In this document: one piece after another, positions 1 to 64,000 of the stretch
How the letters are laid out: every line of letters starts with the position of its first letter
Position numbering within the stretch: the first letter of the stretch is position 1
Assembly (NCBI GenBank): GCA_965237525.1
Contig: CBDEFO010000007.1
Span: 672,001 to 736,000 of the forward strand
Reading direction: 5' to 3'
DNA from: Candidatus Latescibacterota bacterium
GTDB taxonomy: Bacteria; Latescibacterota; CBDEFO01
Length of the DNA stretch: 64,000 nt
Program-made: the position numbers and the translations under genes
The notes under the pieces: generated by a model
The model's database searches: none
The model's input: the letters and a program-made list of their open reading frames with translations, nothing else
What the model was told of the DNA's origin: nothing

Positions 1-2
1 CG

Positions 3-857
3 AGGGTCCCACCGACGCTGGCCGACTCTAAGAGGATAGGACTCGACGCCGAAGTATGGATGAAAGAAGGGCTCATAGACATACTCATCGCGGGTGGAGG
101 GTTCATCCCGTTCCAGATGCCCATTGCAGAGTTTGTGGAGGCAGCCAGGGACACCGATTGCCAAGTCTGCGGATGCTTCGAGGCGCTCAGGCCGTTTGTG
201 GATGAGGAATTGCTCAGGGCTGCAGCCGCTCGGTACTGGAGGGCAGGTGTCGATGGAATCTATCTCTTTAACTACTTCAGCATGTCAAACGAGTGGAGAC
301 GCAGTGTCCTGGCCCAGATGGCCGACCCGGATGCGCTGGTGCTTACTGACAAGCTCTATGAACTGGACTGTTCTGATAGGGACAGGCCGACTACCCAGCT
401 CTGGCATTCGTTCCGGAACGCAATTCCTTTTGTTCAGCTGCCCGTTACCTTAGAGGAGACCCTTGCCGAGCGCGGCACGATCCTCAGCACGGACATCGCC
501 GACGACTTAGAGACGGCCTTCGCTGATGGAACATTAGTTAAATGCATCCTTGCGCTTCGGTTTGACGACATTATGGATGGAGACGAGATAGAGGTAAGTC
601 TCAACCAGGTATCGGTCCCATGGGAATCAGGTAAGATTCCCACACATGGCTGGAGTCGCCGGGTGTATGACCTAAATCAATATCCAGCTACGCTGAAAGA
701 GACCGCTGTGGAAGGTGACTGCATCGAGTTCGAAATAGCCGCTCCTCCGCTTAAACAGGGGGCAAACGAGCTTGAGGTACGCCTGGTCAAGCCCGCCTCG
801 GAGCGTACACAGCCGGTAGTCCTTGAAGGTCTAAGGTTGTCAATTATCTACAAATAG
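3..857 (+). CDS. 5'-truncated TIM-barrel protein, glycoside hydrolase-like GHL10/DUF187 type, C-terminal part
   Basis: The frame is open from the window edge (RVPPTLADSKRIGLDAEVWMKEGLIDILI). It carries the motif AAAARYWRAGVDGIYLFNYF, followed by a beta-rich C-terminal domain. Confidence 0.55.
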   Translation, partial: RVPPTLADSKRIGLDAEVWMKEGLIDILIAGGGFIPFQMPIAEFVEAARDTDCQVCGCFEALRPFVDEELLRAAAARYWRAGVDGIYLFNYFSMSNEWRRSVLAQMADPDALVLTDKLYELDCSDRDRPTTQLWHSFRNAIPFVQLPVTLEETLAERGTILSTDIADDLETAFADGTLVKCILALRFDDIMDGDEIEVSLNQVSVPWESGKIPTHGWSRRVYDLNQYPATLKETAVEGDCIEFEIAAPPLKQGANELEVRLVKPASERTQPVVLEGLRLSIIYK

Positions 858-929
858 ATAATTGCGACGTCGACCTTGTTGGACTATGCAACGCGACGAG
901 CAGCCGGAACCGGAGAGGAACGTACTTTG

Positions 930-1924
930 TCATCTGCTTCGACTTGATCTCATCCCCTCGATGAAACGCACGGCATTCCCTGAGAAGTGATCCTCGATCT
1001 CCTCTTGAGTCAATCCTAAAATGTTCGCCACCTGCTGCTCCTGGCGCAACTGCTCGTAAATCACAAACGTCGGTGTAGGATCGCAGTGAGAAAGTTCCGG
1101 AAGACCCTCGAAGTAGTCCCAGGCTCGGACATAGCTTATGTACTTGCCGCGAGAACACTTGGCCACGATGTTGTCCGAGCCGAACATCACTCGTTTTCTA
1201 TCCACATGTTTCATCAGCAGATAGTGCGAGAATATCTTGTTCACCGCCGAAGTGTCGTACCAGATATTCGGCATGTCCTTGAGTACGTAGTTCGACTCCT
1301 CCATAATGAAGGCGTTGAAGGCCCGGGCACAGTGTGCCAGGAACCACTGGGCCTTCGGGTCCTCTTTAGTATAGTACTGCAGATCCTTCAAGTTTTCGGG
1401 ATCAGCAGCCCCGGTTTTCTTGGAAAGATGCATGGTGATCGCCAGCCCCATGTCGTGCGCTACCTCGATTAAGGACTTGGGCAGGAAATCCTGAATCCGA
1501 CAGTTGACCGGATCGGGGACGAATAAACGATAGGGCTTTAATCCAAGGAAGTTGTGTTTTGTTACTTTAGCGGCGACGCAGTCAGGCGTCATATCCGGCG
1601 TAACCACCATGTTGACCTCGGATTGAGGGTCCTCCGCCATCTGTGCCGCCATCCAATCGTTGTGGCCCTCTAGATCCATGCCCGGAATCGGGCTCCCCAG
1701 GACCAGGTAGTGTATCTTACGACCGGGGTACAGCTTTGCCGCCCAAGCCAGGTGGTTCTGGTAATCTACCTCCCAGCGTTGACCTGTGGGAGGGTCATCG
1801 ATGCGCCTTTATGTGCCTCCGACCAGATGTGGGTGTGCGTGTCGTGAATCACCGGGGGCACAACGTCCTCCAATTCCTTTTCTCAGATATCGCGGTCCAA
1901 GCTTCTGTAATAAATAGTTCCCAT
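930..1924 (-). pseudogene. Amidohydrolase_2 family protein, disrupted near its N-terminus
   Basis: ATG at 1924 reads MGTIYYRSLDRDI*EKELEDVVPPVIHDTHTHIW, with an in-frame TGA at 1883-1885 and an HxH motif. A frameshift near 1775 leads into EVDYQNHLAWAAKLYPGRKIHYLVLG, which joins ORF 930..1679 (LAHCAR, YDTSAV, MFGSD). Confidence 0.8.
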
Positions 1925-2507
1925 GAGTTTTCACTCACATATATGTAGCATCAAGCGCATTGAACCGCGGCGGTCACTATAGGTTGCTCGATCTAATTTT
2001 CGCTGTTGTTGAGCAACTGATGCTTGGTTTTGTATGGTAGATATGCGGCATCTCCCTCTTTACTGCTTAGGACTCAACATGCCCTTAATAAAGTATTACC
2101 AAGGAGCTTCCCAATTCTGGAAGGATCGTTCGAAGAAAGTGAGAAATCAGTGGTAGGACACCTGCTTCGGCTGCAATGCCTGATGCAGAAACAAAGAGCC
2201 TGCAATCAGGGCAATTTACTTTCTTTCGAAGGTAAGAGAGCACTGATGGAACGCTATGCAGGGACGAGGGCACTTCGCTACTTCGTGGTTTGTTCACACA
2301 TCTCCTCCCATCTGGGGTGACAGCAGATTACGTAATGCTCACTGCGCCTCGCCCTAGGGTGCGGTAGCCAATCCCTGTATTGGATAGGTGTATTCAAATC
2401 AACAGAGGGGCCAGCTCAGACCTGCCGCTTGGTCTTGATAGGTCTCTTGTATGCTACCGAACCACCGCTACTAGAAATAAAATAGCCCTGCGTGACACCT
2501 TGCAGTA

Positions 2508-2536
2508 TTGACAAACAGATAGGAAAAGTTTATATT
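2508..2536 (+). promoter_or_regulatory. sigma70-type promoter upstream of coaX
   Basis: TTGACA-N17-TATATT. Confidence 0.7.
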
Positions 2537-2722
2537 CTCAAATAACTCAGATGGTCATAGAAGATGCTGGTGGACTACGGAAGTTACTGAAATATCCAGG
2601 TGTTTCAGGTGAGTTTTTTTCAAGGACTTTCAGATGGGCAATTATATCCCAGTATTTGTGCGGGAACGTCTAACTATCCTAAAGGAGAGCGGCTTGGCTC
2701 CATAAGTGGCTTAGAGAATACG

Positions 2723-3496
2723 ATGCTTGTGGCGGTAGACGTAGGAAATTCAAATGTCTCGGTGGGGGTCTTTGCCGGGGACTTTCTTGAAGGGAGTTGG
2801 AAGTTTCCTGCTGATCAGAATAGGTCTGTGGAAGAATATGTTCAGGATATATTGATCGCCTTCAGGGACAGCAGAATGTGTTGGGGAAGCGTAAAGGGCA
2901 CGGTTATATCCTCCGTCGTCAGAGAAATGGCAGATAAGTTCGTCGCAGTCTCCGGTGAGCTTTTTGGCAAGGACGGGATCGTAGTCTCTACCCATATGGA
3001 TCTTGGGTTAGAAATTAACCTCAAATGTCCTGAAGACGTGGGTACAGACAGGCTCCTTGAGGCATCTGCTGCCTACGACTTATACAAGGGTCCGTGTGTA
3101 GTTGTGGACGTCGGAACAGCTATAACTGTAGATGCCGTGTCTGTGGATGGTAAGTTCTTAGGGGGGGCTATAGCGCCGGGCTTGAACATGTCTCTAAAGG
3201 CTCTCTCCGAAGGAACGAGCCTGCTCCCGTGTGTCGAGTTGAGCAAGCCTGATTCTGTGATAGGGAAAGATAGCCCCAATTGCATACGATCGGGAGTAGT
3301 ATATGGTTCTGTGGGACTGATAGATGGACTTGTAGAGAAAATGAAGGAGATATTAGGACAGGAGACCAAGGTGATAGCCACTGGGGGGGATGCTGAACTC
3401 ATATCTGGGGAATCGAAATCGATTCAAGAAGTAGATCTATGCTTAGTCCTAAAAGGATTAAGGTCTGTCTATATAAGAAATTGGGGGACAATATGA
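2723..3496 (+). CDS. coaX: Type III pantothenate kinase
   Basis: Motifs MLVAVDVGNSN, VGTDRL, VVDVGTAITVDAV, GGAIAPG and IATGGDA. The likely start is ATG 2723 rather than GTG 2600. Confidence 0.93.
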   Translation: MLVAVDVGNSNVSVGVFAGDFLEGSWKFPADQNRSVEEYVQDILIAFRDSRMCWGSVKGTVISSVVREMADKFVAVSGELFGKDGIVVSTHMDLGLEINLKCPEDVGTDRLLEASAAYDLYKGPCVVVDVGTAITVDAVSVDGKFLGGAIAPGLNMSLKALSEGTSLLPCVELSKPDSVIGKDSPNCIRSGVVYGSVGLIDGLVEKMKEILGQETKVIATGGDAELISGESKSIQEVDLCLVLKGLRSVYIRNWGTI

Positions 3497-3593
3497 AAGC
3501 AGTAGAAAGTTAAGAGTACAGAGCATAGGGGGAAACCCTGTTTAGAAACTATTGCCTACTTATGATAACGCAGGCGACCAGGAGGATGAAAAT

Positions 3594-4199
3594 ATGTCAC
3601 AGGAGAGTCTATCAGATAGCTATTTGGAGGAAATCTTGGGGGACATATATCCGAAAGATGAGACTTTGAAGGACGGTGCTGAAATTACCGTAAAGTTATT
3701 AGAGAGCGGGGATAAGGAGGAGCTTGTGGAGTTTTTCCGTCATATTCAGGCCAGAGACAGGATGTTCCTCAAGGACGATGTGACAGATGAGTCCGTTATT
3801 CAAGGATGGTGTACAAATGTAGACCTCGGGAGAGTTATCCCTTTAGTGGCGAAGACAGAAGGAAAGATTGTAGCCGACGCTACACTCCATCATCAAAAGA
3901 TGGGCTGGATGAGGCGCGTGGGACAGGTTCGGGTCGTAGTGCATCCTGACCATAGGCGTCGCGGCTTATCGGCTCTGCTTTTGAGTGAGTTGTCGGACAT
4001 AGCCCTGCACGCCGGATTGGACAGGTTAAACGCCGAATGTATGATAGAACAGCATGGGGCTATTCAGATGTTCCTGGATATAGGTTATATTCAGGCGGCA
4101 ACGCTCGCGGACCAGGTCATAGACCTCAGAGGACAGCCTCACGATCTGGTGATATTGGTAAACGATCTAAGGGACAGGGAATATCCCGAATTGGATTAA
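3594..4199 (+). CDS. GNAT family N-acetyltransferase
   Basis: Acetyl-CoA binding motif VVVHPDHRRRGLS. GGAGG RBS before ATG 3594. Confidence 0.85.
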   Translation: MSQESLSDSYLEEILGDIYPKDETLKDGAEITVKLLESGDKEELVEFFRHIQARDRMFLKDDVTDESVIQGWCTNVDLGRVIPLVAKTEGKIVADATLHHQKMGWMRRVGQVRVVVHPDHRRRGLSALLLSELSDIALHAGLDRLNAECMIEQHGAIQMFLDIGYIQAATLADQVIDLRGQPHDLVILVNDLRDREYPELD

Positions 4200-4289
4200 A
4201 ATTATAAAGAGTGTTAAAAAGCTTGACTCGTCTGTACCCTGAAAATGGAGCCAGTTTAGTAGGAGTGTTTTATTTTGGGGCTGAATTAG

Positions 4290-4538
4290 CCCGATTAATT
4301 CATAAACTTGATGGAAGTCATTGCGAGGAGCAAAGCGGTCCCCGATTGAGTCTATCGGGGAAGCAATCTCAAGGTTTTATAGTGGTCTCCTATCAGAGCC
4401 GGAGAGTATTACATCTACCACAGAATCGAGATTGCTTCGCCTCCGGCTCGCATTGACACCGAAGGTGGTTAAACGGCATAACTATAATATAATACAATCC
4501 CTTAATTAATACACGGCCTTTTTTGTGAATTATTCGGG
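4290..4538 (+). mobile_element. MITE, long subfamily, copy 1 (249 bp)
   Basis: TIRs CCCGATTAATTCATAAA ... TTTGTGAATTATTCGGG, flanked by TTAG direct repeats (4286-4289 and 4539-4542). Near-identical to the copies at 42601 and 55770. No transposase ORF. Confidence 0.9.
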
Positions 4539-4606
4539 TTAGACGAAGAACATTTATTTTATATGCTTTCCCAAAGTCCAAAGCGTTACCGAGAAAGAGG
4601 ATCCAA

Positions 4607-5001
4607 ATGAGCCGAAAAATAATCGTAGCAATCCTGCTGAGCATCTTGTTGCATACCGCATGTAGTTCTACAAAACCCCCTGCAAGCTTTATAAGCGCCT
4701 TTGACGAGCCTGGGATATGGCAAACTGTTGAGATTCCAGAAGAGCTGAAGAAGGAAGTTTTATGGCAAATAGTATCGGATGGCTTAACTCAAAAATTTGA
4801 CCTGGAGGTGATCGACAAAGATAGTGGTTAGATACGTACTTCTTGAAAGTACAGTTATAGCGCTATAGGAAGGATCAATGAAAAATATAGAACGCGTGTA
4901 TCCTCAAATTGATGGGCAAGGACGGGAAAATCATTCAGATTAAATCGGAGGCTAATTGGCTGAGTAAGGGTGGATCGGTACTTGGCAATGATACATGGTT
5001 G
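4607..5001 (+). pseudogene. Lipoprotein pseudogene
   Basis: Signal peptide with lipobox (LHTAC). The frame continues through stops (DKDSG*IRTS*KYSYSAIGRINEKYRTRV), then frameshifts and abuts a MITE at 5006. Confidence 0.65.
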
Positions 5002-5005
5002 TTAG

Positions 5006-5168
5006 CCCGAATTATTCACAAACTTGGCTCAAATATTGCATAAGTCACTGTTACACAATAGTTCGTTGACTGGTGAATCCACTGGTTCTTCAAAGGAGAC
5101 CGAAAATTAAAAGTCCTGTATTGACAGTAGCTTATCACAGGTTCCTCAGAATGTATGAATTATTCAGG
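5006..5168 (+). mobile_element. MITE, short subfamily, copy A (163 bp)
   Basis: CCCGAATTATTCACAAACTTG ... TGTATGAATTATTCAGG, flanked by TTAG and TTTG. Shares the internal AAAGTCCwGTATT and CTCAGA motifs with the 40751 element. Confidence 0.72.
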
Positions 5169-5300
5169 TTTGAGCATATATACGGTGATCTTCAAGGGAG
5201 AATAGGGAGGGTGCGTGGCTAAAACTTCCGTTGTGCATCACTCCCAGGTAAGCATTTTCCTTTATATATAGAGTCCTGATCTTTAGCGACTAAAAAGTTC

Positions 5301-5329
5301 TTGACAGGGAAGGAATTTTTTCATATATT
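5301..5329 (+). promoter_or_regulatory. sigma70-type promoter of groESL
   Basis: TTGACA-N17-TATATT. Confidence 0.8.
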
Positions 5330-5331
5330 TA

Positions 5332-5359
5332 TTAACACTCAACTTGATAAGAGTGCTAA
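5332..5359 (+). promoter_or_regulatory. CIRCE-like operator (HrcA site)
   Basis: TTAACACTC-N10-GAGTGCTAA versus the consensus TTAGCACTC-N9-GAGTGCTAA, directly downstream of the groES promoter. Confidence 0.75.
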
Positions 5360-5417
5360 AATCTTAACGTAATAAGAGTCTGTTCACAATTACTTATTGG
5401 CAGGAGGAGAAAGCAGA

Positions 5418-5708
5418 ATGAAGGTGAAACCACTGGGCGACCGTGTTTTGATTAAGCCCGTTGAAGAAGAGGAACAGATCAAAGGTGGTATAATTATTCC
5501 GGATACTGCAAAGGAGAAGCCTCAAGAAGGAGAAGTCATCGCTGCGGGACCCGGAAGGATCACAGAATCAGGAGATAAGCTCGCCATGGAGGTAAAAAGT
5601 GGCGACAGGGTCCTGTATGGGAAATATTCAGGCACCGAGGTGCGTTTGAACGATGTGGAGCATCTTATTATGCCAGAGAGTGATATTTTAGCTGTTATCG
5701 AAGATTAG
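5418..5708 (+). CDS. groES: Co-chaperonin GroES
   Basis: [13 protein letters not shown]...[26 protein letters not shown]. Confidence 0.98.
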
Positions 5709-7364
<1,656 letters not shown>

Positions 7365-7391
7365 TGAGAGAAGTTGAGGTCTATTCTCTTC

Positions 7392-7428
7392 GAGCCCCCA
7401 TAGGAACTCCCTGTGGGGGCTTCTTATT
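7392..7428 (+). terminator. Probable intrinsic terminator after groEL
   Basis: Hairpin GAGCCCCCATAGG-AACTC-CCTGTGGGGGCTT followed by CTTATT. Confidence 0.65.
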
Positions 7429-7450
7429 GCGGCCAAAAAATGCTCTGCAA

Positions 7451-7478
7451 TTGAAAAATTTACGCTATGGCGTATAAT
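7451..7478 (+). promoter_or_regulatory. sigma70-type promoter
   Basis: TTGAAA-N16-TATAAT upstream of ORF 7545. Confidence 0.55.
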
Positions 7479-7544
7479 TCTGAAAGAGAGCAGAAGAATA
7501 CAGATTGTCAAGTTTGCTGAAATTCAAAACAGAGGGAAAGGGCC

Positions 7545-8423
7545 ATGAGAGACTTTTCGGAACGTTTGAAGCAAGAGATTTTAGTGTCTGAGTGCGCTAT
7601 GGGGACTATGCTTCAGGGCATAGGGCTTCAGACGGGCGTGGAATTCGGGGAGGAGTGGAACCTTACGGCAAGGGAGAAGGTTCAGTCGATTCACAAAGCA
7701 AACATAGATGCGGGAGCAGGTATTATTTTTACAAATACGTTTGGGGCAAATAGGTTCAGACTTGAGCACTATGGACTTGCCGAGAAGAGCGGGGAAATCA
7801 ATAGTAAAGCTGCTGAGAACATTAGGCAGATAGCCCCAGATTCGGTGTATGTGGCCGGGAATATGGGCCCTTCGGGAGGGATACTGGAAATCTGGGGTGG
7901 AAATAAGTCCCCTGAGGAGATATATGAGGCGTTCGTGGAACAGGTATCGGCTCTTTCAGACGGAGGAATAGACCTGGTGATAGTTGAGACTATGATGGAC
8001 TTGGAGGAGGCTAAGATCGCAGCTCGGGCTTCAAAAGAGAATACAAACCTTCCCGTAATAGCTTCTATGTCTTTCGATAAGGATAGGAATGGTTACAGGA
8101 CTCCCTGGGGGATAAGCCCTCAGATGGCGGTGGAAGGGTTAGCTGCCGCAGGAGCAGATGTGGTGGGAGCAAATTGTCAGATTACCATAGCAGATATGGT
8201 AGGTTTAGCGGCTGAATTTAGGGCGTGCACAGACATTCCTATCATAGTGCAGCCGAACGCCGGAAATCCGGAGATGATAAAAGGAGTCACATATTACAGA
8301 CAGACAGCCCGGGACATGGCAAAATACTTAGACGAGCTTATAGCGGCAGGTCCTAATATAGTAGGCGGCTGCTGCGGCACAACTCCCGAGTACACAGAGC
8401 TCGTGGCCGAAAAAGTCAAGTAA
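7545..8423 (+). CDS. Stand-alone homocysteine S-methyltransferase domain protein (MetH N-terminal module)
   Basis: Motifs AMGTML, TNTFGANR, ETM, GANC, PNAGNP and GGCCGTTPE (zinc-binding cysteines). Confidence 0.9.
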   Translation: MRDFSERLKQEILVSECAMGTMLQGIGLQTGVEFGEEWNLTAREKVQSIHKANIDAGAGIIFTNTFGANRFRLEHYGLAEKSGEINSKAAENIRQIAPDSVYVAGNMGPSGGILEIWGGNKSPEEIYEAFVEQVSALSDGGIDLVIVETMMDLEEAKIAARASKENTNLPVIASMSFDKDRNGYRTPWGISPQMAVEGLAAAGADVVGANCQITIADMVGLAAEFRACTDIPIIVQPNAGNPEMIKGVTYYRQTARDMAKYLDELIAAGPNIVGGCCGTTPEYTELVAEKVK

Positions 8424-8818
8424 CAGGGCGTGATAGATGGGATTTATAATCGTCAGTCTTTTTATGTTTGCCACCTTCAGTCAGTTTATGAAGTTGACTG
8501 TGCACAAAGGATACAATCGCTTTGCCATAGCAACCATAAACTATTTCATTGCCGCTCTGGCGGTGGGCTTGTATGAGCTGAATATAGGGATTTGTAAGTT
8601 CAACGGGAAAGTATTATGGCTTGGGATATTGGCGGGCATCTCTTTTACCGCGGGTTTGATGGCTCAATTCAGAGGAATAGGGATAGGAGGGCTGTCAGTA
8701 ACTCAGACTGTATCTAGGCTCTCCGTGTTGGTTCCTATCAGCCTGTCGATAATCATCTGGCACGAGACTCCAAGTTCGGGGCAAATAGCAGGGATACTAT
8801 TCATCGTGTTGGCCTTAG

Positions 8819-10337
8819 AAGCCTTGTGAAAAACCCTTAGATTCAGAAAGTAGTATAGAACAAGCATTGATAAAGCAGCTCCGATGTATTATATTATGTT
8901 ATTGATAATATTATACATGGAGGAAACAATGACCCCACAAAAGCAGGAACAGACAAATCCGATGTTTCACTATTTTCAGATGGAGGATTTAGTTCCCGAG
9001 GATCATATCCTTCGTCAGATTGATGAGGCAGTTGATTTTTCATTTGTACGAGACGTTGTATCAGATTGTTATTGCCCTGACAATGGCAGACCCGGTATTG
9101 ATCCTGAATTAGTTGTTCGAATGATCCTTATTGGCTATCTGTATAATTTGAGTGAGAATCGGCTCTGTCAGGAAGTGGGGATGCATGCGGCATATCGGTT
9201 GTTTTGTCATCAGACATTTGATGATGCGGTTCCGGATAGGAGCACGATCAACAAGCTTCGCAATCACAAGTGGGCATCCAGTGGGTTGTTTGAACGGATA
9301 ATGCGTCAGGTAGTCCAGTGTTGCATAGATGTCGGTCTTGTGAGCGGTAAACACCTTAGTGTCGACGGTACTCAGATACAAGCTGATGCTTCAGTGAAAA
9401 GTATTGAGCCGATAGAACCCCCTGTTTCTCTTGATGATTATCTCAAGGGAATCGGTTTTGAAGGTGATAAGACAAAGGGTAGGTCCGGGCATCCTCAGGA
9501 TAAAGACTTTCATGGTGAAAAGTGGACGAACCAAACACACCGTTCGACTACAGACCCCGACGCGCGCTTATACAGCAAATCGAAGGGCAAAGGGGCTTTT
9601 CTCTCGTTTATGGGCCATGATCTGATCGACACAAAAAGCAGAGTAATCCTTGAGACTCAGGGCACGCAGGCGACAGGGACAGCAGAGCCCGAAAGTGCCC
9701 TTAAGATGGTAGATGACCTTGAAACATACACCATGCCCAAAGACATTCAGACACTTAGTGCCGATACCGGTTACGGTTCTGGTAATTTTATCGCTGATGT
9801 ACTTGACCGGGGAATCATACCCCATATTCCTCTGCGAGCCGATGAGAAGATTGAACCGATTCCTACATGGAAAAACAAGACAAATTCAGCACATATTCAG
9901 GCCGAACGCGATAGAAAAGTGCGAGAGGCGAAAGCCAGAAATCATGCACGGTCTATCTCATTAACAGCTGACTACAAACTCTCCCGGAGACTCCGTAAAC
10001 GCAGTGAACATATCTTTGCTGAAGCCAAGCAACAACACGGTATGGGACGAGCCCGTTATAGAGGACTAGCCTCACTGAATGAACAGTTGAATCTTGTTGC
10101 AACAGTACAGAATCTCAAGAGGCTTGTATCTTTCATAAGAAGGGGGAAAGCGTCTATGTGTGCCCTGTCTGTCAAAGACAGTGCATCCTGTTCTTCAAAC
10201 AGCTCCTATTCCTTGCTGACCAGAACTCTGATAAGACTATTTTGCTTATTCCACAGCAAAACGATACGATATGCTACTCTTTGACCCATAATCGGCGCTT
10301 CAGACGCTGCCTGGGACATAACTATTTCACAAGGCTT
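8819..10337 (+). mobile_element. IS1182-family insertion sequence, copy 1 (1519 bp)
   Basis: 13-bp TIRs AAGCCTTGTGAAA / TTTCACAAGGCTT and a TTAG target duplication (8815-8818, 10338-10341). Confidence 0.92.
8929..10284 (+). CDS. IS1182-family DDE transposase
   Basis: DUF772-like N-terminus (VPEDHILR...GRPGIDP) and catalytic motifs SVDGT, SADTGY and EHIFAEAK. GGAGG RBS before ATG 8929. Confidence 0.9.
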   Translation: MTPQKQEQTNPMFHYFQMEDLVPEDHILRQIDEAVDFSFVRDVVSDCYCPDNGRPGIDPELVVRMILIGYLYNLSENRLCQEVGMHAAYRLFCHQTFDDAVPDRSTINKLRNHKWASSGLFERIMRQVVQCCIDVGLVSGKHLSVDGTQIQADASVKSIEPIEPPVSLDDYLKGIGFEGDKTKGRSGHPQDKDFHGEKWTNQTHRSTTDPDARLYSKSKGKGAFLSFMGHDLIDTKSRVILETQGTQATGTAEPESALKMVDDLETYTMPKDIQTLSADTGYGSGNFIADVLDRGIIPHIPLRADEKIEPIPTWKNKTNSAHIQAERDRKVREAKARNHARSISLTADYKLSRRLRKRSEHIFAEAKQQHGMGRARYRGLASLNEQLNLVATVQNLKRLVSFIRRGKASMCALSVKDSASCSSNSSYSLLTRTLIRLFCLFHSKTIRYATL

Positions 10338-10947
10338 TTAGTGTTGCTGAGCAAGAAAAGTAGCGTGGTCGTCTCCGAGAATTCGAGTAGATGGTCTGTG
10401 TGGATTGTGCTTTCACTTTTTATCCCTGCAGGTGCGAGCTCGACGATGTCGAAATTAGTGCACGAGGTGGGCTTGGACGACTACAGATCAGCCTATCTTT
10501 TTGTGCTTTATATATCTGCGACAGTTTTATCGGGGGCAGTGTTTTATTTTAAGAGGGATAAGATAAGCCGAGTGGAAGTTCTTATAGGGGTTTTGTTGGG
10601 GTTATGTAACGTGTCAGGAGTGTGGAGTCTGCTGATAGCTTTATCACAGCTCAAAGGTGTGGTGGCCTTTCCTTTTATGAGCTCGGGCGCGGTGATCATA
10701 GTAACTATATTGTCTACGGTGATATGGAAGGAGCATCTGCCATTGAGAGGTGTCTTTGGAATCCTGTGCGCTGCAGCGGCGCTGATACTTATAAATCTGT
10801 GAAATTACCCTATTTCCCCTCTACTGTGAGCCGCATCACAGTAGAGATGCTAATATTTGATTACCTTTGACAATGGGGCAATTTTGAATTACTCGTTGCC
10901 GGAGCGTTTTCCGGATTTTTAGGGCTTTAACAATAAAAAGGCATACG

Positions 10948-13900
10948 ATGAGAAAAATGCTCATATTTCCGGCTCTGCTCCTTGTAATACTATCCTTCGG
11001 GGCGGATGTTCAAGCACAACAAAATAGTAAGTACGTTGAACATCAAGTGATTGTTAAGATGAGTGAAAAGATTCAAGCAGCGGATATCGTTAGTATGAGA
11101 GAGAACCTTAATGCTTCAGTGCTCAAGAAATTATGGATCGTTGACGCTGAACTTTGGGAAACACCGGGAATTACCGTGGAAGATGCTATCTATCAATACC
11201 GTAATGACCCTCGTATCGAATATATTGAGCCGAACTATCGTGTCTGGGCTGTGGAAACTATCCCGAACGATAGCAGCTTTTCTCAGCTTTGGGGATTGCA
11301 CAATACTGGGCAGACAGGCGGAACATCCGATGCGGACATCAATGCTGTTGACGCCTGGGATATTCAGACTGGCACTGATGTCTTAATAGGCGTCATAGAT
11401 ACAGGCGTAGACTGGACGCACGAAGAACTTGCGGATAATATCTGGACTAATCCGGGAGAGATCCCAGATAACGGTATTGATGATGATGGAAACGGTTACA
11501 TCGATGACGTCAGAGGATGGGACTTTGTAAACAAGGATAATGATCCTATGGACGACAACGGTCACGGAACTCACGTAGCCGGGACCATTGCTGCTGTCGG
11601 AAATAATGGAATAGGCGTTGTTGGAGTCTCTTGGTCGGCACAAATAATGCCACTTAAGTTTTTGGGAGCCGATGGTTCTGGAATTACCTCCGATGCGATT
11701 TTAGCTATAGAATATGCGATGATGATGAGCGCAAAATTAACTAACAATAGTTGGGGTAGCAGTGGATTTTCCCAGGCTTTATATAATGCGATTGCTGTTT
11801 CAGGGAACGCTAACATCCTCTTCATAGCCGCCGCAGGAAATGGAGGTGATGATAATATCGGAGATGATAATGATCAGGACCCTCACTACCCTTCCAGCTA
11901 CGATTTGGACAATATCATTTCCGTTGCCTCCACGAATCATAACGATGCTAAATCTTCCTTTTCCAACTTCGGCTTTACGTCAGTCGATCTGGGCGCTCCG
12001 GGCTCAAGTATTCTCAGCACCGTGCCAGGAGATACCTACAGCTTTCTCAGCGGGACCTCTATGGCGACGCCACATGTGTCCGGCGCTGCCGCTTTGATTT
12101 GGGCTCAATATCCAGATCTGACGAATCTTCAGGTCAAGAATAGGATTGTGAGCACTGTAGATCCGATCCCTGCGTTAGATGGCAGATCGGTTACAGGTGG
12201 AAGACTGAATGCCTTTGTTGCATTAGCAGAACCGGATAGTATCCCACCGGCTGCCGTGACCGATTTAGCCGCAGCAGACCCGACCTCAAATTCTATAACG
12301 CTTACATGGACAGCCAGCGGGGATGACAGCGCCTTCGGCACATCAGCGTATTATGATATCCGATATGCAACCTCTCCGATCGATTCCGGGAATTTTGATT
12401 TGGCTACTGAAGTTTTGAACGAACCGGATCCTCAAGAGACTGGTTCTTTGGAGACGTTCACAACAGGTGGACTAGGTTTCAATACGACCTACTATTTTGC
12501 CCTGAGAGTTTTTGATGAGCAGGGGAATGGGTCAAAAGTTTCTAACTCGCCATCGGCTGCGACGTTGGGCAAACCTGATATCTCAGTTACACCGGATTCT
12601 CTGAGCGATAGTCTGCTCACAGCAAGCACATCCACTCAAATCCTTACTATATACAATGTAGGAGAGGGAACGTTAGACTTTACTTTTCCGGATTTTGCTT
12701 CTGCCGCTTTATTAAACACGCCAGGGATTGAAAGGAACGATGTCTCAAGTCGTTTTGAACATTTAGGACTCGAAAAGGGGCTGACAGATCTGCGAGAGGG
12801 GAATCCCCTCATTTTAGGAGCAGGAGGCCCAGATGGCTTTGGCTATCGGTGGATCGATAGCGATGAACCGGGTGGACCCATCTTTAACTGGATTGAAATA
12901 TCGAAAGTCGGGACACCGATATTGTTACTTGATGATGATGTTGAGGAAGTCACTCTGCCTTTTACCTTTCCGTTTTATGGAGAAGCAAAGACAACCCTCA
13001 AGATCTCGTCGAATGGCTATCTTACGTTTGGTGCAGATGGGACAGATTTCTCAAATGATCCTATTCCAGATCCTGTTGATCCCAATGACTTAATTGCGCC
13101 ATTTTGGGACGATTTGAATCCGAGCGCTGACGACACTATCTTTTACTATCACGACACTGATCAGAATCGATTTATTGTGCAGTACACTGGGCTTCCTCAC
13201 TATAGCGCTGGAGGTCCCTACACCTTCCAAGTTATCCTCTACACTGATGGCAGTATGCTCTTTCAGTATCTGGATATGCTTCCTCCTTTGGATAGTGCCA
13301 CGATAGGTGTCGAAAACCGAGATGCTTCCGATGGCTTACAAGTAGCTCTTAACACAGACTTTATCCATGATAGTCTCGCCGTTAGTGTCTCAGCTATTCC
13401 TCAATGGTTAAGCCTTAATCCTGTATCTGGCACTGTTCTACCGGGTTCATCGGTGGACATTGCTGTGAACTTCGATGCAACAGGTTTGAACGGCGGCAAT
13501 TATGATGCGCATATTGTGATTGCCAGCAACGATCCGGATGAGCCACAGGTACGAGTTCCTGCGCATCTGCATGTGACAGGCGTGCCGGATATTGCTGTTT
13601 CTGCTGATACTTTGGATTATGGCTTTGCCCTCATTGGAGCATCTGTCGACGATACGCTGATTGTCTCGAATATAGGGACCGATACATTGACGGTGAGCAG
13701 CATTGCATCGGATAATCCAAATTATACCGTAGATTTGACCGGTCTTAGATTAGCTCCCGGAGAAAGTCAGGAGGCGTTGGTAAGTTTTGCGCCGGTAGAT
13801 ACAGGAATAAGTAGCGGGACATTGACGATAACAAGTGATGTTCCGGATGCACCCATGGTGACTGTGACGCTAACTGGCGAGGGATTAATTGCGCCGAATA

Positions 13901-16018
13901 TTTCTGTTTCTCCAGATTCGTTAAGTGCAGATTTGCGAACTGGAGAGACATCGACACAGTTATTGACAATCAAGAACACCGGTGGCAGTGATTTGAATCT
14001 TGATATCTCGATTGAAGGAGTGGCAGCTGCTTCAGTGTCGGTAGAAGTTCGTTCCAGGAGTTTCGAGCGAAGATTAACTATTCAATTGCAGGATAATCCA
14101 CAAAAGGAATGGAGCGACTATCGGCAAATTCGTCAGGTAAAGACGGCGATGAAGAAGCTACCTCTCGAGCAAGATGCTCTGAGAATGTCGCTTCCTGTTG
14201 TGATAGAGGATCCTGTTGGTGATGGCGGCGTTGTTGACGTAACCGTTCTACGAGGCGCCAGTACATCGAACGAACTTCAGATCGAGATGGAATTTAATAC
14301 AGAAATTGATCCATTCGAATTTGGCGGTTTTCTTTCACTTGACGTAGATCAAAACCCCAGTACAGGTCTTCCTCCAAGTTTCGGGATCGCTGGACAAGAT
14401 ATCGGTGCAGAATATGAATTTCGGTTTTTCACAGTTAGCAGCGGTTTTGTGGGACTTTATGATGTCATATCAGGTTTTGTAGGTGCCTATCCTGTTGAAG
14501 TTGGGATATATACCTTGCGTTTTTCTGCACCGCTGTCTGATATTGGCAATGATGATGGAAACATGGATGTCACGGGAGCTATAGGAGACGTATTTGGCCC
14601 TACGGATTGGCTCCCAGATGCAGGTCATGGAACTATCAGTGGTGTCAGTTGGTTGTCAGTAACGCCTACCATGGACACTGTGCCAGCGAGTTCATCGGTG
14701 GATGTTGGAGTGGCCTTCGATGCCGCACATCTTAATGGTGGCGATTATGATGCACATATTGTGATTGCCAGCAACGATCCGGATGAGCCAGAAGTTCGAG
14801 TTCCTGCATATCTGCATGTAAGGGAAAATAGCTCGCCCGGCTCCTTTACCCGATTACTCCCTGCAGATAGCAGTCTTGTCCTGGCTCAAGCCGTAATCTT
14901 CCGCTGGACGGCGGCTCCCGATGTGGATACGATTATCTATTCGCTGTCCATCAGCGTAAATAGGATCGATATGACCTTCACCATAGAAGACACGACACTG
15001 ACGATTGATTTCCAGACGTTCGGCTTGCCGAACGATCGGCTTCCGGTGACGTGGTCGGTGCTCGCCTCCGACGGCATCTTGACCTCGTCGCCGACCAACG
15101 GCGACGGACACTTCACGCTGAACAACCTCTTCCTGTTCGGCGATCCTTCGGGCAACGGTTCAATCACCGCTTTTGATGCGACATTGGTGCTGCGGCACTC
15201 CGTGGGGCTTTTCACGCTGGCAGGCAGTGCCGCGGTGGCCTCGGATGTCTCCGGCAATGGCCTGATTAGTGCTTTTGATGCCTCCTCGATCCTGCAGTAC
15301 GTCGTCGGGCTCATCGACTGCTTTCCTGTCGATCCGGGCTGTGGGACACCACTGGCTAAGAGGACAAGCGTTAGAGGTACACTCGGCTGGTCTGATGTCA
15401 GATCGGTCGATCTTTCCGAACTTGTTAGTCTGCCTATCCTCTGGAGCGGAGAAGTAGGAAGGGTTACTTCAGCGCAGTTAACCGTCCACATAGACCCGAT
15501 GCAGGCTGCAGTTGAAAAAGTAGTCGCTCATGTACCTCAAGACTGGCAGTTGGTCTATAGCGTGGGGGACAGTGCGCTGTATGTGGCGATGGCCGGTGTG
15601 ACCCCGATCTCGGTCGGCGAGCTGGTGACCATTACAGTGCAGGTGCACGATCCAGTGGCGCAGGTGACGCTGCACGGCACGGGGTTTGTGAATGAAAGTG
15701 TCACAGGAACTCGGCGTGGTGACGATCGGTCAGGTGCCGACAGAATACGCGCTGGAGCAAAACTTCCCAAACCCATTCAACCTCACCACACAGATTATGT
15801 ATCAGTTGCCAGAGGCTTCGGAGGTACACCTGGTCATCTACGACCTGTTGGGTCAAAAGGTCCGGACTCTGGTGAACACCCAACAGGCACCAGGGTTCTA
15901 TAGAGTCCAGTGGGACGGACAAAATGACGCAGGTGTGGATGTCGCAGCAGGTGTCTATCTGTATCGAATCCGGGCTAAGCACTACCAACAGACGAGGAAG
16001 ATGTTGCTGTTGAAATAA
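10948..16018 (+). CDS. Secreted multidomain S8 (subtilisin-like) serine peptidase with a frameshift before the C-terminal FlgD/T9SS-like domain
   Basis: Signal peptide and prodomain, catalytic triad IDTG / HGTHVAG / GTSMATPH, FN3, Ig-like repeats, dockerin-like GDPSGNG/SDVSGNG and cohesin-like domains. The C-terminal domain (YALEQNFPNPFN...RKMLLLK) lies in another frame (15692..16018). Confidence 0.9.
13405..14820 (+). repeat. Intragenic duplication of about 170 bp (approx. 13405-13575 and 14650-14820)
   Basis: Both copies encode GG(N/D)YDAHIVIASNDPDEP(Q/E)VRVPA(H/Y)LHV with near-identical DNA. Confidence 0.8.
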
Positions 16019-16198
16019 CGAATAAACTGCATAAGTCTCTGCAAATTCATATAAATCACCACGCAAAAGCACGATCTGTTCCTCTTTCATCTGTCCATCT
16101 GTTCTGCTTACCTTTTCCAAGCAGATATGATTTCCCCTAACCTCGTAAGTATCCTATCATATTCCCGACTTGTGCAGAATGGCTACACGAGTTTTACC

Positions 16199-16227
16199 TT
16201 GACACAGAGGGCTTTTTTAGCTAAATT
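16199..16227 (+). promoter_or_regulatory. sigma70-type promoter
   Basis: TTGACA-N17-TAAATT upstream of the DUF2723 gene. Confidence 0.6.
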
Positions 16228-16272
16228 TCTGGAAGTTCAGATGGCTACGACACGATCTAGGAACGGTGTTAC

Positions 16273-18834
16273 TTGGCAAACAGGGGAGTTATGGTCAATC
16301 ACAAGATGATCAATAGAATCACAGGAGGAATAATATTCTTAACTGTTTTAGGGGTCTATCTGAAGACTGTGGCACCTACGGTCTCCTTCTGGGACTGTGG
16401 AGAGTTCATAGCATCGGCTTATATAATGGGTGTTCCGCATCCCCCGGGGACCCCGCTCTATGTTCTTATAGGGAGGCTATTCAGTCTACTTCCGATAGGA
16501 GGAGAGATCGCCTGGAGGGTTAATATAATATCCTCTGTAAGTAGCGCGCTGGCGGTTCTGATGATATACTTGGTTACTGTACGCTTAATCTTGTTCTGGA
16601 GTGGAATTGGATTTTCTACGATTCAATCACAGACGGAAGGCCTGTCACAAGACCTGTCACTTACGGAGCTTATCCCCGCATATGCAGGCGGAGCTATGGC
16701 GGCGTTCTGTGTGGCTTTTTCAGACACATTCTGGTTCAACGCAGTGGAGGCTGAAGTCTATGGTTCTTCTGTTTTGGTGACTATGTTGGCCGTGTGGCTG
16801 TCGATGTTGTGGATGGAACGGCACGATGATCATGAAAGCGACAAGATATTGCTCTTTATAGCTTACCTGTTCGGATTGGGGAGCGGGATGCATCTTCTGT
16901 CTCTTTTGACTATTCCGAGTATTTTGATTTTGATACTCTTTACAAATGCAAGACCGCTCAAGAATCCTAAACTGTGGATCGCAGCTATATCCCTCTTTAT
17001 TTTAGGATGGTCTACGGTTTTTGCGCTCTACATAAGGTCCGGATTGAATCCGGCTATTGATGAGAATAATCCGGAAAACTTCCGTAATTTTATGCAGTTC
17101 CTTCAAAGGAAGCAGTACGGTCAAGAGAGCTTACTTGTGACTCTATTTAATCGAAAATCGGACTTCTGGGGATTTCAGGTATGGCATATGTTTATGAAGT
17201 ACTTCTTTCAGCAGTTTCCCCTCCCTGACGTGTTTCCATTTTCGCTATTTAGTAGGATCTCCCAGTTCAGAAAAGCTACAGCAAATGAGTATATGACAGT
17301 TAAGATCTCGCTTATCCCTTACATCCTGGGAATCGCAGGGATGTACGTCCATTTAAGGAAAGATTGGAAAAGAGCGCTTGCGTTTGTGGTGTTGTTTGTG
17401 ATTATGGGATTCGGGTTGGTAGTGTACCTGAATATGCAAGATCCTCAGCCCAGAGAGAGGGATTATTTCTTCGTGGGGGCATTTACGATATTCGCCATGT
17501 GGATTGGGATAGCCCTGTCTGGGATCTTAGATTGGTTAGTTAAAAGGATAAGGAGGCTAACAGGGATCGCCTATGCTGTTATAGCCCTCGTGGTGTTGAT
17601 CTTTCTGGCGGTGCCTGCGGCGATGTCAAAAGCGAACTATCACTCTCACGACAGGACAGGGGATTACGTTTCGTTCGATTATGGATACAATATAATTCAA
17701 TCGTGTGATAAAGACGCTATATTGTTTACGAACGGGGATAATGACACATTTCCACTGTGGTTCCTTCAGGAGGTTATGCAGATAAGGAAGGATATTAAAG
17801 TTGTAAATTTGAGCCTTCTGAATACGCCATGGTATATAAAACAGCTGAGGGATTTCGAGCCTAAGATTAAGATAGAGTACAGCGATAATTATATAGATAA
17901 CGTGCTGTGCGGATCGACTGCGGAGGCTGTGATGACCAGGAAATGGGATAAGGAACGGTTCGAAAAGGCGGTGGCCGCTGGGATGAAGTGGAAGATCCCC
18001 TCTCCGGGTGGTAATTATAATATACTCAGGATTCAGGACGTGATGGTCTATAATATCATACATTGGAATAAGTGGGAAAGACCTGTATATTTCGCTGTGA
18101 CTGCGGCAACGTCGAATATGATAGGTTTGAAGAGTGCAGGACATCTGATTATGGAGGGCATGGTCTTCCGCGTTATGAAGGATAAGGTCACAAGTTACAG
18201 AAGCTTGGATCCAGAAAGGTCGAAGCATAACCTGTGGAATGTGTATCAGTACAGAGGATTAAAGGACCCTGAGGTATATAAGGATGCGAACACTTTGAAG
18301 CTGTTGGCAAACTACAGGGCGGCGTATCTCCAGCTTGCCGACGTCTACAGGGTTATGAGAAGACCCGATGAGGCTGTAGAGACACTCGAAAGGTGCGACG
18401 AGTTGGTCCCTATGTACTGGGTGGACTACAGGGTGTCGTCTCAGATATTGGCCGCGGCGGGCAGGCGCGAAGCAGCGGGGGAGTTTTTAGAAAAGGGGCT
18501 GGAAGATGCCAAAAAGAAAGGAACGAACGCTCTTCTTCAGATCGCCTCTTCTTTTATAACGGACGCGCAGAATTACGACAGAGCGGTCAAAGTGTACACA
18601 GAGGTGACAGAGGTATCTCCTTTTGAGAAGGACGCATACTACGGACTCGCACTTGCTCTTGAGAAAAAGCAGGACTACAAAGCCTCACTAGAGACTCTGG
18701 AGCACCTTCTGGAACTTTTTCCTGAAGATGAGAAGGCCAAAAGCGGCATCGAGGGGCTCAAGAAGTTAGCCGATGTGGAGAAAGAGCCAGGGGATGCAGG
18801 AAACAGTGGACAATCTGAGTCGGGAATACCTTGA
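16273..18834 (+). CDS. DUF2723 / TMEM260-like GT-C membrane glycosyltransferase with C-terminal TPRs
   Basis: Motifs APTVSFWDCGEFI, GVPHPPGTPLY, AVEAEVY, RERDYFF and FTNGDNDTFPLW, with many TM helices and a TPR-like tail. The true start may be slightly downstream. Confidence 0.88.
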   Translation: MANRGVMVNHKMINRITGGIIFLTVLGVYLKTVAPTVSFWDCGEFIASAYIMGVPHPPGTPLYVLIGRLFSLLPIGGEIAWRVNIISSVSSALAVLMIYLVTVRLILFWSGIGFSTIQSQTEGLSQDLSLTELIPAYAGGAMAAFCVAFSDTFWFNAVEAEVYGSSVLVTMLAVWLSMLWMERHDDHESDKILLFIAYLFGLGSGMHLLSLLTIPSILILILFTNARPLKNPKLWIAAISLFILGWSTVFALYIRSGLNPAIDENNPENFRNFMQFLQRKQYGQESLLVTLFNRKSDFWGFQVWHMFMKYFFQQFPLPDVFPFSLFSRISQFRKATANEYMTVKISLIPYILGIAGMYVHLRKDWKRALAFVVLFVIMGFGLVVYLNMQDPQPRERDYFFVGAFTIFAMWIGIALSGILDWLVKRIRRLTGIAYAVIALVVLIFLAVPAAMSKANYHSHDRTGDYVSFDYGYNIIQSCDKDAILFTNGDNDTFPLWFLQEVMQIRKDIKVVNLSLLNTPWYIKQLRDFEPKIKIEYSDNYIDNVLCGSTAEAVMTRKWDKERFEKAVAAGMKWKIPSPGGNYNILRIQDVMVYNIIHWNKWERPVYFAVTAATSNMIGLKSAGHLIMEGMVFRVMKDKVTSYRSLDPERSKHNLWNVYQYRGLKDPEVYKDANTLKLLANYRAAYLQLADVYRVMRRPDEAVETLERCDELVPMYWVDYRVSSQILAAAGRREAAGEFLEKGLEDAKKKGTNALLQIASSFITDAQNYDRAVKVYTEVTEVSPFEKDAYYGLALALEKKQDYKASLETLEHLLELFPEDEKAKSGIEGLKKLADVEKEPGDAGNSGQSESGIP

Positions 18835-18898
18835 AGAAAGGAACAGCGAAGCTCAATCGTCTCCATGTAGGAATCTATAGGAAGGAGCTAGGGAGGAG

Positions 18899-19087
18899 AT
18901 GAAGAATTGGATAGACGATAAGGTGCTGGAAAGATGCGTTGAGCCTCTGTACATTTGTGGCTCTATGAATGGAAGTTATATAATCTACGCTCCACACGAT
19001 TCATGGGCTGTTAAGAGGGAAAGGGATTATAAAGGACTGATCGAGGACGTAATAGGCGTGACTGTGGATGTAGTTGGTGAGGATTGA
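18899..19087 (+). CDS. Small hypothetical protein
   Basis: 62-aa ORF with a GGAGG RBS, in operon orientation. Confidence 0.4.
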   Translation: MKNWIDDKVLERCVEPLYICGSMNGSYIIYAPHDSWAVKRERDYKGLIEDVIGVTVDVVGED

Positions 19088-19106
19088 GGATTAAGAAAAT
19101 AATGTA

Positions 19107-19451
19107 ATGGCGGAGCGGATAAACAACTGGCAGGAGATAGTGCTTCCACCGGGATGGTCTGAGGTTTCGGTCCCCCAAAAGGATGGAAAGGTGCACTTTG
19201 ATGGAAAAGTCAGGGAGTTTATACTCGGAGGGGAGAAAAACTACGGGGAGTGCAAAAACAGGATAAGGGTATTCTGGAACAGCAGAAAGGATGAAAAGCG
19301 CGGATGGGGTATATACCAGATGAAAAATGGGAAGGTCGCGTCTAAAATGATCGTAAGAGCAAAGGGGATAGCTCAAAAGGGGAGAGACCCTGAAGAGTTC
19401 CCCACTGAGGAATTATTGGACACAATAGATAGGTTTGAGATCTTCGATTAG
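19107..19451 (+). CDS. Hypothetical protein
   Basis: 114-aa ORF in operon orientation with no recognised motif. Confidence 0.55.
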   Translation: MAERINNWQEIVLPPGWSEVSVPQKDGKVHFDGKVREFILGGEKNYGECKNRIRVFWNSRKDEKRGWGIYQMKNGKVASKMIVRAKGIAQKGRDPEEFPTEELLDTIDRFEIFD

Positions 19452-19502
19452 AGATAGGAGTGCATGGGAGAGTCAAGGATACGATTCAAGAGAGGATAGG
19501 TT

Positions 19503-20465
19503 ATGAAACGGGCATTGATAACTGGAATTACTGGTCAGGACGGATCTTATCTTGCCGAGTTTCTACTGGGGAAAGGATACAGGGTGTACGGCTTAATAAG
19601 GAGGAGTAGTACGGTACATCTTGAGAGAATCCATCATCTGGAGGACAAGATAATTACTCTACCTGGCGATCTTTTGGATCAGAATTCGCTTGTAAGCGCC
19701 CTCAAGGAGTCCGATCCCGATGAGGTCTATAACTTAGGTGCGCAGTCTTTCGTCGCTGCGTCCTGGTCTCAGCCTATACTGACGGGGGAGATCACCGGCC
19801 TTGGGGTTACCAGCCTGTTGGAGTCCATAAAGGCCGTAAAGCCAGACGCTAAATTCTACCAGGCGTCCACGAGTGAGATGTTCGGTAAGGTTCAAGCGAG
19901 TCCGCAAAACGAAAAGACGCCCTTTTATCCGCGCAGTCCTTACGGTGTATCTAAGCTTTATGGCCATTGGATAACTGTAAATTATCGCGAGAGTTACAAT
20001 ATATTCGCCTGTTCCGGCATATTGTTCAACCACGAATCTCCCAGAAGAGGGTTTGAATTCGTAACCAGAAAGATAACAAGCACTATTGCAAAGATAAAGT
20101 GGGGATTGGCAGATAGACTAAGCCTCGGCGATCTGGATCCTGAAAGGGATTGGGGGTTCGCCGGAGACTACGTTGAGTCTATGTGGTTGATGCTTCAGCA
20201 GGATGAGCCGGACGAATACGTCGTGGCTACTGGAGTGGCTCACTCTGTCAGGGATTTCGTGAAACTGGCGTTCGAGTGCGCAGATATGAATTGGGAGGAC
20301 TATGTAGACATAGACAAGCAGTTCTTCAGACCAGCTGAGGTCAATAATCTAGTGGGCGATGCGACCAAGGCAAGAAAAAGGTTAGGCTGGGAGCCGAAGG
20401 TTACCTTTGAGGAACTGATAAAGATGATGGTGGAGTCAGACTTGGTCCTGTTCAGCCGAAAGTAG
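19503..20465 (+). CDS. gmd: GDP-mannose 4,6-dehydratase
   Basis: Motifs [35 protein letters not shown] and NHESPRRG. Confidence 0.97.
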
Positions 20466-20482
20466 AAGTCGTATTATCCCTT

Positions 20483-21604
20483 ATGTATAATATATTAGTT
20501 ATTGACTACAGGGATATTTCCCATCCCGAGGCCGGCGGCGCTGAGGTCCTTGTACATGAAATTTTCGGAAGGTTAGCCAACAGGGGACATAGAATAACAC
20601 TGCTATGTTCAGGCTACAAAGGCGGAAAACTCAAGGAGTATATAGGAGGGATGAGGATCTTAAGGGTGGGCAATCAACACAATTTCAATTTTGTGGTGCC
20701 CTATGTCTACCGCAGGAGACTTAGCAAAAACAGCTACGATGCAATTGTGGAGGATATAAATAAGATCCCATTTTTTATGCCTCTTTTTTCAAATACCTGT
20801 GTCCTGCCTGTGCTGCCTCATATCTTTGGAACGACACTGTTCAAGCAGGCACCTTTTCCGTTGGCTCTGTATGTGTACAGCTACGAGAAACTCATCCCTT
20901 TCGTATATAGAAACTGTAAGATCTCAGTCCTGTCCCAAAGCACGAAGGAAGATCTTATCGAAAGAGGACTGCCCGAGGAGAATCTACAGGTTATACATCC
21001 AGGGGTGGACCGGATTCTATATAATACAGGGGATGGAGTTGCAAAGGACTCTTCCCCGATAATCCTCTACGTTGGGAGGATAAAGCAGTATAAGTGCATA
21101 GATCACGTAATACGGGCTATGCCGAGGATTTTGCATAGGGTGCCAGACGCTCAGTATCTTGTCGCAGGGACGGGAGATTATTTAGATAGTTTAAGACGTT
21201 TGACGTCGAAACTGGATTTAGATGATAATGTTAAGTTCTTGGGGTACATAAGCCATGACAAGAAGGCGGACCTTATGAGGAGGGCGAACCTTTTGGTCTA
21301 TACGTCTCCGAAGGAGGGCTGGGGCTTGTCGGTGATCGAGGCTAACGCCTGCGGGACATGCGCCGTGGGAAGCCGCTCTCCGGGGCTTAAGGACGCTGTG
21401 GTCGATAAAGAGACGGGATTTTTGGTGGAACATGGGGATATAGAGGCTCTTGGGGAGGCGATAGTTGAGGTGCTGTCGAACGATGCCCTTAGGGGAAGAC
21501 TTTCGAGAAACGCCCATGCCTGGTCCCAAAACTTCAGCTGGGAGAGGGCGGCAGATGAGACGCTTGAACTGATTGAGCAGGCGATCGAAGGGACGGATAG
21601 TTGA
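20483..21604 (+). CDS. Glycosyltransferase family 4
   Basis: HPEAGGAE, YVGRIKQYK and EGWGLSVIEANACG (EX7E motif). Confidence 0.92.
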   Translation: MYNILVIDYRDISHPEAGGAEVLVHEIFGRLANRGHRITLLCSGYKGGKLKEYIGGMRILRVGNQHNFNFVVPYVYRRRLSKNSYDAIVEDINKIPFFMPLFSNTCVLPVLPHIFGTTLFKQAPFPLALYVYSYEKLIPFVYRNCKISVLSQSTKEDLIERGLPEENLQVIHPGVDRILYNTGDGVAKDSSPIILYVGRIKQYKCIDHVIRAMPRILHRVPDAQYLVAGTGDYLDSLRRLTSKLDLDDNVKFLGYISHDKKADLMRRANLLVYTSPKEGWGLSVIEANACGTCAVGSRSPGLKDAVVDKETGFLVEHGDIEALGEAIVEVLSNDALRGRLSRNAHAWSQNFSWERAADETLELIEQAIEGTDS

Positions 21605-22578
21605 AGAGATTTCTAATCTCGGCCATAAAGATATGCGTGAGTCTGGGATTGATCGCCCTTCTGCTCTACAAAATAGGTCTTGAGCGTCTCTTTTTGGATA
21701 TAAGTTCTGCAAGGTTGGACTATGTCCTCATTGCGATTTTGATATTTGTGCTGAGCATGTTGTTAGGGGCTGCCCAGTGGTATCTTCTCCTTGTAGCTCA
21801 GGGTATCCAAATCTCTTTTGGCAAGGCTGCCTTGTTCTACTTTATTGGGATGTTCTTCAATAACGTCCTTCCGGGGAATATAGCGGGGGATGCGGTTCGA
21901 GTCTATGACGTAAGGAGACTGTCAGGTGAGGGGAGCAGGGCGTTCGCAGCGACGTTTATGGACAGGTTCGTGGGGTTTTTTTTCCTGATATCCCTTTCTA
22001 TTGCAGCTTTTGCCTTTTCGGACGAGCTTTGGGACTATAGGTTGCTCCTTTTTTCTATAGGATTACTGTGCCTCGTGTCGGCAGGTGCGTTATGCGTTGG
22101 GCTGAGCAGGAGACTGGGAACTTTAGCTGAGAGGGCCGCGCTTGCGGTCGCTCCCACGTGGATAGCTGAGAGGCTAAAGAAGGTGAAGGAGGCTCTATTC
22201 TTGTATCGTTCGAGGCTGAGGCTGCTCTGCTGCGTAGCTTTGATTTCACTGTGCGTTCAAGTTCTGAGGATCGCCGTGCACTACGTCGCAGGTCTGTCGT
22301 TAGATTTGGATGTGGGATTCAAATACTTTCTGGTCTTTGTGCCTTTGGTAGCTATATTCGGGAGCGTTCCTATCTCATTTGGAGGATTGGGAGTAATGGA
22401 GACTATAGAAGTTCTATTCTTTAGTCTGTTAGATGTGGAAAGTTCTACTGCTTTTTCCATAGGGCTCCTGGCTCGGTTTGCAGGTATAGTTTCAAGCGTT
22501 ATAGGAGGAGTCCTATTTGTGATGAGAAGAGGCGAGAGGGAACCACAGGGTTTGCAGGTACAGAGACTTCGAGATTGA
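21601..22578 (+). CDS. Lysylphosphatidylglycerol synthase TM-domain / flippase-like membrane protein
   Basis: Motifs FFNNVLPGNIAGDAVR, DRFVG and PISFGGLGVME, multi-TM. Confidence 0.85.
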   Translation: MKRFLISAIKICVSLGLIALLLYKIGLERLFLDISSARLDYVLIAILIFVLSMLLGAAQWYLLLVAQGIQISFGKAALFYFIGMFFNNVLPGNIAGDAVRVYDVRRLSGEGSRAFAATFMDRFVGFFFLISLSIAAFAFSDELWDYRLLLFSIGLLCLVSAGALCVGLSRRLGTLAERAALAVAPTWIAERLKKVKEALFLYRSRLRLLCCVALISLCVQVLRIAVHYVAGLSLDLDVGFKYFLVFVPLVAIFGSVPISFGGLGVMETIEVLFFSLLDVESSTAFSIGLLARFAGIVSSVIGGVLFVMRRGEREPQGLQVQRLRD

Positions 22579-22579
22579 G

Positions 22580-23521
22580 GTGAGAGCAATGCAGGAACCC
22601 GGATATATACGCATATATGAGTCCGGCCAGTTTGAAGATAGAGTCGAAAAGGCACTGTCTCTCCTTGAGGATTGCCGCGTGTGTCCTCGGGATTGCAGTG
22701 TGAACCGACTCAAGGATGAATGGGCGGTGTGTCACACCGGACGCTGGTCGGCCGTGGGGAGCTGTTTTCCTCACTTCGGCGAGGAAGATTGCCTGAGAGG
22801 ATGGAACGGATCGGGAACTATCTTCTTTTCACACTGCAACTTAAAGTGTATCTTCTGTCAAAATTTCGACATAAGTCAGGAGGGCAAAGGGAGAAAGGTA
22901 AATCCGGATGAACTTGCGGGGATGATGATAGAGCTTCAGGAAAGGGGTTGTCACAACATCAACTTTGTGACTCCTGAGCACGTGGTGTCCCAGATGATGG
23001 AGGCGCTTCCCATCGCAATCGAGCGCGGCCTTCATCTCCCTTTAATCTATAATACGAGCGGGTACGATTCGTTGGACAGTCTGGAACTCCTGGACGGGAT
23101 AATAGACATCTATATGCCCGACTTTAAGTTCTGGGATTCTGAGACCTCCCGAAGGCTCGTCAAAGCTAAGGGCTACCCCGAGGCTGTAAAGGCCGCTGTC
23201 GTGGAGATGCATCGGCAGGTGGGTGATTTAACTTTTGATGAAATGGGCTTGGCAAGGCGAGGCCTTTTAGTTCGCCACTTGGTTATGCCCGGGGGATTGG
23301 CTGGAACTCGGGATGTGATGAGGTTCATAGCTCGCCCGATTTCCCCTGATACATATCTGAATATAATGCCTCAGTACAGGCCCGCGGGGAAAGCCCATCT
23401 TTATTCCGAGATAGACAGGTCTATAACCGCTGCAGAATTCGAGGAGGCTATAAGAATAGCCGAGGAGGAGGGGCTGCATCGTTTCGACGAGCGGCGGAAG
23501 AGTTTTCTGAGACTGGGGTAA
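22580..23521 (+). CDS. Radical SAM protein (PflX-like)
   Basis: Motifs CRVCPRDC, HFGEE, CNLKCIFCQN (CxxxCxxC) and LLVRHLVMPG. Confidence 0.88.
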   Translation: MRAMQEPGYIRIYESGQFEDRVEKALSLLEDCRVCPRDCSVNRLKDEWAVCHTGRWSAVGSCFPHFGEEDCLRGWNGSGTIFFSHCNLKCIFCQNFDISQEGKGRKVNPDELAGMMIELQERGCHNINFVTPEHVVSQMMEALPIAIERGLHLPLIYNTSGYDSLDSLELLDGIIDIYMPDFKFWDSETSRRLVKAKGYPEAVKAAVVEMHRQVGDLTFDEMGLARRGLLVRHLVMPGGLAGTRDVMRFIARPISPDTYLNIMPQYRPAGKAHLYSEIDRSITAAEFEEAIRIAEEEGLHRFDERRKSFLRLG

Positions 23522-23652
23522 TTCTTTATTAATCTATCGTGTATCTATAAGCAGGGGAGTAAATTACAACTAAATTATAACAGATTGGTTTAAGTGTCTT
23601 TTTGATCTTGTTCAGGTTGTCTTAGGCAAAATCGTTTCGAGAAGATAAAAAG

Positions 23653-24468
23653 ATGGATGATCAGGTATTCAAAGTGCTTGTCCCGTTGATTTATGGGATG
23701 AGTTCTATTCTCTACGTAGTAAATTTTGCCGAGAAGAACAAGGGTGTGGGAAGGTTCGCGACCGGACTTTTGTACGTGGGATGGGCAGTTCATATCACCT
23801 TCTTGGCCATAAGGGCAACAGCTTCTGGCCACATTCCGTTTGCAAGCTTAGGCGAAGCTCTGTCAATTTGCGCCTGGATGGTCTGCTCAGTGTATATGTA
23901 TCTGGAATTCAGCAGCAAGGACAGATCGTTGGGGGCTTTCCTCATCCCTGTGGCGACGCTTATGCAGACTGCGGGTTCAGTGATGATAAAGGGAGTAGCT
24001 CCTCTGCCAGAGAATTTGAGCAGTGGATGGTTTGAAACGCATGTAGCTGCCTCTCTTGTAGCGTATACGGCGTTTGCAATTTCGTGTATGAGTTCCATTA
24101 TGTACATATTTCTGTTCGACGAGATTCACGCCAAGCATCTGGGTTTCTTCTACAAGAGATTGCCCCCTTTGGCCACTTTAGATCATATAAATTACAGAGC
24201 GGCGATGACGGGCTTCTGGTTTATGACTTTAGGCATTATGTCAGGGTCGCTGTGGGCATCCAGCGCCTGGGAGGGCTTCTGGCAGTGGGACATCAAGCTT
24301 ATAAGCTCGTTTGCAATATGGATCCTGTACGGGGTCCATCTGTTCGGGAGGATGACCGCAGGATGGCAGGGCAAAAGGGCTGCTCATCTTTCTATTGCAG
24401 GCTTTGTCCTTGTCCTGTTTACATTTTCGGTGACGAGTATATTACCTGTGGGAAAACATGTTTTCTAA
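23653..24468 (+). CDS. ccsA: Cytochrome c assembly / HemX-like membrane protein (CcsA family)
   Basis: Tryptophan-rich motif GSLWASSAWEGFWQWDIK, GWQGKRAA, multi-TM, and position upstream of hemA. Confidence 0.82.
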   Translation: MDDQVFKVLVPLIYGMSSILYVVNFAEKNKGVGRFATGLLYVGWAVHITFLAIRATASGHIPFASLGEALSICAWMVCSVYMYLEFSSKDRSLGAFLIPVATLMQTAGSVMIKGVAPLPENLSSGWFETHVAASLVAYTAFAISCMSSIMYIFLFDEIHAKHLGFFYKRLPPLATLDHINYRAAMTGFWFMTLGIMSGSLWASSAWEGFWQWDIKLISSFAIWILYGVHLFGRMTAGWQGKRAAHLSIAGFVLVLFTFSVTSILPVGKHVF

Positions 24469-24516
24469 GCAAGTAGATAATAGTCAGTAGACAGGAGAAT
24501 CGCCTTGCTCTGCACC

Positions 24517-24625
24517 GGATTGCTTCGCTTCCCCGATCCCCGATAGACTCAATCGGGGACTTGCAATGACATTGTCTGTCTTTAGCCCTTTGTCATTGCA
24601 AAGGGCACATTCCCGAAGGAATCTC
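24517..24625. repeat. REP-like inverted pair (GATTGCTTCG...GCAATGAC / GTCATTGC...GAAGGAATCTC) with a nested 21-bp hairpin at 24538-24558
   Basis: The same motifs recur at about 4317-4457, 26878-26952, 42627-42770, 43547-43675, 46064-46262, 51443-51580, 55850-55972 and 56111-56155. Confidence 0.8.
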
Positions 24626-24676
24626 ACTATCTAACGTATTCTGTTTAGTTATTTGCATAAACTGGAGAAATTATTT

Positions 24677-25552
24677 GTGGAACGTAATATAAATTTAACT
24701 GTAAATGGCGAGATTTTCAATATAGATATTGATGATGAAAGGAGCCTCGTATCGGTCTTGAGGGACGATTTAGGCTTCAGAGAGGTTAAGCAGGAATGCG
24801 ACGACGGCTCGTGCCGTTCCTGCACTGTGATGATGGGCAAAGAGGTGGTGCGACCACTCCGTGCGGTAAAGTCATGCACTATCAAGGCTGTGGAGGCTGA
24901 TGGAACAAAGATCGAGACAGAAAAACTCTATTATCCTATGTTCGTGGATATTATGGGCAGAAGGTGTCTTGTGGTAGGAGGAGGAGAGGTGGCGTGCAGG
25001 AAGGTTGAGGCTATTGTGAAGTACGGAGCAAAAGTGCACGTAATCAGCCCTGAGTTTAACGAAGAGATGGAGAGGATGATAGAGGATAGAGTGGTGACTG
25101 CGGAAAAGAGAGAGTTTAAAAGGGGCGATCTTGATGGGTTCTTTCTGGTGATAGGGGCAACGGATGACAACAGTGTGAACAGAGAGATCTACGCCGAGGC
25201 TGAGGAGAGAGGGATTTTGTGCAATATTGTGGATGTGCCTCCTCTATGCGGCTTTATAGTGCCCTCAATTGCAAAGAGAGGAGCGCTCCAGATAGCTATC
25301 TCTACCGCAGGCAAGAGCCCTGCATTTTCGAGGACCCTGAGGCAGAAGTTTGAAGAGGAGTTTGGGGATGAGTACGCCCAGTTTTTAGAGGTTATGGGTG
25401 GATTGAGAGAGGTTCTGAAGGATAAGTACCCTGAAGATGAGAACAAACGCAAAGAGATCTTTGAACGTCTTGTAAGGTCTGATCTTTTGGATTCCATAAG
25501 GATCAAGGATGAGGAAAGGATTCAGGAGATATTGTCGGAATGCACATCTTAG
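24677..25552 (+). CDS. Precorrin-2 dehydrogenase/sirohydrochlorin ferrochelatase (SirC/CysG-N) with a fused N-terminal CoxS-like [2Fe-2S] domain
   Basis: The N-terminus VNGE...VLRDDLG...CDDGSCRSCTV...SC...EADG is followed in frame by YYPMFVDIMGRRCLVVGGGEVACRK, CNIVDVPPLCGFIVPS and ISTAGKSP. GGAG RBS before GTG 24677. Confidence 0.88.
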   Translation: MERNINLTVNGEIFNIDIDDERSLVSVLRDDLGFREVKQECDDGSCRSCTVMMGKEVVRPLRAVKSCTIKAVEADGTKIETEKLYYPMFVDIMGRRCLVVGGGEVACRKVEAIVKYGAKVHVISPEFNEEMERMIEDRVVTAEKREFKRGDLDGFFLVIGATDDNSVNREIYAEAEERGILCNIVDVPPLCGFIVPSIAKRGALQIAISTAGKSPAFSRTLRQKFEEEFGDEYAQFLEVMGGLREVLKDKYPEDENKRKEIFERLVRSDLLDSIRIKDEERIQEILSECTS

Positions 25553-26838
25553 CTGTAGGTTTGAGCCATCACACGGCTCCTGTGGAGATAAGGGATAAGG
25601 TGGCGTTTCTGCCACACGGCTTGGACGAATCTTTAGGGGCTTTGAAGTCTCAGGAAGATTTCAAGGAGTCCTTGATCTTATCTACGTGCAACAGGAGCGA
25701 GCTTTACGCTGTGTGTGAAGATGCCGGGTCGGGTCGGGAGCGTCTCTTTTCGTTCTTTTCGGACTTTCACAATGTGGATCTGGAGGAGTTAAAGCCGTAT
25801 CTGTTCTGCCTTGTAGATGGTGAAGCGATAAGGCACACGTTTTCGGTGGCGTGCGGATTGCAGTCTATGGTTATGGGCGAACCGCAGATCGCAGGCCAGG
25901 TGAAGGAAGCGCATCAAAGGGCGATGGAGCGAAAGACTACAGAAGTGCTGCTGAATCGCCTCTTTATGGCTGCAGCTGAGGTGTCGAAGAGGGCAAGGAC
26001 TGAAACCAGGATAAGTGAGGGACCGGTGTCTGTCAGCTTTGCGGCTGTCGAGCTTGCAAAGAAGGTATTCGACCGCCTGGAAGGTAGAACAGCTCTCTTG
26101 ATAGGGGCAGGTGAGATGGCAGAGCTTACGGCTATTCATCTTTCCTCAAACGGGATAAGTTCGATTATTATAGCCAGCAGGACCCTGGAGCGGGCATCTC
26201 AATTAGCGCGGAGAATCGGAGGGAAGCCCGTAGCTTTTCAGGAGCGCATAAACTATCTGGATAAGGCTGATATAGTGGTGAGTTCGACGAGCGCGCCTTA
26301 CTACGTGCTGGGAGCAGATGACGTAGCTCGTGTGATGAGGAGGAGAAATAACAATCCGATATTTTTCATTGACATAGCTGTGCCGAGGGATATTGACCCG
26401 GAAATTGGGAATCTGTATAATGTGTTCTTGTACAATATAGACGATATAGAATCTGTTGTGTCTGATAATTTGATGAAGCGGCAGGAGGAGGCACAGAAGG
26501 CAAGGGTTATCATAGATGAGGAACTTGAAAAATTCCTCTCGTGGTGGGGTTCTTTAGATGTCGTTCCTACTATTAAGTCTTTGAGGGAGAAGTTTCAAAA
26601 GGAGCTTGACATGGAATTGAATCGTCTAAAATCAAAGATGGACAATCTATCTGATGAGCAAAAGGACATTGTCCTTATGCTTATGAGAGGTTACATGAAT
26701 AAGCTTTTGCATTCTCCGACTACAAGGCTAAAAGAGGCAGTAAATTCCGACGACGGCTTGGAGTATGTAAGCTCAATAAGGTATCTTTTCGATCTGGATT
26801 CGGAGCCCAAGCACAAAAAAGTAGACAGCAAGCAGTAG
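25540..26838 (+). CDS. hemA: Glutamyl-tRNA reductase
   Basis: Motifs GLSHHTAPVEIR, LSTCNRSE, GEPQIAGQVK, IGAGEMA and DIAVPRDID. Confidence 0.97.
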   Translation: MHILAVGLSHHTAPVEIRDKVAFLPHGLDESLGALKSQEDFKESLILSTCNRSELYAVCEDAGSGRERLFSFFSDFHNVDLEELKPYLFCLVDGEAIRHTFSVACGLQSMVMGEPQIAGQVKEAHQRAMERKTTEVLLNRLFMAAAEVSKRARTETRISEGPVSVSFAAVELAKKVFDRLEGRTALLIGAGEMAELTAIHLSSNGISSIIIASRTLERASQLARRIGGKPVAFQERINYLDKADIVVSSTSAPYYVLGADDVARVMRRRNNNPIFFIDIAVPRDIDPEIGNLYNVFLYNIDDIESVVSDNLMKRQEEAQKARVIIDEELEKFLSWWGSLDVVPTIKSLREKFQKELDMELNRLKSKMDNLSDEQKDIVLMLMRGYMNKLLHSPTTRLKEAVNSDDGLEYVSSIRYLFDLDSEPKHKKVDSKQ

Positions 26839-27053
26839 ACAGCATTGAGCGGAAAGGTGTTCCTGCCTGCTGTCTACGAGATTGCTTCGCTAGCAATGAC
26901 AAGTTATTCGCTATTGATGCTTTATGTCACTTCTCGCCGCAAAGCAATCTCAATAGTGAGAACTGAATGACCCCGAGAGGTGGTCTAACTAATGCCTGCT
27001 AATCTTAATATGTAATTTGGGCGTGCAAGTCTTACACACAAGGAAAGAAGTGA

Positions 27054-28028
27054 ATGCGAATACATAGAAGAAGACAGATTATTATAGGAACAAGGGGCAG
27101 CAGGTTAGCTCTGTGGCAGTCGGGGTTTGTCAGGGATCTTCTCAAGGATAAGTTCCGAAAGCTTGACGTGGAACTGAAGGTGATAAAGACAAAAGGCGAT
27201 AAAATTCTGGACGCTCCACTGTCGAAGATAGGTAGGAAGGGCGTGTTTACAAGAGAGATCGAAAATGAGCTTCTAAGCGGAGATATAGATATAGCTGTGC
27301 ACAGCATGAAGGATCTTCCGACGGAGCTGCCTGAAGGCCTGAGCGTAGGAGCTATACCTAAGAGGGATGACGTAAGGGATGTCCTAGTATCCAGAGATAG
27401 AGTGGGTCTCCGCCAGCTTGCTGGCGGTTCAAAAATAGGGACGAGCAGTCTCAGGAGGCGGGCTCAGCTTGCAAATTTGAGAAACGATCTCGACTTTGCG
27501 GACATAAGGGGGAATATAGATACGCGTTTGAAGAAATTAGATTACGGGGACTACGACGCACTCATCCTGGCTTCTGCGGGCCTGGAGAGGATGGGCTGGA
27601 AAGATAAGATAACGGAGTATATATCTCCGCAGATATGCCTTCCGGCTCCGGGCCAGGGGGCATTAGGCGTGGAGATCCGCCAGGATGACAGGCGGGTTTT
27701 GGAGTTCGTATCTGTCCTTGGAGATGAGGACACAAGACTCGTGGTCGAGGCCGAAAGGGAATTTCTGCGGGGACTGGGAGGAGGATGTCAAGTACCAATC
27801 GGCGCCTGGGGGAGAATAGAGGATGACAGCCTCTGCCTTGAGGGTGTGGTCGCGCTTTTGGACGGCAGTAAACTGCTCAGGGAGAAGGTAGTTGAGGGCA
27901 AATCGGACGCCGGTGGGACAGGCAAAAAGTTAGCGGATATACTCATAGAAAAAGGCGCTGATAGAATACTGGAAAGTGTGCTGACAGAGGCGGAGCGTCC
28001 TCCTCAGAACGCTTCAGAGACTGTCTAA
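27054..28028 (+). CDS. hemC: Hydroxymethylbilane synthase
   Basis: Motifs IGTRGSRLALWQ, AVHSMKDLP, GTSSLRR and GGCQVPIG. Confidence 0.98.
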   Translation: MRIHRRRQIIIGTRGSRLALWQSGFVRDLLKDKFRKLDVELKVIKTKGDKILDAPLSKIGRKGVFTREIENELLSGDIDIAVHSMKDLPTELPEGLSVGAIPKRDDVRDVLVSRDRVGLRQLAGGSKIGTSSLRRRAQLANLRNDLDFADIRGNIDTRLKKLDYGDYDALILASAGLERMGWKDKITEYISPQICLPAPGQGALGVEIRQDDRRVLEFVSVLGDEDTRLVVEAEREFLRGLGGGCQVPIGAWGRIEDDSLCLEGVVALLDGSKLLREKVVEGKSDAGGTGKKLADILIEKGADRILESVLTEAERPPQNASETV

Positions 28029-28086
28029 AGGCTGATCACGGAATCGTCAGGCAAGGAGCAGTAATCATTAATCAGGAGTTACACAC

Positions 28087-28923
28087 GTGAAACTGAGCTC
28101 AGTAACTTTTACATGGCCTCTCCTGCCCATGGACGGGGCGGCTGCGATCTTGAGTCTCTTGGGCTTTGAATACGTGGACATCTCCGGCTACACAGATGCC
28201 CCGTTTGAGACGATTACGCCGTGGCAGATCTCCGACGATCCGGACGGCGCGAAGGCAAAGGTGAATGCCATGCAAATGGAGCATGGACTTCAGCCGGCAG
28301 ACTACTTTTTCAGTTTCGGTGAGGGCTTTAGGGGGTCTCCGGTGAATCACCCGGACCCTCACGTGCGAAAGAGGAACCGGGAGACGTTTGAGAATGTCGT
28401 CTCTTTTTGCAAGGATCTCGGCTTTTCTCACATCACTCTCCTGCCGGGAGCTATCTGGAATGACCTGGGACCTGAACGATCGCTCGAACTTTCGGCTGAG
28501 GGACTAAGCGAAATTGTGGCTATCGGAGGTGAAGCAGGCATCCCGGTCGGAATCGAGCCACACTGGGAGTCCGTAGTTGAGACCATCGAAAGGACACAGC
28601 GTCTCTTACAGATGGTGAACGGCCTGACGCTGACTTTAGATTACACCCATTTTATCGCTCAGGGCGTCGAGCAGTCCGAAGTGGATGTCCTTGCTCCTCA
28701 CGCCTCTCACTTTCACGCACGGCAGGGCGCGCCCGGACATGTCCAGATGGGAATGGACGACGGGACGCTGGACTATGAGCAGATTATGCAGGTCTTAAAA
28801 GGAGCGGGCTACGACGGCTTTCTGACGCTGGAGCACACCTACCAGGAGTGGAAGAGCTGCTATAAGACGGAGAACATCTCTGAGACAATGCGTCTGGCTG
28901 ATCAGTTGAGGGAATTGATCTAA
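28087..28923 (+). CDS. Sugar phosphate isomerase/epimerase (xylose isomerase-like TIM barrel)
   Basis: Metal-site motifs GIEPH, LDYTH, HFHAR and YDGFLTLEH. Confidence 0.82.
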   Translation: MKLSSVTFTWPLLPMDGAAAILSLLGFEYVDISGYTDAPFETITPWQISDDPDGAKAKVNAMQMEHGLQPADYFFSFGEGFRGSPVNHPDPHVRKRNRETFENVVSFCKDLGFSHITLLPGAIWNDLGPERSLELSAEGLSEIVAIGGEAGIPVGIEPHWESVVETIERTQRLLQMVNGLTLTLDYTHFIAQGVEQSEVDVLAPHASHFHARQGAPGHVQMGMDDGTLDYEQIMQVLKGAGYDGFLTLEHTYQEWKSCYKTENISETMRLADQLRELI

Positions 28924-28927
28924 AGCT

Positions 28928-30472
28928 ATGAGCAGGGCAAAGGTCTATCTAGTCGGCGGTGGTCCGGGTGACCCGGGTCTGATCACACTGAAGGGATTGG
29001 ACTGCATTAAGAAGGCCGACGTTTTAGTATACGATTATTTAGTTGACGGGAGGCTCGTGGATGAGGCTGGAGAAGATTGTGAGAGGGTGTACGTGGGTAA
29101 GAAGGCGGGAGAGCATACTCTAAGGCAGGAGGAGATAAACGATCTCCTTGTGGAAAGGGCGAAAAAAGGCAAAGTGGTGGTCAGGTTGAAGGGAGGTGAT
29201 CCCTTTGTGTTCGGTCGAGGTGGAGAGGAGGCTTTAGCTCTGTCTGAGGCGGGCGTTGAGTTTGAAGTAGTCCCCGGCGTGACTGCGGCTGTCGCCGCTC
29301 CCGCTTATGCGGGGATTCCCCTGACGCACAGGGGACTGACTTCGACGCTGGCTCTGATTACGGGACATGAAGATCCCACAAAGGAAGGGTCGGATATAGA
29401 TTGGAGCAGTATTTCTACGGGGATTGGAACTCTGGTCTTTTTTATGGGTGTGGGGAATCTTCCCGGCATAGTCAAGAAATTGGTGGAGAACGGCAGATCT
29501 CAAGATACACCTGTGGCTCTGATCAGGTGGGGGACCAAGCCCTGTCAGATGACGGTTGTGGGATCTTTGAGGAATATTGTAGAGAAGGTCGAGTCGCACG
29601 ATCTGAAGCCCCCTGCGGTTATTGTCGTAGGGGACGTTGTGAAGCTGAGAGAAAATCTGAACTGGTTTGAAAACAAGCCTCTGTTCGGAATGAGGATACT
29701 GGTCACACGTTCGAGGGATCAGGCAAGCGAACTCTCCAGAAGACTCGAGGATTTCGGGGCTCTCGCCATGGAGTTTCCCACGATAAGTATAAAAGAGCCT
29801 CATGATTGGAGGCCGCTGGATAACGCTATAAGGAAGATCGTTTCTTTCGACTGGATCGTCTTTACCAGCGCAAATGGCGCCGACAAGTTCTTCCTTCGTT
29901 TCTTTCAGTTGGGAGGAGATATTCGAAAGTTGGGGGGGATCAAGATATGCGCTATAGGCCCGGCGTCAGCAGAGAGAATAGAGAGATGCTATATAAAGGT
30001 CGACCTTCTGCCCGAGTCTAATACCTCTGAGTCTGTAGTCTCGGCTTTTGGGAAAATAGGGAATATCTCCGGGCTGAAGTTTCTGCTGCCGAGGGCAGAT
30101 ATAGCGGGGGATCTCCTCCCTGATGGTCTGAGAAAAATGGGAGCAGATGTGATGGACATTGTAGCTTACAGGAATGTAAAACCGGATAGGGGAGATGATA
30201 GGGTTTTAGAAATGTTGGAAGATGGAAAAGTGGACATGATGACGTTCGCAAGTTCGTCCACTGTGAGGAATTTTGCAGATATTATTGGTAAAGAACGGTT
30301 TAAGCATGTTATGAATAATGTGAAAGTGGCGTCTATTGGCCCCGTGACATCCAGAACTATACTGGGATGGGGAGGAAAGATCGATATCGAGGCGGATGAA
30401 AATAATATCACTATACCAGGCTTAGTTGACGCTATAGTCTCTTATTATTCACGATTACAAGCAGACACGTGA
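28928..30472 (+). CDS. cobA: Fused uroporphyrinogen-III C-methyltransferase / uroporphyrinogen-III synthase (CobA-HemD)
   Basis: VYLVGGGPGDPGLIT and RLKGGDPFVFGRGGEE, followed by the HemD motifs ILVTRS, FTSANG, FASSSTV and SIGPVTS. Confidence 0.95.
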   Translation: MSRAKVYLVGGGPGDPGLITLKGLDCIKKADVLVYDYLVDGRLVDEAGEDCERVYVGKKAGEHTLRQEEINDLLVERAKKGKVVVRLKGGDPFVFGRGGEEALALSEAGVEFEVVPGVTAAVAAPAYAGIPLTHRGLTSTLALITGHEDPTKEGSDIDWSSISTGIGTLVFFMGVGNLPGIVKKLVENGRSQDTPVALIRWGTKPCQMTVVGSLRNIVEKVESHDLKPPAVIVVGDVVKLRENLNWFENKPLFGMRILVTRSRDQASELSRRLEDFGALAMEFPTISIKEPHDWRPLDNAIRKIVSFDWIVFTSANGADKFFLRFFQLGGDIRKLGGIKICAIGPASAERIERCYIKVDLLPESNTSESVVSAFGKIGNISGLKFLLPRADIAGDLLPDGLRKMGADVMDIVAYRNVKPDRGDDRVLEMLEDGKVDMMTFASSSTVRNFADIIGKERFKHVMNNVKVASIGPVTSRTILGWGGKIDIEADENNITIPGLVDAIVSYYSRLQADT

Positions 30473-30644
30473 CATTGCTTCATGGCTTCACTCCTTGCAA
30501 TGAGCAAAGGCCCTGAGTAAGCAGTCTGATTGTTAGGCGGCGTAGCAGCTGTTGCCGGGGGGCAACAAGCCACGACGTAAGCCAAGCAGTGTCGCGCACA
30601 GGGGACTTCATCCCCTACATGCTGTCTACTGGGAGGTAATATAG

Positions 30645-31877
30645 ATGCCGGAGCTTTTCAACGTGCTTGCGCCGGCTGCGGCGTATGAAAAATTTCAAAA
30701 AGAGTTGTCGCCTTTAGTACAGGCGGAGACGATAGCAACTGAGGACGCTTTAGATAGGGTGACTGCTCAGGAGATTCGTTCTCTCATAGATCTTCCCGAA
30801 TTCCCGCGCTCTACGATGGACGGGTACGCCCTCAGGGCTCAGGATACTTACGGGGCATCTGAGGGGCTGCCGGCCTATCTTAATGTGATAGCGGAGATTG
30901 AAATGGGAAATGCTCCTGACGTTAATATCGCGATAGGAGAGGCGGTGAAGATCCATACGGGCGGAATGATAGCTGACGGCGCGGACGCCGTTGTGATGGT
31001 GGAGAATACGCAAGAGGTTGACGACGCAACGATAGAGGTAATGCGCCCTGTAGCTATGGGAGAGAACGTGATCCAGATAGGGGAGGACGTCAAGAGGGAC
31101 GAAGTTCTGCTTTCCAAGGGGTATATATTAAGACCGCAGGATATCGGTGGCTTGATGGCTGTGGGGGTCACAAAAGTCGCTGTGGCAAAAAGACCGCGTG
31201 TGGCCATAATCTCCACAGGCGACGAAGTGGTACCGCCACAGGTCAAGCCCCAGATGGGGCAGATAAGGGATATAAACTCTTACACTGCTTCGACGCTGGT
31301 TACAAGGGCGGGAGGTATCCCCGTTTTGATAGGGATAGTGCGCGATAACTATAAGGCTTTGAAGGACGCACTCTCTAGAGCTCTCAATGAGGCAGATATG
31401 GCTGTGATCTCAGCGGGAAGTTCGGTCAGCGCCAGAGACATAACGGCTGACGTGATAAACGATGTGGGAGATCCAGGCGTGATAGTTCACGGCGTGTCTA
31501 TAAAGCCGGGTAAGCCGACAATATTAGCTCTGATCGGCGATAAGCCCGTGTTCGGACTTCCGGGAAACCCGGTGTCGGCTATGGTGATATTCGACCTTTT
31601 TATAACTCCTACTATCTATCGGTTAAGCGGTTGTGAAAATCCTCCGTCAAGACAGTTTATAAGAGGCAAGGTCACGAGAAACATCGCCTCTACCGCGGGC
31701 AGGGAGGACTATGTTCAGGTCAGGATAGAGGAAAAAGACGGAGAGATGTGGGTCGATCCTGTCTTCGGGAAGTCGAATCTTATTTACTCGCTGATCAAGG
31801 CCGATGGCACGGTGAAGGTGCCTTTAGAAAGCGGTGGATTATCTGAGGGCGTGATAGTGGATGTGAAGCTATTTTAG
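30645..31877 (+). CDS. moeA: Molybdopterin molybdenumtransferase
   Basis: Motifs STMDGYA, IHTGG, ISTGDE, KPGKP and GLPGNPVS. Confidence 0.95.
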   Translation: MPELFNVLAPAAAYEKFQKELSPLVQAETIATEDALDRVTAQEIRSLIDLPEFPRSTMDGYALRAQDTYGASEGLPAYLNVIAEIEMGNAPDVNIAIGEAVKIHTGGMIADGADAVVMVENTQEVDDATIEVMRPVAMGENVIQIGEDVKRDEVLLSKGYILRPQDIGGLMAVGVTKVAVAKRPRVAIISTGDEVVPPQVKPQMGQIRDINSYTASTLVTRAGGIPVLIGIVRDNYKALKDALSRALNEADMAVISAGSSVSARDITADVINDVGDPGVIVHGVSIKPGKPTILALIGDKPVFGLPGNPVSAMVIFDLFITPTIYRLSGCENPPSRQFIRGKVTRNIASTAGREDYVQVRIEEKDGEMWVDPVFGKSNLIYSLIKADGTVKVPLESGGLSEGVIVDVKLF

Positions 31878-31944
31878 ATTAGAGGATATTCTCAGACGTT
31901 CCAAGTAATGAGAAAGACACGAACCAAGGGAGGTTCGAAGGACT

Positions 31945-32919
31945 GTGGAAGATCATAACAACGCAGGATCTGCAGCATTTTCGGTGAACATATCGAGGAG
32001 GAAGTTTCTGAAGGGCAGCATCGCTACTGCAGCGGCTGTCTCTGTGGAAAGTTTCATCTCGGACAGAGCCGCAGCACAACTACCAATGGAGATCAACCAA
32101 GGAGGTTCTATGCCTATCATCGATGCTCACGTCCACGTCCTCAATAACTATGTGACTATGGCTCCTCTTGAGGATATTGGGCGGCATGACCGACTCCTGT
32201 GGCATATGGATAAATGCGGGGTAGAAAAAGCAGTTATGTTGCCGGTGTTGGCGGACTTCTCGCCGAAGAACAATGAGGAATGTGCACAGCTTGCCAGAGA
32301 ATACCCTGACCGTCTGGTCACCCTGACCTATGTCCATCTCGGAGAGCCAAACGCTGCGGAACAGATTGCGCGGGCGCGGGGGGAATTCGGGGCTGTGGGA
32401 ATCATCTGCTATCCGTCGCCCAGGGATATCAAATGTATGACAGATCCAGCTTGTGAGCCGGTCTGGGAGGCCTTCAGTGCCAATGATCTGGTCTGCAACT
32501 TGCAGATCGCGCCGCCAAATTACGCCATTTTACTGGATCTGGCGCGAACTCATACAGATATCCGATTTGTGTGCAATCATATGGGCCTACCGCACAGTTT
32601 GAAGCTGGACGATGATAGCTACGGGGGTCTAATGGAAGCGGCGTCATTGCCCAATCTATTTGTCAAGGCGTCGGCGTTCTACTCTCCAGCGACGAGGTCC
32701 TGGGATTTCCGGTGTCCGCGGTCGCTGGGCTTTTTTTCGAATCTTCTGAAAGGATTGGGAGCAGATCGATTGCTCTGGGGATCAGACTGGCCATCGGCAG
32801 GCAACCACGTTACCTACAGGCAGACCCTAGAGACTGTACGCACCTTTGCCGTAGACTTGGACGATGAAAGTCGTGCACTGGTTTTGGGCGGGAATGCCGC
32901 CAGGGTTTTCAAGATCTGA
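31945..32919 (+). CDS. Amidohydrolase_2 family protein, copy A, with a twin-arginine (Tat) leader
   Basis: SRRKFLK leader, IDAHVH, NHMGLP and LLWGSDWP. A second RBS and ATG lie at 32110. Confidence 0.85.
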   Translation: MEDHNNAGSAAFSVNISRRKFLKGSIATAAAVSVESFISDRAAAQLPMEINQGGSMPIIDAHVHVLNNYVTMAPLEDIGRHDRLLWHMDKCGVEKAVMLPVLADFSPKNNEECAQLAREYPDRLVTLTYVHLGEPNAAEQIARARGEFGAVGIICYPSPRDIKCMTDPACEPVWEAFSANDLVCNLQIAPPNYAILLDLARTHTDIRFVCNHMGLPHSLKLDDDSYGGLMEAASLPNLFVKASAFYSPATRSWDFRCPRSLGFFSNLLKGLGADRLLWGSDWPSAGNHVTYRQTLETVRTFAVDLDDESRALVLGGNAARVFKI

Positions 32920-33228
32920 GGATCTTGCTGTAGCAAAGCCGAGACCGCTGTATCTAGATATAATCAGATTATGGGTCCTCAATTTCAATTGGAGACTTCT
33001 AACGCCAAGTTTGTCAAGACTCTGATTGCTACTTATAGATCGCCAGTGAAGGAGGTTCGAAGGACTGTGGAAGATCATAAGGGCAAAGATCTGCGCCATT
33101 CCCGGTGAAGATATCGAGACGGAAGTTTTGAAGGGAAGTATCGCTACTACAGCAGCTGCCTCTATCGAAAGTTCCATCTCCGATAGAGCCTCAGCACCAC
33201 ACAAATGGTAATTGACCAAGGGGATTTT

Positions 33229-34038
33229 ATGCCTATCATTGATGCTCACGTCCACGTCCTGGATAACTATGTGTCAATGGCTCCGTTTGAGGATAACGGC
33301 CGGTATGACCGACTCCTCTGGCTAATGGATGAGTGCGGGGTAGAAAAAACGGTTATGTTGCCGGTGGTGGCTGACTTCTCACCGAAGAACAACGAGGAAT
33401 GTGCACAGCTTTCCAGAGAATATCCAGACCGCCTAGCTGCCTTGACCGATGTCCAGCTCGACCGGCCAAACGCAGCGGAGCAGATTACTCGCGCCCGGGA
33501 GGAATTCGAGGCAGTGGGCATCAGCTACTATCCGCCGTCCAGCGATCTCAAATGGATGACAGAGGCGGCGTATGGCCCGGTCTGGGAGGCGTTTCGTGCC
33601 AATGATCTGGTCTGCAACTTGCATGCCTCACCGTCCCATTACGCCGTTCTACTTGAGCTGGCGCGGACTCATACAGATATCCGGTTTGTGCTCAATCATT
33701 TGGGCTATCCGGGCAGTCTGAAGCTGGACGATGCCAGTTACGGCGGACTGCTGGAGGCAGCGTCATTGCCCAATCTGTTTGTCAAGGCATCGGCGTTGTA
33801 CGCCGCAGCAGCGACACCCTGGGATTTCCGGTGTCCACGGGCTCTGGGCTTTTTTTCGAGACTTCTGAAAGGACTGGGGGCAGACCGACTGCTCTGGGGA
33901 TCGAACTGGCCACCGGCAGGATATCACCTTACCTACAGGCAGACCCTGGAGACAGTCCGCACCTTTGCTGCAGACCTGGACGATGAAAGTCGTGAACTGG
34001 TTTTGGGTGGGAATGCTGCCAGGGTTTACAAGATCTGA
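33229..34038 (+). CDS. Amidohydrolase_2 family protein, copy B (tandem paralog, Tat leader frameshifted)
   Basis: Highly similar to copy A (MPIIDAHVHVL...LLWGSNWP...GGNAARVYKI). Upstream DNA at about 33050-33228 is a degenerate copy of the copy A leader. Confidence 0.85.
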   Translation: MPIIDAHVHVLDNYVSMAPFEDNGRYDRLLWLMDECGVEKTVMLPVVADFSPKNNEECAQLSREYPDRLAALTDVQLDRPNAAEQITRAREEFEAVGISYYPPSSDLKWMTEAAYGPVWEAFRANDLVCNLHASPSHYAVLLELARTHTDIRFVLNHLGYPGSLKLDDASYGGLLEAASLPNLFVKASALYAAAATPWDFRCPRALGFFSRLLKGLGADRLLWGSNWPPAGYHLTYRQTLETVRTFAADLDDESRELVLGGNAARVYKI

Positions 34039-34232
34039 GGGATTCTTGCAGGAGAGCCGAGCCTGCCATATCTCTATATAAGTCTACTAGTGATTCTCAG
34101 CTTCAAGCGCGAGACATCCAACCACAAAAGGTGGAAATGCAACGAAAGACATTGTGGGGCAGACCCATCTGTCTGCTCTGAAGTGAAACCAAAAGTACTT
34201 CTTGCAATAGTCAAAAGCGTATACTTATACAC

Positions 34233-34757
34233 ATGCACTTGAATCAGTTTGAGATTCGGTTAATAACGAGCTCCATTCCGACGAGTACTCTCTCTTATAT
34301 AATGGTTTTTGCTGCCGTTTGGTTTTACGCGCCGTCGCCATGTCTTGGTTGCAATTGTCTACCTCTGGGTAGTGCACTCGAACAACTTGAAAGGCAAGAT
34401 GCTGTTTTCTCAGGTAGTGTAATTGAAATTATAATGGTAGAGGATGAACTATTGAGTATCAAGTTTGATGTGATAGATGTATGGAAAGGAGTTGAGGGGA
34501 AAGAAATTACAGTTTATACAGGATCTCATGATGGAATTTGTGGATATAATTTCCAGATGAATAAAGATTATTTGGTCTACGCCAATTGGAATAATGAAGC
34601 TAAAAGATTAGGAATCATCGGAGTAAGCCTCTGTAGCAGAACCAGACTTTTGATTGAGGCATCTGAGGATCTCTCTGAGTTGGGTACGGTGGTTGAGCTA
34701 ATTACATGGGGTGCTATTAAGTTGCATTTTGCGAAAAATCCAGTAAACGATCAATAG
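34233..34757 (+). CDS. Secreted TIMP/NTR-like domain protein with a C-terminal TWGxIK motif
   Basis: Hydrophobic leader followed by CNC, AVFSGSV, VWKG, CGYNF, YLVYA, SLCSRT and ITWGAIK. Confidence 0.7.
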   Translation: MHLNQFEIRLITSSIPTSTLSYIMVFAAVWFYAPSPCLGCNCLPLGSALEQLERQDAVFSGSVIEIIMVEDELLSIKFDVIDVWKGVEGKEITVYTGSHDGICGYNFQMNKDYLVYANWNNEAKRLGIIGVSLCSRTRLLIEASEDLSELGTVVELITWGAIKLHFAKNPVNDQ

Positions 34758-34881
34758 GTAGAATATCAACCTCCGATAGATTCAAGCGGGGGTCAACCCA
34801 ATAGTATGCGTTATAATAGGAGACAAATACTGTCGGCTTTGCTGGGGCTACAACAAACTATGAAGTGGAATGAGGTAAAAG

Positions 34882-36822
34882 ATGCCTGAGCATAGATATA
34901 GAAAGGTATATCTGAAGGAGACGTCTTTAGATGAGGGACTAAAGAGGTTCCTGAGCGCTTTGGAGAAGGTTGGGGCACTTGAACCCCTTGAGGGTGAGAC
35001 TGTTGCCGTGGCGGATTCTCTGGGGAGGGTTACGTCCCGTCCTGTGTGGGCGAAGATCTCCTCGCCTCATTACCACGGATCGGCAATGGACGGTGCAGCG
35101 GTGAGGGCAGTGGAAACTGTGGGGGCGTCTGAGGTGTCGCCAGTAAGGTTGAAGATGGACAAGCAGGTTCGATGGGTCGATACGGGCGATCCTATACCTG
35201 CAGGGTTTAATGCAGTTATTATGATCGAAAACATCCACGAGATAAATAAAGAGACGATCGAGATCATGGCCCCTGTGGCTCCATGGAATCACGTGAGGCT
35301 CTTGGGCGAGGACATTGTGGCGACGGAGCTTATACTACCCGAAAATCACAGGATCCGCCCTGTGGACATGGGGGCGATAGCCGCATGTGGTCTCTCGGAG
35401 GTCGAGGTAAGGAGAAAGCCCCGCGTGGGGATCATGCCGACGGGATCTGAGCTTGTGAACCCCCGCGAATCACTAAAGGTCGGAGAAATAATAGAATTTA
35501 ATTCTCTTGTGCTTGCGGGGTTTGTGGAGGAATGGGGAGGGATCACAAAGCAGATAGGTATCGTAAAGGACGAGTACAATCTTATTAAGGAAAACGTAGA
35601 GAAGGCCTTGGAGGAGAACGACATAGTCGTGATAAATGCAGGGTCATCCGCGGGAGCTGAGGATTACACTGCTCCTGTTATAGATGAGTTAGGGGAGGTT
35701 CTGGTTCACGGGATTTCTATAAGGCCGGGTCACCCTGTGGTATTGGGAATTGCAAAGGACAAACCTGTCGTAGGGATTCCGGGTTATCCGGTATCGGCTA
35801 TTCTGACGTTCGATCTATTAGTGAAGCCTGTGATATACAGGATGTTGGGGAACGCCCCTCCCTCAAGGAGTAAGATGAAGGCTTTTATGACGAGGAAAGT
35901 GCTTTCTCCTATGGGCGAGGACGAGTTCTTAAGGGTCAAGGTGGGGGTGGTGGGAGACAGGGCTGTGGCTACGCCTCTTCAAAGGGGAGCAGGGATAATT
36001 ATGTCTTTAGTGAGGGCTGACGGTCTGGTCAAGATTCCACAGTTCTCTGAAGGTATCCAATCGGGATCCGAGGTCGAGATTGAGCTTCTAAGAGAACAGG
36101 AGGAAGTCGAAAATACTATCGTTGCAATAGGGAGCCACGATCTGACTTTGGATCTTTTGGCCAGCTTCTTAAGCAAAAAGTATCCGGAGCTGAGTCTCGC
36201 TTCATCCAATGTGGGTAGCTTCGGGGGACTGACTGCTTTGCATAGAGATGAAGCACACTTTGCAGGGTCACATCTATTAAATGAAAAGACGGGGGAGTAT
36301 AACGTTTCATACGTAATGAAGTTATTGAAAGGCAAAGAGATAGTGCTTCTCAATTTAGTCTATCGGGATCAGGGATTGATAGTCCCAGTGGGGAATCCGA
36401 AGAACATAGTAAGTCTGGAGGATCTTTTGAGGGGTGAGGTCAATTTTGTGAATCGTCAAAGAGGCTCTGGAACTAGGGTCCTTTTAGACTATAAATTGAA
36501 GGAGATGGGCGTAGATCCTTCCAAGATAAACGGATACGAGCGCGAGGAGTTTACACATCTTGCCACAGCTGCGGATGTGAAAAGTGGGACTGCGGATACA
36601 GGCTTAGGTATACTTGCGGCTGCCAGAGCATTGGGTTTAGACTTCGTGCCGCTGTTGAAGGAAAGATACGATCTTGTGATACCGAAGGAATATTACGAAA
36701 GCGATATACTTCAACCCCTTTTGAATATTATACGAGGGAATGAATTTAAGGAAACGGTGGAGTCTCTGGGCGGATACGATGTATCGCAAATGGGACAGGT
36801 GATAGATGAGATAAATGTGTAG
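34882..36822 (+). CDS. moeA: MoeA fused to a C-terminal substrate-binding (PBP/LysR-like) domain
   Basis: SAMDGAAV, PTGSEL and IPGYPVSA, followed by GSHD, VGSFGGL, NRQRGSGTR and ERYDL. Confidence 0.9.
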   Translation: MPEHRYRKVYLKETSLDEGLKRFLSALEKVGALEPLEGETVAVADSLGRVTSRPVWAKISSPHYHGSAMDGAAVRAVETVGASEVSPVRLKMDKQVRWVDTGDPIPAGFNAVIMIENIHEINKETIEIMAPVAPWNHVRLLGEDIVATELILPENHRIRPVDMGAIAACGLSEVEVRRKPRVGIMPTGSELVNPRESLKVGEIIEFNSLVLAGFVEEWGGITKQIGIVKDEYNLIKENVEKALEENDIVVINAGSSAGAEDYTAPVIDELGEVLVHGISIRPGHPVVLGIAKDKPVVGIPGYPVSAILTFDLLVKPVIYRMLGNAPPSRSKMKAFMTRKVLSPMGEDEFLRVKVGVVGDRAVATPLQRGAGIIMSLVRADGLVKIPQFSEGIQSGSEVEIELLREQEEVENTIVAIGSHDLTLDLLASFLSKKYPELSLASSNVGSFGGLTALHRDEAHFAGSHLLNEKTGEYNVSYVMKLLKGKEIVLLNLVYRDQGLIVPVGNPKNIVSLEDLLRGEVNFVNRQRGSGTRVLLDYKLKEMGVDPSKINGYEREEFTHLATAADVKSGTADTGLGILAAARALGLDFVPLLKERYDLVIPKEYYESDILQPLLNIIRGNEFKETVESLGGYDVSQMGQVIDEINV

Positions 36823-37023
36823 GGTTTAAGAGCAGCTTTAAGGGCAGCTGAAAAGCGCTTGAAAGGAAGTTCGCCTCTTAAAAATGGAGATAGAGGCTAT
36901 ATTTTTATTGTGTGAAAACTAGATCGTCCTTATATTAAGCATTGTTCTTAAGTTCAGTTAAGCAGCGGCATCTGTATTGAACAACTTACCGCTTGTTGCT
37001 GCTAACGTACGGAGGATTTTCAT

Positions 37024-37895
37024 GTGAAAGAGTTTGAGTATTTCAGACCGAATACCATAGAGGAGGCAATAGAGATTCTGAGCCAATGGGGAGAAGGGGC
37101 GGTGGTGTTTGCGGGCGGGACAGATCTCCTCGTCAGGATGAAGGATAGGCACTTAACGCCCAAGTGTCTGGTAGATATCAAGGGGATTCCAGGATTAGAT
37201 ATTATCAAATACGATGAAAATGAAGGACTTACCTTGGGATCTATGGTATCTTTCAGGGATATAGAGAAGTCTGAGGTGATCAGCAGGCACTACCCGATAT
37301 TGGTTCAGGGCGCCGAGTTGTGGGGTCTTTTCAGATAAGGAACAGAGGGAGCATAGGTGGGAATCTGTGCAACGCCGCTCCGTCTGCGGACATCGCTCCT
37401 CCCTTGATAGTGCTCGGGGCTGTGGCCCATATAGCGGGACCGGAAGGTGAAAAATCAATGCTTGTAGAGGAGTTCTTCCTGGGACCGGGGAAGACTGCGC
37501 TTGCAAACAACGAGATACTTTTGAGATTGACTGTACCTCCTTCCGTAAAAAGAGGCGGCGCCTATATGAGACATACGACACGGGAGGCCATGGACATAGC
37601 TGTCGTGGGCGTGGGAGCAATAGTCCAACTTGGAGAGGATAACGACGTGTGCAAAGACAGTAAGATATGTCTGGGCGCTGTGGCTCCTGTTCCGATGAGG
37701 GCCCACAATGCAGAGGGGATACTCAAGGGAAAAGAAATTACGGATGAGTTAGTAGAAGAGGCAGCTCAGGCGGCGTCGGACGAATCGAAGCCCATAACTG
37801 ATGTGAGGGGGACAGCCCAGTTCAGAAGGGAATTAGTAAGGGCGTTGGCAAGCAGGATGGTCACGAAGGCGATTGATGACGCAAAATCGCGGTAG
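37024..37895 (+). pseudogene. Xanthine/CO dehydrogenase family FAD-binding subunit (CoxM/CutM-like), frameshifted near 37315
   Basis: FAGGTDL is in frame 37024..37338 and GSFQIRNRGSIGGNLCNAAPSAD is in frame 37320..37895. A single-base loss would join them. Could be a sequencing error. Confidence 0.8.
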
Positions 37896-37909
37896 ATCGG
37901 AGGGAAACT

Positions 37910-38392
37910 GTGAAGCTTCACGTAAGTATGATCGTAAATAGCGAAGATTATGAGGTCGAAGTGGAGCCCAGAAAGGTGCTGCTCACGGTTTTGAGGGACT
38001 ACTTGGGGCTAATAGGGACCAAGGAGGGGTGCGGGACAGGAGACTGCGGGGCGTGCACGGTCATTATGAACGGCCAGACGGTCAATTCGTGTCTTGTGTT
38101 AGGAGTTGAGGCTGACGGAGCAAATATTGTGACCATAGAAGGAATTGCTACGAGCGAAGGACTGAGTCCAGCGCAAGAGGCGATAGTGAAGTTCGGAGGG
38201 ATTCAGTGCGGGTTCTGCACACCGGGGATAATTGTGTCGGCCAAGGCTCTTTTGGATGAAAATCCCGATCCGAACGAGGAAGAGATCAGGAAAGGAATTG
38301 CCGGGAATCTATGCAGGTGCACGGGGTACAGTAAGATCGTCGAAGCGATTCAGGATGCCGCAAGACTTAGAGTTGAGACGATAAAGACTTAG
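37910..38392 (+). CDS. Xanthine/CO dehydrogenase family [2Fe-2S] subunit (CoxS/CutS-like)
   Basis: Motifs GTKEGCGTGDCGACTV, QCGFCTPG and GNLCRCTGY. Confidence 0.93.
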   Translation: MKLHVSMIVNSEDYEVEVEPRKVLLTVLRDYLGLIGTKEGCGTGDCGACTVIMNGQTVNSCLVLGVEADGANIVTIEGIATSEGLSPAQEAIVKFGGIQCGFCTPGIIVSAKALLDENPDPNEEEIRKGIAGNLCRCTGYSKIVEAIQDAARLRVETIKT

Positions 38393-38524
38393 CGCTATTT
38401 TCATTTTGCGCAAATTTTGAAGCCGATCGCTTTTGTCTTCTCGTAACTACTTCCAGCTATCTGTAACGCGGATAACGGTATAGCTCTTGTGAGTTCAAAC
38501 CAACGAAGAGGGAGGAGTGCAACA

Positions 38525-39349
38525 ATGAATCGTATCATCGTAATGGCCCTTATATGCATGTGCTGTACGGGAAGCAAGATAGATGCTTGGATTATTGACT
38601 TGAAACAGTCTCTTAATCTTGCGAAAGGCGGCACAATCTCCGCAGAGACTGTAGCAAACTGGGTAAACGAAACTACAAGTGCAGATACGCTGCTGTGCAA
38701 CTCCCTAGTGGTCAGCGGAGATATTGATTTCAGGAGTAGTGGGATCGATACCGTGTGGTGTATGCTTTACTTTAAGGAAGCGACATTTCGAGGAAAGTCC
38801 TACTTCACAAGGACGATGTTTCAAGGAGGAGCCGACTTTACAGGAGCGACGTTTCAGGAAAAGGCCGACTTTGTAGAAGCGATCTTTCAAGGAGAAGCCG
38901 GCTTCGCAAAAGCGACGTTTCAACGTGATGCTGATCTCAGGGAAGCGATGTTTCAACGAGATGCCTACTTCACAGAAGCAACGTTTCAGCGAGAAACTAT
39001 CTTCTGGGGTGTAACGTTTCAAGGGGAAGCTCACTTCACAGAAGCGACGTTTCAAGAAGCAGCCGATTTCACAGAAGCGACGTTTCAAGAAGCAGCTGAT
39101 TTCACAGAAGCGACGTTTCAAAGAGGGACGGATTTCACAAAAGCAACGTTTCAACGAGAGACCGAATTTGCAGAAGCGATGTTTCAACGAGATGCCCACT
39201 TCGCAGAAGCGATGTTTCAACGAGAGACAAACTTTAGGGGTGTAATGTTTCAAGGAGAGGCTGACTTCAGGGGTGTGACGTTTCAAGGGAAGGCCGACTT
39301 CAGGGGTGTGACGTCTCACGGAAAGGCCGACTTCAGAGATGCATTTTAG
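38525..39349 (+). CDS. Secreted pentapeptide-repeat protein, probably 3'-degraded
   Basis: GGAGG RBS, hydrophobic leader and 17 repeats of 11 aa. A degenerate continuation follows in another frame after TAG 39347-39349. Confidence 0.75.
   Translation: MNRIIVMALICMCCTGSKIDAWIIDLKQSLNLAKGGTISAETVANWVNETTSADTLLCNSLVVSGDIDFRSSGIDTVWCMLYFKEATFRGKSYFTRTMFQGGADFTGATFQEKADFVEAIFQGEAGFAKATFQRDADLREAMFQRDAYFTEATFQRETIFWGVTFQGEAHFTEATFQEAADFTEATFQEAADFTEATFQRGTDFTKATFQRETEFAEAMFQRDAHFAEAMFQRETNFRGVMFQGEADFRGVTFQGKADFRGVTSHGKADFRDAF
38780..39340 (+). repeat. Coding tandem repeat, 17 x 33 bp
   Basis: Units such as GCGACGTTTCAAGAAGCAGCCGATTTCACAGAA (ATFQEAADFTE), contiguous and without spacers. Confidence 0.92.
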
Positions 39350-39460
39350 TCAAAAGGGAGTCGACGTGACAACTCACTTCCTGAACTCCTTCAAATTACG
39401 TGATGCAACGGCCTTCGCTGATAAAATTTCGTTGAAGATATGCTTCATCTCTTAGGGGCA

Positions 39461-39680
39461 GTGCGTGAAAACTGCGTCGTTCCGTCTAACTTGTTGATGA
39501 GTGGACGTATGTTCTTGGGAAATCGGCGATAGAGAGCATAGATGAGTTTCCTTCGGGTTTGACATCTTGCAGCAACTTAAGTGAGTCACTGTCTCCGGAA
39601 ACCGAAGCCTGCTGAAAGGTGAAAAGTCAGAACGGAAACCTGTCATCGTGAGCGATTACGAGTAAGCGCGGTTCTGTGGC
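39461..39680 (+). ncRNA. Probable 5' fragment (domain I) of a group IIB intron, no RT ORF
   Basis: Starts with the GTGCG 5' splice consensus. Contains GATGAGTTTCCTTCGGGT, GAGTCACTG, GGAAAC, GGTGAAAAGTC and AACCTGTCATCGTGAG, which I recognise from memory as resembling chloroplast-like IIB intron domain I. The 3' boundary is uncertain. Confidence 0.55.
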
Positions 39681-39900
39681 TAAAAAGTTGTGAAAATCTA
39701 AGAATGATATTGCTTAGCTACAGATTCAAAGGTCGTTTGATATACGGGAGATCTAAGGAAAACTCAACCTTTCGGAAGCTCGGGCAATATGCTACCAAAG
39801 ATTGCTATCCAGTCTGAGTTTCAAGTCAAATGATGCTGCTCGTCGTATGTTGACCACTCTAACTTTACTTCCGAAACACCCGCGCTGCTGTAGTCCTCTC

Positions 39901-40272
39901 TTAAAGATCCTCCAAATATCTCCTAATTGCCCTATTTACCAGTTCTGCCGTGGCCTTGCCTTCCTCTTTCGCCTTATTACTCAATGGTTCGTACAGTGCG
40001 TCTTCGATCCAGTGGGTTCTCCGTGACTTTGGACTTTTTGACTTCTGAAATTTGTGCGTGCTCTCAGCTTCTTCCTCGGCAAGCGACGACGGTTCCTGCG
40101 AGTTTTCGGAGATTATGCTCTGGTTTGTCTTTGAATGATCCCATTCATCGACACGGCCCACGGATGAGATTTCTGCTACGTTTCTTCTCCGTAGAATTAA
40201 GAGCGCGACCAGTCCAAGAGCTAGAGACAGTGCGCTGGTCAAAAAGAGTCCCAAAATGATCCATTTATACAT
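39901..40272 (-). CDS. Membrane-anchored protein with a C-terminal ribbon-helix-helix (CopG-like) domain
   Basis: N-terminal TM helix. C-terminus RRTHWIEDALYEPLSNKAKEEGKATAELVNRAIRRYL. Confidence 0.6.
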   Translation of the reverse strand: MYKWIILGLFLTSALSLALGLVALLILRRRNVAEISSVGRVDEWDHSKTNQSIISENSQEPSSLAEEEAESTHKFQKSKSPKSRRTHWIEDALYEPLSNKAKEEGKATAELVNRAIRRYLEDL

Positions 40273-40750
40273 CGGTTACTTTCTTTCTCTATGCCTGGAT
40301 ATGTATCGTCTGCCTCTAATCGAAGTTGGGCCCCTTCACACACTGCAGTGCAACCGCTTCCTGCTCTTTCCCTCCTGGTGTCTTTATATTATACCAGGAG
40401 CGCAGAGGAGAAAAGAGAGCTGCACAAGCCTAATGATCACCCAATCGAATGAGGGAAGTACTGACTCGGCTGAATATACTGAAAAAAAGGAGAAAAGTCA
40501 ATAACAATCGATCTGGATCCAGGTTCATTGAGTTTTTTCGGAGGTAAGCTAGCACTGACTGCACGCCAGGCGGGCCCCTCTGTTCGCTCCAAGCGTAGGG
40601 CAATACAGGCACTACATGTAAGAAAGAAGAAAGAGGTGCCCAAATCCAGCACACGACACAGTGCAGAAGTCTTACTTAAATCTTAATACTGCACTTGCCT
40701 TCTACCAAAGCTAAAGCTTCTAAGAACATTAAATGGCCCTGCTAATCTAA

Positions 40751-40899
40751 GCCGAATAATTCGTGAAATCTGAGAAATCTGCACAAATACTGGACTTTCC
40801 AGTTATCGCACGAAAACAAAGTTTCTTAGCCTAAATTGTATAATCGATTGTCGTACATAGAATTATAGAACTTTTCAGCAAGTTTATGAATTAATCAGG
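40751..40899 (-). mobile_element. MITE, short subfamily, copy B (149 bp)
   Basis: GCCGAATAATTCGTGAAA ... CAAGTTTATGAATTAATCAGG, flanked by CTAA direct repeats (40747-40750, 40900-40903). Confidence 0.8.
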
Positions 40900-40913
40900 C
40901 TAATTGGTTTCTC

Positions 40914-40942
40914 TTGACATCTAACAAGTTCGTCTGTATCAT
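40914..40942 (+). promoter_or_regulatory. sigma70-type promoter with no ORF immediately downstream
   Basis: TTGACA-N17-TATCAT. Confidence 0.55.
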
Positions 40943-41607
40943 TGTAGGTTAATCGGTCTATATACTAAACTTCCGTATTTTTTCCAGTAAGTGAGAACCG
41001 ACTATACTCAGGGGAGAATCCCTGCGCGTGACTTCCTTTACTGAAGCTATAGGATTCTGGACACATCTCGAGTGAGATAGCGCGCATTCTTTCCGCTAAG
41101 GATCTTGAGAAGGCCGTAATCGGAGAGCGAAGCGTGGCAGCCAAAGACGATAATGTATATTGGGGCCCCTTCTCAACTAAGAGCAGAGCACTCATAAATC
41201 ACGGAGATGTTAAAGGCAGGAGCCTGTGAGAATACAATATGATGTAATACCTACAGAGCACGCAAATATGATGTTATAAAAGGAAGTATGACGTAGGCAA
41301 TAATGTAACTTAATATACAATAGATTAGATTACTTAGCAAGATATTTCGTTTTATGGAAAGAAATATTAAGGTATTACCTAATTCGTAATACTTACCAAC
41401 AGGAGGGTTCTATCTAATATTGTCACTCAGAGCAGAGAAGAATTGACATCAGCGATGTCGCTGGATTGGATGACCGTGCTGCTGGAAGCGAAGACGATTT
41501 TAGACCTTTGATTGACTTTCTATAAAACAAACCTCTGAACCGATTTTGTGCACGAGGGTCCTAAGAAATATTCTCCAGAATCCTAACGAGACGTTAAGGA
41601 GCAACGG

Positions 41608-42585
41608 ATGATCCTAGCTGGGGATGTAGGCGGTACGAAGGCACGGTTGGCGCTTTACCAACTGGAAGATGGGAAGCTTATGCGCCAGCAGATGGAAACG
41701 TTTGTAAGCCGTGACTTTGCCAGTTTAGAAGACATAATACGTACTTTTCTCTGCAAGAATTCGTGTTCCCCTGCGAAAGCCTGTTTTGGCGTTCCGGGTC
41801 CGGTTATGAAAGGGCATGCACAGGTAACGAACTTGCCCTGGCTTTTGGATGAAGCACGTATTGCCGCTGGTCTTTCTATTTCATCCTTTAAGTTACTCAA
41901 TGATCTTGTGGCAACTGCTATGGCGATACCCCTCCTTGCTCAGGATGATCTGGTCACTTTGCACAAAGGTGAGCCAGTAGATGAGGGAGCAACCTGTGCT
42001 GTGCTTGCTCCTGGTACCGGTCTTGGCATGGCCTTTTTGCATAACGACTCTGGCCGGTGCCGCGCCTTAGCATCTGAAGGAGGGCATGTGGACTTTGCTC
42101 CCACAACAGAGGTAGAAATCAAACTCCTCAAATATCTGAAAGCAAAATTTGGTCGCGTCAGCTATGAACGTGTGCTTTCCGGACCCGGGTTGGTTAATAT
42201 CTACAACTTTCTTAAGGAAAGCGGTTTTGCTCCTGAACCTCCGGAACTGGAAAAACGGCTTCAAAGGGAGGATCCTGCCGCTGTAATCTCTACTGCGGGC
42301 GAAGGCGGTCAGTATGAGCTTTGTGTGAAGGCACTGGATATTTTTGCTTCTATCCTGGGGTCCCAGGCCGGCAATATAGTACTGGCTACCCTGGCTACCG
42401 GCGGCATTTATCTCGGCGGTGGAATCCCGCCAAAAATATGTGAGAAGTTGCAGGATGGCACGACAGTGTCAGCTTACCTGAAGAAAGGACGGCTGTCAGA
42501 GTTAGTCAAAGCTACACCTTTGTATGTGATTCTCAATGACCATGCGGCACTTCTCGGGGCGGCATACTTCGCTTCGACGCTTTGA
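41608..42585 (+). CDS. glk: Glucokinase
   Basis: Motifs MILAGDVGGTKAR, NLPW, LLND, APGTGLG, SEGGH and ERVLSGPGL. Confidence 0.95.
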   Translation: MILAGDVGGTKARLALYQLEDGKLMRQQMETFVSRDFASLEDIIRTFLCKNSCSPAKACFGVPGPVMKGHAQVTNLPWLLDEARIAAGLSISSFKLLNDLVATAMAIPLLAQDDLVTLHKGEPVDEGATCAVLAPGTGLGMAFLHNDSGRCRALASEGGHVDFAPTTEVEIKLLKYLKAKFGRVSYERVLSGPGLVNIYNFLKESGFAPEPPELEKRLQREDPAAVISTAGEGGQYELCVKALDIFASILGSQAGNIVLATLATGGIYLGGGIPPKICEKLQDGTTVSAYLKKGRLSELVKATPLYVILNDHAALLGAAYFASTL

Positions 42586-42600
42586 CAGAGAAGGAGTTAG

Positions 42601-42849
42601 CCCGATTAATTCATAAACTTGGTGGAGTCATGGCGAGGAGCAAAGCGGTCCCCGATTGAGTCTATCGGGGAAGCAATCTCTAGGTTTTATAGTGGTGTCC
42701 CATGAGAGTCGGAGAGTATTACATCTATCACAGAATCGAGATTTCTTCGCCTTCGGCTCGCAATGACACCGAAGGTGGTTAAACGGCATAACTATAATAT
42801 AATACAATCCCTTAATTAATGCACGGCCTTTTTGTGTGAATTATTCGCG
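42601..42849 (+). mobile_element. MITE, long subfamily, copy 2
   Basis: Near-identical to 4290-4538. TTAG at 42597-42600 and again at 42851-42854, so the right end is ambiguous by 1 bp. Confidence 0.9.
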
Positions 42850-42861
42850 TTTAGGTAGAAA

Positions 42862-43536
42862 ATGCGTAAAATAACAAAATCCTCTTTGTGTCCGCTTCTG
42901 CGCCTGGTGTTTCTTGGCATGTGGCTTTTTAGTTGTCCATTGTGGGCACAGGAAAAAGCGATCAAGTCGCAATATCCCTTGATGTCGCCGAAACTCGGTG
43001 AACGCTGCATCGTCTGTGGAGTCCTGTTGACAGAAAACGACACAGTATTGATCGTTCGCGGCCGTCGGGTGCCATTAAAAAGAGCGATGGTCGATTCGTT
43101 CTTGAGTAATCAGGAAAAGTACTTTTCCCAAAAGCAGCCGAAAAGCGCCTTATTTCAGGAGGAACTTGATGTCCCGGTCGGTGTTGCACAAGGCGGAATC
43201 AGTTTGAGCTGGTTCCTCATCGGCCTCTACACGTTAGTCGGGCTCATTTTCGGCGGAATGAGCGGGTACACTGCGGTGTCAAAGGGTTTTTCACCGATCC
43301 CTCATTTTTTCATCGGTCTACTGTTCAACGTGTTCGGCTATCTGTACGTGTTGACGCGGAAAGCCACCGCCCAGAAAGGCGAGATACCAGCCGGGCTGGT
43401 CAAAGTACCGATAACGCATGCGCCAGTTCCCTGCTGGGAGTGCGGCAGGACCAATCACCCGTCAGCCAGACACTGCGCAGACTGCGGAGCCGAATTAGAG
43501 CCGAAAATAGAGTCAGAAGTAGATCGGACGTCCTAA
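42862..43536 (+). CDS. Membrane protein with an exported CxxC (YHS/TRASH-like) domain and a C-terminal zinc ribbon
   Basis: Signal peptide, CIVC...FLSNQEKYF, two TM helices, then CWEC...CADC. Confidence 0.7.
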   Translation: MRKITKSSLCPLLRLVFLGMWLFSCPLWAQEKAIKSQYPLMSPKLGERCIVCGVLLTENDTVLIVRGRRVPLKRAMVDSFLSNQEKYFSQKQPKSALFQEELDVPVGVAQGGISLSWFLIGLYTLVGLIFGGMSGYTAVSKGFSPIPHFFIGLLFNVFGYLYVLTRKATAQKGEIPAGLVKVPITHAPVPCWECGRTNHPSARHCADCGAELEPKIESEVDRTS

Positions 43537-43698
43537 ATAAACCAGTATCATTGCGAGGCGGCGTGGGCACTGTGTGCGTTGCTGCCACCGTTTTTTGCAG
43601 GGGGCACGAAGTGAGAAGAAGCCACGAAGTGGGTGGGTGAAGCAATCCCCGATTGAATCTATCGGGGACAATCTCAAATAAACTGAGGTTATACATTA

Positions 43699-46050
43699 AT
43701 GCCGAAAAAACGAGAGCAACTGTCTTTAGGAGATAAAATCAAAGATCAGATTGTCAAGATTCTTCACTCCGGAAGCAGCCAGAACGAGCGTCCCTATCTG
43801 AAGAAGCACAATGAGAGCAACGTTCCCGGATTGTATATAATCGGAGACCTTGCCGGCGCGCCGGTTATTAAATATGCCATGAAGCAAGGGTACGATATCA
43901 TAGAGGACATCGCTTCGTTGGCCGGCGCTATCGGTGGAGATGACCCTGATCTTTTCGACGCAGTTATCATTGGCGCTGGTGCGGCCGGTTTGAATGCGGC
44001 GCTGCAAGCCAGAGAGCGCGGCATGCGTTACCTCCTCCTTGAGAAAGAGAAGCTCGCCAACACCATTGAAAATTTCCCCGAAGGCAAATGGGTGTACGCG
44101 GAACCCGATAGCCAGCCGCCCCAAGGTAAGCTCTGGCTCGATGGCGCCAGTAAGGAGGATTTGATCAAGCGTTGGCAACAGATCGTCAATGACAATCAAC
44201 TCAACGTGCGAACAGCAGAAGGGGTGACCAGTTGTGAGAAAAAAGACGGCATCTTTCATGTCCAAACGTCCAAAGGGGTATATCGCTCCAAACGGGTCGT
44301 ATTGGCAACCGGACAGCGGGGGAACCCGCGCAAACTCAATGCGACCGGTGAGGATCGGGAGCAAGTTTACCACCGTCTCTACTCACCGCGCAAGTACAAA
44401 AATGAGAACATCCTTGTAGTTGGAGGCGGAAACAGCGCTGTCGAAGCGGCGATCACACTTAGCGAAAGAAACAAGGTCTATCTTTCCTACCGCGGCGGTG
44501 AATTTGCAAGGATCTTCAAGGACAACAGAGAAAAGCTCGATGAAAAGATCGCCACCAAAAAGATAGAGCCACTTTTAAACTCCAATGTGGTTGAATTCGG
44601 AGAAGATCAAGCCACGTTGAAGATGGATCGCGTCGGGTCCAAAGATACTCAAAAGGTCCCCTGCGACCACGCTTTTGTCTTAATTGGCGCCGAGGTGCCG
44701 CGTGATTTTCTCAAATCGATCGGCATCAAAATGGAAAACGAGTGGGAGGGGAGCATCCTGCGCTCCCTCGCTCTGGTACTCTTGGGCTTCATCGGGCTGT
44801 GGATTTTCGGAGTGCGGTTCGGTGGACATGCATCGCTTGCTGGGGTTGACCTGTCGTTTATTCCCGGGTGGATCGGCTTTCTGATCTGGGCGCTAGGACT
44901 TTATGGATTGATCCACTTTGGGAAAAAAGGTGACCGCTTCGCCTGGTTAGGGTTATCGTTCTTCGTCTGCTACACGGTCTACGGCGCCAAACTCGGTGCG
45001 GGTGAGGAGTTCTGGCCATACAGAGATTGGGGCTATAGATTCCTTTCATTCTTTGATCGACCCTGGTCATTTTGGTACACAGTCCTCTACACGACCTTAA
45101 TGACCGTCTTCGGCTTGGAGGCGCTCAAACGCTGGGGCCTCGACCGCAAGGACAAATTCCAAATCTGGCGCTACGTCAGTCTGATCAGCTTCCAGTTGAT
45201 CTTCTTCTTTCTCATACCCGAGTTCCTCTTTCAATATGCGGTCAAATACCAGTGGGTCGGCGAAAATTTAGCTAACGATCCGGTCTTTGCAGAGCAGGCA
45301 TGGCGCAGCTATGGCATCGTCTACGCCTGGCCGCTCTTTTTCTATACTTTTTTTTATAATCCGCATCAGATATGGGTGCTATGGGGCGTGTTTTTGACTT
45401 TTGTGATAATTCCGATTTTTGTCCTCTTTCATGGCAAACGCTATTGTTCGTGGATCTGCGGTTGCGGCGGACTGGCGGAGACATTTGGCGACCGCTGGCG
45501 ACACCTTGCGCCCAAGGGTAAAACCTCAATCAAGTGGGAGCGGATGATTCTGGTGGTGTTGATCTTCGCCGCTGTCGTCACTGTTCTGGTTTTGGTCAAA
45601 GATATTTACGGAGTCATCGCCGGATCTGCGGATTTAGGGATACGTATCTACCGCCTCTGTGCAGACGTCTGGCTGGTCGGGATCTTGCCGGTGACGCTTT
45701 ATCCGTTTATGGGTGGCAAAGTGTGGTGCCGCTACTGGTGCCCGCTGGCGAAATTGATGCATTTGCAATCGAATCTTTTCACCAAGCTCAAATGGAGCAA
45801 ATATAAAATCGTCGCTAACGACAAGTGCATCAGCTGCTACGAGTGCTCGCGCAATTGTGAGGTGGGCATCGACGTAATGAGCTTTGCTTTGAAGCAAGAA
45901 GAGCTGAACACCTTGAACAGCTCCTGCATCGGCTGTGGGATCTGCGTCAGCGTCTGCCCGATGGATGTCTTAAGTTTTGGCAAAGAGCCTGAAAAAGCAA
46001 ATTCTGGACTAGTGAAGTTGTTGAATACCCAAGGCGAGGTTGTCACTTAA
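43699..46050 (+). CDS. NAD(P)/FAD oxidoreductase (TrxB/YpdA-like) fused to a NapH/MauN-like polytopic 4Fe-4S membrane domain
   Basis: IIGAGAAG, VLATG and VVGGGNSAVEAA, a TM region, CSWICGCG, CRYWCP, CISCYECSRNC and CIGCGICVSVCP. Confidence 0.85.
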   Translation: MPKKREQLSLGDKIKDQIVKILHSGSSQNERPYLKKHNESNVPGLYIIGDLAGAPVIKYAMKQGYDIIEDIASLAGAIGGDDPDLFDAVIIGAGAAGLNAALQARERGMRYLLLEKEKLANTIENFPEGKWVYAEPDSQPPQGKLWLDGASKEDLIKRWQQIVNDNQLNVRTAEGVTSCEKKDGIFHVQTSKGVYRSKRVVLATGQRGNPRKLNATGEDREQVYHRLYSPRKYKNENILVVGGGNSAVEAAITLSERNKVYLSYRGGEFARIFKDNREKLDEKIATKKIEPLLNSNVVEFGEDQATLKMDRVGSKDTQKVPCDHAFVLIGAEVPRDFLKSIGIKMENEWEGSILRSLALVLLGFIGLWIFGVRFGGHASLAGVDLSFIPGWIGFLIWALGLYGLIHFGKKGDRFAWLGLSFFVCYTVYGAKLGAGEEFWPYRDWGYRFLSFFDRPWSFWYTVLYTTLMTVFGLEALKRWGLDRKDKFQIWRYVSLISFQLIFFFLIPEFLFQYAVKYQWVGENLANDPVFAEQAWRSYGIVYAWPLFFYTFFYNPHQIWVLWGVFLTFVIIPIFVLFHGKRYCSWICGCGGLAETFGDRWRHLAPKGKTSIKWERMILVVLIFAAVVTVLVLVKDIYGVIAGSADLGIRIYRLCADVWLVGILPVTLYPFMGGKVWCRYWCPLAKLMHLQSNLFTKLKWSKYKIVANDKCISCYECSRNCEVGIDVMSFALKQEELNTLNSSCIGCGICVSVCPMDVLSFGKEPEKANSGLVKLLNTQGEVVT

Positions 46051-46354
46051 AATAGTAGACGGTGAGATTGGTTCTGGTTCTGCTTCGTGTCTCGTTCGGG
46101 GTCGAAACTCCTGACGGCGTCGGGGCTTGGCACCTCGCAATGACTAAGGGTAAAATCCAAGCAACGTCATTGCGAGTCCTCGATTGAGTCCCCGATTGAG
46201 TCTATTGCGGGGGGGGATCGGGGAAGCCCAGAGCGAAGCGAAGGGTCAGCGAAGTAATCTCACCTCGAAAGGAGACGCGAAGCGGAGTTCTGTGGTTGAA
46301 ACGGCTTTTGCAGGACTTCTTTCACCTAGCCACTGATATTAAAGGGAAACTACT

Positions 46355-47773
46355 ATGAACAAACAGGAATTCGGTTTGATAGGCCTGGGTGTTATGGGAC
46401 AAAACTTCGTGCTCAATGTTGAGCGAAACGGGTTTAGTGTGTCCGTTTACAACCGAACTCTTTCAAGGACGACCGCCTTTGTTGAGGACGAAGCAGTGGG
46501 GAAAAATATCCAGCCGAGCTACGCTCTGGAGGAATTTGTGGCGTCTTTGGAAAGACCGCGCCGCATCATGCTTCTGGTCAAAGCAGGAGCGCCTGTAGAT
46601 GCTACTATTGGTCAACTTGTGCCTCTATTAGACGAAAATGACCTGATTATAGACGGGGGCAACTCCTGTTTTCTGGATACGGGGCGGCGTGCAAAAGAGC
46701 TAGAGGCTTACGGGATCAACTTTTTGGGTATGGGAGTTTCAGGCGGAGAAGAAGGCGCCCTGTGGGGACCGAGCCTGATGCCCGGCGGCTCTCCTGAGGC
46801 TTACAGGAAAGTTGAACCGATTATGAAAGCTGTAGCCGCCCAGGCAGGGGAAGACAGGGAACCTTGTGTAACCTATATCGGACCGGGGGGTTCTGGGCAT
46901 TACGTAAAGATGATTCACAACGGCATCGAGTACGGCGATATGCAGCTTATAGCGGAGGCATATGATCTCCTCAAAGGCGCTTTAGATCTTTCAGCGCTGG
47001 AATTCCATCAGCTTTTCTCTGAATGGAATGAGTCAGGACTTTCCTCTTTTCTTATCGAAATCACTGCCAAAGTTTTCGAGAAGATAGATGGAGAGACTGG
47101 AAAGCCGTTAGTTGACGTTATCCTGGACAAGGCAGGTCAAAAGGGAACGGGAAGATGGACCAGCCAAAACGCCCTGGAGTTGGGAGCCGCAATACCCACA
47201 ATTACCGCCGCTGTGGACGGACGTATCCTATCGGCGCAAAAAGATGAACGCGTTGCGGCGGCTAAGATCTTAAAGGGTCCGTCGGGAAAATATAGCGGCT
47301 CCTCACAGGAGTTGATAGATTCGGTCAAAGATGCGCTCTATGCGGCTAAAATCTGCTCTTATGCCCAAGGGATGAGCCTGCTTAGAACAGCTTCAGGAGA
47401 ATACGAGTACAATCTGAACTTAGGCGCTATTGCGAAGATATGGCGCGCAGGCTGTATTATCAGAGCAAGGCTCCTTGATGACATCACGAACGCCTATCTT
47501 CGCAATGGGAATTTGCCCAACCTCCTCGTTGACGAAGAATTCCGAAAGGCGATCAACGCCCACCAGGGTGCCTTGCGTTTTTCGATTGGTAAAGCTGTAG
47601 CGTTAGGCGTCCCCGTTCCAGCTATGAGCGCTTCACTGGCTTATTATGATGCCTACCGCAGCGAACGACTGCCTGCTAACTTGATCCAAGCGCAGAGGGA
47701 TTTGTTCGGAGCCCACACCTTCCAGCGCATCGATAAGCCGGGCATTTATCATGCCGATTGGGATATGGAATAA
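46355..47773 (+). CDS. gndA: 6-phosphogluconate dehydrogenase, NADP-dependent, decarboxylating
   Basis: Motifs GLIGLGVMG, VYNRT, GVSGGEEGA, KMIHNGIEY and QAQRDLFGAHT. Confidence 0.97.
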   Translation: MNKQEFGLIGLGVMGQNFVLNVERNGFSVSVYNRTLSRTTAFVEDEAVGKNIQPSYALEEFVASLERPRRIMLLVKAGAPVDATIGQLVPLLDENDLIIDGGNSCFLDTGRRAKELEAYGINFLGMGVSGGEEGALWGPSLMPGGSPEAYRKVEPIMKAVAAQAGEDREPCVTYIGPGGSGHYVKMIHNGIEYGDMQLIAEAYDLLKGALDLSALEFHQLFSEWNESGLSSFLIEITAKVFEKIDGETGKPLVDVILDKAGQKGTGRWTSQNALELGAAIPTITAAVDGRILSAQKDERVAAAKILKGPSGKYSGSSQELIDSVKDALYAAKICSYAQGMSLLRTASGEYEYNLNLGAIAKIWRAGCIIRARLLDDITNAYLRNGNLPNLLVDEEFRKAINAHQGALRFSIGKAVALGVPVPAMSASLAYYDAYRSERLPANLIQAQRDLFGAHTFQRIDKPGIYHADWDME

Positions 47774-47828
47774 TCTCACAGCGGATAGGGTTCGCTAAGT
47801 AAGGACTCAAACTGACGAGGAGCATAAA

Positions 47829-49376
47829 ATGGATCGATCCACACCCACCGTTATCGTTATCTTCGGTGCGTCGGGGGATTTAACGAAACGAAAATTGATA
47901 CCGGCCCTTTTTCAATTAGCCCACGAGGGTCTGCTCCCAGAACATACTCAGATTGTAGGCTTTGCCCGGAGGCCGAAATCGCACGATCAGTTTCGGGCTG
48001 AAATGGAAGAGGCCGTGACGAATTTTTCCCGAGCTCGGTCCGCAAAAGGCTCAAAAGAGTGGTCTGACTTTGCCTTACGCCTTTACTACCACACAGCAAG
48101 CTTCGAAGATGCCCTTGGATTCGTCGGTCTAAAAGATTTACTTGGCCAGCTCGATAGAGATAAGGGGATTCCTCCCGACACTGGCAATCGCCTCTTCTAT
48201 CTTTCTACTTCTCCCGATGTCTTCCCTGATATCATGCCCATGCTGGAGGCAGCCGAACTCATCGCAGATCCATATGATGAGAGCCGCTGGACCCGCGTGA
48301 TTGTGGAAAAACCGTTCGGGCGAGATCTGGATTCGGCCCGTAGCTTGAACAGGGACATACTGTCGATATTAGACGAAGGCCAGGTTTACCGGATTGACCA
48401 CTATTTAGGCAAAGAGACGGTCCAAAATATTATGGCCTTCCGCTTCGGCAACAGCATCTTTGAGCCTCTGTGGAATCGCCGGTACGTCGATCATGTTCAA
48501 ATCACAGTGGCAGAGACCATGGGTGTAGAAGGGCGCGGCGGCTATTACGATCGTTCAGGGGCTCTGCGCGACGTGGTGCAAAATCACATGCTGCAGCTTT
48601 TGGCCCTGGTAGCCATGGAACCGCCTGCTTCCTTTGCGCCCGATGCTGTGCGAGGTGAAAAGGTGAAGGTTTTAAGCGCCCTGCGTCCCATTTTGCCAGA
48701 TGAGGTGGGTAAATATGCCATCCGCGGTCAATACACCACCGGATCTATTAATGGACGGGCGATCCCCGATTATCGCACGGAGTCGAATGTGGATCCTAAC
48801 TCTTCCACTGAAACCTACGTAGCCTTAAAGTTACATGTTGACAACTGGCGCTGGGCGGATGTCCCCTTTTACCTGCGCACTGGAAAAGCCCTGCCGGAGC
48901 GTGTCACTGAAATTACTATCCAGTTTAAACAGCCTCCGTTAGCCCTTTTTGGCCATGCCTACCACGACGGCCATAAAAAAGCTGATAAAATGCAGCCTAA
49001 CACCCTGCGTCTTCGGGTCCAGCCCGATGAGGGCATCAGCTTAAATTTCGGTCTGAAAATCCCCGGTCCACAAATGATTTTGCAACCCACCGATATGGAA
49101 TTTTACTATAACAAAGTCTTCGATGCCGAACCTCCTGAAGCCTATGAGCGTCTCATTCTGGACGCTATCTTGGGTGACAGCACCCTCTTTATCCGCCACG
49201 ATGAGGTAGAGGCCGCCTGGAAGCTAATTGACGGTGTCCTGGAAGGTTGGGCACAAGATAGCCCGCCCCCGATTTACCCTTATCGGGCCGGTAGCTGGGG
49301 TCCACACACGGCAGATGAGTTTATAGAAAAAGATGGCAGAAGGTGGGTAGCATTAACGATAGGCTGTGATACTTAA
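47829..49376 (+). CDS. zwf: Glucose-6-phosphate 1-dehydrogenase
   Basis: Motifs IFGASGDL, EKPFG and RIDHYLGKETVQN. Confidence 0.98.
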   Translation: MDRSTPTVIVIFGASGDLTKRKLIPALFQLAHEGLLPEHTQIVGFARRPKSHDQFRAEMEEAVTNFSRARSAKGSKEWSDFALRLYYHTASFEDALGFVGLKDLLGQLDRDKGIPPDTGNRLFYLSTSPDVFPDIMPMLEAAELIADPYDESRWTRVIVEKPFGRDLDSARSLNRDILSILDEGQVYRIDHYLGKETVQNIMAFRFGNSIFEPLWNRRYVDHVQITVAETMGVEGRGGYYDRSGALRDVVQNHMLQLLALVAMEPPASFAPDAVRGEKVKVLSALRPILPDEVGKYAIRGQYTTGSINGRAIPDYRTESNVDPNSSTETYVALKLHVDNWRWADVPFYLRTGKALPERVTEITIQFKQPPLALFGHAYHDGHKKADKMQPNTLRLRVQPDEGISLNFGLKIPGPQMILQPTDMEFYYNKVFDAEPPEAYERLILDAILGDSTLFIRHDEVEAAWKLIDGVLEGWAQDSPPPIYPYRAGSWGPHTADEFIEKDGRRWVALTIGCDT

Positions 49377-49506
49377 AAACCTGCGTAACCTGTTGCCTGA
49401 GCACGCCATTGATCTGCAAATATAAACAAAAGGTTTGGCTGTTTAGCTTTCATCAGCTCCTTCTTTGTCCCTTCACATAGTAATCTATTCACCAGTTGCT
49501 GTTTCT

Positions 49507-50268
49507 TTAGTGAAGGGAGTGGTCAGGTGCACTTGCTCCTAAAGTAGTTGTGAGTAACTCACTTTTTTCTTCCGTTGGCAGATTTGAGGGAAAAATTTCT
49601 ACTTCATCAGTCCACCCATCAGTACCTTCACAATTAACAGACACTTCAACCTTAAAGGGTTCTAACTTCTTGCCTTCATCGAGAACCATTCTAATCCAAA
49701 TAGTTATAGGTTGTTGCTTATTCCTATTCCAATACAGCAAATTGCTATTGGAAAGTACACCTGTATCTCCAAACTCTAACCAATGAAGCTCCCTCTGGGA
49801 AGAAAACATATTAGAATTGAAGGTGAGTTCTGTGTAATGCCTTTGCCCTTCTTTCTTGTCTTTGGGATGTAGTTTCTTAAGGGGAAGTCTAAAAGTCAAA
49901 ACTGGCTTAACCCAATCGAAGTCTGAAGTATTAGTTATCTCAAATTCAACTTTACGGGAAGTAAAAGGATTAGGATGATCTTGGTAGACTCTTTTCAATG
50001 GTTCTGACAGCTCATCCTTAGGATGTTTATGAATTTCAGCCGAACTAATATGTGCTTTTACTTCCGCCTTCACCTTCTTCCTAGGAGGATCTGCTATAGC
50101 TAGGGCAACAATAACAGTAATCAATACTGCGAGCGTGCCTACAACTTGAACTACATTTCCAATATTAGAGGGTTTCTTCTTTGGTAAATCGTGAATCCAG
50201 AAACAAGATACCACACCCACAAAAACCAGAATCATTATGACGATCCAGTATCCCCACTTAATATTCAT
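49507..50268 (-). CDS. Hypothetical membrane protein, AT-rich
   Basis: 253-aa ORF with two N-terminal TM helices, an AGGAGG RBS, and a minus-strand promoter TTGTCT-N17-TATATT at 50334-50362. Confidence 0.7.
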   Translation of the reverse strand: MNIKWGYWIVIMILVFVGVVSCFWIHDLPKKKPSNIGNVVQVVGTLAVLITVIVALAIADPPRKKVKAEVKAHISSAEIHKHPKDELSEPLKRVYQDHPNPFTSRKVEFEITNTSDFDWVKPVLTFRLPLKKLHPKDKKEGQRHYTELTFNSNMFSSQRELHWLEFGDTGVLSNSNLLYWNRNKQQPITIWIRMVLDEGKKLEPFKVEVSVNCEGTDGWTDEVEIFPSNLPTEEKSELLTTTLGASAPDHSLH

Positions 50269-50621
50269 ATTTTTCTAACCTCCTAGCATTTGCTCCATAT
50301 TTGATCGTAGTAACTCATTTTGATTCTCCCTATAATATACAAAAGTTCAGAGCAGTAGACAAGGATTTATGCCAGTTACCCACAAGTTCCTATGATTCCA
50401 TTGTTAAATCATAGCTTCCACAGAGAGAAACATATAAAACTCCTCGGTAAAAGTCGAGGTCTAATAGCCTCTGAACGAAACAAACGCACGTGATTTTCAT
50501 CCGATTATTTCTTAAAACACATTGACAAACAAAGACAGCAAAGATTATATTTTTGAACGGAATTGTATCGGCATCGAAGCCGTTGCGTATCTTCCTATCT
50601 TGTTTCCACCACGAGGAGAGG

Positions 50622-50970
50622 ATGGCCTCTAAAATCAGAATAGGGTTCATAGGATGTGGGGGCATATCGAACGGTCACGCAAAGAGGATCGCTCAGATTT
50701 AAGAAGGACAGATCCCGAGCTCTCGGGAAGAGGGCAGTTGAACGATTCGGGAAGCCATCTTCCGGATATAATCTTTTGGATGACAGATCTTGGCGTATCT
50801 GAGGTCTCTGCGTTCTGCGATGATTTAGGGACCCCTGTGGATATAAACACCCTTGTGTCGATGTAGTTTGAGAACGGAGCGCAGGGGAAATTACCATAGT
50901 AGGCGGCGCGCCGACGACGTACTTGGAGGACATAAGTATGATGAAAGTCTCCAATTATTAGGATTTGCAC
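50622..50970 (+). pseudogene. Gfo/Idh/MocA oxidoreductase remnant with a large internal deletion
   Basis: MASKIRIGFIGCGGISNGHA...* is joined to DPELSGRGQLNDSGSHLPD...M*FENGAQG. RBS present, and TTGACA at 50522. Confidence 0.8.
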
Positions 50971-51072
50971 TAAAAATAGCTAGGGAAACAATGTTCAAAC
51001 CCCAGACAAAGGGGCGGGATTATTGTCAGAAGGAATTGAGTTCTGAAAGAGACAGAAAAGGGATCTGCACTT

Positions 51073-51372
51073 GTGGCTAATCTGGAGTCCATGATCGAAT
51101 TTGCCAGCGATAGTATTGTGAGCAAGACGGTTGCGGAACAGTCCTGCTGCAAGGTGGTGTTGTTCTGCATGTCGTCCCGACATACGCTGTCCGAGCACAC
51201 AGCGCGTTCCGCCGCCGCGATTCAGATCCTCCAGGGGAGAGGAAAGTTACAGCTGGGAGAAGAAAGCTGTTGTGCCGAGGCGGGCGTCTGGATATACATG
51301 CCTTCAAATTTGCCGCACGCTGTCCAGGCAGAAGAAGACCTCGTGTTTCTGCTCACGTTGTTCCAATTATAG
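51073..51372 (+). CDS. Cupin domain protein
   Basis: Motifs LSEHTA, QILQGRG and MPSNLPHAVQAEED. Confidence 0.8.
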   Translation: MANLESMIEFASDSIVSKTVAEQSCCKVVLFCMSSRHTLSEHTARSAAAIQILQGRGKLQLGEESCCAEAGVWIYMPSNLPHAVQAEEDLVFLLTLFQL

Positions 51373-51627
51373 AAACGATTTACTTTCTCAAGACCGACTG
51401 TGCTCCCAGAGACGTGTGGACAGCATAACGGCAGCGGACAGCGAGATTGCTTCGGGGGATTTCATTCCCCTATCAATGCCTAAGTCAGAACCGAGGAATG
51501 ACAGAAGGCAAGAGCAGCCAGGGATTGAAGATCTCACAAGCAACGTCTTTGCGACCCCCCCCGATTGAATCTATCGGGGATGGCGTTGGGGGCTACTGTT
51601 TACTGGAGAAGGAAGAGGAGGGGTATT

Positions 51628-52383
51628 ATGCGGTTTCTCGACCAGGTAGCCGTAGTTACAGGAGGCGGCAGCGGAATAGGGAAGGCTATCGCCTCTGTTT
51701 TGTCGGAAGAAGGGGCGTCCATAGTGATTATGGACGTGGATAAAGGTGCCACAGACGAGACAGTGCGGGAACTGGGGAAAAATAATGTCAAAACTTTGGG
51801 CCTGGAATGCGATGTCTCCGAAGTAAGACAGGTTCAAAAGGCTTTTGACTCTGCGATAGATCAGTTTGGAAGGATCGACATTCTGGTCAACAACGCAGGT
51901 ATTCAGTTCAACTGCCCGATTGTAGAGCTTTCCCCGGAAGATTGGAAGCGGGTCTTGGGCGTGGATTTAGACGGTGTTTTCTTCTGCAGTCAGGCGGCGG
52001 GACGGTATATGATCGATCAGAAAGGCGGCTGTATCGTGAACATCTCCTCGATAGCAGGGCCTTTTGCCTTCCCAAGGAGAGCGCCCTATTGTGTAAGCAA
52101 ATCCGGGGTGATAGCCCTAACCAAGGTGTTAGCTGCAGAATGGGCGGAATATAACATCCGTGCCAACGCTGTGGCACCCGGATATGTGGAAGCGGGAATA
52201 TTGCTCAAGTTTGCCGAACTTGGACACGTAGACCTGGAAGAGCTCAGGCAAAAGAATCTGATGAAGCGTCTGGCAGATCCTATTGAGGTAGCCCGGACCG
52301 TGGCGTTTCTGGCGTCTCCCGATGCAAGCCACATCACGGGCGAGACGCTCTTTGTGGATGGAGGATACAGCGCGATGAAGTGA
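51628..52383 (+). CDS. SDR family oxidoreductase
   Basis: Motifs VTGGGSGIG, NNAG, YCVSK (YxxxK) and VDGG. RBS before ATG 51628. Confidence 0.92.
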   Translation: MRFLDQVAVVTGGGSGIGKAIASVLSEEGASIVIMDVDKGATDETVRELGKNNVKTLGLECDVSEVRQVQKAFDSAIDQFGRIDILVNNAGIQFNCPIVELSPEDWKRVLGVDLDGVFFCSQAAGRYMIDQKGGCIVNISSIAGPFAFPRRAPYCVSKSGVIALTKVLAAEWAEYNIRANAVAPGYVEAGILLKFAELGHVDLEELRQKNLMKRLADPIEVARTVAFLASPDASHITGETLFVDGGYSAMK

Positions 52384-52433
52384 TAAATGCAAAGGTATCA
52401 CAACATCGCAATAAGCCCTGTCGATCCTGTAGC

Positions 52434-53261
52434 TCAGCAGTAGTACGAGAATCTCTCAATTTTCCCTCTCCTTACAATGCCTAATATGACCCTGATGGCT
52501 GCGTAGCCTGAGATGTACGCCGCCGCTGTCGCTGAGAAGAAGTGGATAAGAGAGGGGTCACCGAAGAGTATGGAAAAGCTTTTGGGGGAGAAAGAAGTAT
52601 AGGACACGTGCAAGGCGATCGGGCGACTTAACTGGAGCACTGTTTGCGCCGAGTATTGCAGGGATGGCAAATAGGAATGAGAATCGAACGGTGTATTCCA
52701 CCTGGACGCCTCTCAGAAGGGCTGTGACGATGGTGAAACCCGACCTGGAGATACCCGGAAGAACGCGAAGGCCTCAGCGATCCCTATAACGATAACATCT
52801 CTTGCATTCTGATCTCTTGCAGGGTTAGGACTGTAGCGGGTGCACCAAAGGAATGTCCCTGTAACTATGAGCATGATAGGTGCCAGCTGAGGGATGGGAA
52901 ATAAGCACTCTATATGACTTTTGAAAAAAAACCGGCTATCGCTATTGGAACTGTGGCAAGAAGCAGGAACAAGATGGTCCTCAGATTCAGGGCTTCGTTC
53001 GACAATAAGCGTAAATTTTGACCTTTAGAGACGCTCTCTGTCGCAACTAAGAGCGAGGATGTGAGGTTCTTCAAGTCCCTCCAGAAGGCTGTACATATGG
53101 TAAGGAGGGGACCAAAGTGGGTCATAACCTCAAAGGAGATTCCAGGGGGATCGATATCTAATATGTATTGTAGAAACACCAGGTGACGGCTACTGCTTAC
53201 TGGGCGGAATTCGGTTTGACGCCTGGGCAAGACCGATCAGGAGAGCTTGAGATAGGGTCAT
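52434..53261 (-). pseudogene. uppP: Undecaprenyl-diphosphate phosphatase pseudogene with multiple frameshifts
   Basis: The fragments MTLSQALLIGLAQ, TEFRPVSSSRHLV, PGISRSGFTI, RFSFLFAIPAILGA and FSYYC are spread over different frames. Confidence 0.85.
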
Positions 53262-53267
53262 GCTCGT

Positions 53268-54869
53268 TCAAAGCTCCATCGGTTTTAGCATACAGCCCTC
53301 TGTAAATATCTCAAAGAAGTCTGCCTCCTGTTCCAGTTCGATATGTTCTATCTTCTTGACTTCTGTTTCGAGGAACTGCCGTCTTTGTTTTGAAAGCAGT
53401 ATTTCTTTCGCCCCTTCCAGAGCTGCGTTCCCGACCTTTACTATCTTTTCTTTGGGAAACGGCGGGATAAGGCCGATGGCGATGGCGTTTTCGGCCGTCA
53501 TATAATTTGCAAAGCCTCCGGCAAAGTAGAATTTCTTGATTTTATCTAAACTTATTCCGGATTTCCTCAAAAGTATCTGCTGTCCCGAGTAGTTGGCGGC
53601 TTTGGCCTGCGCAAGTTCGCTCAAGTCCTTTCTGGAGAGCGTTATCTTCGGGCCCTCTGCGACCGTGTATTTGTCTACGCCGTCGGTGAACCTTGTGAGT
53701 TGATCGAGTCTGCCCTTTCTCAGAAGTTCCGCCATAAGGTCTATAAGACCTGAGCCGCATATCCCTCTGGGCTCTATGCCTCCTATTGTGCTACATCTCA
53801 GTTTACCGTTATCGAAGGATGCGGACTCTATTGCTCCCTCCAGTCCGGGCATTCCGTAGGTGATTCCTCCTCCCTCAAAGGCGGGTCCTGCAGGACAGGA
53901 GGCTGCCAGCATACGGTCTCTGTTTCCAAGCAGGACTTCTGTGTTCGTGCCTATATCTACGAGCATATTCGGCTCGTCAGATTCGAGCATTCCTGTGGAC
54001 ACTAGACAGGATGCGGCGTCGGCTCCCACGTGGCATCCGACTAAAGGAGCGCCGTAGACCTTCCCTTTGCGGTTTATTCTGACGCCCGTTTTGAACGCCC
54101 TTGCGCTTAAGGACGTGGTGGATCTTTTGCCCTGTTCCATCTCTATTTCGGTGACGGATTTGTAGGGCTTCTCTCCGATAGACTTTACACTTATTTTGAA
54201 GAATATATCTCTCATCGTGGCATTTCCGACCGCGACCATTTCGTATATCTGGTTCCTTCTGCAGGGAAAGTCTCTTATTTCGTTGTTTATATATGCCAGC
54301 AGGACTTTGTTGAGTTCTCCGTTTTGATGTTCGTTTTCGTACTGGATCCTGTGCATTATGTCGCTGCCGCCGAACATCTGTGGATTTTCAAAGGAGGTAT
54401 TGGCTACTTCCTCTCCTGTCTGCAGGTCCATAAGACTCATCACTATCGTAGTTGTGCCGATGTCGGCTGCGATGCCGTAGATTTTGTCTCTATATTGATC
54501 TATCTCCTCATCGTTGTAGAGGACTACCTCGCCTCTTCTCTTAACCACAGGGTCCAGTTCTATCTTCTTGGGCTCTCCGAACGTAAGTATTTTGGGGCGT
54601 CTTACGAGTGTAAGTACCTGTATATCTTTTGTGGAATCTGCTATTTTCGCCTGACAGGAGAGCCTGAAGTTCTCTTCGAGAAACTGTTCCTGTTCGGCTT
54701 TGGGTGTTAGGGCGCCGATCCCCTCCTTGATTTCGACTATGCATTCGTGACAGCTTCCGACTCTACCGCAGGAAGTGGGCACTTTTATGTCGAGATCGTC
54801 CGCAAAATCAAATATGGTTGCTTCTTTCCGGAGTTTTGTCTCTTTATAATTTATGGAGATTTTCCCCAT
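53268..54869 (-). CDS. ASKHA/DUF4445 reductive activator of corrinoid proteins (RACo/RamA-like) with an N-terminal [2Fe-2S] domain
   Basis: CGRVGSCHEC...RLSCQ, ADIGTTT, DIGTNTE, AGPAFEG, GICGSG and AGGF. Confidence 0.88.
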   Translation of the reverse strand: MGKISINYKETKLRKEATIFDFADDLDIKVPTSCGRVGSCHECIVEIKEGIGALTPKAEQEQFLEENFRLSCQAKIADSTKDIQVLTLVRRPKILTFGEPKKIELDPVVKRRGEVVLYNDEEIDQYRDKIYGIAADIGTTTIVMSLMDLQTGEEVANTSFENPQMFGGSDIMHRIQYENEHQNGELNKVLLAYINNEIRDFPCRRNQIYEMVAVGNATMRDIFFKISVKSIGEKPYKSVTEIEMEQGKRSTTSLSARAFKTGVRINRKGKVYGAPLVGCHVGADAASCLVSTGMLESDEPNMLVDIGTNTEVLLGNRDRMLAASCPAGPAFEGGGITYGMPGLEGAIESASFDNGKLRCSTIGGIEPRGICGSGLIDLMAELLRKGRLDQLTRFTDGVDKYTVAEGPKITLSRKDLSELAQAKAANYSGQQILLRKSGISLDKIKKFYFAGGFANYMTAENAIAIGLIPPFPKEKIVKVGNAALEGAKEILLSKQRRQFLETEVKKIEHIELEQEADFFEIFTEGCMLKPMEL

Positions 54870-55029
54870 TGTGGATTATGCCCTTAATCTTGATTTGTGA
54901 AAATGGCTTGACAATCCTCGTCATATTTCTTTAAGATCTGGAGAGGAAATAGCGGACAGATCCAACAGTGCTTAACATTCATCGAATAGGAGGGGCATGA
55001 AGGAGAGCATAGAGGGGGCAAGTGAGCAA

Positions 55030-55620
55030 CTAAAAGAATTCTTTCAGGTCGCGCTCTTTACGTTTTGGACTTTCTTTTTCCTCTTTTTCTATCATATCCT
55101 GGTTAATGCCATTTTCATCCATTATCCTTCGGGCTACGTATATAGGGGCTGATACCCTGACAGCCAATGCTAGCGCGTCACTGGGGCGGGCGTCTACTTC
55201 CAGGGTGGAATCGTTGGTCTTCAGGCTAATAGTGGCATAATAAGTATTGTTTCTAAGGTCATCCACATATATGTAGAGAACTTCCACACCAAGGGTCCTG
55301 AGTACTGACTTCAAAAGATCGTGAGTCATAGGTCTGATCATCTTCTTTTTATATGTCTCGCGAAGGATAGCCTCAGATTCACAGGTGCCTATGGTGATAG
55401 GAAGGAACCTTTCTTCTTCCTTGTCGCTCAGGAGAACGACAGGAAAACCGAGGATGTTGTCGGCCGTGACGGTATATATCTTAGCCTCAACGGACGAACG
55501 GGGAACATTGGAGGGCAATTTTCTCTCAGACGCAAAGATGTCACGGCTTCTGTTGCCGGAGCAGTCTAAAAGAGCTGCAAGAGCAACAGCTATCAGCAGA
55601 AATAGTCTGAGTTTAACCAT
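55030..55620 (-). CDS. DUF151 bifunctional nuclease family protein with an N-terminal signal/lipoprotein-like leader
   Basis: Motifs LPITIG..E..AI, RPMTHDL and DARPSDALALA. Leader MVKLRLFLLIAVALAALLDC. Confidence 0.88.
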   Translation of the reverse strand: MVKLRLFLLIAVALAALLDCSGNRSRDIFASERKLPSNVPRSSVEAKIYTVTADNILGFPVVLLSDKEEERFLPITIGTCESEAILRETYKKKMIRPMTHDLLKSVLRTLGVEVLYIYVDDLRNNTYYATISLKTNDSTLEVDARPSDALALAVRVSAPIYVARRIMDENGINQDMIEKEEKESPKRKERDLKEFF

Positions 55621-55704
55621 AGTGACTCTCCTCTTTACATTGAAGATTTAGGTTCAACTTATGAAGCTGACGACTGCTCCATGCAGACAGGCATTGCATG
55701 TCAA

Positions 55705-55733
55705 AGTATAGGGTATATTGTGTGAGAAGTCAA
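55705..55733 (-). promoter_or_regulatory. sigma70-type promoter for the DUF151 gene
   Basis: Minus-strand TTGACT-N17-TATACT. Confidence 0.7.
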
Positions 55734-55769
55734 GGTCTTTTTTGACGCTTTCGGACAGGTTGTTTTTAG

Positions 55770-55998
55770 CCCGAATAATTCATAAAAAAAGGCAGTGTAT
55801 TAATTAAGGGATTGAATTATATTATAATTATGCCGTTTGACCACTTTCGGTGTTATTGCGAGCCGAAGGCGAAGCAATCTCGATTCTGTGGTAGATGTAA
55901 TACTCTCCGGCTCTCATAGGAGATCACTATAAAACCTTGAGATTGCTTCGTCGCTTTGCTCCTCGCAATGACTCCACCAAGTTTATGAATTAATCGGG
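55770..55998 (-). mobile_element. MITE, long subfamily, copy 3 (229 bp, inverted, lacks the nested hairpin)
   Basis: Reverse complement of 4290-4538, flanked by TTAG at 55766-55769 and 55999-56002. Confidence 0.9.
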
Positions 55999-56237
55999 TT
56001 AGAAGATTATGAGAAAGCTTTTGAGTTTGGTTCTTCTTTGCTACTCCTTCACAGAGTCGAGATTTGGCACTTATGAATGGCTCTGCTTGGCCTCGGACTC
56101 AATTCGCTGTCAGCCGAAGCCCAGAGCCACGCGAAGGGTCAGCCAAGCAATCTCAATTATCAAGCGGCACGCAGGAGTTTACATTTTGGAGCAACGTAGT
56201 GATTGTCACATATCAATCAAATCTTCGTAACCGAATT

Positions 56238-56891
56238 ATGCCGAAGATCAAGAAAGCCTCGGATGAGGATACGGAGGTGTCGAGCCTGTGAGATTGACCG
56301 GATAGTTTGTTGAGGGATACACTCTGGATTGCAACAAAAAACAGTTGGGGGAAGACACATAAGAAAAGAGATAGTGGATCTTGTATTCATGTGCAAATAC
56401 AGATTTGAGAGGAGTCCGGCAGCGGATATAGCTGATAGGATAAATATCTTTTCGACAAAACCAGACAATTTGCAGACGTAGACGTAATAACAAACGCGCC
56501 TTCGGCGTTGAAGGGCAGACCCTTTGACCCTATGGTCGTTATCGGAGAGGAGTTGGAAAAAAGGAAAGGAATTAAGCACGATGCAAGGCTCATAACGAAG
56601 GAGAGAAAGAACTATCCTCAGAAGGTCATGATAGGTCGGGATCAAAAAGATGCCAACGTTAAAGGAACCTTTGCGATAAAAGATGCAGGAAAGGTCAAAG
56701 GAAAGCAGGTTCTGTTTGTGGACGATATTTACGATTCCGGTGCGACGGCTAACGAGTGCGCGAAGGTGCTGAAGATGGCAGGAGCATCGGGGGTCAATGC
56801 GTTGTGTTTAACTGAGACGATTCGTTTTTATACTCACCAAATAATAGATGGTAAAGAAAGTGTATTGGATTGGATGATCTCGAGTACATAG
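56238..56891 (+). pseudogene. ComF-like phosphoribosyltransferase with a disrupted N-terminus
   Basis: PRPP loop VLFVDDIYDSGATANECAKVL in ORF 56508..56891. Upstream fragments (RLTG*FVEGYTLD...LVFMCKYRF) contain a stop and frameshifts. Confidence 0.75.
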
Positions 56892-57757
56892 TGACGTTAG
56901 GACAGGTGGAGGGAATTGGGCCCAGGATATTCAGGCGGTTAGTGAGAGAACTTGGGTCGGCGCGCAAGGTCCTGTCAGCTTCGCCAAAGGATATCAGAGA
57001 CATTCGCGGGATCGGCAATGAGAGGGCACAACTGATCCGTAAGGCATCGGGGAATGTGGGGCAGACAGGAAATAATATAGCGGCGATAAAGAACAGAGGA
57101 ATAGATGTGATCACCTTTTCGGATGCATCCTATCCGAGGAAGTTACTGAAATTGGAGGATGACGCTCCGATCTTTCTTTACGTGAAAGGTACTTTAAAAG
57201 TCGAAGACGAAAAGTGCGTAGCGATTGTGGGGACCCATAAAGCCACTCAAAGGGGAATGAAAGATGCTCTAAAATTAGCGCGCAGTCTGGCAGAGGAGGG
57301 CGTAACTATCGCCAGCGGTCTGGCTTTGGGAATAGATACCGAGGCTCACAGAGGCGCACTGGAGAAAGGCAGGACGATTGGAGTCCTGGGTTCAGGCTTA
57401 GAAAGAGTGTACCCTAAAGATAACAAAGAATTAGCCGATAGGATTATTAAAAGGGGAGCGCTAATTTCAGAGTATGAGCCGAACACAGGCGTAAGTGTGG
57501 GACGGTTGATGTCAAGGAACAGGGTCGTTGTAGGCATTTCAAAGGTGTTGATAGTGGTCGAAGCTCTTATTAACAGTGCAGGCACAATGGAGGCCCTGGA
57601 ACGTGCCAAACAGCAGAGGAAGACAGTTTATGCCTTAAAGCCGAAGGGATTATCTGAAGCTGCAGGTGGGTTTGAGGAGTTAATAAAGGTTGGAGCTGTT
57701 GTACTTGAGAGGGCCGACCTCTTAGAGATGGTACTGCAGAGCGTAAAGGGAAAATAA
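56870..57757 (+). CDS. dprA: DNA-processing protein DprA/Smf lacking the C-terminal winged helix
   Basis: GIGP HhH/SAM-like start, YPRKL, VAIVGT, SGLALGIDTEAHRGAL, ISEY, RNRVV and VVEA. Confidence 0.9.
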   Translation: MDDLEYIVTLGQVEGIGPRIFRRLVRELGSARKVLSASPKDIRDIRGIGNERAQLIRKASGNVGQTGNNIAAIKNRGIDVITFSDASYPRKLLKLEDDAPIFLYVKGTLKVEDEKCVAIVGTHKATQRGMKDALKLARSLAEEGVTIASGLALGIDTEAHRGALEKGRTIGVLGSGLERVYPKDNKELADRIIKRGALISEYEPNTGVSVGRLMSRNRVVVGISKVLIVVEALINSAGTMEALERAKQQRKTVYALKPKGLSEAAGGFEELIKVGAVVLERADLLEMVLQSVKGK

Positions 57758-57868
57758 AGAGACTTACCGTGTCCTCAAAGAGGCGGCCGATTTTAGAAAT
57801 CAGGTAACTTCTCTATTTATCCCGAACTTATATTAGACGAGTCATCTTCTACTAATGTGCTTTTTCAC

Positions 57869-57898
57869 TTGACAAATTCAGGTATTTGTGTGTATAAT
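57869..57898 (+). promoter_or_regulatory. Consensus sigma70 promoter, now separated from its genes by the IS
   Basis: TTGACA-N18-TATAAT ending 31 bp before IS copy 2. Confidence 0.7.
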
Positions 57899-57929
57899 AA
57901 ATGGGTTATATAATTTACACATTCTTTAG

Positions 57930-59448
57930 AAGCCTTGTGAAATAGTTATGTCCCAGGCAGCGTCTGAAGCGCCGATTATGGGTCAAAGAGAAGCATATCG
58001 TATCGTTTTGCTGTGGAATAAGCAAAATAGTCTTATCAGAGTTCTGGTCAGCAAGGAATAGGAGCTGTTTGAAGAACAGGATGCACTGTCTTTGACAGAC
58101 AGGGCACACATAGACGCTTTCCCCCTTCTTATGAAAGATACAAGCCTCTTGAGATTCTGTACTGTTGCAACAAGATTCAACTGTTCATTCAGTGAGGCTG
58201 GTCCTCTATAACGGGCTCGTCCCATACCGTGTTGTTGCCTGGCTTCAGCAAAGATATGTTCACTGCGTTTACGGAGTCTCCGGGAGAGTTTGTAGTCAGC
58301 TGTTAATGAGATAGACCGCGCATGATTTCTGGCTTTCGCCTCTCGCACTTTTCTATCCCGTTCGGCCTGAATATGTGCTGGATTTGTCTTGTTTTTCCAT
58401 GTAGGAATCGGTTCAATCTTCTCATCGGCTCGCAGAGGAATATGGGGTATGATTCCCCGGTCAAGCACATCAGCGATAAAATTACCAGAACCGTAACCGG
58501 TATCGGCACTAAGTGTCTGAATGTCTTTGGGCATGGTGTATGTTTCAAGGTCATCTACCATCTTAAGGGCACTTTCGGGCTCTGCTGTCCCTGTCGCCTG
58601 CGTGCCCTGAGTCTCAAGGATTACTCTGCTTTTTGTGTCGATCAGATCATGGCCCATAAACGAGAGAAAAGCCCCTTTGCCCTTCGATTTGCTGTATAAG
58701 CGCGCGTCGGGGTCTGTAGTCGAACGGTGTGTTTGGTTCGTCCACTTTTCACCATGAAAGTCTTTATCCTGAGAATGCCCGGACCTACCCTTTGTCTTAT
58801 CACCTTCAAAACCGATTCCCTTGAGATAATCATCAAGAGAAACAGGGGGTTCTATCGGCTCAATACTTTTCACTGAAGCATCAGCTTGTATCTGAGTGCC
58901 GTCGACACTAAGGTGTTTACCGCTCACAAGACCGACATCTATGCAACACTGGACTACCTGACGCATTATCCGTTCAAACAACCCACTGGATGCCCACTTG
59001 TGATTGCGAAGCTTGTTGATCGTGCTCCTATCCGGAACCGCATCATCAAATGTCTGATGACAAAACAACCGATATGCCGCATGCATCCCCACTTCCTGAC
59101 AGAGCCGATTCTCACTCAAATTATACAGATAGCCAATAAGGATCATTCGAACAACTAATTCAGGATCAATACCGGGTCTGCCATTGTCAGGGCAATAACA
59201 ATCTGATACAACGTCTCGTACAAATGAAAAATCAACTGCCTCATCAATCTGACGAAGGATATGATCCTCGGGAACTAAATCCTCCATCTGAAAATAGTGA
59301 AACATCGGATTTGTCTGTTCCTGCTTTTGTGGGGTCATTGTTTCCTCCATGTATAATATTATCAATAACATAATATAATACATCGGAACTGCTTTATCAA
59401 TGCTTGTTTTATACTATTTTCTGAATCTAAGGGTTTTTCACAAGGCTT
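57930..59448 (-). mobile_element. IS1182-family insertion sequence, copy 2 (1519 bp, inverted)
   Basis: Same TIRs and length as 8819-10337. Flanks are TTAG (57926-57929) and TTAA (59449-59452). Confidence 0.92.
57983..59338 (-). CDS. IS1182-family DDE transposase
   Basis: Differs from the copy 1 protein at 5 residues that I could see (P/S, S/P, K/R, L/P, T/S). Confidence 0.9.
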   Translation of the reverse strand: MTPQKQEQTNPMFHYFQMEDLVPEDHILRQIDEAVDFSFVRDVVSDCYCPDNGRPGIDPELVVRMILIGYLYNLSENRLCQEVGMHAAYRLFCHQTFDDAVPDRSTINKLRNHKWASSGLFERIMRQVVQCCIDVGLVSGKHLSVDGTQIQADASVKSIEPIEPPVSLDDYLKGIGFEGDKTKGRSGHSQDKDFHGEKWTNQTHRSTTDPDARLYSKSKGKGAFLSFMGHDLIDTKSRVILETQGTQATGTAEPESALKMVDDLETYTMPKDIQTLSADTGYGSGNFIADVLDRGIIPHIPLRADEKIEPIPTWKNKTNPAHIQAERDRKVREAKARNHARSISLTADYKLSRRLRKRSEHIFAEARQQHGMGRARYRGPASLNEQLNLVATVQNLKRLVSFIRRGKASMCALSVKDSASCSSNSSYSLLTRTLIRLFCLFHSKTIRYASL

Positions 59449-59481
59449 TTAAGGAATATACTGTAGACGCGGAGGGTCGTC

Positions 59482-60501
59482 TTGACTGCTGATCTCATAG
59501 AAGCGACCGATATTGAGATAAACCTTCTGATCGTGGATGATGAAGCGCCTTTGAGGAAACATCTGAAGAAACTCCTGACCATGAAGAACTTGCAGGAGGA
59601 GTTAGGCAGGACGATCTATATAGATGAGGCCCCGGACGCCGATACGGCGGATGCTTTGATCGAGAGGCACTACGATATTATCCTTATGGATATGAGCATG
59701 CCAAATAGTAAGGGCGATCCGGACAAAGAAGTAGGGATCAAACTCCTACAGAGGATAAAGGAGAGGAGCCCGAAATCTGAAGTGATAGCCATAACGGGCT
59801 ACGGGACAGACGAAAAGGCCATCACTGCTATCGAGATGGGAGCTTTTTATTTTTTGCATAAGCCCTTCCCGAATGAGCTCTTGATCGCCCTGATTAAGCG
59901 GATCATCAATATGAAACATACTGAGAGATTAGCTCAGATAGACGGTTTGACAAATCTTTACAACAAGGCGTTCTTCAACACTATCTTAGAAAATGAAGTA
60001 AATAAATTCCCTAAGAAGGGGGAACCTAAAAGGAGGCTGGTCTCAGCCCTTTCTATCGCTATTGTGGATATAGACAACTTCAAACGGATCAACGATACCT
60101 ACGGGCACATAGAAGGGGACAGGACACTGAAGGCGGTGGCGAATGCCTTAAGGAGTTCCTCAAGACGGACGGATATAGTGGCGCGATGGGGAGGGGAAGA
60201 GTTTACGGTAATACTCCCAGGAGCGACAACTGCACCGGCTTTGAATCAAGCTGAAAGGATACGAAAAGCTGTAGGTAATGTGTCAGTTCCGCGCGAGGAT
60301 GGCAATGGGGAAATCCGCGTTACCGCTCGTGTAGGGGTGGCGACCTATCCATCTTTTTTTGAAGATGTGGAGGAATTACTCAAAAGGGCGGATGAGGCGA
60401 GCTATTTTGCAAGACAAAATGGGGGAAATACGACATGTGGGTACGATAGCGAAGGGAAGATCAGGAAGTTTTCGGAATTAGTAGAAAAAGTCGAAGCATA
60501 G
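59482..60501 (+). CDS. Response-regulator diguanylate cyclase (REC-GGDEF)
   Basis: REC motifs IVDDE, LMDMSMP, ITGY and HKP. Cyclase motifs DGLTNLYN, DIDNFKRINDTYGH, RRTD I-site and GGEEF. Confidence 0.93.
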   Translation: MTADLIEATDIEINLLIVDDEAPLRKHLKKLLTMKNLQEELGRTIYIDEAPDADTADALIERHYDIILMDMSMPNSKGDPDKEVGIKLLQRIKERSPKSEVIAITGYGTDEKAITAIEMGAFYFLHKPFPNELLIALIKRIINMKHTERLAQIDGLTNLYNKAFFNTILENEVNKFPKKGEPKRRLVSALSIAIVDIDNFKRINDTYGHIEGDRTLKAVANALRSSSRRTDIVARWGGEEFTVILPGATTAPALNQAERIRKAVGNVSVPREDGNGEIRVTARVGVATYPSFFEDVEELLKRADEASYFARQNGGNTTCGYDSEGKIRKFSELVEKVEA

Positions 60502-60616
60502 AGGTTGGAGAGGATAAGGTTGCAAAGAAGCCACAAAAACGACCGAACTGTAATGTATTCTGCTTTTGCGTGCGTATTAAGTGATGATTCAGGATAGCCT
60601 CCTTTAAGGTGTAGAT

Positions 60617-61414
60617 TTGTATAAAGAATATTGGGGTCTAAAGGAATTTCCGTTCGAGAACGTTCCAGATCCGCGCTTCTTCTGGTCTTCCCCTGAGCAC
60701 GAAGAAGCTCTGGTAAGACTATTCTACACTATAAGCAACCGCAAGGGCGCGGCTATGCTCACGGGGGAAATCGGGTCGGGGAAGACGCTCCTGAGCAGAA
60801 CTCTGGTCAAAGCTTTGGGGAAAGATAAATATGAGATAGGATTGATAGCTAATCCGACCCTCTCTCCGATTGATTTTTTGAAGGAGATACTGTATCAACT
60901 GGGAGTCAAACCTAAAGCTGACGATAAATTAGAACTCCTGCACGCTTTGAGCGATTCAGCTGTAAATAATATCAGGATAGGAAAGAATACTGTTGTCATT
61001 GTGGATGAGGCTCAATCTATAAAGGACGATGATATTCTGGAAGAACTGCGGCTGCTTTTGAATTTTCAGTTGAACAACCAATTCCTTTTGACTCTTGTGC
61101 TTATAGGTCAGCCTGAGTTTAGAGAAAGAGTCGCCAAGATAAAACAGCTTGAACAGAGAATAGCTATCAAATACCACCTGAACAACCTGAATCTGGAAAA
61201 CACCAAAAACTATATCAATTTCCGTTTGAAGAAGGCAGGGGCGCAAAGAAAGATATTTACGGATGTGAGTACCGAGGCGCTGTACCGATATTCTTTAGGG
61301 CTTCCCAGGGAAATAAATAATCTTTGCGATATGTCGCTCCTTTTTGGATTTAGCGACAAAGTTCAAGAAATAGACCTCGATATTGTAGGGAAAGTCTCAG
61401 ATACGAGGAAGTGA
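60617..61414 (+). CDS. ExeA/GspA-like AAA ATPase
   Basis: MYKEYWGLKEFPFENVPDP, Walker A GEIGSGKT, Walker B VDEAQ, LIGQPE and GLPREIN. Confidence 0.9.
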   Translation: MYKEYWGLKEFPFENVPDPRFFWSSPEHEEALVRLFYTISNRKGAAMLTGEIGSGKTLLSRTLVKALGKDKYEIGLIANPTLSPIDFLKEILYQLGVKPKADDKLELLHALSDSAVNNIRIGKNTVVIVDEAQSIKDDDILEELRLLLNFQLNNQFLLTLVLIGQPEFRERVAKIKQLEQRIAIKYHLNNLNLENTKNYINFRLKKAGAQRKIFTDVSTEALYRYSLGLPREINNLCDMSLLFGFSDKVQEIDLDIVGKVSDTRK

Positions 61415-61418
61415 GATT

Positions 61419-62729
61419 ATGGTTAGATTATCGGACATCATAAACGAAGACGATCTGCTTAAGAAAGATAAAGAGGGGAAAGATAGCAGCTCTGAGTTGG
61501 ACCCAGGTGCCAAGGATAAGGCCAGATTATCAGACATCATAAAGGGCGATAACCTTTCTAAACTGATTGAGGAACATAGCAGGAAAGATAAAGAAGGGGG
61601 CAATATCACGCTTTTGAGGGAGGTTTACGAAGAGTTGGGTCAGGTGATTAATCAAGATAAACCAGATACACAGGGACAGTTTCCACCTCAGAAGGATCGT
61701 TCTGTGTCACAGACAGCCAAGGACGCCGATGCTACAACCTCAGAGCTCAGTGACATCCCGGCAACCGACGCGTCGGATGACGACATAGAAGAAGTGGATA
61801 AAAGCGGAATAGAAAATCTTTACGACAGGATGTACAGCTACGTTGAGGAGGTTATATTTTCGATTAAGGAGGGAGGCGATTTTTCGCTGCAGGAGGCATT
61901 CCAGATTGCTGAGGAAATTGTGGATTCGTCTGATGCTCAAAACACTCTCTTCCACAAAGCCGTGTACACTGAGGATGAACCGGACACAGATATTCTACAC
62001 TCGTCGGTCATATCCCACTCTGTGAATGTAGCTATATATTCTCTGAGGCTAGGCAAAGGACTGAGTTACGATTACGATAGAGATGAACTTATCCAATTAG
62101 TAGTGGCGGGACTGCTTCACGATGTGGGGATGGTCAAAGTAGAGGACATAATCCGCAAGGAGGGAAAACCTACGCAGGATGAGATGGCTGAAATTCGCAG
62201 GCATCCACAGTACGGCTGTGAGATCCTGGAGAAATTCGGTCCGGACTATTCGTGGCTGGCCGAAGCGGCGCTCCAGGAACATGAAAGACACGGAGGTCAA
62301 GGATATCCCGATCACCTTGCAGGCGAGGAGATTAGCGAATATGCCAGAATCATCGCTGTGGCCGATACCTATGAGGCTATGACTCACACCCGACCGCACA
62401 GGAAAGGTCTGATGTCCTTTGATGCTGTAACTCAGATAGTCCAGAGAGAGAAGGGGCAGTTCGAAAGAGAGGTGGTAAAGGCGTTGATAATGAAACTTTC
62501 AGCGTTTCCGATAGGATGCTACGTTCGATTGAACTCTAAGGCAGTGGGCAGAGTGATAGAGACGAGAGACGAAAGTCCCCTCAAGCCGGTCGTAAGGCTC
62601 CTTTATAATCCTCAGGGAAAGCCTCTAAAGGAGGAAAAAGAGATCGATTTAAGAGATATGTCGATGCTAAGCGTCTCAGAGGCTATCCACGAGAGGGATC
62701 TTCCCAAGAACATAAGGGGCAGGAGATAG
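61419..62729 (+). CDS. HD-GYP domain protein (putative c-di-GMP phosphodiesterase)
   Basis: Motifs HSVNVA, LLHDVG, EHERHGGQGYP, IAVADTYEAMT and RPHR. Confidence 0.9.
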   Translation: MVRLSDIINEDDLLKKDKEGKDSSSELDPGAKDKARLSDIIKGDNLSKLIEEHSRKDKEGGNITLLREVYEELGQVINQDKPDTQGQFPPQKDRSVSQTAKDADATTSELSDIPATDASDDDIEEVDKSGIENLYDRMYSYVEEVIFSIKEGGDFSLQEAFQIAEEIVDSSDAQNTLFHKAVYTEDEPDTDILHSSVISHSVNVAIYSLRLGKGLSYDYDRDELIQLVVAGLLHDVGMVKVEDIIRKEGKPTQDEMAEIRRHPQYGCEILEKFGPDYSWLAEAALQEHERHGGQGYPDHLAGEEISEYARIIAVADTYEAMTHTRPHRKGLMSFDAVTQIVQREKGQFEREVVKALIMKLSAFPIGCYVRLNSKAVGRVIETRDESPLKPVVRLLYNPQGKPLKEEKEIDLRDMSMLSVSEAIHERDLPKNIRGRR

Positions 62730-62731
62730 AG

Positions 62732-63883
62732 ATGGCCTGGAGAATGGAAGATAGATTCCTTCTTTCTTGTTCGAAGCTGAGTTTAGATGAGGATGCGATT
62801 TATGCCTGTGAGATTGGGTTAGATTGGGATTATGTCTTTACAAAGTCCCTGGATGAAGGATTATCGGGTCTGGTGTACAAGAGTTTGAAACAGATAGCAG
62901 TAGAGGACAGGATTCCACGGGATGTTTTAGAGGATCTAAAAGAGGAGTACTATAGGTCTTTCGGCCGGAACATGGTCCTCCATGCTGCTACCTTAGAGGT
63001 GTTAGAGGCGTTTGAGGATGAAGGAATAGATTGCATCGTTCTTCCGGGCGTATCGCTTATGGATGTGTATAAGGATCCAGGTTTAAGACCGATGGAGGAC
63101 GTAGACATACTGGTACGAAAAAGGGACCAGAGTAAAGCAAGGCGGACGATGCGGAACTTAGGGTATCAGGACAGCGGAAGGTATAAAGATGTGTTTGTAA
63201 AGAACGCGACGATCTTCTTCGATTTGCACACGGATCTTATGAACGCCTCAAGGATAGGTGCAAGGAGCTTTGCCCTCGGGATAAAGGAGGAGGATATATG
63301 GAGCGAAGCCCTTAAAAGAGGAGATGGTAAAGGGGCTTTCCTATCAAAAGAGGATACGATCTTATATCTGGCCGCTCATGTCCTTAAACACTCTTTCAAC
63401 AGGAAGATATGGTTCGTTGACATCAGAAGGTTATTAGAAAGTTGGGACATAAATTGGAGGCGGTTATTGACTCGGGCCCGCCATTTCAACCTGGAAAAGC
63501 CCCTGTACTACTCTTTGACATACGTAAAGGAGATTATGGATGCGGATATTCCGAAAGACGTGTTAGAAGAGATGAAACATTTGAAATTTAACTTTCTGGA
63601 AAGAGCGGTTCTGCGTTCGGCTCTGGAAAACAGGAACGTCGACAAATTGGGCGACCTCCTGTTGTTGTTTAACATAGAGCAGAGAGGGCAAAGGTTCGAG
63701 TTTCTTAAAGAGACCTACCTTCCTAGGCCTGAGGTGATGGCACAGGTCTTCCCAAGGGCGTCCGCGCGATCTTTCTTTTTTGCATATCTTTTGAGGCTTC
63801 TGCAGTTGATGCGGGAGGGTCTTAAGGGATCGACTGGATTTTTGATGGGACTTGTGGGAGAACGGAGAGGATGGGAGACATAA
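62732..63883 (+). CDS. Nucleotidyltransferase family protein (NTP_transf_5-like)
   Basis: IVLPGVSL, YKDPGLRPMEDVDILV (DxD), FDLH and WFVDI. Confidence 0.8.
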   Translation: MAWRMEDRFLLSCSKLSLDEDAIYACEIGLDWDYVFTKSLDEGLSGLVYKSLKQIAVEDRIPRDVLEDLKEEYYRSFGRNMVLHAATLEVLEAFEDEGIDCIVLPGVSLMDVYKDPGLRPMEDVDILVRKRDQSKARRTMRNLGYQDSGRYKDVFVKNATIFFDLHTDLMNASRIGARSFALGIKEEDIWSEALKRGDGKGAFLSKEDTILYLAAHVLKHSFNRKIWFVDIRRLLESWDINWRRLLTRARHFNLEKPLYYSLTYVKEIMDADIPKDVLEEMKHLKFNFLERAVLRSALENRNVDKLGDLLLLFNIEQRGQRFEFLKETYLPRPEVMAQVFPRASARSFFFAYLLRLLQLMREGLKGSTGFLMGLVGERRGWET

Positions 63884-63944
63884 TCTTTTGTCTGCTGTCT
63901 ACTTTTTAAAGGGTCTGTTTGAAAATAAAAGGAGGGAACTCCTA

Positions 63945-64000
63945 ATGGATCTCCAAAGAAAAGGAGTTATAATAGGCGTGATGGTCTTATTAGTAGGGTG
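63945..64000 (+). CDS. 5' end of a probable exported protein or lipoprotein, cut by the window edge
   Basis: AGGAGG RBS followed by MDLQRKGVIIGVMVLLVG. Confidence 0.5.
   Translation, partial: MDLQRKGVIIGVMVLLVG

What the first reader, a model, noticed from the sequence alone, without database searches (positions are those of the whole stretch)
4286..56002. Unannotated MITE family with five copies, two subfamilies, shared TIRs and a TTAG/CTAA target duplication
Seen: three long elements (4290-4538, 42601-42849, and 55770-55998 inverted) and two short ones (5006-5168, 40751-40899) all end in CCyGAwTAATTCAyAAA-like inverted repeats. They are flanked by TTAG or CTAA direct repeats regardless of orientation, and none encodes a transposase. 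The two subfamilies have unrelated interiors. Five copies in 64 kb implies many genome-wide. Inference: these are non-autonomous elements moved in trans by a DDE transposase encoded elsewhere. CC termini with a 4-bp duplication would fit IS1380-like elements, but this is tentative. Copy 2 carries TATAAT boxes near its right end, about 12 bp before the 42862 start codon, so it may alter expression of that gene.
Basis: partly seen in the sequence, partly recalled or inferred. Interest (0 to 1): 0.72.

Follow-up and report, generated by a model that had tools for sequence, protein, structure and literature searches.

The report
IS1380-derived miniature transposon family
The five short repeats are real miniature transposons: four have precise empty sites in a sister genome, all share their ends with an IS1380 insertion sequence found elsewhere in this genome, and they are likely moved by its transposase, which makes them a well-documented new example of an ordinary kind of element.

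Summary
Confirmed, with corrections. All five elements exist. They form three unrelated types (229/249 bp, 163 bp, 149 bp), not two, and only 3 of 5 have a perfect 4-bp duplication. The genome holds 50 full-length long copies; 33 have perfect 4-bp repeats, 30 of them TTAG/CTAA. The likely partner is an IS1380 element (G000 C7:60944-62589) with the same ends and a CTAA duplication. It is frameshifted here and intact (444 aa) in sister genome G001. Four of the five window sites are precisely empty in G001, and 17 of 41 G001 elements are empty here. A 1.7-kb 'full-length' copy is a decoy: an IS1182-like element nested in a MITE. The promoter claim is unsupported. The long type is 61 bp of IS left end, a REP-like dimer and the IS right end. 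At 8 of 10 shared sites the genomes differ in an optional 21-bp hairpin, likely through gene conversion between copies. This scan has reported IS1380-type MITEs on other genomes and this hairpin on this genome before. Verdict: new member of a known kind.

The parts
4290..4538 (+). Long-type MITE, 249 bp (229-bp core plus 20-bp hairpin gain); IS right-end TIR on the left, IS left end on the right; TTAG duplication at 4286-4289 and 4539-4542
   Evidence: precise empty site in G001; RNA fold z -3.8
4317..4370 (+). First REP-like unit (GTCATTGCGAG...GCAATCTC type) of the internal head-to-head dimer, here carrying the optional hairpin
   Evidence: sequence; 142 such units genome-wide against 0 in a shuffle; unit also found in other genomes of the phylum
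4340..4360 (.). Optional 21-bp hairpin of a separate genome-wide family (541 clusters), at 'site 1' of the MITE
4428..4457 (-). Second REP-like unit of the dimer, inverted relative to the first
   Evidence: sequence; alignment
4478..4538 (-). 61 bp derived from the left end of the IS1380 element; stops before the -10 box of the putative transposase promoter
   Evidence: 87-89% identity of this part of the family to IS positions 1-61; end comparison; promoter reading is inference
5006..5168 (.). 163-bp type, only the TIRs shared with the IS; flanks TTAG/TTTG; 2 copies in G000, 2 in G001 at other sites
   Evidence: empty site in G001
40751..40899 (.). 149-bp type, only the TIRs shared with the IS; CTAA duplication; 1 copy in G000, 2 in G001 at other sites (98% identical)
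   Evidence: empty site in G001
42601..42849 (+). Long-type MITE, 249 bp, hairpin at 42650-42670; mutated right end; no clean duplication; G001 has about 1 kb of other DNA at this place
55770..55998 (-). Long-type MITE, 229 bp, without hairpin, inverted; TTAG duplication
   Evidence: precise empty site in G001

Best explanation
The elements are non-coding miniature transposons that carry the ends of an IS1380 insertion sequence and are likely cut and inserted in trans by its DDE transposase at TTAG/CTAA sites, which are duplicated on insertion. Shown: shared TIRs, the 4-bp duplication, empty sites, copy number, and the identity and ends of the partner. Inferred: the transposase recognises the roughly 14-20-bp TIRs alone, which would explain why three unrelated interiors move by the same rule. 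Inferred: the long type arose once from an IS copy that kept 61 bp of the left end and about 20 bp of the right end around a captured REP-like dimer. Inferred: it spread both before and after G000 and G001 split. Inferred: it is probably dormant in G000, whose only full-length IS is frameshifted, and potentially active where the IS is intact (G001). After insertion, resident copies likely exchange short patches by gene conversion, which would explain why the same orthologous copy has or lacks the 21-bp hairpin.
For: Partner: G000 C7:60944-62589 is 1646 bp, has MITE-type TIRs and CTAA on both sides. It matches PF13701 and NF033539 'IS1380 family transposase' above cut-off in two pieces. The G001 copy is 1647 bp, 98.7% identical, with an open 444-aa frame and a CTAG duplication. 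The same end motif borders distant IS1380 relatives in most of the 23 loci fetched. Duplication: 33 of 50 full-length G000 copies have identical 4-mers on both sides and none has identical 5-mers; in element orientation CTAA 17, TTAG 13, CTAG 2, ATAG 1, so the 4-mer is not a fixed part of the element. Empty sites: 4 of 5 window sites in G001; 6 of the 18 G000 elements (of 55 tested) whose flanks map into the 617 kb of G001 held; 17 of 41 G001 elements in G000, 16 with a 4-bp and one with a 3-bp overlap; one more 163-bp copy. 46 of 50 copies lie outside ORFs of 120 aa or more, although such ORFs cover 82% of the genome. Conversion: 8 of 10 shared sites differ in hairpin number. Two such pairs differ at only 3/205 and 4/206 other positions, against 9 for the nearest other G000 copy. 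The site-2 hairpin is a variant found in 3 of 284 hairpins outside MITEs but 8 of 44 inside, so it points to a single origin.
Against: No transposition was observed or assayed. G000 has no intact cognate transposase: one frameshifted copy, a 600-bp left half and fragments. A contig of run X1 carries the same frameshift, so it is probably real; the assembly has 8 contigs and is 96.6% complete. 17 of 50 copies lack a perfect duplication. For the G001 elements, 10 of 41 had no mappable orthologue and 5 gave other gap sizes, and 2 of the 17 empty sites show a diverged 4-mer. The MITE right end continues CTTG where both IS copies have CTTC, so the true parent may be a close relative of this IS. No parent IS was found for the 163- and 149-bp interiors. 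Window copy 42601 has no clean empty site. In 7 of the 9 shared pairs printed, the orthologue is about as close as, or further than, the nearest other G000 copy; this fits longer conversion tracts but weakens the 'short patch' wording.
Confidence: 0.92

Rival explanations
1. The abundant IS1182/IS5-like element (window 8813-10340 and 57927-59454) is the autonomous partner, since a 1747-bp element with MITE ends and a TTAG duplication surrounds its transposase at G000 C3:61901-63647.
For: That 1747-bp element exists, the element has 135 near-full copies, and its target duplication also looks TTAA/TTAG-like.
Against: The 1747-bp element is a MITE with the 1.53-kb IS nested at its internal TTAA; in the 120 best hits listed, all other copies match only about positions 24-1575 and lack the MITE ends. 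The IS has its own, different TIRs.
Confidence: 0.02
2. The elements spread as REP dimers (REPIN-like), moved by a single-strand nuclease (RAYT or Ssn type) acting on the internal hairpins, and the IS ends are passengers.
For: The long type holds a head-to-head dimer of GTCATTGCGAG...GCAATC units, which occur 142 times in G000 and as free dimers in other genomes of the phylum. G000 has a small GIY-YIG gene flanked by palindromic repeats.
Against: Empty-site boundaries fall exactly at the IS-type TIRs with a 4-bp duplication. The 163- and 149-bp types have no REP yet move the same way. No Y1 transposase was found in G000. The GIY-YIG gene is flanked by a different repeat type (GTCATTCCCG), and the published SRM pattern does not match the three long window copies.
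Confidence: 0.03
3. The elements are kept as regulatory modules (portable promoters or promoter-docked elements) that change expression of neighbouring genes such as the one at 42862.
For: Two TATAAT boxes face outward 64-69 bp before that ATG. The long type folds strongly as RNA. The 149-bp window copy sits 14 bp upstream of a -35/-10 pair. Outward promoters are documented in other IS1380 members (PMC9330008, passages).
Against: No complete sigma-70-type promoter in the two regions scanned overlaps a MITE. Gene starts lie within 400 bp beyond the left end in 17 of 50 copies and beyond the right end in 19 of 50, so there is no bias. A -35-like box lies 13-15 bp outside in 9 of 83 sites against 9.1% of 5332 control sites (p=0.56). 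Most sites are polymorphic between sister genomes. No transcript data bear on it.
Confidence: 0.1
4. The second IS1380 group, very abundant in G001 (about 48 intact 468-aa copies) and present as remnants in G000, supplies the transposase.
For: Same family, high copy number in G001.
Against: Its ends are different (CCCCCATTCGCCATAT-type) and its protein is only 28% identical to the cognate one.
Confidence: 0.03

Closest known systems
IS1380-family insertion sequences (IS1247, ISPme1, ISEcp1; PF13701, NF033539)
   Same: The partner element matches both family models above cut-off, is 1646-1647 bp (IS1247 is listed as 1672 bp, IR 16/13, DR 5 in PMC3281130, table passage), has one long ORF when intact, and has CC-starting TIRs shared with distant relatives.
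   Different: The finding itself is the non-coding derivative. The duplication is 4 bp with a strong TTAG/CTAA bias: 0 of 30 TTAA among TTAG/CTAA/TTAA duplications in G000, although TTAA is 39% of such intergenic sites; G001 has two TTAA cases. No outward complete promoter or one-ended gene capture of the ISEcp1/ISPme1 kind was shown.
IS-derived prokaryotic MITEs (MITEPye1/IS1182 in PMC11578231; QMITE, Chunjie, ERIC, SM1-4 as reviewed in PMC10969869)
   Same: Short, non-coding, TIRs matching a resident IS, target duplication, intergenic, folds as RNA, tens of copies.
   Different: The partner family is IS1380, for which my searches found no paper describing a MITE; ISfinder could not be consulted. 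Three unrelated interiors share one pair of ends, and the long type carries a REP-like dimer with an optional hairpin.
CGTC-tagged REP dimers (PMC3733652) and Ssn-related motifs (PMC11893778)
   Same: The interior of the long type is a head-to-head pair of GTC-tagged palindromes with a 57-bp spacer, as described for CGTC HH dimers (passages).
   Different: Here the dimer is cargo between IS ends. The family consensus figures were not visible to me, so the CGTC family number is not assigned. The SRM pattern does not match.
piggyBac transposons
   Same: CC(C/T) ends and 4-bp TTAA-like duplications, with TTAG and CTAA as minor variants; IS1380 transposases are used as their outgroup (PMC10813416 and PMC10140906, passages).
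   Different: Eukaryotic, with larger transposases and TTAA as the main target; relatedness was not tested here (no PDB sequence match).

Membership tests
Prokaryotic MITE | Short (<~500 bp) and without transposase | tested here: met
   149-295 bp; longest stop-free stretch 28-65 codons in four window copies
Prokaryotic MITE | Terminal inverted repeats | tested here: met
Prokaryotic MITE | Target-site duplication, confirmed by empty sites | tested here: met
   33 of 50 perfect 4-bp repeats; empty sites with a single 4-mer
Prokaryotic MITE | Multi-copy and dispersed | tested here: met
   50 full-length long copies on all 8 contigs; the short types have only 1-2 copies per genome
Prokaryotic MITE | TIRs match an autonomous IS of the same genome | tested here: met
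   G000 C7:60944-62589 and G001 locus L018
Prokaryotic MITE | Mobilised in trans by that transposase | not testable with these tools
   needs a transposition assay
IS1380 family (partner element) | Transposase matches family models | tested here: met
   PF13701 and NF033539 above cut-off
IS1380 family (partner element) | About 1.65 kb, single ORF, CC-starting TIRs, 4-5-bp duplication (size and DR from PMC3281130 table row for IS1247; the rest recalled) | tested here: met
   1646/1647 bp; open 444-aa frame in G001, frameshifted in G000; CTAA and CTAG duplications
IS1380 family (partner element) | DDE catalytic triad | tested here: inconclusive
   Acidic motifs near residues 153, 231 and 341 are conserved in four aligned relatives; their assignment as the triad is recalled, and no solved homologue was found
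IS1380 transposable modules (ISEcp1, ISPme1) | Outward complete promoter and capture of adjacent DNA through a secondary end | tested here: inconclusive
   No complete promoter in the two MITE regions scanned; capture through secondary ends was not examined
REPIN / RAYT system | Y1 (HUH) transposase flanked by the same REPs | tested here: not met
   PF01797 finds nothing in G000 (96.6% complete)
Ssn-SRM system | Small GIY-YIG gene flanked by the same repeat; repeat fits the SRM pattern | tested here: not met
   The gene at C4:479893-480114 is flanked by another repeat type; pattern absent from the three long window copies

The most novel reading that the evidence does not exclude
The MITE copies form a gene-conversion network that a second, 21-bp mobile hairpin exploits: the hairpin entered the MITE once at each of two sites and is now being copied in place into already-inserted, orthologous MITE copies (35 of 49 copies in G000 against 15 of 35 held from G001 at site 1). 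The entry itself follows a sequence rule: the same junction change at a GACGA target is seen independently in the MITE and in an IS3-like repeat. This would be a three-tier parasite (IS1380 transposase, MITE with REP dimer, hairpin) whose top tier spreads without transposing.
Probability: 0.5. Interest if true: 0.5.

Novelty: new member of a known kind. Interest (0 to 1): 0.3.

Why it matters
MITEs driven by a resident IS are a known kind, so the class is not surprising. This case is useful because the chain is nearly complete from sequence alone: three unrelated interiors, one partner with an intact allele, more than 20 precise empty sites and a clear TTAG/CTAA target. That makes IS1380 end recognition and target choice directly testable; a review I read in passages says the family's pathway is not known (PMC9330008). 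The shared sites also catch a 21-bp hairpin being gained or lost inside resident copies, which gives a handle on how such tiny palindromes spread. There is no evidence of a host function.

Tried and rejected
The 1747-bp element at C3 as the autonomous partner: rejected, it is a nested IS1182-like element. Frameshift in the G000 IS as an assembly error: unlikely, since a contig of run X1 has the same sequence while X2, X6 and X18 have the open-frame allele. Summed depth over the IS in X6 is about 620 against 23 on the right flank, but the tool warns that this is no copy number, so I draw nothing from it. Run X2 shows joints skipping both 4290 and 5006 copies; its junction letters match G001, so I do not count it as independent. 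Promoter docking 13-15 bp upstream of -35 boxes (lead from earlier scan notes): 9 of 83 against 9.1% in controls, rejected for this family. Rfam: no match in the window. PDB sequence search with the transposase: none. RAYT: none. Parent IS for the 163- and 149-bp interiors: none in G000 or in the loci held. Phylum survey: the full-length long type was found only in G000 and G001 of 121 genomes searched; 18 others match only the REP unit or the IS left end, and only 6 candidates per genome were scored. Rows dropped: one spurious TIR pair (C7:586714); L035 and L042 map to one G000 site and were counted once; the L035 pair did not print and is taken. The Fisher test on hairpin frequency (p=0.013) treats related copies as independent and is not relied on.
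Full report
Observation. The window lies at G000 C7:672001-736000. A degenerate end motif has 85 exact and 127 total hits in the 4.58-Mb genome, against 0 exact and 13-15 total in two shuffles. Three details need correcting. The short copies (163 bp at 5006, 149 bp at 40751) share nothing inside their TIRs with each other or with the long type, so there are three types. Only three of the five have a perfect 4-bp direct repeat. The TATAAT boxes of copy 42601 are 64-69 bp, not 12 bp, before the ATG, and a consensus scan finds no complete promoter there.

Census. BLAST with the 229-bp window copy gives 57 clusters in G000, 49 of them full length; a fiftieth is split by a nested IS. Lengths cluster at about 229, 249 and 269 bp, and copies differ by 6% on average outside the variable sites. 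Of the 50, 33 have identical 4-mers on both sides and none has identical 5-mers: CTAA 17, TTAG 13, CTAG 2 and ATAG 1 in element orientation. Both readings of the 4-mer occur with both orientations of the element, so it is target DNA. TTAA is not among the G000 duplications although it is the commonest such intergenic 4-mer; G001 has two TTAA cases. With the element removed, 46 of 50 sites lie outside ORFs of 120 aa or more, which cover 82% of the genome. The 163-bp type has 2 copies in G000 and 2 in G001; the 149-bp type has 1 and 2.

Partner. One TIR pair spans 1747 bp around a transposase, but this is a MITE with the genome's abundant IS1182/IS5-like element nested at its internal TTAA (135 near-full copies; family call, just under the IS1182 cut-off and above an IS5 one). 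Following unpaired ends led to C7:60944-62589: 1646 bp, the same TIRs, CTAA on both sides, and two ORF pieces that each pass the PF13701 and NF033539 IS1380 cut-offs. A sister genome of the same genus, G001, has a 98.7% identical copy with an open 444-aa frame and a CTAG duplication; the two differ by one gap column. A contig of run X1 has the G000 frameshift, while X2, X6 and the RNA run X18 have the open allele. G000 also has a 600-bp left half of the IS. The long MITE shares 61 bp with the IS left end at 87-89% and about 20 bp with the right end; the short types share only the TIRs. The same end motif borders IS1380 relatives of 29-71% protein identity in most of the 23 loci fetched. The other IS1380 group in these genomes has different ends and 28% identity. 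The title printed for the 100% identical locus names Candidatus Latescibacterota.

Empty sites. In G001 the sites of window copies 4290, 5006, 40751 and 55770 are empty, with one copy of the 4-mer (CCAA rather than CTAA at 40751). At 42601 G001 has about 1 kb of other DNA with a roughly 300-codon ORF that resembles signal peptidase I (label recalled from motifs, not scanned); G000 lacks it there, and I cannot tell which genome changed. Of 41 G001 elements, 17 are empty in G000, 9 are filled (8 distinct sites), 10 have no mappable orthologue and 5 give other gaps. Of 55 G000 elements, 18 mapped into the 617 kb of G001 held: 6 empty, 11 filled, 1 other. One G001 163-bp copy is also empty in G000. 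So all three types have moved since the genomes split, and about ten long-type insertions predate the split.

Interior of the long type. It is a head-to-head pair of GTCATTGCGAG...GCAATC palindromes with a 57-bp spacer. Such units number 142 in G000 against 0 in a shuffle and occur as free dimers in other genomes of the phylum, where the full MITE was not found (121 searched). This resembles the CGTC-tagged HH dimers of PMC3733652 (passages; consensus figures not visible). The element folds well as RNA (z -3.8; mononucleotide-shuffle z about -5 to -6 for the 229-bp form), while the short types do not. No RAYT was found, and the single small GIY-YIG gene is flanked by a different repeat type, like the Ssn genes of PMC11893778 (passages).

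The optional hairpin. The 20-bp length steps come from a 21-bp hairpin family with 541 clusters in G000 and none in a shuffle. I found it before consulting the scan's notes, which already describe it on this genome. It sits at two fixed places in the MITE: site 1 in 35 of 49 G000 copies and 15 of 35 G001 copies held, site 2 in 12 and 5. At the 10 distinct shared insertion sites the hairpin count differs in 8: G000 has more in 7 and G001 in 1. Two of these pairs are otherwise nearly identical (3/205 and 4/206 differences, against 9 for the nearest other G000 copy), so the change happened in place; in the other pairs the orthologue is no closer than the nearest paralogue. Each site carries essentially one loop variant with one junction, and the site-2 variant is rare outside MITEs (3 of 284) but makes up 8 of 44 inside. 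That favours a single entry followed by gene conversion between copies over repeated fresh insertion; three G001 copies with a different variant at site 1 are the exceptions. These steps are inference.

Mechanism. Most likely the IS1380 DDE transposase, supplied in trans, binds the short TIRs, excises or copies the element and joins it to a TTAG/CTAA target with a 4-nt stagger. Whether the pathway is conservative or replicative cannot be told here; PMC9330008 (passages) says the family's pathway is unknown. With its only full-length helper frameshifted, G000's family is probably dormant. Rivals (IS1182-like helper, REP-driven spread, the second IS1380 group, regulatory retention) are weighed in their own section. 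Promoter docking and co-orientation, reported by earlier scan notes for IS1380 MITEs in other genomes, do not hold here.

Comparison and novelty. IS-derived MITEs are established: MITEPye1 with IS1182 (PMC11578231, passages), Anabaena MITEs (PMC3542288, passages) and the review PMC10969869 (passages; 0 occurrences of 'IS1380' in the listing). IS1247 dimensions come from a table passage of PMC3281130, and the piggyBac link from passages of PMC10813416 and PMC10140906. My searches showed no paper describing an IS1380-derived MITE. The library lacks most subscription papers, I read no supplements, which may list such elements, and ISfinder was not available. The scan's own notes list 263 findings with these words in at least 188 genomes and one look-alike in another genome. 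I rate this a new member of a known kind, well supported, interest 0.3.

Noticed in passing
window 8813-10340 (+) and 57927-59454 (-): Two 99% identical copies of an IS1182/IS5-like element (466-aa ORF); 135 near-full copies in G000. The first splits an EamA-family gene (Pfam hits on both sides). One copy elsewhere is nested in a MITE.
   Followed up: partly
window 24538, 34771, 43647, 46190, 51559: Free copies of the 21-bp hairpin outside MITEs. The family nests in itself (46190 is longer than its G001 orthologue by 25 bp) and is polymorphic against G001 with net gains of about 19-36 bp.
   Followed up: partly
window 42586-42862 against G001 locus L062: G001 has a roughly 300-codon signal-peptidase-I-like ORF between the glucokinase gene and the next gene, where G000 has only the MITE. 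It could be a MITE-associated deletion in G000 or a gain in G001; G000 has an 84% match to part of it at C8:1636995.
   Followed up: partly
window 40914-40942: A TTGACA-17-TATCAT promoter-like site starts 14 bp beyond the 149-bp copy; it is also present at the empty G001 site, so it predates the insertion.
   Followed up: partly
window 5301-5329: Strong sigma-70-like promoter (11 of 12) upstream of groES-groEL, 130 bp beyond the 163-bp copy.
   Followed up: no
G000 C4:479893-480114: Small GIY-YIG gene flanked by inverted GTCATTCCCG-type palindromes, the architecture described for Ssn nucleases.
   Followed up: partly
G001 loci L051:843-980 and L053:798-935: 138-bp derivatives of the long MITE that have lost the middle of the REP dimer yet occur at two sites.
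   Followed up: no
G000 C5:3276-3491: Single 216-bp element with 48 bp of the IS1380 right end and a degenerate other end; a possible fourth type.
   Followed up: no
G001, loci L019-L023: A second IS1380 group with about 48 intact near-identical copies in G001 but only remnants in G000.
   Followed up: partly
locus L111 (G039): A related multi-copy IS1380 with an open frame and a left end 82% identical over 61 bp to the MITE end.
   Followed up: no
window 38736-39362: 33-bp tandem array encoding a pentapeptide-repeat protein.
   Followed up: no

Follow-up and report, generated by a model that had tools for sequence, protein, structure and literature searches.

The window, a stretch of 64,000 nucleotides from the source Latescibacterota genome (G000), contains seven copies of a hairpin of 21 nt, CCCCGAT-TGA(G/A)TCT-ATCGGGG, which occurs in either orientation and has no gene of its own. 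All seven sites proposed in a sequence-only reading of the window were confirmed at their coordinates, while 100 shuffles of the window gave no match and a search of Rfam found none within the window. A dprA-like gene also lies within the window. The hairpins and the repeats around them are as follows.

4287..4541, plus strand: MITE copy 1, 238 bp when empty, with terminal inverted repeats of ~19 bp and two inverted CGTC-type REP units; filled at site 1
4317..4370, plus strand: CGTC-type REP unit in MITE copy 1, split by the hairpin
4340..4360, plus strand: hairpin, exact; +20 junction with GT + 21-mer in place of the target ACG
24517..24570, minus strand: CGTC-type REP unit with the hairpin and a probable leftover arm of an older hairpin (24531-24537)
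24538..24558, minus strand: hairpin, exact
34771..34791, minus strand: hairpin, 2 mismatches, intergenic, outside any REP unit
42598..42847, plus strand: MITE copy 2, filled at site 1; no MITE here in G001
42650..42670, plus strand: hairpin, exact, junction identical to that at 4340
43639..43675, plus strand: hairpin within a REP tail, flanked on both sides by CAAT, +26-type junction; also filled in G001
43647..43667, plus strand: hairpin, exact
46178..46223, plus strand: older hairpin within a CGTC-type REP (start 46166), split by a second copy; a single copy in G001
46190..46210, plus strand: inner hairpin, 2 mismatches
51559..51579, plus strand: hairpin, exact; also in G001, ~60 bases farther from the upstream REP
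55766..56003, minus strand: MITE copy 3, both hairpin sites empty

The contrast between the filled MITE copies 1 and 2 and the empty copy 3 was as first read. Other early readings held in part. The CAAT on both sides of the hairpin at 43639-43675 is present, but a second genome of the same genus (G001) is equally filled, so no empty allele exists there. The half-arms at 46178-46223, first taken as duplications, result from the nested insertion of a hairpin into an older copy, and the arm at 24531 looks, from its sequence, like a relic of a similar event. Five of the seven sites lie in a REP-like unit, two of them at the same MITE junction; the exceptions are 34771, which has no REP, and 51559, where the REP is ~60 bases upstream in the G001 allele.

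With its flanking T-A pair, the hairpin at 43647-43667 folds into an 8-bp stem and a 7-nt loop, and the core measures 21 nt, or 23 with the paired flank; the observed gains are 18-27. The loop is nearly invariant. It contains GANTC, a word that is not enriched genome-wide (ratio 1.04), and CGATCG is likewise not enriched. The flanks follow the consensus YYNRY/RYNRR, which covers 5 nt on each side and is retained where no repeat adjoins (109 contexts). In 88 of these 109, the bases at -1 and +1 can pair, compared to 59.6 by permutation.

A total of 561 copies were found in G000, against none in shuffles, and at equal stringency G000 and G001 contained 374 and 360 copies, respectively. No copy was found in 165 of 166 other genomes of the phylum, and within this sample the family is limited to one genus. 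The exact 21-mer was also found in other phyla. Viral contigs contained no exact 21-mer, while seven stretches carried the wider hairpin family. Neighboring copies no more than 70 nt apart were rare (16 pairs among 577 copies), and five pairs formed tandem 27-nt units. No description of this hairpin element was found in a literature search, whose terms did not include the sequence itself.

Genome-wide, 73 of 318 independent intergenic hairpins (23%) were within 30 nt of a CGTC-REP word, compared to 2.1% of random intergenic positions. This 11-fold enrichment, together with the many different positions occupied within the unit, agrees with the sequence-only reading, as does the nesting of hairpin in REP in MITE, although the claim that the hairpin nearly always sits in such a unit is false genome-wide. 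Nor is the hairpin specialized on REP-like units: 23% of the independent intergenic copies adjoined older hairpin copies (43-fold enriched), heptamer tracts were enriched 12-fold, and 136 of the 318 adjoined none of six tested repeat classes. Within CGTC-REP units, the hairpin followed the orientation of the tag in 31 of 34 independent contexts. A similar bias at heptamer tracts (55 vs. 16 flank hits) points to copying from founders. Orientation was unbiased relative to transcription, both between co-directional genes (81 vs. 77) and in ORFs (59 vs. 50). No link to replication orientation or skew was found; this is a weak negative, as the skew is weak and the replichores are unresolved in both genomes. 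A replichore bias hinted at by one listing was dropped, since both strands occur throughout. About 10% of copies (51 of 515) were deep in ORFs, where the element is tolerated in frame. For example, ProA contains seven extra residues relative to one solved homologue, 1o20.

Mobility was evident from a comparison of G000 with G001 that covered 2.8 of the 4.54 Mb of G001 and ~15 kb around the orthologue of the window. It yielded 94 independent filled/empty pairs, formed by single hairpins, which bears out the suggestion of an ultra-short mobile hairpin. Lineage-specific filled sites numbered 63 in G000 and 35 in G001, while 164 of the 250 G000 copies with an alignable orthologue were also present in G001. 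The family accounted for 82 of the 364 indels of 10-80 nt between the two genomes. In high-copy repeats, a single copy was filled while 52-137 siblings were empty. The gains were variable and bimodal in length, with 51 pairs at +18-21 and 23 at +26-27. Gains deep in ORFs were multiples of three in 18 of 18 events, compared to 25 of 67 intergenic events (p=8e-7), showing that frameshifting insertions are purged from genes.

The bases adjacent to the hairpin change upon insertion. Among 46 non-nested pairs, filled and empty alleles mismatched at positions 1-5 in 59, 30, 30, 28, and 26% of cases to the left of the 21-mer and in 61, 26, 28, 13, and 15% to the right, with 0-15% (mostly 2-9%) beyond position 5. 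Hence, about five bases on each side are rewritten, the same five that the flank consensus covers. The flanks also travel with variants of the hairpin: loci with the same loop or stem variant shared 4.43 of 10 adjacent bases, compared to 3.34 expected (at most 3.65 in any of 500 permutations), and no excess sharing was seen 21-25 nt away. Nested composites and one paralogous cluster account for part of this linkage. Neither the ends nor the target duplication were fixed at the junctions, unlike those of a MITE or IS-derived element. The +19/+20 events delete target bases, and 9 of the 13 non-nested +19 targets had CG at their center. A perfect duplication was found in only 6 of 18 non-nested +26/27 events; several others had foreign CCTG or CTTG to the left, or its complement to the right, with switch points adjoining the ends of a 6-nt window. 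The +27 peak persisted outside ORFs (7 of 41 non-nested intergenic events).

At four separate orthologous MITE loci, with an identical junction, G000 has the filled and G001 the empty state, a difference whose direction is not polarized by an outgroup. At two of them, the state differs while private SNPs 11-24 nt away are kept in both genomes, and two filled MITE loci share one rare hairpin variant. Contigs from four sequencing runs broke at or carried hairpin sites; they contained no empty allele and are uninformative about its presence. Among the sequencing runs listed, none was an RNA data set.

No enzyme was clearly associated with the hairpin. The HUH/RAYT enzyme proposed earlier found no support, as a profile search gave no PF01797 match in G000 or G001. 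Two reverse transcriptase (RT) matches were found in G001 and none in G000 (96.6% complete), and RT, IS110, and Ssn were each present in only one of the two genomes. No intact integron integrase scored above the cut-off in either genome, although both contain C-terminal relics of an integron-type integrase outside hairpin clusters. RAYT, RT, IS110, and an intact integron integrase were rejected as the enzyme because none is common to both genomes. Among 627 ORF segments within 600 nt of hairpins at metagenome loci, no recurrent nuclease or recombinase was seen by eye in the 25 largest clusters, and there was no Ssn hit. A single long element has MITE ends; it is a MITE that an IS1182-type copy has interrupted, and it was rejected as the autonomous partner of the MITE. 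Repair deficiency was also set aside as a cause, since both genomes have an intact recJ and an intact mutS.

The GIY-YIG nuclease suggested by the sequence-only reading fared somewhat better. G000 contains one Ssn-type gene, flanked by repeats of another type and with no hairpin within 3 kb, and G001 contains none. Ssn homologues were found in 5 of 13 hairpin carriers and 15 of 48 non-carriers, and thus do not track the element; four carriers of the Deltaproteobacteria group lacked Ssn and all encoded RAYT genes. Indirect support came from tagged repeats. Exact GTCAT-tagged copies of the hairpin family occurred in all three Deltaproteobacteria-group genomes tested (G041, G042, and G044), such repeats flank two ssn homologues (L330 and L342) among 15 loci, and the host CGTC-type REP unit itself was found beside ssn homologues. 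No Latescibacterota copy, in G000 or G001, carries the exact tag; one-mismatch hits numbered 11 in G000 and five in G001, always with the mismatch in the tag. The hairpin probably descends, with loss of the tag, from the core of a CGTC-tagged, Ssn-associated repeat.

By description, the closest known system is the cyanobacterial SDRs; SDR1-8 of the Nostocaceae were reportedly described by Elhai et al. in 2008. SDRs show nesting and range from 21 to 27 nt. They are reported as ~20-nt gene-less repeats of presumed mobility for which no enzyme is known; insertion of SDR5 into HIP1 is described as precise, between bases 3 and 4, and SDRs were reportedly absent outside the Nostocaceae (PMC4390886, PMC5861425, PMC2884548). 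The hairpin resembles them as a dispersed, gene-less repeat of ~21-27 nt with mobility seen in filled/empty sites, but its gains vary, its flanks are rewritten, and it has a CG-centered preference rather than a fixed octamer target. CGTC-tagged REPs are reported to have no dedicated transposase (PMC3733652). They are grouped here with the Ssn-related motifs (NTS and SRM) that accompany Ssn GIY-YIG nucleases, and the mobility of SRMs is presented as a hypothesis (PMC11893778). The hairpin shares the core of the tagged repeats but has no tag; it is not found beside the local ssn, inserts singly, and was seen to move. REPINs, short extragenic palindromes likewise amplified within a genome, are mobile as RAYT-linked doublets (PMC3116915), whereas the hairpin inserts as a singlet. 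In SPDIR, short ectopic single-stranded DNA integrates at microhomologies and leaves microindels of 3 to ~100 bp; the process acts at the lagging strand, is very rare in repair-proficient cells, and is raised in recA, recJ, or dprA mutants (10.1101/2023.11.22.568220). The rewritten flanks and their linkage to variants similarly indicate that a short patch is replaced, with donor bases drawn from other places in the genome. However, SPDIR donors are arbitrary, while here one hairpin family has reached hundreds of copies with recJ and mutS intact. Rickettsia palindromic elements and yeast GC clusters are longer than the hairpin. The former are tolerated in frame in proteins (PMC3733652) and in this resemble the hairpins deep in ORFs. 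Inheritance of the mitochondrial var1 GC clusters is unidirectional, and their copies convert one another (PMC8811140); they differ in their organellar setting and in AG/TAG terminal repeats that are read there as target duplications.

Our preferred explanation, held with slightly better than even confidence, is that the hairpin is a gene-less mobile element that spreads by short-patch templated overwriting rather than by precise transposition. The donor would be a single-stranded piece of ~23-31 nt from an existing copy, comprising the folded hairpin and up to ~5 flank bases on each side. Where a target is exposed, the tails of this piece would pair with a few bases that match them, and the paired donor would then be fixed by replication or repair, with host repair functions carrying out the integration. 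A gain of +19 may result when the terminal C and G of the stem match a central CG of the target, and a gain of +26/27 when the two tails pair with one and the same stretch of 5-6 target bases. The preference for REP units, heptamer tracts, and older copies could arise because filled copies would offer longer homology to empty siblings. Within this explanation, an Ssn-type nuclease is a weak candidate for the source of donor pieces or nicks, because the hairpin matches the core of CGTC-tagged repeats that flank Ssn genes elsewhere. Several observations weigh against overwriting. No donor molecule or enzyme was seen; the near-invariant loop and the exact 21-mer across phyla suggest a dedicated recognition factor and not generic repair; the intact recJ and mutS and the dprA-like gene fit poorly with the rarity of SPDIR when repair is proficient; and there is neither a replication orientation bias (with replichores unresolved), nor tracking by Ssn homologues, nor a polarized direction at the MITE loci.

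The sharp +27 peak and the crossovers near the edges of the 6-nt window would also fit a tyrosine recombinase (integron-integrase- or Xer-like), by which a 27-nt single-stranded circle, made of the 21-mer and the 6-nt spacer of the previous site, inserts by one strand exchange and leaves a foreign spacer on one side, with +19/+20 events as imprecise by-products. The persistence of the peak outside ORFs, the foreign 4-nt cores on the left or, complemented, on the right, the tandem 27-nt units, the integrase relics, and a wider family that can be drawn as a hairpin with unpaired bases are all consistent with this. It is nevertheless unlikely, as +18-21 events outnumber those at +26-27 and remove or rewrite target bases, no intact integron integrase scored above the cut-off in either genome, the relics lie outside hairpin clusters, and a recombinase by itself leaves the same junction at several orthologous MITE loci unexplained. 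Somewhat more doubtful still is cut-and-paste by a transient dedicated nuclease-transposase (Ssn/GIY-YIG or HUH/RAYT), as proposed for REPINs, with flank changes as repair scars. The tagged repeats beside two ssn homologues, the orientation shared with the REP tag, and the RAYT genes of the four carriers argue for it, and SsnA binds single-stranded hairpin repeats and cuts upstream (PMC11893778). In that study, bases upstream of the palindrome matter for cleavage, while Latescibacterota copies lack the exact tag; moreover, RAYT is missing from both genomes and Ssn from G001 and those four carriers, heptamer tracts show a similar orientation bias, and the ends are not fixed.

Templated flanks and variable junctions would also be expected if an RT copied a hairpin transcript into breaks, and G001 has two RT matches. 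This is very improbable, as RT was absent from G000, the genome with more lineage-specific filled sites, and orientation showed no bias to transcription. An ancestral host-selected site, such as a protein-binding or methylation word that is at times deleted, could account for the copies shared with G001 and the GANTC in the loop. This reading is largely refuted and the least probable of all: single copies are filled among many empty siblings, ProA has extra residues relative to its homologue, the target bases in empty alleles are unrelated and could not have been restored by a deletion, the family is limited to one genus within the phylum sample, and GANTC is not enriched.

How repeats of ~20 bases move has been an open question since the cyanobacterial SDRs, and this pair of genomes provides 94 independent events whose junctions fall into a defined spectrum (+19/+20 and +26/+27). 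The hairpin is also a measurable source of variation, both in the short indels between the genomes and in the 6-9 residues added to enzymes such as ProA. A more specific proposal, which we regard as tentative and rather less likely than overwriting as such, is that a self-propagating unit of ~31 nt, with no transposase, was shed from Ssn-associated repeats, overwrites 0-6 target bases, homes to sibling repeats via conversion tracts shorter than ~12 nt, and has passed between phyla unchanged in sequence. If true, it would represent a general route by which palindromes of the SDR, REP, and RPE types enter spacers and proteins.

The 21-nt hairpin, a gene-less element, was present at all seven sites named by the sequence-only reading of the window, and no occurrence was found in 100 shuffles. 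With its flanking pair, the 21-mer forms an 8-bp stem and a 7-nt loop on either strand (fold z -3.6 to -4.1). The element is real: the genome holding the window (G000) contained 561 copies with up to three mismatches, and two shuffled G000 genomes contained none. At one mismatch, 374 copies were found in G000, 360 in the same-genus comparison genome (G001), and none in 39 other genomes of the phylum. A wider hairpin pattern matched three of 168 phylum genomes, with 272, 235, and one copies. The matches listed in a scan of a genome collection included a Latescibacterota genome, several Deltaproteobacteria/Thermodesulfobacteriota genomes, and one contig labelled Nanoarchaeia (L066), which is possibly misbinned and carries one exact copy, the sole copy in its genome. 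Around one listed carrier, the hairpin was found in 13 of 61 genomes sampled.

The loop was constrained across 325 stems identified without imposing a loop sequence: positions 8, 9, 10, 12, 13, 14, and 15 were 89-98% constant and only position 11 was free. The -1/+1 bases were complementary in 60 of the 63 contexts with flanks long enough for scoring, among 66 distinct contexts from metagenome contigs. Paired double changes at one stem pair preserved pairing in 19 contexts, which are two spreading variants rather than 19 events. The densest cluster, G000:C8:740000-752700, has eight copies in one 5-kb bin; the hairpin there is a loop variant whose left flank is constant, and 27-nt units stand in tandem within an array of paralogous genes. 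A near-identical block occurs on two contigs (G000:C4:546000-549900 and C2:17800-21600), through duplication or assembly redundancy, and was entered once in the event tables.

The occurrence of copies varied between the two genomes. Among 250 G000 copies with an alignable G001 orthologue, 164 were common one-to-one and 63 had no copy in G001, while 35 of 220 G001 copies had none in G000; the comparison covered 2.8 of 4.54 Mb of G001. In 2.02 Mb of alignment there were 364 indels of 10-80 nt, and 82 of these were associated with the hairpin. Orthologues and paralogues together provided 188 pairs of filled and empty alleles (with and without the hairpin), which correspond to 94 independent events, including 36 in which the hairpin lies within an older copy. 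Where single members of high-copy repeats were filled, 52-137 siblings were empty, hence gain is the direction there; ancestral presence with loss is the least probable of the explanations considered, to the point of being nearly negligible. Other short hairpins were also polymorphic for presence in the G000/G001 alignment. They included a family of 18 nt (three cases), one of 22-24 nt, and a relative of the 21-mer that is 15-17 nt long, has a loop of 3 nt, and is present in 20 intact copies in G000.

The window included the following repeats.

4287-4541, MITE copy 1, filled
42598-42847, MITE copy 2, filled, missing from the orthologous region of G001
55766-56003, minus strand, MITE copy 3, empty
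near 4998-5176 and 40873-40905, shorter relatives of the MITE
8813-10340 and 57927-59454, inverted copies of an IS1182-family element, 99% identical
38736-39362, about 19 tandem copies of a 33-bp unit, overlapping an ORF at 38489-39349

The proposed filled and empty states of the three MITE copies were confirmed. The 238-bp MITE has 53 copies in G000, filled at site 1 in 36 and at site 2 in 11, and no autonomous partner was found for it; one copy (G000:C3:61899-63648) is interrupted by an IS1182-type element. At four distinct orthologous MITE loci the hairpin was present in G000 and absent from G001, always at an identical junction, and four others had the same state in both genomes. Two of the discordant loci had private SNPs, 11-24 nt away, that were common to both genomes, and one rare hairpin variant was common to two filled loci. 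A deletion cannot restore the bases of the empty allele, and the private SNPs would be lost if the whole MITE were replaced, so that the change requires, in either direction, a short templated patch.

Target preferences were calculated from 318 independent intergenic copies and six repeat classes. The expected enrichment at REP-like units was recovered, as 73 copies adjoined a CGTC-tagged REP word (11-fold over background), at many positions within the unit genome-wide, as had been suggested. An arm of a further hairpin copy lay next to 74 (43-fold). Heptamer tracts were found beside 48 (12-fold) and GTAG-type words beside 16 (3.4-fold), and 136 had none of the six classes beside them. Given this spread, the three-level nesting of hairpin, REP, and MITE is real but is just one particular instance of an element found across the genome; in the window, embedding in a CGTC-type REP unit held for five of seven copies and not for the other two. 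The doubled arms at 46178-46223, previously read as duplicated half-arms, proved from the G001 orthologous region to be a hairpin nested in an older one, and site 43647 was filled in both genomes. Within REP units, the hairpin followed the orientation of the tag in 31 of 34 contexts; a comparable bias at heptamer tracts means that founder copying can explain it.

Although ORFs make up 63% of the genome, only 51 of 515 copies were deep in ORFs, a count based on crude calls, some of them spurious. The length change was a multiple of three in 18 of 18 events deep in ORFs versus 25 of 67 intergenic ones, which means that variable lengths arise and are then filtered by selection. ProA carries seven extra residues compared with the solved homologue 1o20, although in another homologue the loop at this place is naturally longer.

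Of the 94 events, 51 gained 18-21 nt and 23 gained 26-27 nt; the remaining 20 consisted largely of nested replacements or alignments of lower quality. When the two alleles were compared in 46 non-nested pairs with an identity of 90% or more, mismatches were in excess only within about 5 nt per side, the same stretch covered by a symmetric flank consensus, YYNRY/RYNRR, that holds in 109 repeat-free contexts. A central CG was observed in nine of 13 targets of the +19 class. In the +26/27 class, the 23-mer was bordered by a perfect duplication of 3-4 nt in six of 18, and in several others the left side had CCTG or CTTG, foreign to the target, or the right side had the complement. Loci with a common variant also had adjacent but not distal bases in common, indicating that copies travel with their flanks.

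These data fit a donor that would be a single-stranded hairpin with short tails, which would pair with the target at microhomologies and be fixed by replication or repair, and we favor this explanation with moderate confidence. If a tyrosine recombinase acted on a circle of 27 nt, the +27 class would be well accounted for but the commoner +19/+20 class poorly, and this mechanism appears unlikely. G000 has two full-length Xer-like recombinases, one IS110 match, and integrase fragments. Relics of integron-type integrase C-termini were found in non-orthologous places (G000:C6:60619-61040 and G001:C1:212754-213180), and in neither genome was an intact gene of this type found. Cut-and-paste by a transient Ssn (GIY-YIG nuclease) or RAYT (HUH-type transposase) is less likely still, and copying by a reverse transcriptase (RT) is very improbable; both, like ancestral loss, are weaker readings. 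The suggested HUH/RAYT mobiliser had no match in either genome, RT matches numbered none in G000 and two in G001, and G001 had no Ssn or IS110 match. Both recJ and mutS are intact.

The anticipated nuclease gene flanked by hairpin clusters was not borne out, as the one small Ssn-type gene of G000 has a repeat of another kind at its flanks and lacks any hairpin within 3 kb. This intact 95-aa GIY-YIG gene (G000:C4:479839-480123, minus strand) lies between two inverted NTS-like repeats in a region resembling a local tandem duplication, and a 20-nt piece of the flanking repeat is polymorphic for presence between G000 and G001. Ssn homologues occurred in five of the 13 genomes with the hairpin and in 15 of the 48 without it. 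In Deltaproteobacteria-group genomes, GTCAT-tagged repeats have the same hairpin family as their core, and in a sample of 15 loci repeats of this type lie on the flanks of two ssn homologues; this core is the one positive link to an enzyme. At L332, in a carrier genome, a different short hairpin is apparently inserted in the repeat upstream of an ssn homologue.

The hairpin works like the small dispersed repeats (SDRs) of cyanobacteria (PMC4390886, PMC2884548, PMC5861425), but lacks the precise target described for SDR5. It falls outside the CGTC-REP/SRM family (SRM, Ssn-related motifs; PMC3733652, PMC11893778), because it has no tag and is not beside ssn, but it is likely derived from that family. 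Junctions resemble those of SPDIR, whereas one fixed donor is a feature of the hairpin only. No description of this 21-nt hairpin was found in the full-text literature, where the sequence itself was not a query. What is new here is the junction spectrum, the 5-nt limit of rewriting, the short-patch change of state at MITEs in orthologous positions, and the finding that the hairpin matches those that flank ssn genes.

Follow-up and report, generated by a model that had tools for sequence, protein, structure and literature searches.

A GT4 glycosyltransferase gene, a UPF0104 flippase-like gene and a DUF2723 gene form a conserved unit across several phyla, and this unit was analyzed here in a 64,000-nucleotide stretch of DNA from a Candidatus Latescibacterota bacterium (the window). 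With moderate confidence, we read the three genes as a module that probably assembles and flips the first sugar or sugars of a Bacteroidota-type O-glycan and attaches them to Ser/Thr within the D-S/T-hydrophobic motifs of exported proteins. This reading draws on gene content, linkage, residue conservation, the predicted fold and a non-random use of the motif. The region carries the following features:

10948..15903, plus strand: secreted S8 protease with signal peptide, prodomain, S8 domain (residues 142-404), fn3, NIDO-like, choice-of-anchor D Ig and dockerin-like domains
15692..16018, plus strand: FlgD-Ig/T9SS type A sorting-like C-terminal domain of the protease, out of frame (PF13860, E 2e-12; TIGR04183 over cut-off)
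16199..16227, plus strand: sigma70-like consensus TTGACA-17-TAAATT, 5' of DUF2723 (10/12 matches), no evidence of function
16273..18834, plus strand: DUF2723/TMEM260-like (GT117) GT-C transferase with Rossmann-like and TPR parts on the periplasmic side (PF11028); probable start at ATG 16291
18899..19087, plus strand: possible 62-aa ORF between DUF2723 and gmd (gene caller only)
19107..19451, plus strand: 114-aa ORF between DUF2723 and gmd (gene call)
19503..20465, plus strand: GDP-mannose 4,6-dehydratase gmd (TIGR01472, 436 bits, cut-off 415)
20483..21604, plus strand: GT4 glycosyltransferase; its subfamily shows tight linkage to DUF2723 (profile match and orthologue linkage)
21601..22578, plus strand: UPF0104/LPG_synthase_TM protein, predicted to flip a lipid-linked sugar (PF03706, E 2e-42; TIGR00374 over cut-off)

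In agreement with the original prediction, the protease, DUF2723-TPR, gmd, GT4 and LPG_synthase_TM genes all lie on the plus strand, and the host stands outside the Bacteroidota, the DUF2723 proteins or cluster members of two same-phylum relatives being labelled Candidatus Latescibacteria. The protease frameshift and the two small ORFs (18899-19087 and 19107-19451) had been overlooked at that stage. The 114-aa ORF has no family in Pfam or NCBIfam (Atlas matches at most 0.81), adjoins DUF2723 only in the same genus and is 92% identical in the same-genus genome G001; it is likely an insertion. A promoter and terminator scan of the region stayed at chance level, and because 22 promoter sites were found against 18.5 expected from shuffles, the TTGACA-17-TAAATT site constitutes no evidence of a promoter.

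The linkage of the three genes extends far beyond the window. In a comparison of 65 genomes across phyla, 35 have the GT4 orthologue; 31 of them place it no farther than about 2.5 kb from DUF2723, and none of the 15 genomes without a long DUF2723 has it. Within the phylum, it is linked to DUF2723 in 14/17. The UPF0104 gene is linked in 8/20 phylum loci and in 15/20 loci from other lineages. From the neighbourhood whose conservation was to be checked, the GT4 and flippase-like genes are thus kept, whereas the protease is confined to the genus and gmd, present as a single copy in this genome, is a variable member found beside DUF2723 at one of 20 phylum loci and one of 20 others (L034 and L213 only). 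A GT2 gene is linked in 13/20 of the other loci and lies elsewhere in this genome. Long open frames had raised the suspicion of a GT4-flippase gene fusion, which was rejected, as the two are separate ORFs. Searches of Bacteroidota-labelled genomes did not find the linked GT4, and in four of five such genomes the flippase-like gene was matched only weakly or not at all, so that the module cannot be extended to the Bacteroidota.

The DUF2723 protein matches PF11028 with 184 bits (cut-off 24.2) and human TMEM260 with an E value of 1.4e-18, the structures 9rql, 9rqm and 9rqn having been found by sequence. By alignment and hand count, its residues D41, H56, R279, Y282 and D489 (ORF numbering) correspond to human D52, H67, R264, Y267 and D441 and are invariant in 18/18 phylum sequences; the catalytic acidic residue whose loss would have spoken against the original prediction is hence retained (D41, D489). 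Each of the five human residues is reported as essential, with D52, H67, R264 and Y267 assigned to donor binding and D441 to the catalytic base. For R355 (TMH10), the aligned stretch starts at human residue 356, and an invariant R394-E395-R396 stands just before it. The structure model (pLDDT 81.8) finds its best fold matches in the GT-C enzymes STT3, AglB, ArnT, Pmt4, PglB (Z 20-25), while TPR folds match residues 713-840; the TMEM260 structures were absent from the fold-search matches listed. On this model, DUF2723 is predicted to adopt a GT-C fold carrying extramembrane Rossmann-like and TPR domains. We infer that it acts on protein at the D-S/T motif.

The acceptor could be a narrower one. 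DUF2723 might be a domain-specific protein O-mannosyltransferase like its human relative, modifying surface proteins at the G-G-x3-T strand of their IPT/TIG repeats, independently of D-S/T. This genome does encode large IPT-repeat proteins, three proteins match a relaxed human-type pattern, and the TPR domain, which is reported to recruit IPT peptides to the human enzyme, is present. Such a role is nevertheless very improbable: the identity to the human enzyme is patchy and the TPR part gave no reported match, D-S/T motifs are numerous in the IPT-repeat proteins themselves, and the presence of the enzyme in 112/121 phylum genomes (50/52 of good quality) fits a general role better than a narrow one.

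Alternatively, a D-S/T system may exist in the phylum and be started by another enzyme (YfhO-like, Wzy_C or PMT_2-TPR), with GT4, flippase and DUF2723 decorating a lipid, LPS or an existing glycan. Gtr/Arn-type three-component systems follow a synthase-flippase-GT-C logic that the gene set shares, and lipid- or glycan-acceptor enzymes (ArnT, Z 22.4; ALG12, 21.9; AftB, 21.8) fit the model about as well as those with protein acceptors. Other GT-C or ligase candidates exist in this genome, with eight PMT_2 matches over cut-off, two Wzy_C and two YfhO-like genes (STT3, PF02516, was not found); YfhO and Wzy_C also pass their cut-offs in Bacteroides thetaiotaomicron, which among 14 control genomes is the only one with PF11028 over cut-off and in which PMT_2 and STT3 stay below theirs. 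Moreover, a YfhO-like gene shares the operon with DUF2723 in 6/20 loci of other lineages and a GT9 gene takes the place of GT4 in locus L039. We regard this alternative as unlikely, though with some weight, in view of the opposing facts that the sole characterised family member is a protein O-mannosyltransferase whose acceptor-side base (D441) and TPR hand recur here, that the Bacteroidota core begins with mannose (PMC12871550), and that almost every genome of the phylum has DUF2723 while the partner genes differ.

If the three genes do form an O-glycosylation module, a GT2 encoded elsewhere (candidates at C8:267790 or C3:308458 of this genome) would load a hexose, probably mannose, on polyprenyl phosphate. 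GT4 would add a second sugar, here probably a GDP-6-deoxyhexose derived from the Gmd product; D-rhamnose would be likelier than L-fucose because no GDP-fucose synthase (Fcl) passes the cut-off in this genome. The UPF0104 protein would flip the lipid-linked sugar, and DUF2723 would bind the donor with D41, H56, R279 and Y282 and use D489 as the base on unfolded chains emerging from Sec. A second locus (C3:297691-309426), which contains Wzx, GT4s, GT2s and a YfhO-like GT-C, would supply and ligate the outer glycan. Its Wzx scores 63 bits, far below the NF058658 cut-off of 720; a hisB-like gene was seen upstream by eye and no metG adjoins among the genes listed.

The proposed acceptor motif was analyzed in the S8 protease. 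The 15 motifs D-[ST]-[AILVMT] of the original prediction were recovered exactly (residues 430, 460, 550, 554, 729, 782, 808, 887, 902, 912, 990, 1243, 1327, 1348 and 1541), none of them inside the catalytic domain. Shuffling of the whole-protein composition gave no significant excess (15 motifs against 10.7 expected, p=0.11); in the stalk alone, 13 motifs stand against 7.2 (p=0.02, post hoc), and against the baseline of its own family the stalk has 12 instead of 3.5 (p=3e-4). New Asp residues in the stalk appeared before [ST]-hydrophobic in 8/53 columns, compared to 14/539 elsewhere (p=3e-4), and gains of E, N or G at this position numbered zero. The intact 1690-aa orthologue in G001 keeps 13/15 positions. 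At nine sites (460, 550, 554, 729, 808, 887, 902, 990 and 1243), the motif is rare in homologues, with 0-4 occurrences among about 99 that bear a CTD and 0-3 among 17 others; the stalk fold therefore does not need it. Judged from these alignments, the protease has undergone a real gain of many motifs relative to its family.

A frameshift near 15698-15702 puts the C-terminal sorting domain of the protease into another frame in the window, whereas the G001 orthologue has it in frame; the out-of-frame form recurs in contigs from runs X1, X2 and X4. Since the gene lies upstream of DUF2723 only in the same-genus genome (1/20 phylum loci, 0/20 loci of other lineages), its position is probably incidental, a caution already voiced in the original prediction. 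The protease as a dedicated partner of DUF2723 was rejected on these counts; the S8 gene upstream of DUF2723 in locus L050 encodes a different, FG-GAP-type protein. The protease is likely a substrate that stands outside the conserved module.

Secretome-wide enrichment of the motif in this genome, proposed earlier as a check, was weak at best (O/E 0.99-1.10, non-specific after family de-replication). With heuristic export classes, exported proteins gave an O/E of 1.10 (interaction z=1.1), and the class-wide values were 0.98 for SPI, 0.94 for lipoproteins and 1.03 for cytoplasmic proteins. One protein per family yielded an O/E of 0.99 and a dispersion of 1.38, a count in which internal repeats remained, as the filter flagged nothing, and which three control motifs matched (1.33-1.38). 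The heavy tail of the motif counts arises partly from tandem IPT repeats, and raw counts such as 50 versus 13 were set aside for this reason. BamA, Prc and PBP1a of this genome together have 6 motifs against 5.6 expected. The motif reaches an O/E of 1.51 in 46 CTD-bearing proteins, but the control D-h-[ST] reaches 1.42 there; the replacement of DP by DS in TPR turns (2/122 versus 2/162) showed no difference. A plain avoidance of the motif in CTD-bearing homologues (0.27 versus 0.66) had to be softened, because in the homologous part of the named genomes the means are practically equal (0.56 and 0.57) and only the spread differs.

Clearer signs came from the comparison between genomes. For the stalk family, 63 loci were compared (48 DUF2723-positive and 15 negative genomes), after 8 of 71 had been left out beforehand: one read in a wrong frame, six because their genome already had another locus in the set, and one of a Nitrospira-labelled genome with many divergent copies. 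Motif dispersion was 6.3 in the positive and 1.3 in the negative group (F-test p=0.001), with kin genomes counted as separate and the negative genomes being of no stated completeness, and six control motifs remained at or below 0.91 in the positive group. BamA, Prc and PBP1a carry 119 motifs against 75 expected (O/E 1.58) in 15 Latescibacterota and 43 against 61 (0.70) in 13 DUF2723-negative genomes (p=9e-4 per genome). Cytoplasmic flanking proteins gave 1.07 and 0.78 in positive and negative genomes, respectively (p=0.34, at low power with 14 motifs on the negative side). At the level of the phylum, the motif accordingly appears to be under selection in exported proteins (the protease family as well as BamA/Prc/PBP1a) but not in cytoplasmic ones, in line with the O-glycosylation system proposed earlier for this non-Bacteroidota lineage. 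By these counts, it seems to act as a signal under selection where a long DUF2723 is present and not elsewhere. Lineage is a confounder: the presence of DUF2723 coincides with FCB-type ancestry, and therefore any gene of that ancestry would correlate with the motif equally.

The motifs might also be a common strand-start pattern of acidic, Ser/Thr-rich Ig-like stalks that has nothing to do with glycosylation, the differences reflecting lineage drift. The whole-protein shuffle, the weak and non-specific proteome-wide signal, the raised D-h-[ST] in CTD proteins and the negative TPR-turn result agree with it, as do some DUF2723-negative stalk proteins whose depletion (O/E 0.2-0.3) equals that of positive ones. 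We consider it improbable, given the rarity of the nine protease sites in homologues, the specificity of the gains for Asp before [ST]-hydrophobic, the overdispersion of D-[ST]-hydrophobic only, and only in DUF2723-positive genomes, and the agreement of three unrelated periplasmic families.

Beyond the module, a broader reading is quite possible, if somewhat doubtful. D-S/T O-glycosylation would go back to the ancestor of the FCB group and allied lineages instead of being a Bacteroidota speciality, and the long GT117/TMEM260 protein would be the missing initiating transferase. The GT4-UPF0104-GT117 operon of Latescibacterota, Eisenbacteria, Krumholzibacteria and Zixibacteria would be a core-glycan machine (second-sugar transferase, core flippase and transferase) that was scattered or replaced in the Bacteroidota, and the YfhO-like protein encoded alongside would ligate the outer glycan. 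On this view, bacteria would have a general O-mannosylation enzyme to which human TMEM260 is a specialised relative.

Several known systems resemble the module in part. Archaeal UPF0104/AglD-like clusters (PMC5898192), in which arCOG00899 accompanies a glycosyltransferase and a PMT/STT3-like enzyme, also unite a cytoplasmic glycosyltransferase, UPF0104 and a GT-C in one neighbourhood, the flippase activity of UPF0104 proteins being itself a prediction (PMC5898192). Unlike in these clusters and in Gtr/Arn, the GT-C here is a GT117 and the linked transferase a GT4; in place of the linked GT2 polyprenol-P-sugar synthase and GtrA-type flippase of Gtr/Arn, the window has GT4 and UPF0104. Human TMEM260 (CAZy GT117, PF11028) shares the five invariant residue equivalents and the order of GT-C, Rossmann-like and TPR parts, but its acceptor is an extended IPT-domain sequon and its donor Dol-P-Man, whereas the bacterial gene stands with GT4 and a flippase-like gene. 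If the proposed function is true, the bacterial protein could serve as a model for a human disease enzyme.

The closest comparison is with general O-glycosylation in the Bacteroidota, namely Bacteroides fragilis, Tannerella forsythia, Porphyromonas gingivalis, Prevotella intermedia and Flavobacterium johnsoniae (PMC12871550, PMC8729774, PMC10897501). The differences are the phylum, a system predicted here from genes, compared with a Bacteroidota core glycan of Man, Rha and GlcA, the weaker motif signal (dispersion in exported proteins of 1.42 in this genome and 2.55 in a sample of the Bacteroidota control), the low-scoring Wzx with no metG among the genes listed, and the linked GT4, for which no counterpart turned up in the searched Bacteroidota-labelled genomes. 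In common are the same motif under apparent selection in exported proteins, both its loading and its avoidance, as described for T. forsythia cargo and gingipains, a Wzx-GT locus that may correspond to the outer-glycan locus, and T9SS-like CTD proteins together with a PorV-like gene. A 2025 review described the core flippase, OTase and ligase of the Bacteroidota system as undiscovered and advised looking for the first-sugar enzyme among homologues of eukaryotic O-mannosylation (PMC12871550). The new elements here are family-controlled motif tests and a cross-phylum module: the locus names a candidate for the first-sugar enzyme with all mappable TMEM260 functional residues, and the conserved linkage in sister phyla provides candidates for the flippase and the second core transferase. 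If these assignments are true, a major envelope modification of the Bacteroidota extends to several uncultured phyla.

The co-oriented gene set that the original prediction described was borne out: the S8 protease, the PF11028 (DUF2723) protein with its TPR part, gmd, GT4 and the flippase-like gene all lie on the + strand of a 4.58 Mb genome (G000, 96.6% complete), of which the window is C7:672001-736000. Since two relatives in the same phylum have proteins, or cluster members of these, that bear the label Candidatus Latescibacteria, the host very likely belongs to Latescibacterota. Two small ORFs inside the operon had been passed over.

10948-15903, + strand, S8 protease
16273-18834, + strand, DUF2723 (TMEM260-like) protein with TPR
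18899-19451, two small ORFs not assigned to any family, between DUF2723 and gmd
19503-20465, + strand, gmd
20483-21604, + strand, GT4 glycosyltransferase
21601-22578, + strand, UPF0104 flippase-like protein (PF03706/TIGR00374)
22580-23521, radical SAM gene, next after the flippase-like gene

The 114-aa ORF of the small pair is 92% identical in a same-genus genome (G001), while its Atlas look-alikes are weak (0.81). The radical SAM gene probably lies outside the module, since it is split into two pieces in G001 and was seen at none of the other DUF2723 loci read. Elsewhere in the window, a DDE transposase (PF05598/PF01609, 8884-10284), of which near-identical copies occur in G000 (e.g. C3:317197, C8:254899 and C7:252273), interrupts an EamA transporter gene (8437-10802) that is unbroken in G001 (280 aa), and an amidohydrolase-like ORF (249 aa, minus strand, 930-1948) with a short ORF alongside is possibly a broken gene.

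The expectation of a conserved neighbourhood held for two genes, GT4 and the flippase-like gene, which recur beside DUF2723, and failed for gmd. At 20 DUF2723 loci of the phylum, the flippase-like gene was a neighbour in 8, GT4 in 5, and gmd and this protease in 1 each, both in the same-genus genome. A GT4 orthologue is present in 17 of 121 phylum genomes, within ~4 kb of DUF2723 in 14 (coordinates compared by hand), and in 35 of 65 other genomes, within ~2.5 kb of DUF2723 in 31 and on another contig in 4; none was found in the 15 of these 65 that are DUF2723-negative, nor in those labelled Bacteroidota, Rhodothermales, Calditrichota or Marinimicrobia. Twenty loci from other lineages, 17 of them picked for GT4-DUF2723 linkage, contained a UPF0104 gene (15), a GT2 orthologous to that at G000 C3:308458 (13), an SDR epimerase (10) and a YfhO-like gene (6). 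The sole true gmd among them, in a Zixibacteria genome (L213), stands in the window's order DUF2723-gmd-GT4-flippase. The protease occurs at none of these 20 loci, so its adjacency is probably incidental, as had been allowed for. No GDP-fucose synthase exceeded the cut-off in G000; Gmd can also lead to GDP-D-rhamnose. A second glycan locus, G000 C3:297691-309426 (L225:7691-19426), encodes GT4, GT2, Wzx, GT4, UDP-GlcNAc 2-epimerase, GT, methyltransferase, YfhO-like and ArnC-like GT2 proteins; it is here that G000 has the remaining partners seen at the loci of other lineages. Orthologues of several of its genes follow DUF2723 immediately at loci of Eisenbacteria, Krumholzibacteria and Zixibacteria. 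Most of the loci read from other phyla (L207, L209-L212, L214-L221) have the cluster after the riboflavin operon and nusB; the G000 riboflavin operon stands alone (C8:1442257-1446340), which indicates that the cluster has moved. UPF0104 proteins are predicted to serve glycosylation pathways as flippases, and in archaea they are found grouped with PMT/STT3-like enzymes (PMC5898192).

The DUF2723 protein matches human TMEM260 (9rql) with an E value of 1.4e-18. The catalytic acidic residue on which the prediction depended is kept: counted along the alignment, human D52, H67, R264, Y267 and D441 correspond to D41, H56, R279, Y282 and D489, all invariant in 18 DUF2723 sequences of the phylum. According to two reports, each of the five human residues is essential, with D441 as the base (10.64898/2026.03.17.711096), and D52A is inactive, distant bacterial homologues being mentioned (PMC10214176). 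The long DUF2723 gene is present in 112 of 121 phylum genomes; among 14 control genomes the PF11028 profile matched only Bacteroides thetaiotaomicron, which also gave Wzy_C and YfhO matches and none for PMT_2 or STT3. Two shorter G000 paralogues exist, one with Gly at the D41 (human essential Asp52) position (C8:1055951-1057909, L002), the other (C8:262926-264881, L003, L228) near a polyprenol-phosphate-sugar-synthase-like GT2 (C8:267790). Tandem or near-tandem duplications of the long gene occur at L047, L048, L144 and L208 (family f6 genomes, Carboxylicivirga and G101). In the DUF2723 alignment (A1), 7 of 18 proteins carry the motif D-[ST]-[AILVMT] in their last 20 residues; the window and G001 proteins carry none anywhere.

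We consider it somewhat probable, and likelier than any rival, that the module assembles a mono- or disaccharide on a polyprenyl carrier (GT4s are retaining enzymes) and flips it; DUF2723 would then pass it to the D-S/T motifs of proteins as they emerge from Sec, and the C3 locus would supply an outer glycan. We infer every one of these steps. The structure model (pLDDT 81.8, pTM 0.79) resembles the protein-acceptor GT-C enzymes STT3 (Z 24.7), AglB (22.4), Pmt4 (22.1) and PglB (21.6), and ArnT (22.4) and ALG12 (21.9), with lipid or glycan acceptors, match it as well, so that the predicted fold cannot name the acceptor. Possibly, though with clearly lower probability, the D-S/T system is real, another GT-C or a ligase takes the first step, and the module's own acceptor is a lipid or a glycan. 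Less likely than this, indeed improbable, is an IPT-specific role like that of TMEM260; the human sequon is an extended IPT pattern unlike the D-S/T motif (10.64898/2026.09.21.753134).

Support for a D-S/T system comes from comparison across genomes. A GTDB genome scan with the protease stalk gave 71 loci, of which eight were dropped (one wrong frame, six genome duplicates, one ambiguous genome); a search of 65 genomes with the DUF2723 protein left 15 negatives (12 without match, 3 weak, E 1e-12 to 1e-13), labelled Acidobacteriota, Cyanobacteria, Bacillota, Planctomycetota and Deltaproteobacteria. Observed/expected motif ratios (O/E) in the stalk family ranged from 0.00 to 3.67 in 48 DUF2723-positive genomes (dispersion 6.3) and from 0.20 to 1.05 in the 15 negatives (1.3; F-test p=0.001), and six control motifs had dispersions of <=0.91 in the positives. 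In the stalk-homologous part alone the dispersions were 3.1 and 1.1 with equal means (F-test p=0.02). BamA, Prc and PBP1a together contain 119 motifs vs 75 expected in 15 Latescibacterota and 43 vs 61 in 13 negative genomes, several BamA loci of the latter being distant Omp85 paralogues; the pooled counts of eight control motifs show no such split, and cytoplasmic flanking proteins give 61/57 vs 14/18 observed/expected (p=0.34). The motif is thus special in DUF2723-bearing lineages; since the compared groups are lineages, these tests do not imply DUF2723 as the cause.

Within the G000 proteome (our own gene calls, heuristic export classes), the predicted secretome enrichment was recovered only as a weak signal. 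De-replicated exported proteins gave an O/E of 1.10 (dispersion 1.42), compared with 1.02 (2.55) in a ~430 kb Carboxylicivirga sample and 0.89 (1.08) in a 400 kb deltaproteobacterial one; with one protein per family the O/E fell to 0.99 and three control motifs were equally dispersed. For the BamA, Prc and PBP1a of G000 itself the count is 6 motifs vs 5.6 expected, and a TPR-turn test was negative. That there is no glycosylation at all is unlikely, though not quite as unlikely as an IPT-specific role; it too ranks below the reading in which the module modifies a lipid or glycan. Most of the signal comes from large proteins with a T9SS-like C-terminal sorting domain (CTD) or Ig-like parts (192 vs 127 expected; one control motif reached an O/E of 1.42), with 33 motifs vs 9 expected in the C7:809305 protein. 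Three giant surface proteins (C1:94342-99096, C3:340771-346461, C7:809305-814929) hold 33-50 motifs each and include tandem IPT/TIG, choice-of-anchor D and cohesin/dockerin-like parts; they are the best glycoprotein candidates of G000, and their cohesin- and dockerin-like portions are suggestive of scaffold assemblies. D-[ST]-A is low in exported classes (O/E 0.55-0.69) vs 0.97 in the cytoplasmic class, while D-[ST]-L is elevated; which third residue is preferred may not be the same as in B. fragilis. A PorV-like gene (C4:434871, PF19572, E 5e-23) and ~47 CTD-bearing proteins suggest, from sequence, a T9SS-like export route outside Bacteroidota.

The protease's 15 motifs agree residue for residue with the original list, with none in the S8 domain. 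A frameshift overlooked there (near 15698-15702, net -2 bases vs the intact 1690-aa G001 orthologue) puts the FlgD-Ig/T9SS-like tail in another frame. Because the same form occurs in contigs of three runs (X1, X2 and X4; the window possibly derives from X1 and X2), the strain may truly have lost outer-membrane export of this protein; a contig of low depth from X5 differs, with an insertion of one base. The motif count is not above a shuffle of the protein (10.7 expected, p=0.11), but the protein family makes a more suitable null. In 119 homologues from the best 120 of 871 matches, O/E was 0.27 in 99 with a CTD and 0.66 in 17 without (3 partial left out). Nine of the window's sites have the motif in <=4 of ~99 CTD and <=3 of 17 non-CTD homologues, the others typically reading T-S-L, G-T-V or R-T-L in place of the window's D-containing triplet. 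At columns with <20% Asp in homologues, the window has Asp at 8 of the 53 positions that precede [ST]-hydrophobic vs 14 of 539 others (p=3e-4); for Glu, Asn and Gly the number of such gains is 0. G001 retains 13 of 15 motif positions, the third residue being altered at two. Site 782 reads DSA in 9 of 17 non-CTD and NSA in 67 of 99 CTD homologues of that best-120 set, and site 912 behaves likewise. The stalk has 12 motifs vs 3.5 expected on the DUF2723-negative baseline. Since DUF2723 would work on the periplasmic side irrespective of the CTD, the protease can plausibly be a substrate, but its adjacency is specific to the genus.

In the portions available, the Bacteroidota O-glycosylation papers (PMC8729774, PMC10897501) name no transferase and PMC12645811 contributes nothing further, and titles and abstract beginnings on DUF2723, TMEM260, GT117 and GT-C enzymes in bacteria, most subscription papers lying outside this search, yielded one paper with DUF2723 and none assigning the family to the D-S/T pathway. 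The locus turns a long-open question into a testable one and adds flippase and GT4 candidates, though its weight is reduced by how weak the motif signal is across the G000 proteome and by the lineage confound. The mixture of motif loading and avoidance in the protease family resembles Tannerella forsythia cargo vs Porphyromonas gingivalis gingipains (PMC8729774). The locus is a real feature and, while not a demonstrated member, probably works like the Bacteroidota O-glycosylation system.

Follow-up and report, generated by a model that had tools for sequence, protein, structure and literature searches.

A genuine in-frame fusion joins a CoxS-type [2Fe-2S] ferredoxin domain (Fer2) to an enzyme of the precorrin-2 dehydrogenase/sirohydrochlorin ferrochelatase type in a Candidatus Latescibacterota bacterium. 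The gene lies in a stretch of 64,000 nucleotides (contig CBDEFO010000007.1, positions 672,001 to 736,000 of the forward strand), here called the window, to which bare coordinates refer. Within the databases searched, the fusion is found only in one genus. By analogy with other iron-inserting enzymes, the Fer2 domain is tentatively read as a non-catalytic accessory [2Fe-2S] module on the siroheme enzyme, with a probability of roughly 0.45.

The fused gene and its surroundings

A single open frame without stops runs along the forward strand from 24653 to 25552, in the gene order ccsA, fusion, hemA, hemC, TIM-barrel gene and cobA/hemD. The features of the locus, and the evidence by which each was assigned, are as follows.

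23653..24468, forward strand: ccsA-type cytochrome c assembly gene, the upstream neighbour (Pfam Cytochrom_C_asm)
24469..24675, no strand: spacer with a repeated palindromic element (sequence, BLAST)
24664..24668, forward strand: putative ribosome-binding site GGAGA, 8 bases 5' of the GTG at 24677 (sequence, pairing energy)
24677..25552, forward strand: fused gene of 291 aa, Fer2 domain plus precorrin-2 dehydrogenase/sirohydrochlorin ferrochelatase (Pfam, NCBIfam, counterpart at 92% in a second genome)
24677..24919, forward strand: CoxS-type N-terminal [2Fe-2S] ferredoxin-like domain, residues 1-81 (Pfam Fer2, alignment with 27 CoxS N-domains, model)
24845..24862, forward strand: 18-bp repeat GTGGTGCGACCACTCCGT, an in-frame insert (genome-wide copies, QueA and CoxS comparison)
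24920..25552, forward strand: CysG-B/Met8p-type dehydrogenase/ferrochelatase module (Pfam, TIGR01470, residue mapping on CysG)
25540..26838, forward strand: hemA, glutamyl-tRNA reductase, overlapping the end of the fused gene (TIGR01035 over cut-off)
27054..28028, forward strand: hemC (TIGR00212 over cut-off)
28928..30472, forward strand: cobA-hemD fusion, making the substrate precorrin-2 (TIGR01469 over cut-off, Pfam HEM4)
37910..38392, forward strand: ordinary two-domain CoxS, the comparison homologue (Pfam, pairwise match, tree)

The fused protein matches the Pfam models Fer2 (26.7 bits, cut-off 21), NAD_binding_7 (124.5) and Sirohm_synth_M (38.1). Its enzyme part matches the NCBIfam model TIGR01470 (cysG_Nterm) at 167 against a cut-off of 62.3, and its front part matches CoxS-type subunit models only, each under its cut-off. 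In the N-terminal domain, the PF00111 profile match over cut-off is accompanied by an aligned C-x4-C-x2-C...C pattern. A preliminary description of this DNA had reported a CoxS-type domain running in frame into SirC/CysG-N, with four retained cysteines spaced C-X4-C-X2-C-X17-C. The first point is borne out by Pfam and TIGR01470, and the second by the translation, where the residues are Cys41, Cys46, Cys49 and Cys67 (codons at 24797, 24812, 24821 and 24875, numbered from the GTG at 24677). The overlap with the start of hemA was also correctly described, the stop of the fused gene (25552) and the hemA ATG (25540) sharing 13 bases. Judging from its sequence, the Fer2 domain likely holds a [2Fe-2S] cluster.

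The gene had been given the span 24653..25552, of which the open frame stands and the start does not. Translation most likely begins, as far as the upstream signals indicate, at the GTG at 24677 (pairing energy with the ribosome -6.4) rather than at the TTG at 24653 (+0.5). The GTG is favoured because GGAGA lies upstream, because the recorded protein has 291 aa, and because the DNA of the type found in the second species rejoins the window at 24675. The spacer at 24469-24675, of about 200 bases, carries a palindromic element repeated genome-wide (154 BLAST hits), and DNA of the second type has 37 unrelated bases in its place.

The CoxS alignment of the fused protein stops at T81. The closest unfused homologues start at the position of residue 80, where the fused gene has no start codon (no ATG). 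Downstream, the ATG at codon 88 has no ribosome site, and a start there would split the Y86-P87 pair, which at least 90% of 112 homologues share; the idea that translation starts internally near YYPMF is accordingly not borne out. Strong ribosome-site-like pairing (-11.2) lies upstream of the ATC at codon 79, with GGAGG 14 bases away, and minor internal initiation may occur at this codon. However, the GGAGG is spelled by the CoxS-typical residues V-E-A, and I79 is itself a conserved CoxS column (107 of 120). The enzyme thus seems likely to depend on a start supplied by the Fer2 domain. As the domain holds the only good start site of the gene, the open frame would be kept even if the domain had no function, and is on its own no functional evidence.

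Several other genes of the region show peculiarities of their own. A xylose-isomerase-like TIM-barrel gene (28087-28923) lies between hemC and cobA-hemD in both species. A coxM-like gene (37024-37895) is frameshifted near 37317 in the genome of the window (G000) and near 37428 in the second genome (G001), and no large-subunit gene follows the coxS at 37910; together, these features represent independent decay or assembly errors. The gene of a secreted subtilisin-like protein (10948-16018) is split near 15697 in G000 and forms one 1690-aa frame in G001. At C1:1925600-1926100 of G001 (L039, L044), a coxS stands beside medium- and large-subunit-like genes, with no close counterpart in G000.

Distribution of the fusion and divergence of its ferredoxin domain

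The second genome, G001, is assembled as one contig and comes from a different species within the genus. It carries the whole fused gene at 92% identity, so the fusion is not unique to one assembly. The 90% cluster of the fused protein has four members, all of 291 aa with the four cysteines. The junction is also bridged by contigs in five of the eight sequencing runs examined (X2, X4, X7, X5 and X15), of which X5 may share its source with the best-matching run (same study), X7 is of the G001 type, and X15 is a third variant at low depth; runs X11, X12 and X17 covered enzyme-side pieces only, and no RNA run was among those listed with this DNA. Conservation in relatives, which had been proposed as a check, is therefore found in G001 and in the contigs of these five runs.

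In GTDB, the class consists of G000 and G001, both of the same genus, and a full-length match to the fusion is present in 2 of 41 genomes. A sirC match occurs in 150 of 168 genomes of the phylum, and no fused form was seen in the 148 besides these two. The remaining Fer2 matches in the 168 genomes reach at most 50 bits; 35 of 36 such loci are ordinary two-domain CoxS, and one gave no ORF. At 27 other sirC loci of the phylum, no Fer2 match lies within 1.5 kb. Many of these loci have an unfused sirC with ccsA and hemA still as its neighbours, and the two observations together indicate that the ancestral state was unfused. Since the 148 other genomes have sirC with no fused form seen, the Fer2 domain is, on this comparison, dispensable for sirC chemistry in general.

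No second fusion was found among the best 120 of 6798 protein matches, among the best 150 of 15642 representatives (with Pfam scans of 20 proteins that were long or extended), or among the best 120 of 8000 profile matches. The cysteine motif was absent from all ten N-terminal extensions seen among 256 of 268 homologues. A region search with 2 hits in 14 candidates gave no second fusion, and neither did metagenome contigs, with two loci, one an ordinary CoxS and the other without a clear reading. Of four loci in GTDB contigs, L119 alone is fused, and the ESM Atlas returned only leads under 0.9. These searches would miss a convergent fusion whose SirC part scores below about 158 bits. From this distribution, we infer that the 5' half of a coxS was inserted before sirC once, in this lineage. 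Elsewhere, SirC-type modules are fused to glycosyl-transferase-family-3 domains, HemA or HemD (P0175, P0181, P0253, P0163, P0183, P0268), which shows that the module accepts many partners.

The likeness to the CoxS encoded at 37910, noted earlier, reflects homology (36% over 81 aa, E 9e-17 in a single comparison). A demonstrated donor it is not: equally good or better matches come from other CoxS proteins (up to 44%), and the two do not group in the tree. Instead, the tree gives the Fer2 domain a weak long-branch join to L039, with a stem branch of 1.41. Its mean identity to 27 CoxS N-domains is 39%, whereas each CoxS has 45-63% to the others. Of 32 conserved CoxS columns, 20 are kept and 12 changed. 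The changes T35R, G36E, G40E, G47R and L70K are each seen in 0 of 120 CoxS hits, which come mainly from one subfamily, and G36, G40 and G47, all replaced here, are ligand-adjacent glycines near-invariant in CoxS. The charged fraction of the domain is 0.35, against at most 0.29 in the 120 CoxS N-domains. Non-glycine residues are tolerated at these sites in other Fer2 families, for example as an Arg following the second Cys of NuoG-type domains, and the glycine replacements may mean that contacts to partners were lost and not the cluster.

The best model of the domain has a pLDDT of 78.7, with the cluster loop as its weakest part (56), and the other four models range from 48 to 61. It has a ferredoxin-like (beta-grasp) fold and superposes on CoxS structures with a TM of up to 0.83 (CODH small subunit 1n62_D), a match that is partly circular since a CoxS alignment guided the modelling. 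In the full-length model, pLDDT falls below 50 at residues 46-67, with almost no alignment depth for residues 1-81. The complex predicted between the Fer2 domain and the dimeric enzyme scored 0.16 (mark 0.32); that the enzyme forms a homodimer is itself assumed by analogy with CysG.

The third and fourth cysteines are 11 residues apart in 120 of 120 CoxS hits and 17 in the fusion, because six residues are encoded by GTGGTGCGACCACTCCGT. Copies of this 18-bp repeat at no more than two mismatches number 26 in G000 and 30 in G001, against none in six shuffled controls; among 39 other genomes, 38 have none and one has two. All 26 copies in G000 lie inside ORFs of at least 150 aa, with all six frames represented, some being duplicated regions or possible shadow ORFs. 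In QueA (L153), a copy forms a 6-residue insertion relative to both structures compared. Locus L124 shows a clean 18-base presence/absence against its G000 homologue, and at L130 the gap is untidy. No exact match was found in viral contigs. The copy within the Fer2 domain of G001 differs by two bases, and its presence in both species places the insertion before the split of G000 and G001. The repeat adds six residues to working proteins. It resembles SDR- and REP-like very small repeats in being multi-copy, hairpin-forming, in frame within genes and present or absent between relatives, and differs from them in that its sequence is confined to this genus among the 41 genomes. The SDR elements of Nostocaceae were reportedly described by Elhai and co-workers in 2008 as very small mobile repeats.

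Purifying selection on the domain, another check that had been proposed, left signs in the form of fewer and more conservative changes between G000 and G001. The Fer2 part has a dS of 0.24, a dN of 0.09 and a ratio of 0.37, and the enzyme part a dS of 0.06, a dN of 0.019 and a ratio of 0.31. The background, taken from 81 of 101 ORF pairs in 140 kb, has a pooled dS of 0.105 and a ratio of 0.28, and a dS of 0.24 was reached in 5 of the 81. The excess divergence is concentrated at 24700-24799, with 18 differences in 100 bases. The 27 base changes in the domain caused 13 residue changes where 17-18 were expected (P 0.02-0.04), these changes were more conservative (mean BLOSUM +1.0 versus about -0.35 under neutrality, P 0.0001-0.0003), and the 20 conserved columns that the domain still has were left untouched (P 0.005-0.009); that both species have all four cysteines carries no significance by itself (P about 0.3). 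All these P values come from neutral simulations conditioned on no stop, with two sequences and with tests picked after the data had been seen. The pattern supports selection acting on the protein sequence of the domain, for its fold, and the signal could reflect the need to fold rather than a role of the cluster.

The enzyme module and the siroheme route to heme

The catalytic Asp and Pro of CysG are retained. The D-x-P loop and the proline platform are present as D186 (codon at 25232), P188 and P215 (codon at 25319), corresponding to CysG D104, P106 and P133, and the tetrapyrrole-carboxylate residues are kept as K109, N183, R219, R222, R244, K248 and R258. With G212, this makes 11 of the 14 positions of the CysG substrate site identical; the changed positions are T210, S218 and F262. 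According to PMC7018833, D104 is present in bifunctional enzymes and replaced by Ser in monofunctional SirC. Asp186, found where SirC has Ser, does not fit a monofunctional SirC type. The residue pattern indicates that the enzyme likely carries out the last two steps of siroheme synthesis, as dehydrogenase and ferrochelatase.

Both genomes, with completeness of 96.6% and 98%, have one sirC each and no match to the CbiX, CbiK or ferrochelatase (HemH) families. The DR2241-type Fe-S domain, whose accession we take to be PF18009, was found in neither. Both carry a fused AhbAB over cut-off, a ChdC-family gene and a NirA-family reductase; in G000, the first two lie at C8:1751300-1752316 (L077) and C4:190946-191686 (L102). 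In neither genome were AhbC or AhbD (best scores 72-92 bits versus 500-650) or HemE found, and a URO-D match was rejected as HemE, being an MtaA/CmuA methyltransferase. AhbAB occurs in 13 of the 41 genomes, among which G000 and G001 alone have no AhbC-like match, the other 11 scoring 314-666 bits. Judged by gene content, G000 and G001 possess no known enzyme for the middle step on the way from siroheme to heme. G000 further encodes multi-CxxCH proteins and cytochrome c oxidase-like genes, the latter recognised by eye. It also has a radical SAM gene (L091, C4:35924-39547) that reaches 327 bits against the Tes (tetraether lipid synthase) model, whose cut-off is 450; another copy lies at C7:345061-348684 (L092).

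Because AhbAB and ChdC are present and the other chelatase families absent, iron insertion for siroheme and heme alike likely depends on the fused enzyme alone. The absence of those families also speaks indirectly for the enzyme having both activities. The earlier suggestion that this gene is tied to siroheme, and by way of siroheme to heme, fits the genome, with AhbAB, ChdC and the NirA-family reductase present and other chelatases absent.

Possible roles of the ferredoxin domain and related systems

If the Fer2 domain is an accessory module, the common ancestor of the genus would have acquired the 5' half of a coxS in the gap between ccsA and sirC, where it replaced the start of sirC. The domain would then have diverged fast, losing CoxS family residues and gaining the 18-bp repeat in a loop, and in its remodelled form would now be under selective maintenance. 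Occupancy of the cluster might set the stability or the activity of what is likely the only iron-inserting enzyme of the cell, and tetrapyrrole flux to siroheme and heme would thus track iron, Fe-S supply or oxidative state. Precedents come from chelatases of another class. Plant SirB can catalyse its reaction without its cluster, for which a regulatory function is possible (PMC6006212). The cluster of FECH has been proposed to couple activity to iron (PMC13564367); it is sensitive to NO, and its role in vivo is undefined (PMC13564367, PMC9133952).

Nearly as likely is that the domain is a tolerated passenger, a coxS fragment fixed by chance as the supplier of a start codon and a ribosome site. 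It would stay open and able to fold, with or without a cluster, and do nothing for the enzyme. Its restriction, within the searches made, to one genus would fit such an origin, as would the missing ATG at the ancestral sirC start (residue 80), the 12 changed columns of 32, the identity of 39% against 45-63%, the stem branch of 1.41, and the several unrelated partners to which SirC modules are fused elsewhere. The repeat inserted inside the domain, in a genome with much repeat-driven change, points the same way; however, GTGGTGCGACCACTCCGT also stands in frame in QueA, so the insertion is no mark of a dead domain. The four cysteines and the core columns have survived the long branch and recent changes avoid them, which speaks against a passenger. 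Moreover, a short in-frame deletion could drop a useless domain and keep the start, yet two species and a third variant have it whole where covered. That no real fusion protein exists, either because an assembly joined the pieces or because translation mostly from near the junction gives an enzyme without the domain, is very improbable. The pairing upstream of ATC 79 and the single-base frameshifts nearby in both assemblies, perhaps errors, are compatible with it, but the junction is in frame in two assemblies and in contigs of five runs, the candidate starts at codons 79 and 88 have the defects given above, and the protein sequence of the domain appears to be under selection.

A working role in the chemistry is unlikely. 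Here, the cluster would reduce or hand over iron for sirohydrochlorin in an oxygen-respiring cell, or pass electrons, either to a partner in the siroheme-to-heme route lacking AhbC or to the siroheme-dependent NirA-type reductase, all these variants sharing one low probability. G000 and G001 are the only AhbAB genomes (of 13 in 41) without an AhbC-like match and both have ChdC and the NirA-family reductase, and the charge of the domain (0.35) is what a newly exposed surface might show; but both genomes belong to one lineage, and their co-occurrence amounts to a single event. A lone [2Fe-2S] domain is not known to replace radical-SAM chemistry. It is this chemistry that AhbC performs (PMC13564367). 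An electron relay from the NADH product also appears unlikely. The reason is that NAD+ takes a hydride, and no flavin domain stands between NADH and the cluster.

The fusion could be the first class III (CysG/Met8p-type) chelatase with an iron-sulfur domain of its own, in which a molybdoenzyme-derived ferredoxin supplies electrons or reduced iron for the only step of iron insertion in a bacterium that respires oxygen and forms its entire heme via siroheme without AhbC. This stronger proposal is doubtful. The fusion would be a separate case of a chelatase recruiting a cluster. The way in which CysG/Met8p-type enzymes obtain iron is treated as an open question in PMC7242693 and PMC7018833, and PMC13564367 calls the in vivo role of Fe-S clusters on chelatases undefined. 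A separable ferredoxin domain in a natural fusion permits a clean comparison with and without it, with a reach limited to one genus, which may tell little about the family. The suggestion that this architecture had not been described before agrees with a literature consisting mainly of open-access texts, in the accessible parts of which no description of a Fer2 domain on a CysG-B/Met8p/SirC enzyme was found.

Among known systems, human FECH, some bacterial PpfC and Arabidopsis SirB (class II) share with the fused protein a [2Fe-2S] site on an iron-inserting enzyme and a proposed regulatory role. Class II clusters, on the other hand, are ligated by cysteines that belong to the chelatase itself or to its tail, whereas the fusion has a recruited ferredoxin domain, and the likeness is one of analogy only. 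CoxS/XdhC small subunits (e.g., 4zoh_C and 1n62_D) have an N-terminal Fer2 domain with the four aligned cysteines and 31-44% identity. They differ in holding a second Fer2_2 domain, for which the fused protein has no PF01799 match, and in the motif T-G-x-K-x-G-C (T-G-T-K-E-G) with a Gly after Cys2, which are replaced in the fusion. The fused domain is six residues longer than that of CoxS, and while CoxS/XdhC genes sit with those of the medium and large subunits, the fusion sits between ccsA and hemA in a heme operon.

The closest systems are the class III chelatases, CysG-B from Salmonella and Met8p from yeast. They have the Rossmann fold and the order of domains in common with the fused protein (identity about 33%, Foldseek E 3e-18). 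The fusion keeps the CysG residues K27, N101, D104, P106, G130, P133, R137, R140, R162, K166 and R175. Unlike these enzymes, it has an N-terminal Fer2 domain, a separate cobA-hemD gene for the methyltransferase, and Thr at the site of S128. SirC from Bacillus (Priestia) megaterium (3dfz) has the same fold as the enzyme module, but carries Ser in an SSFS loop where the fused protein has D-V-P-P with Asp186, and works with SirB, whereas no gene of the CbiX/SirB family was found in G000 or G001.
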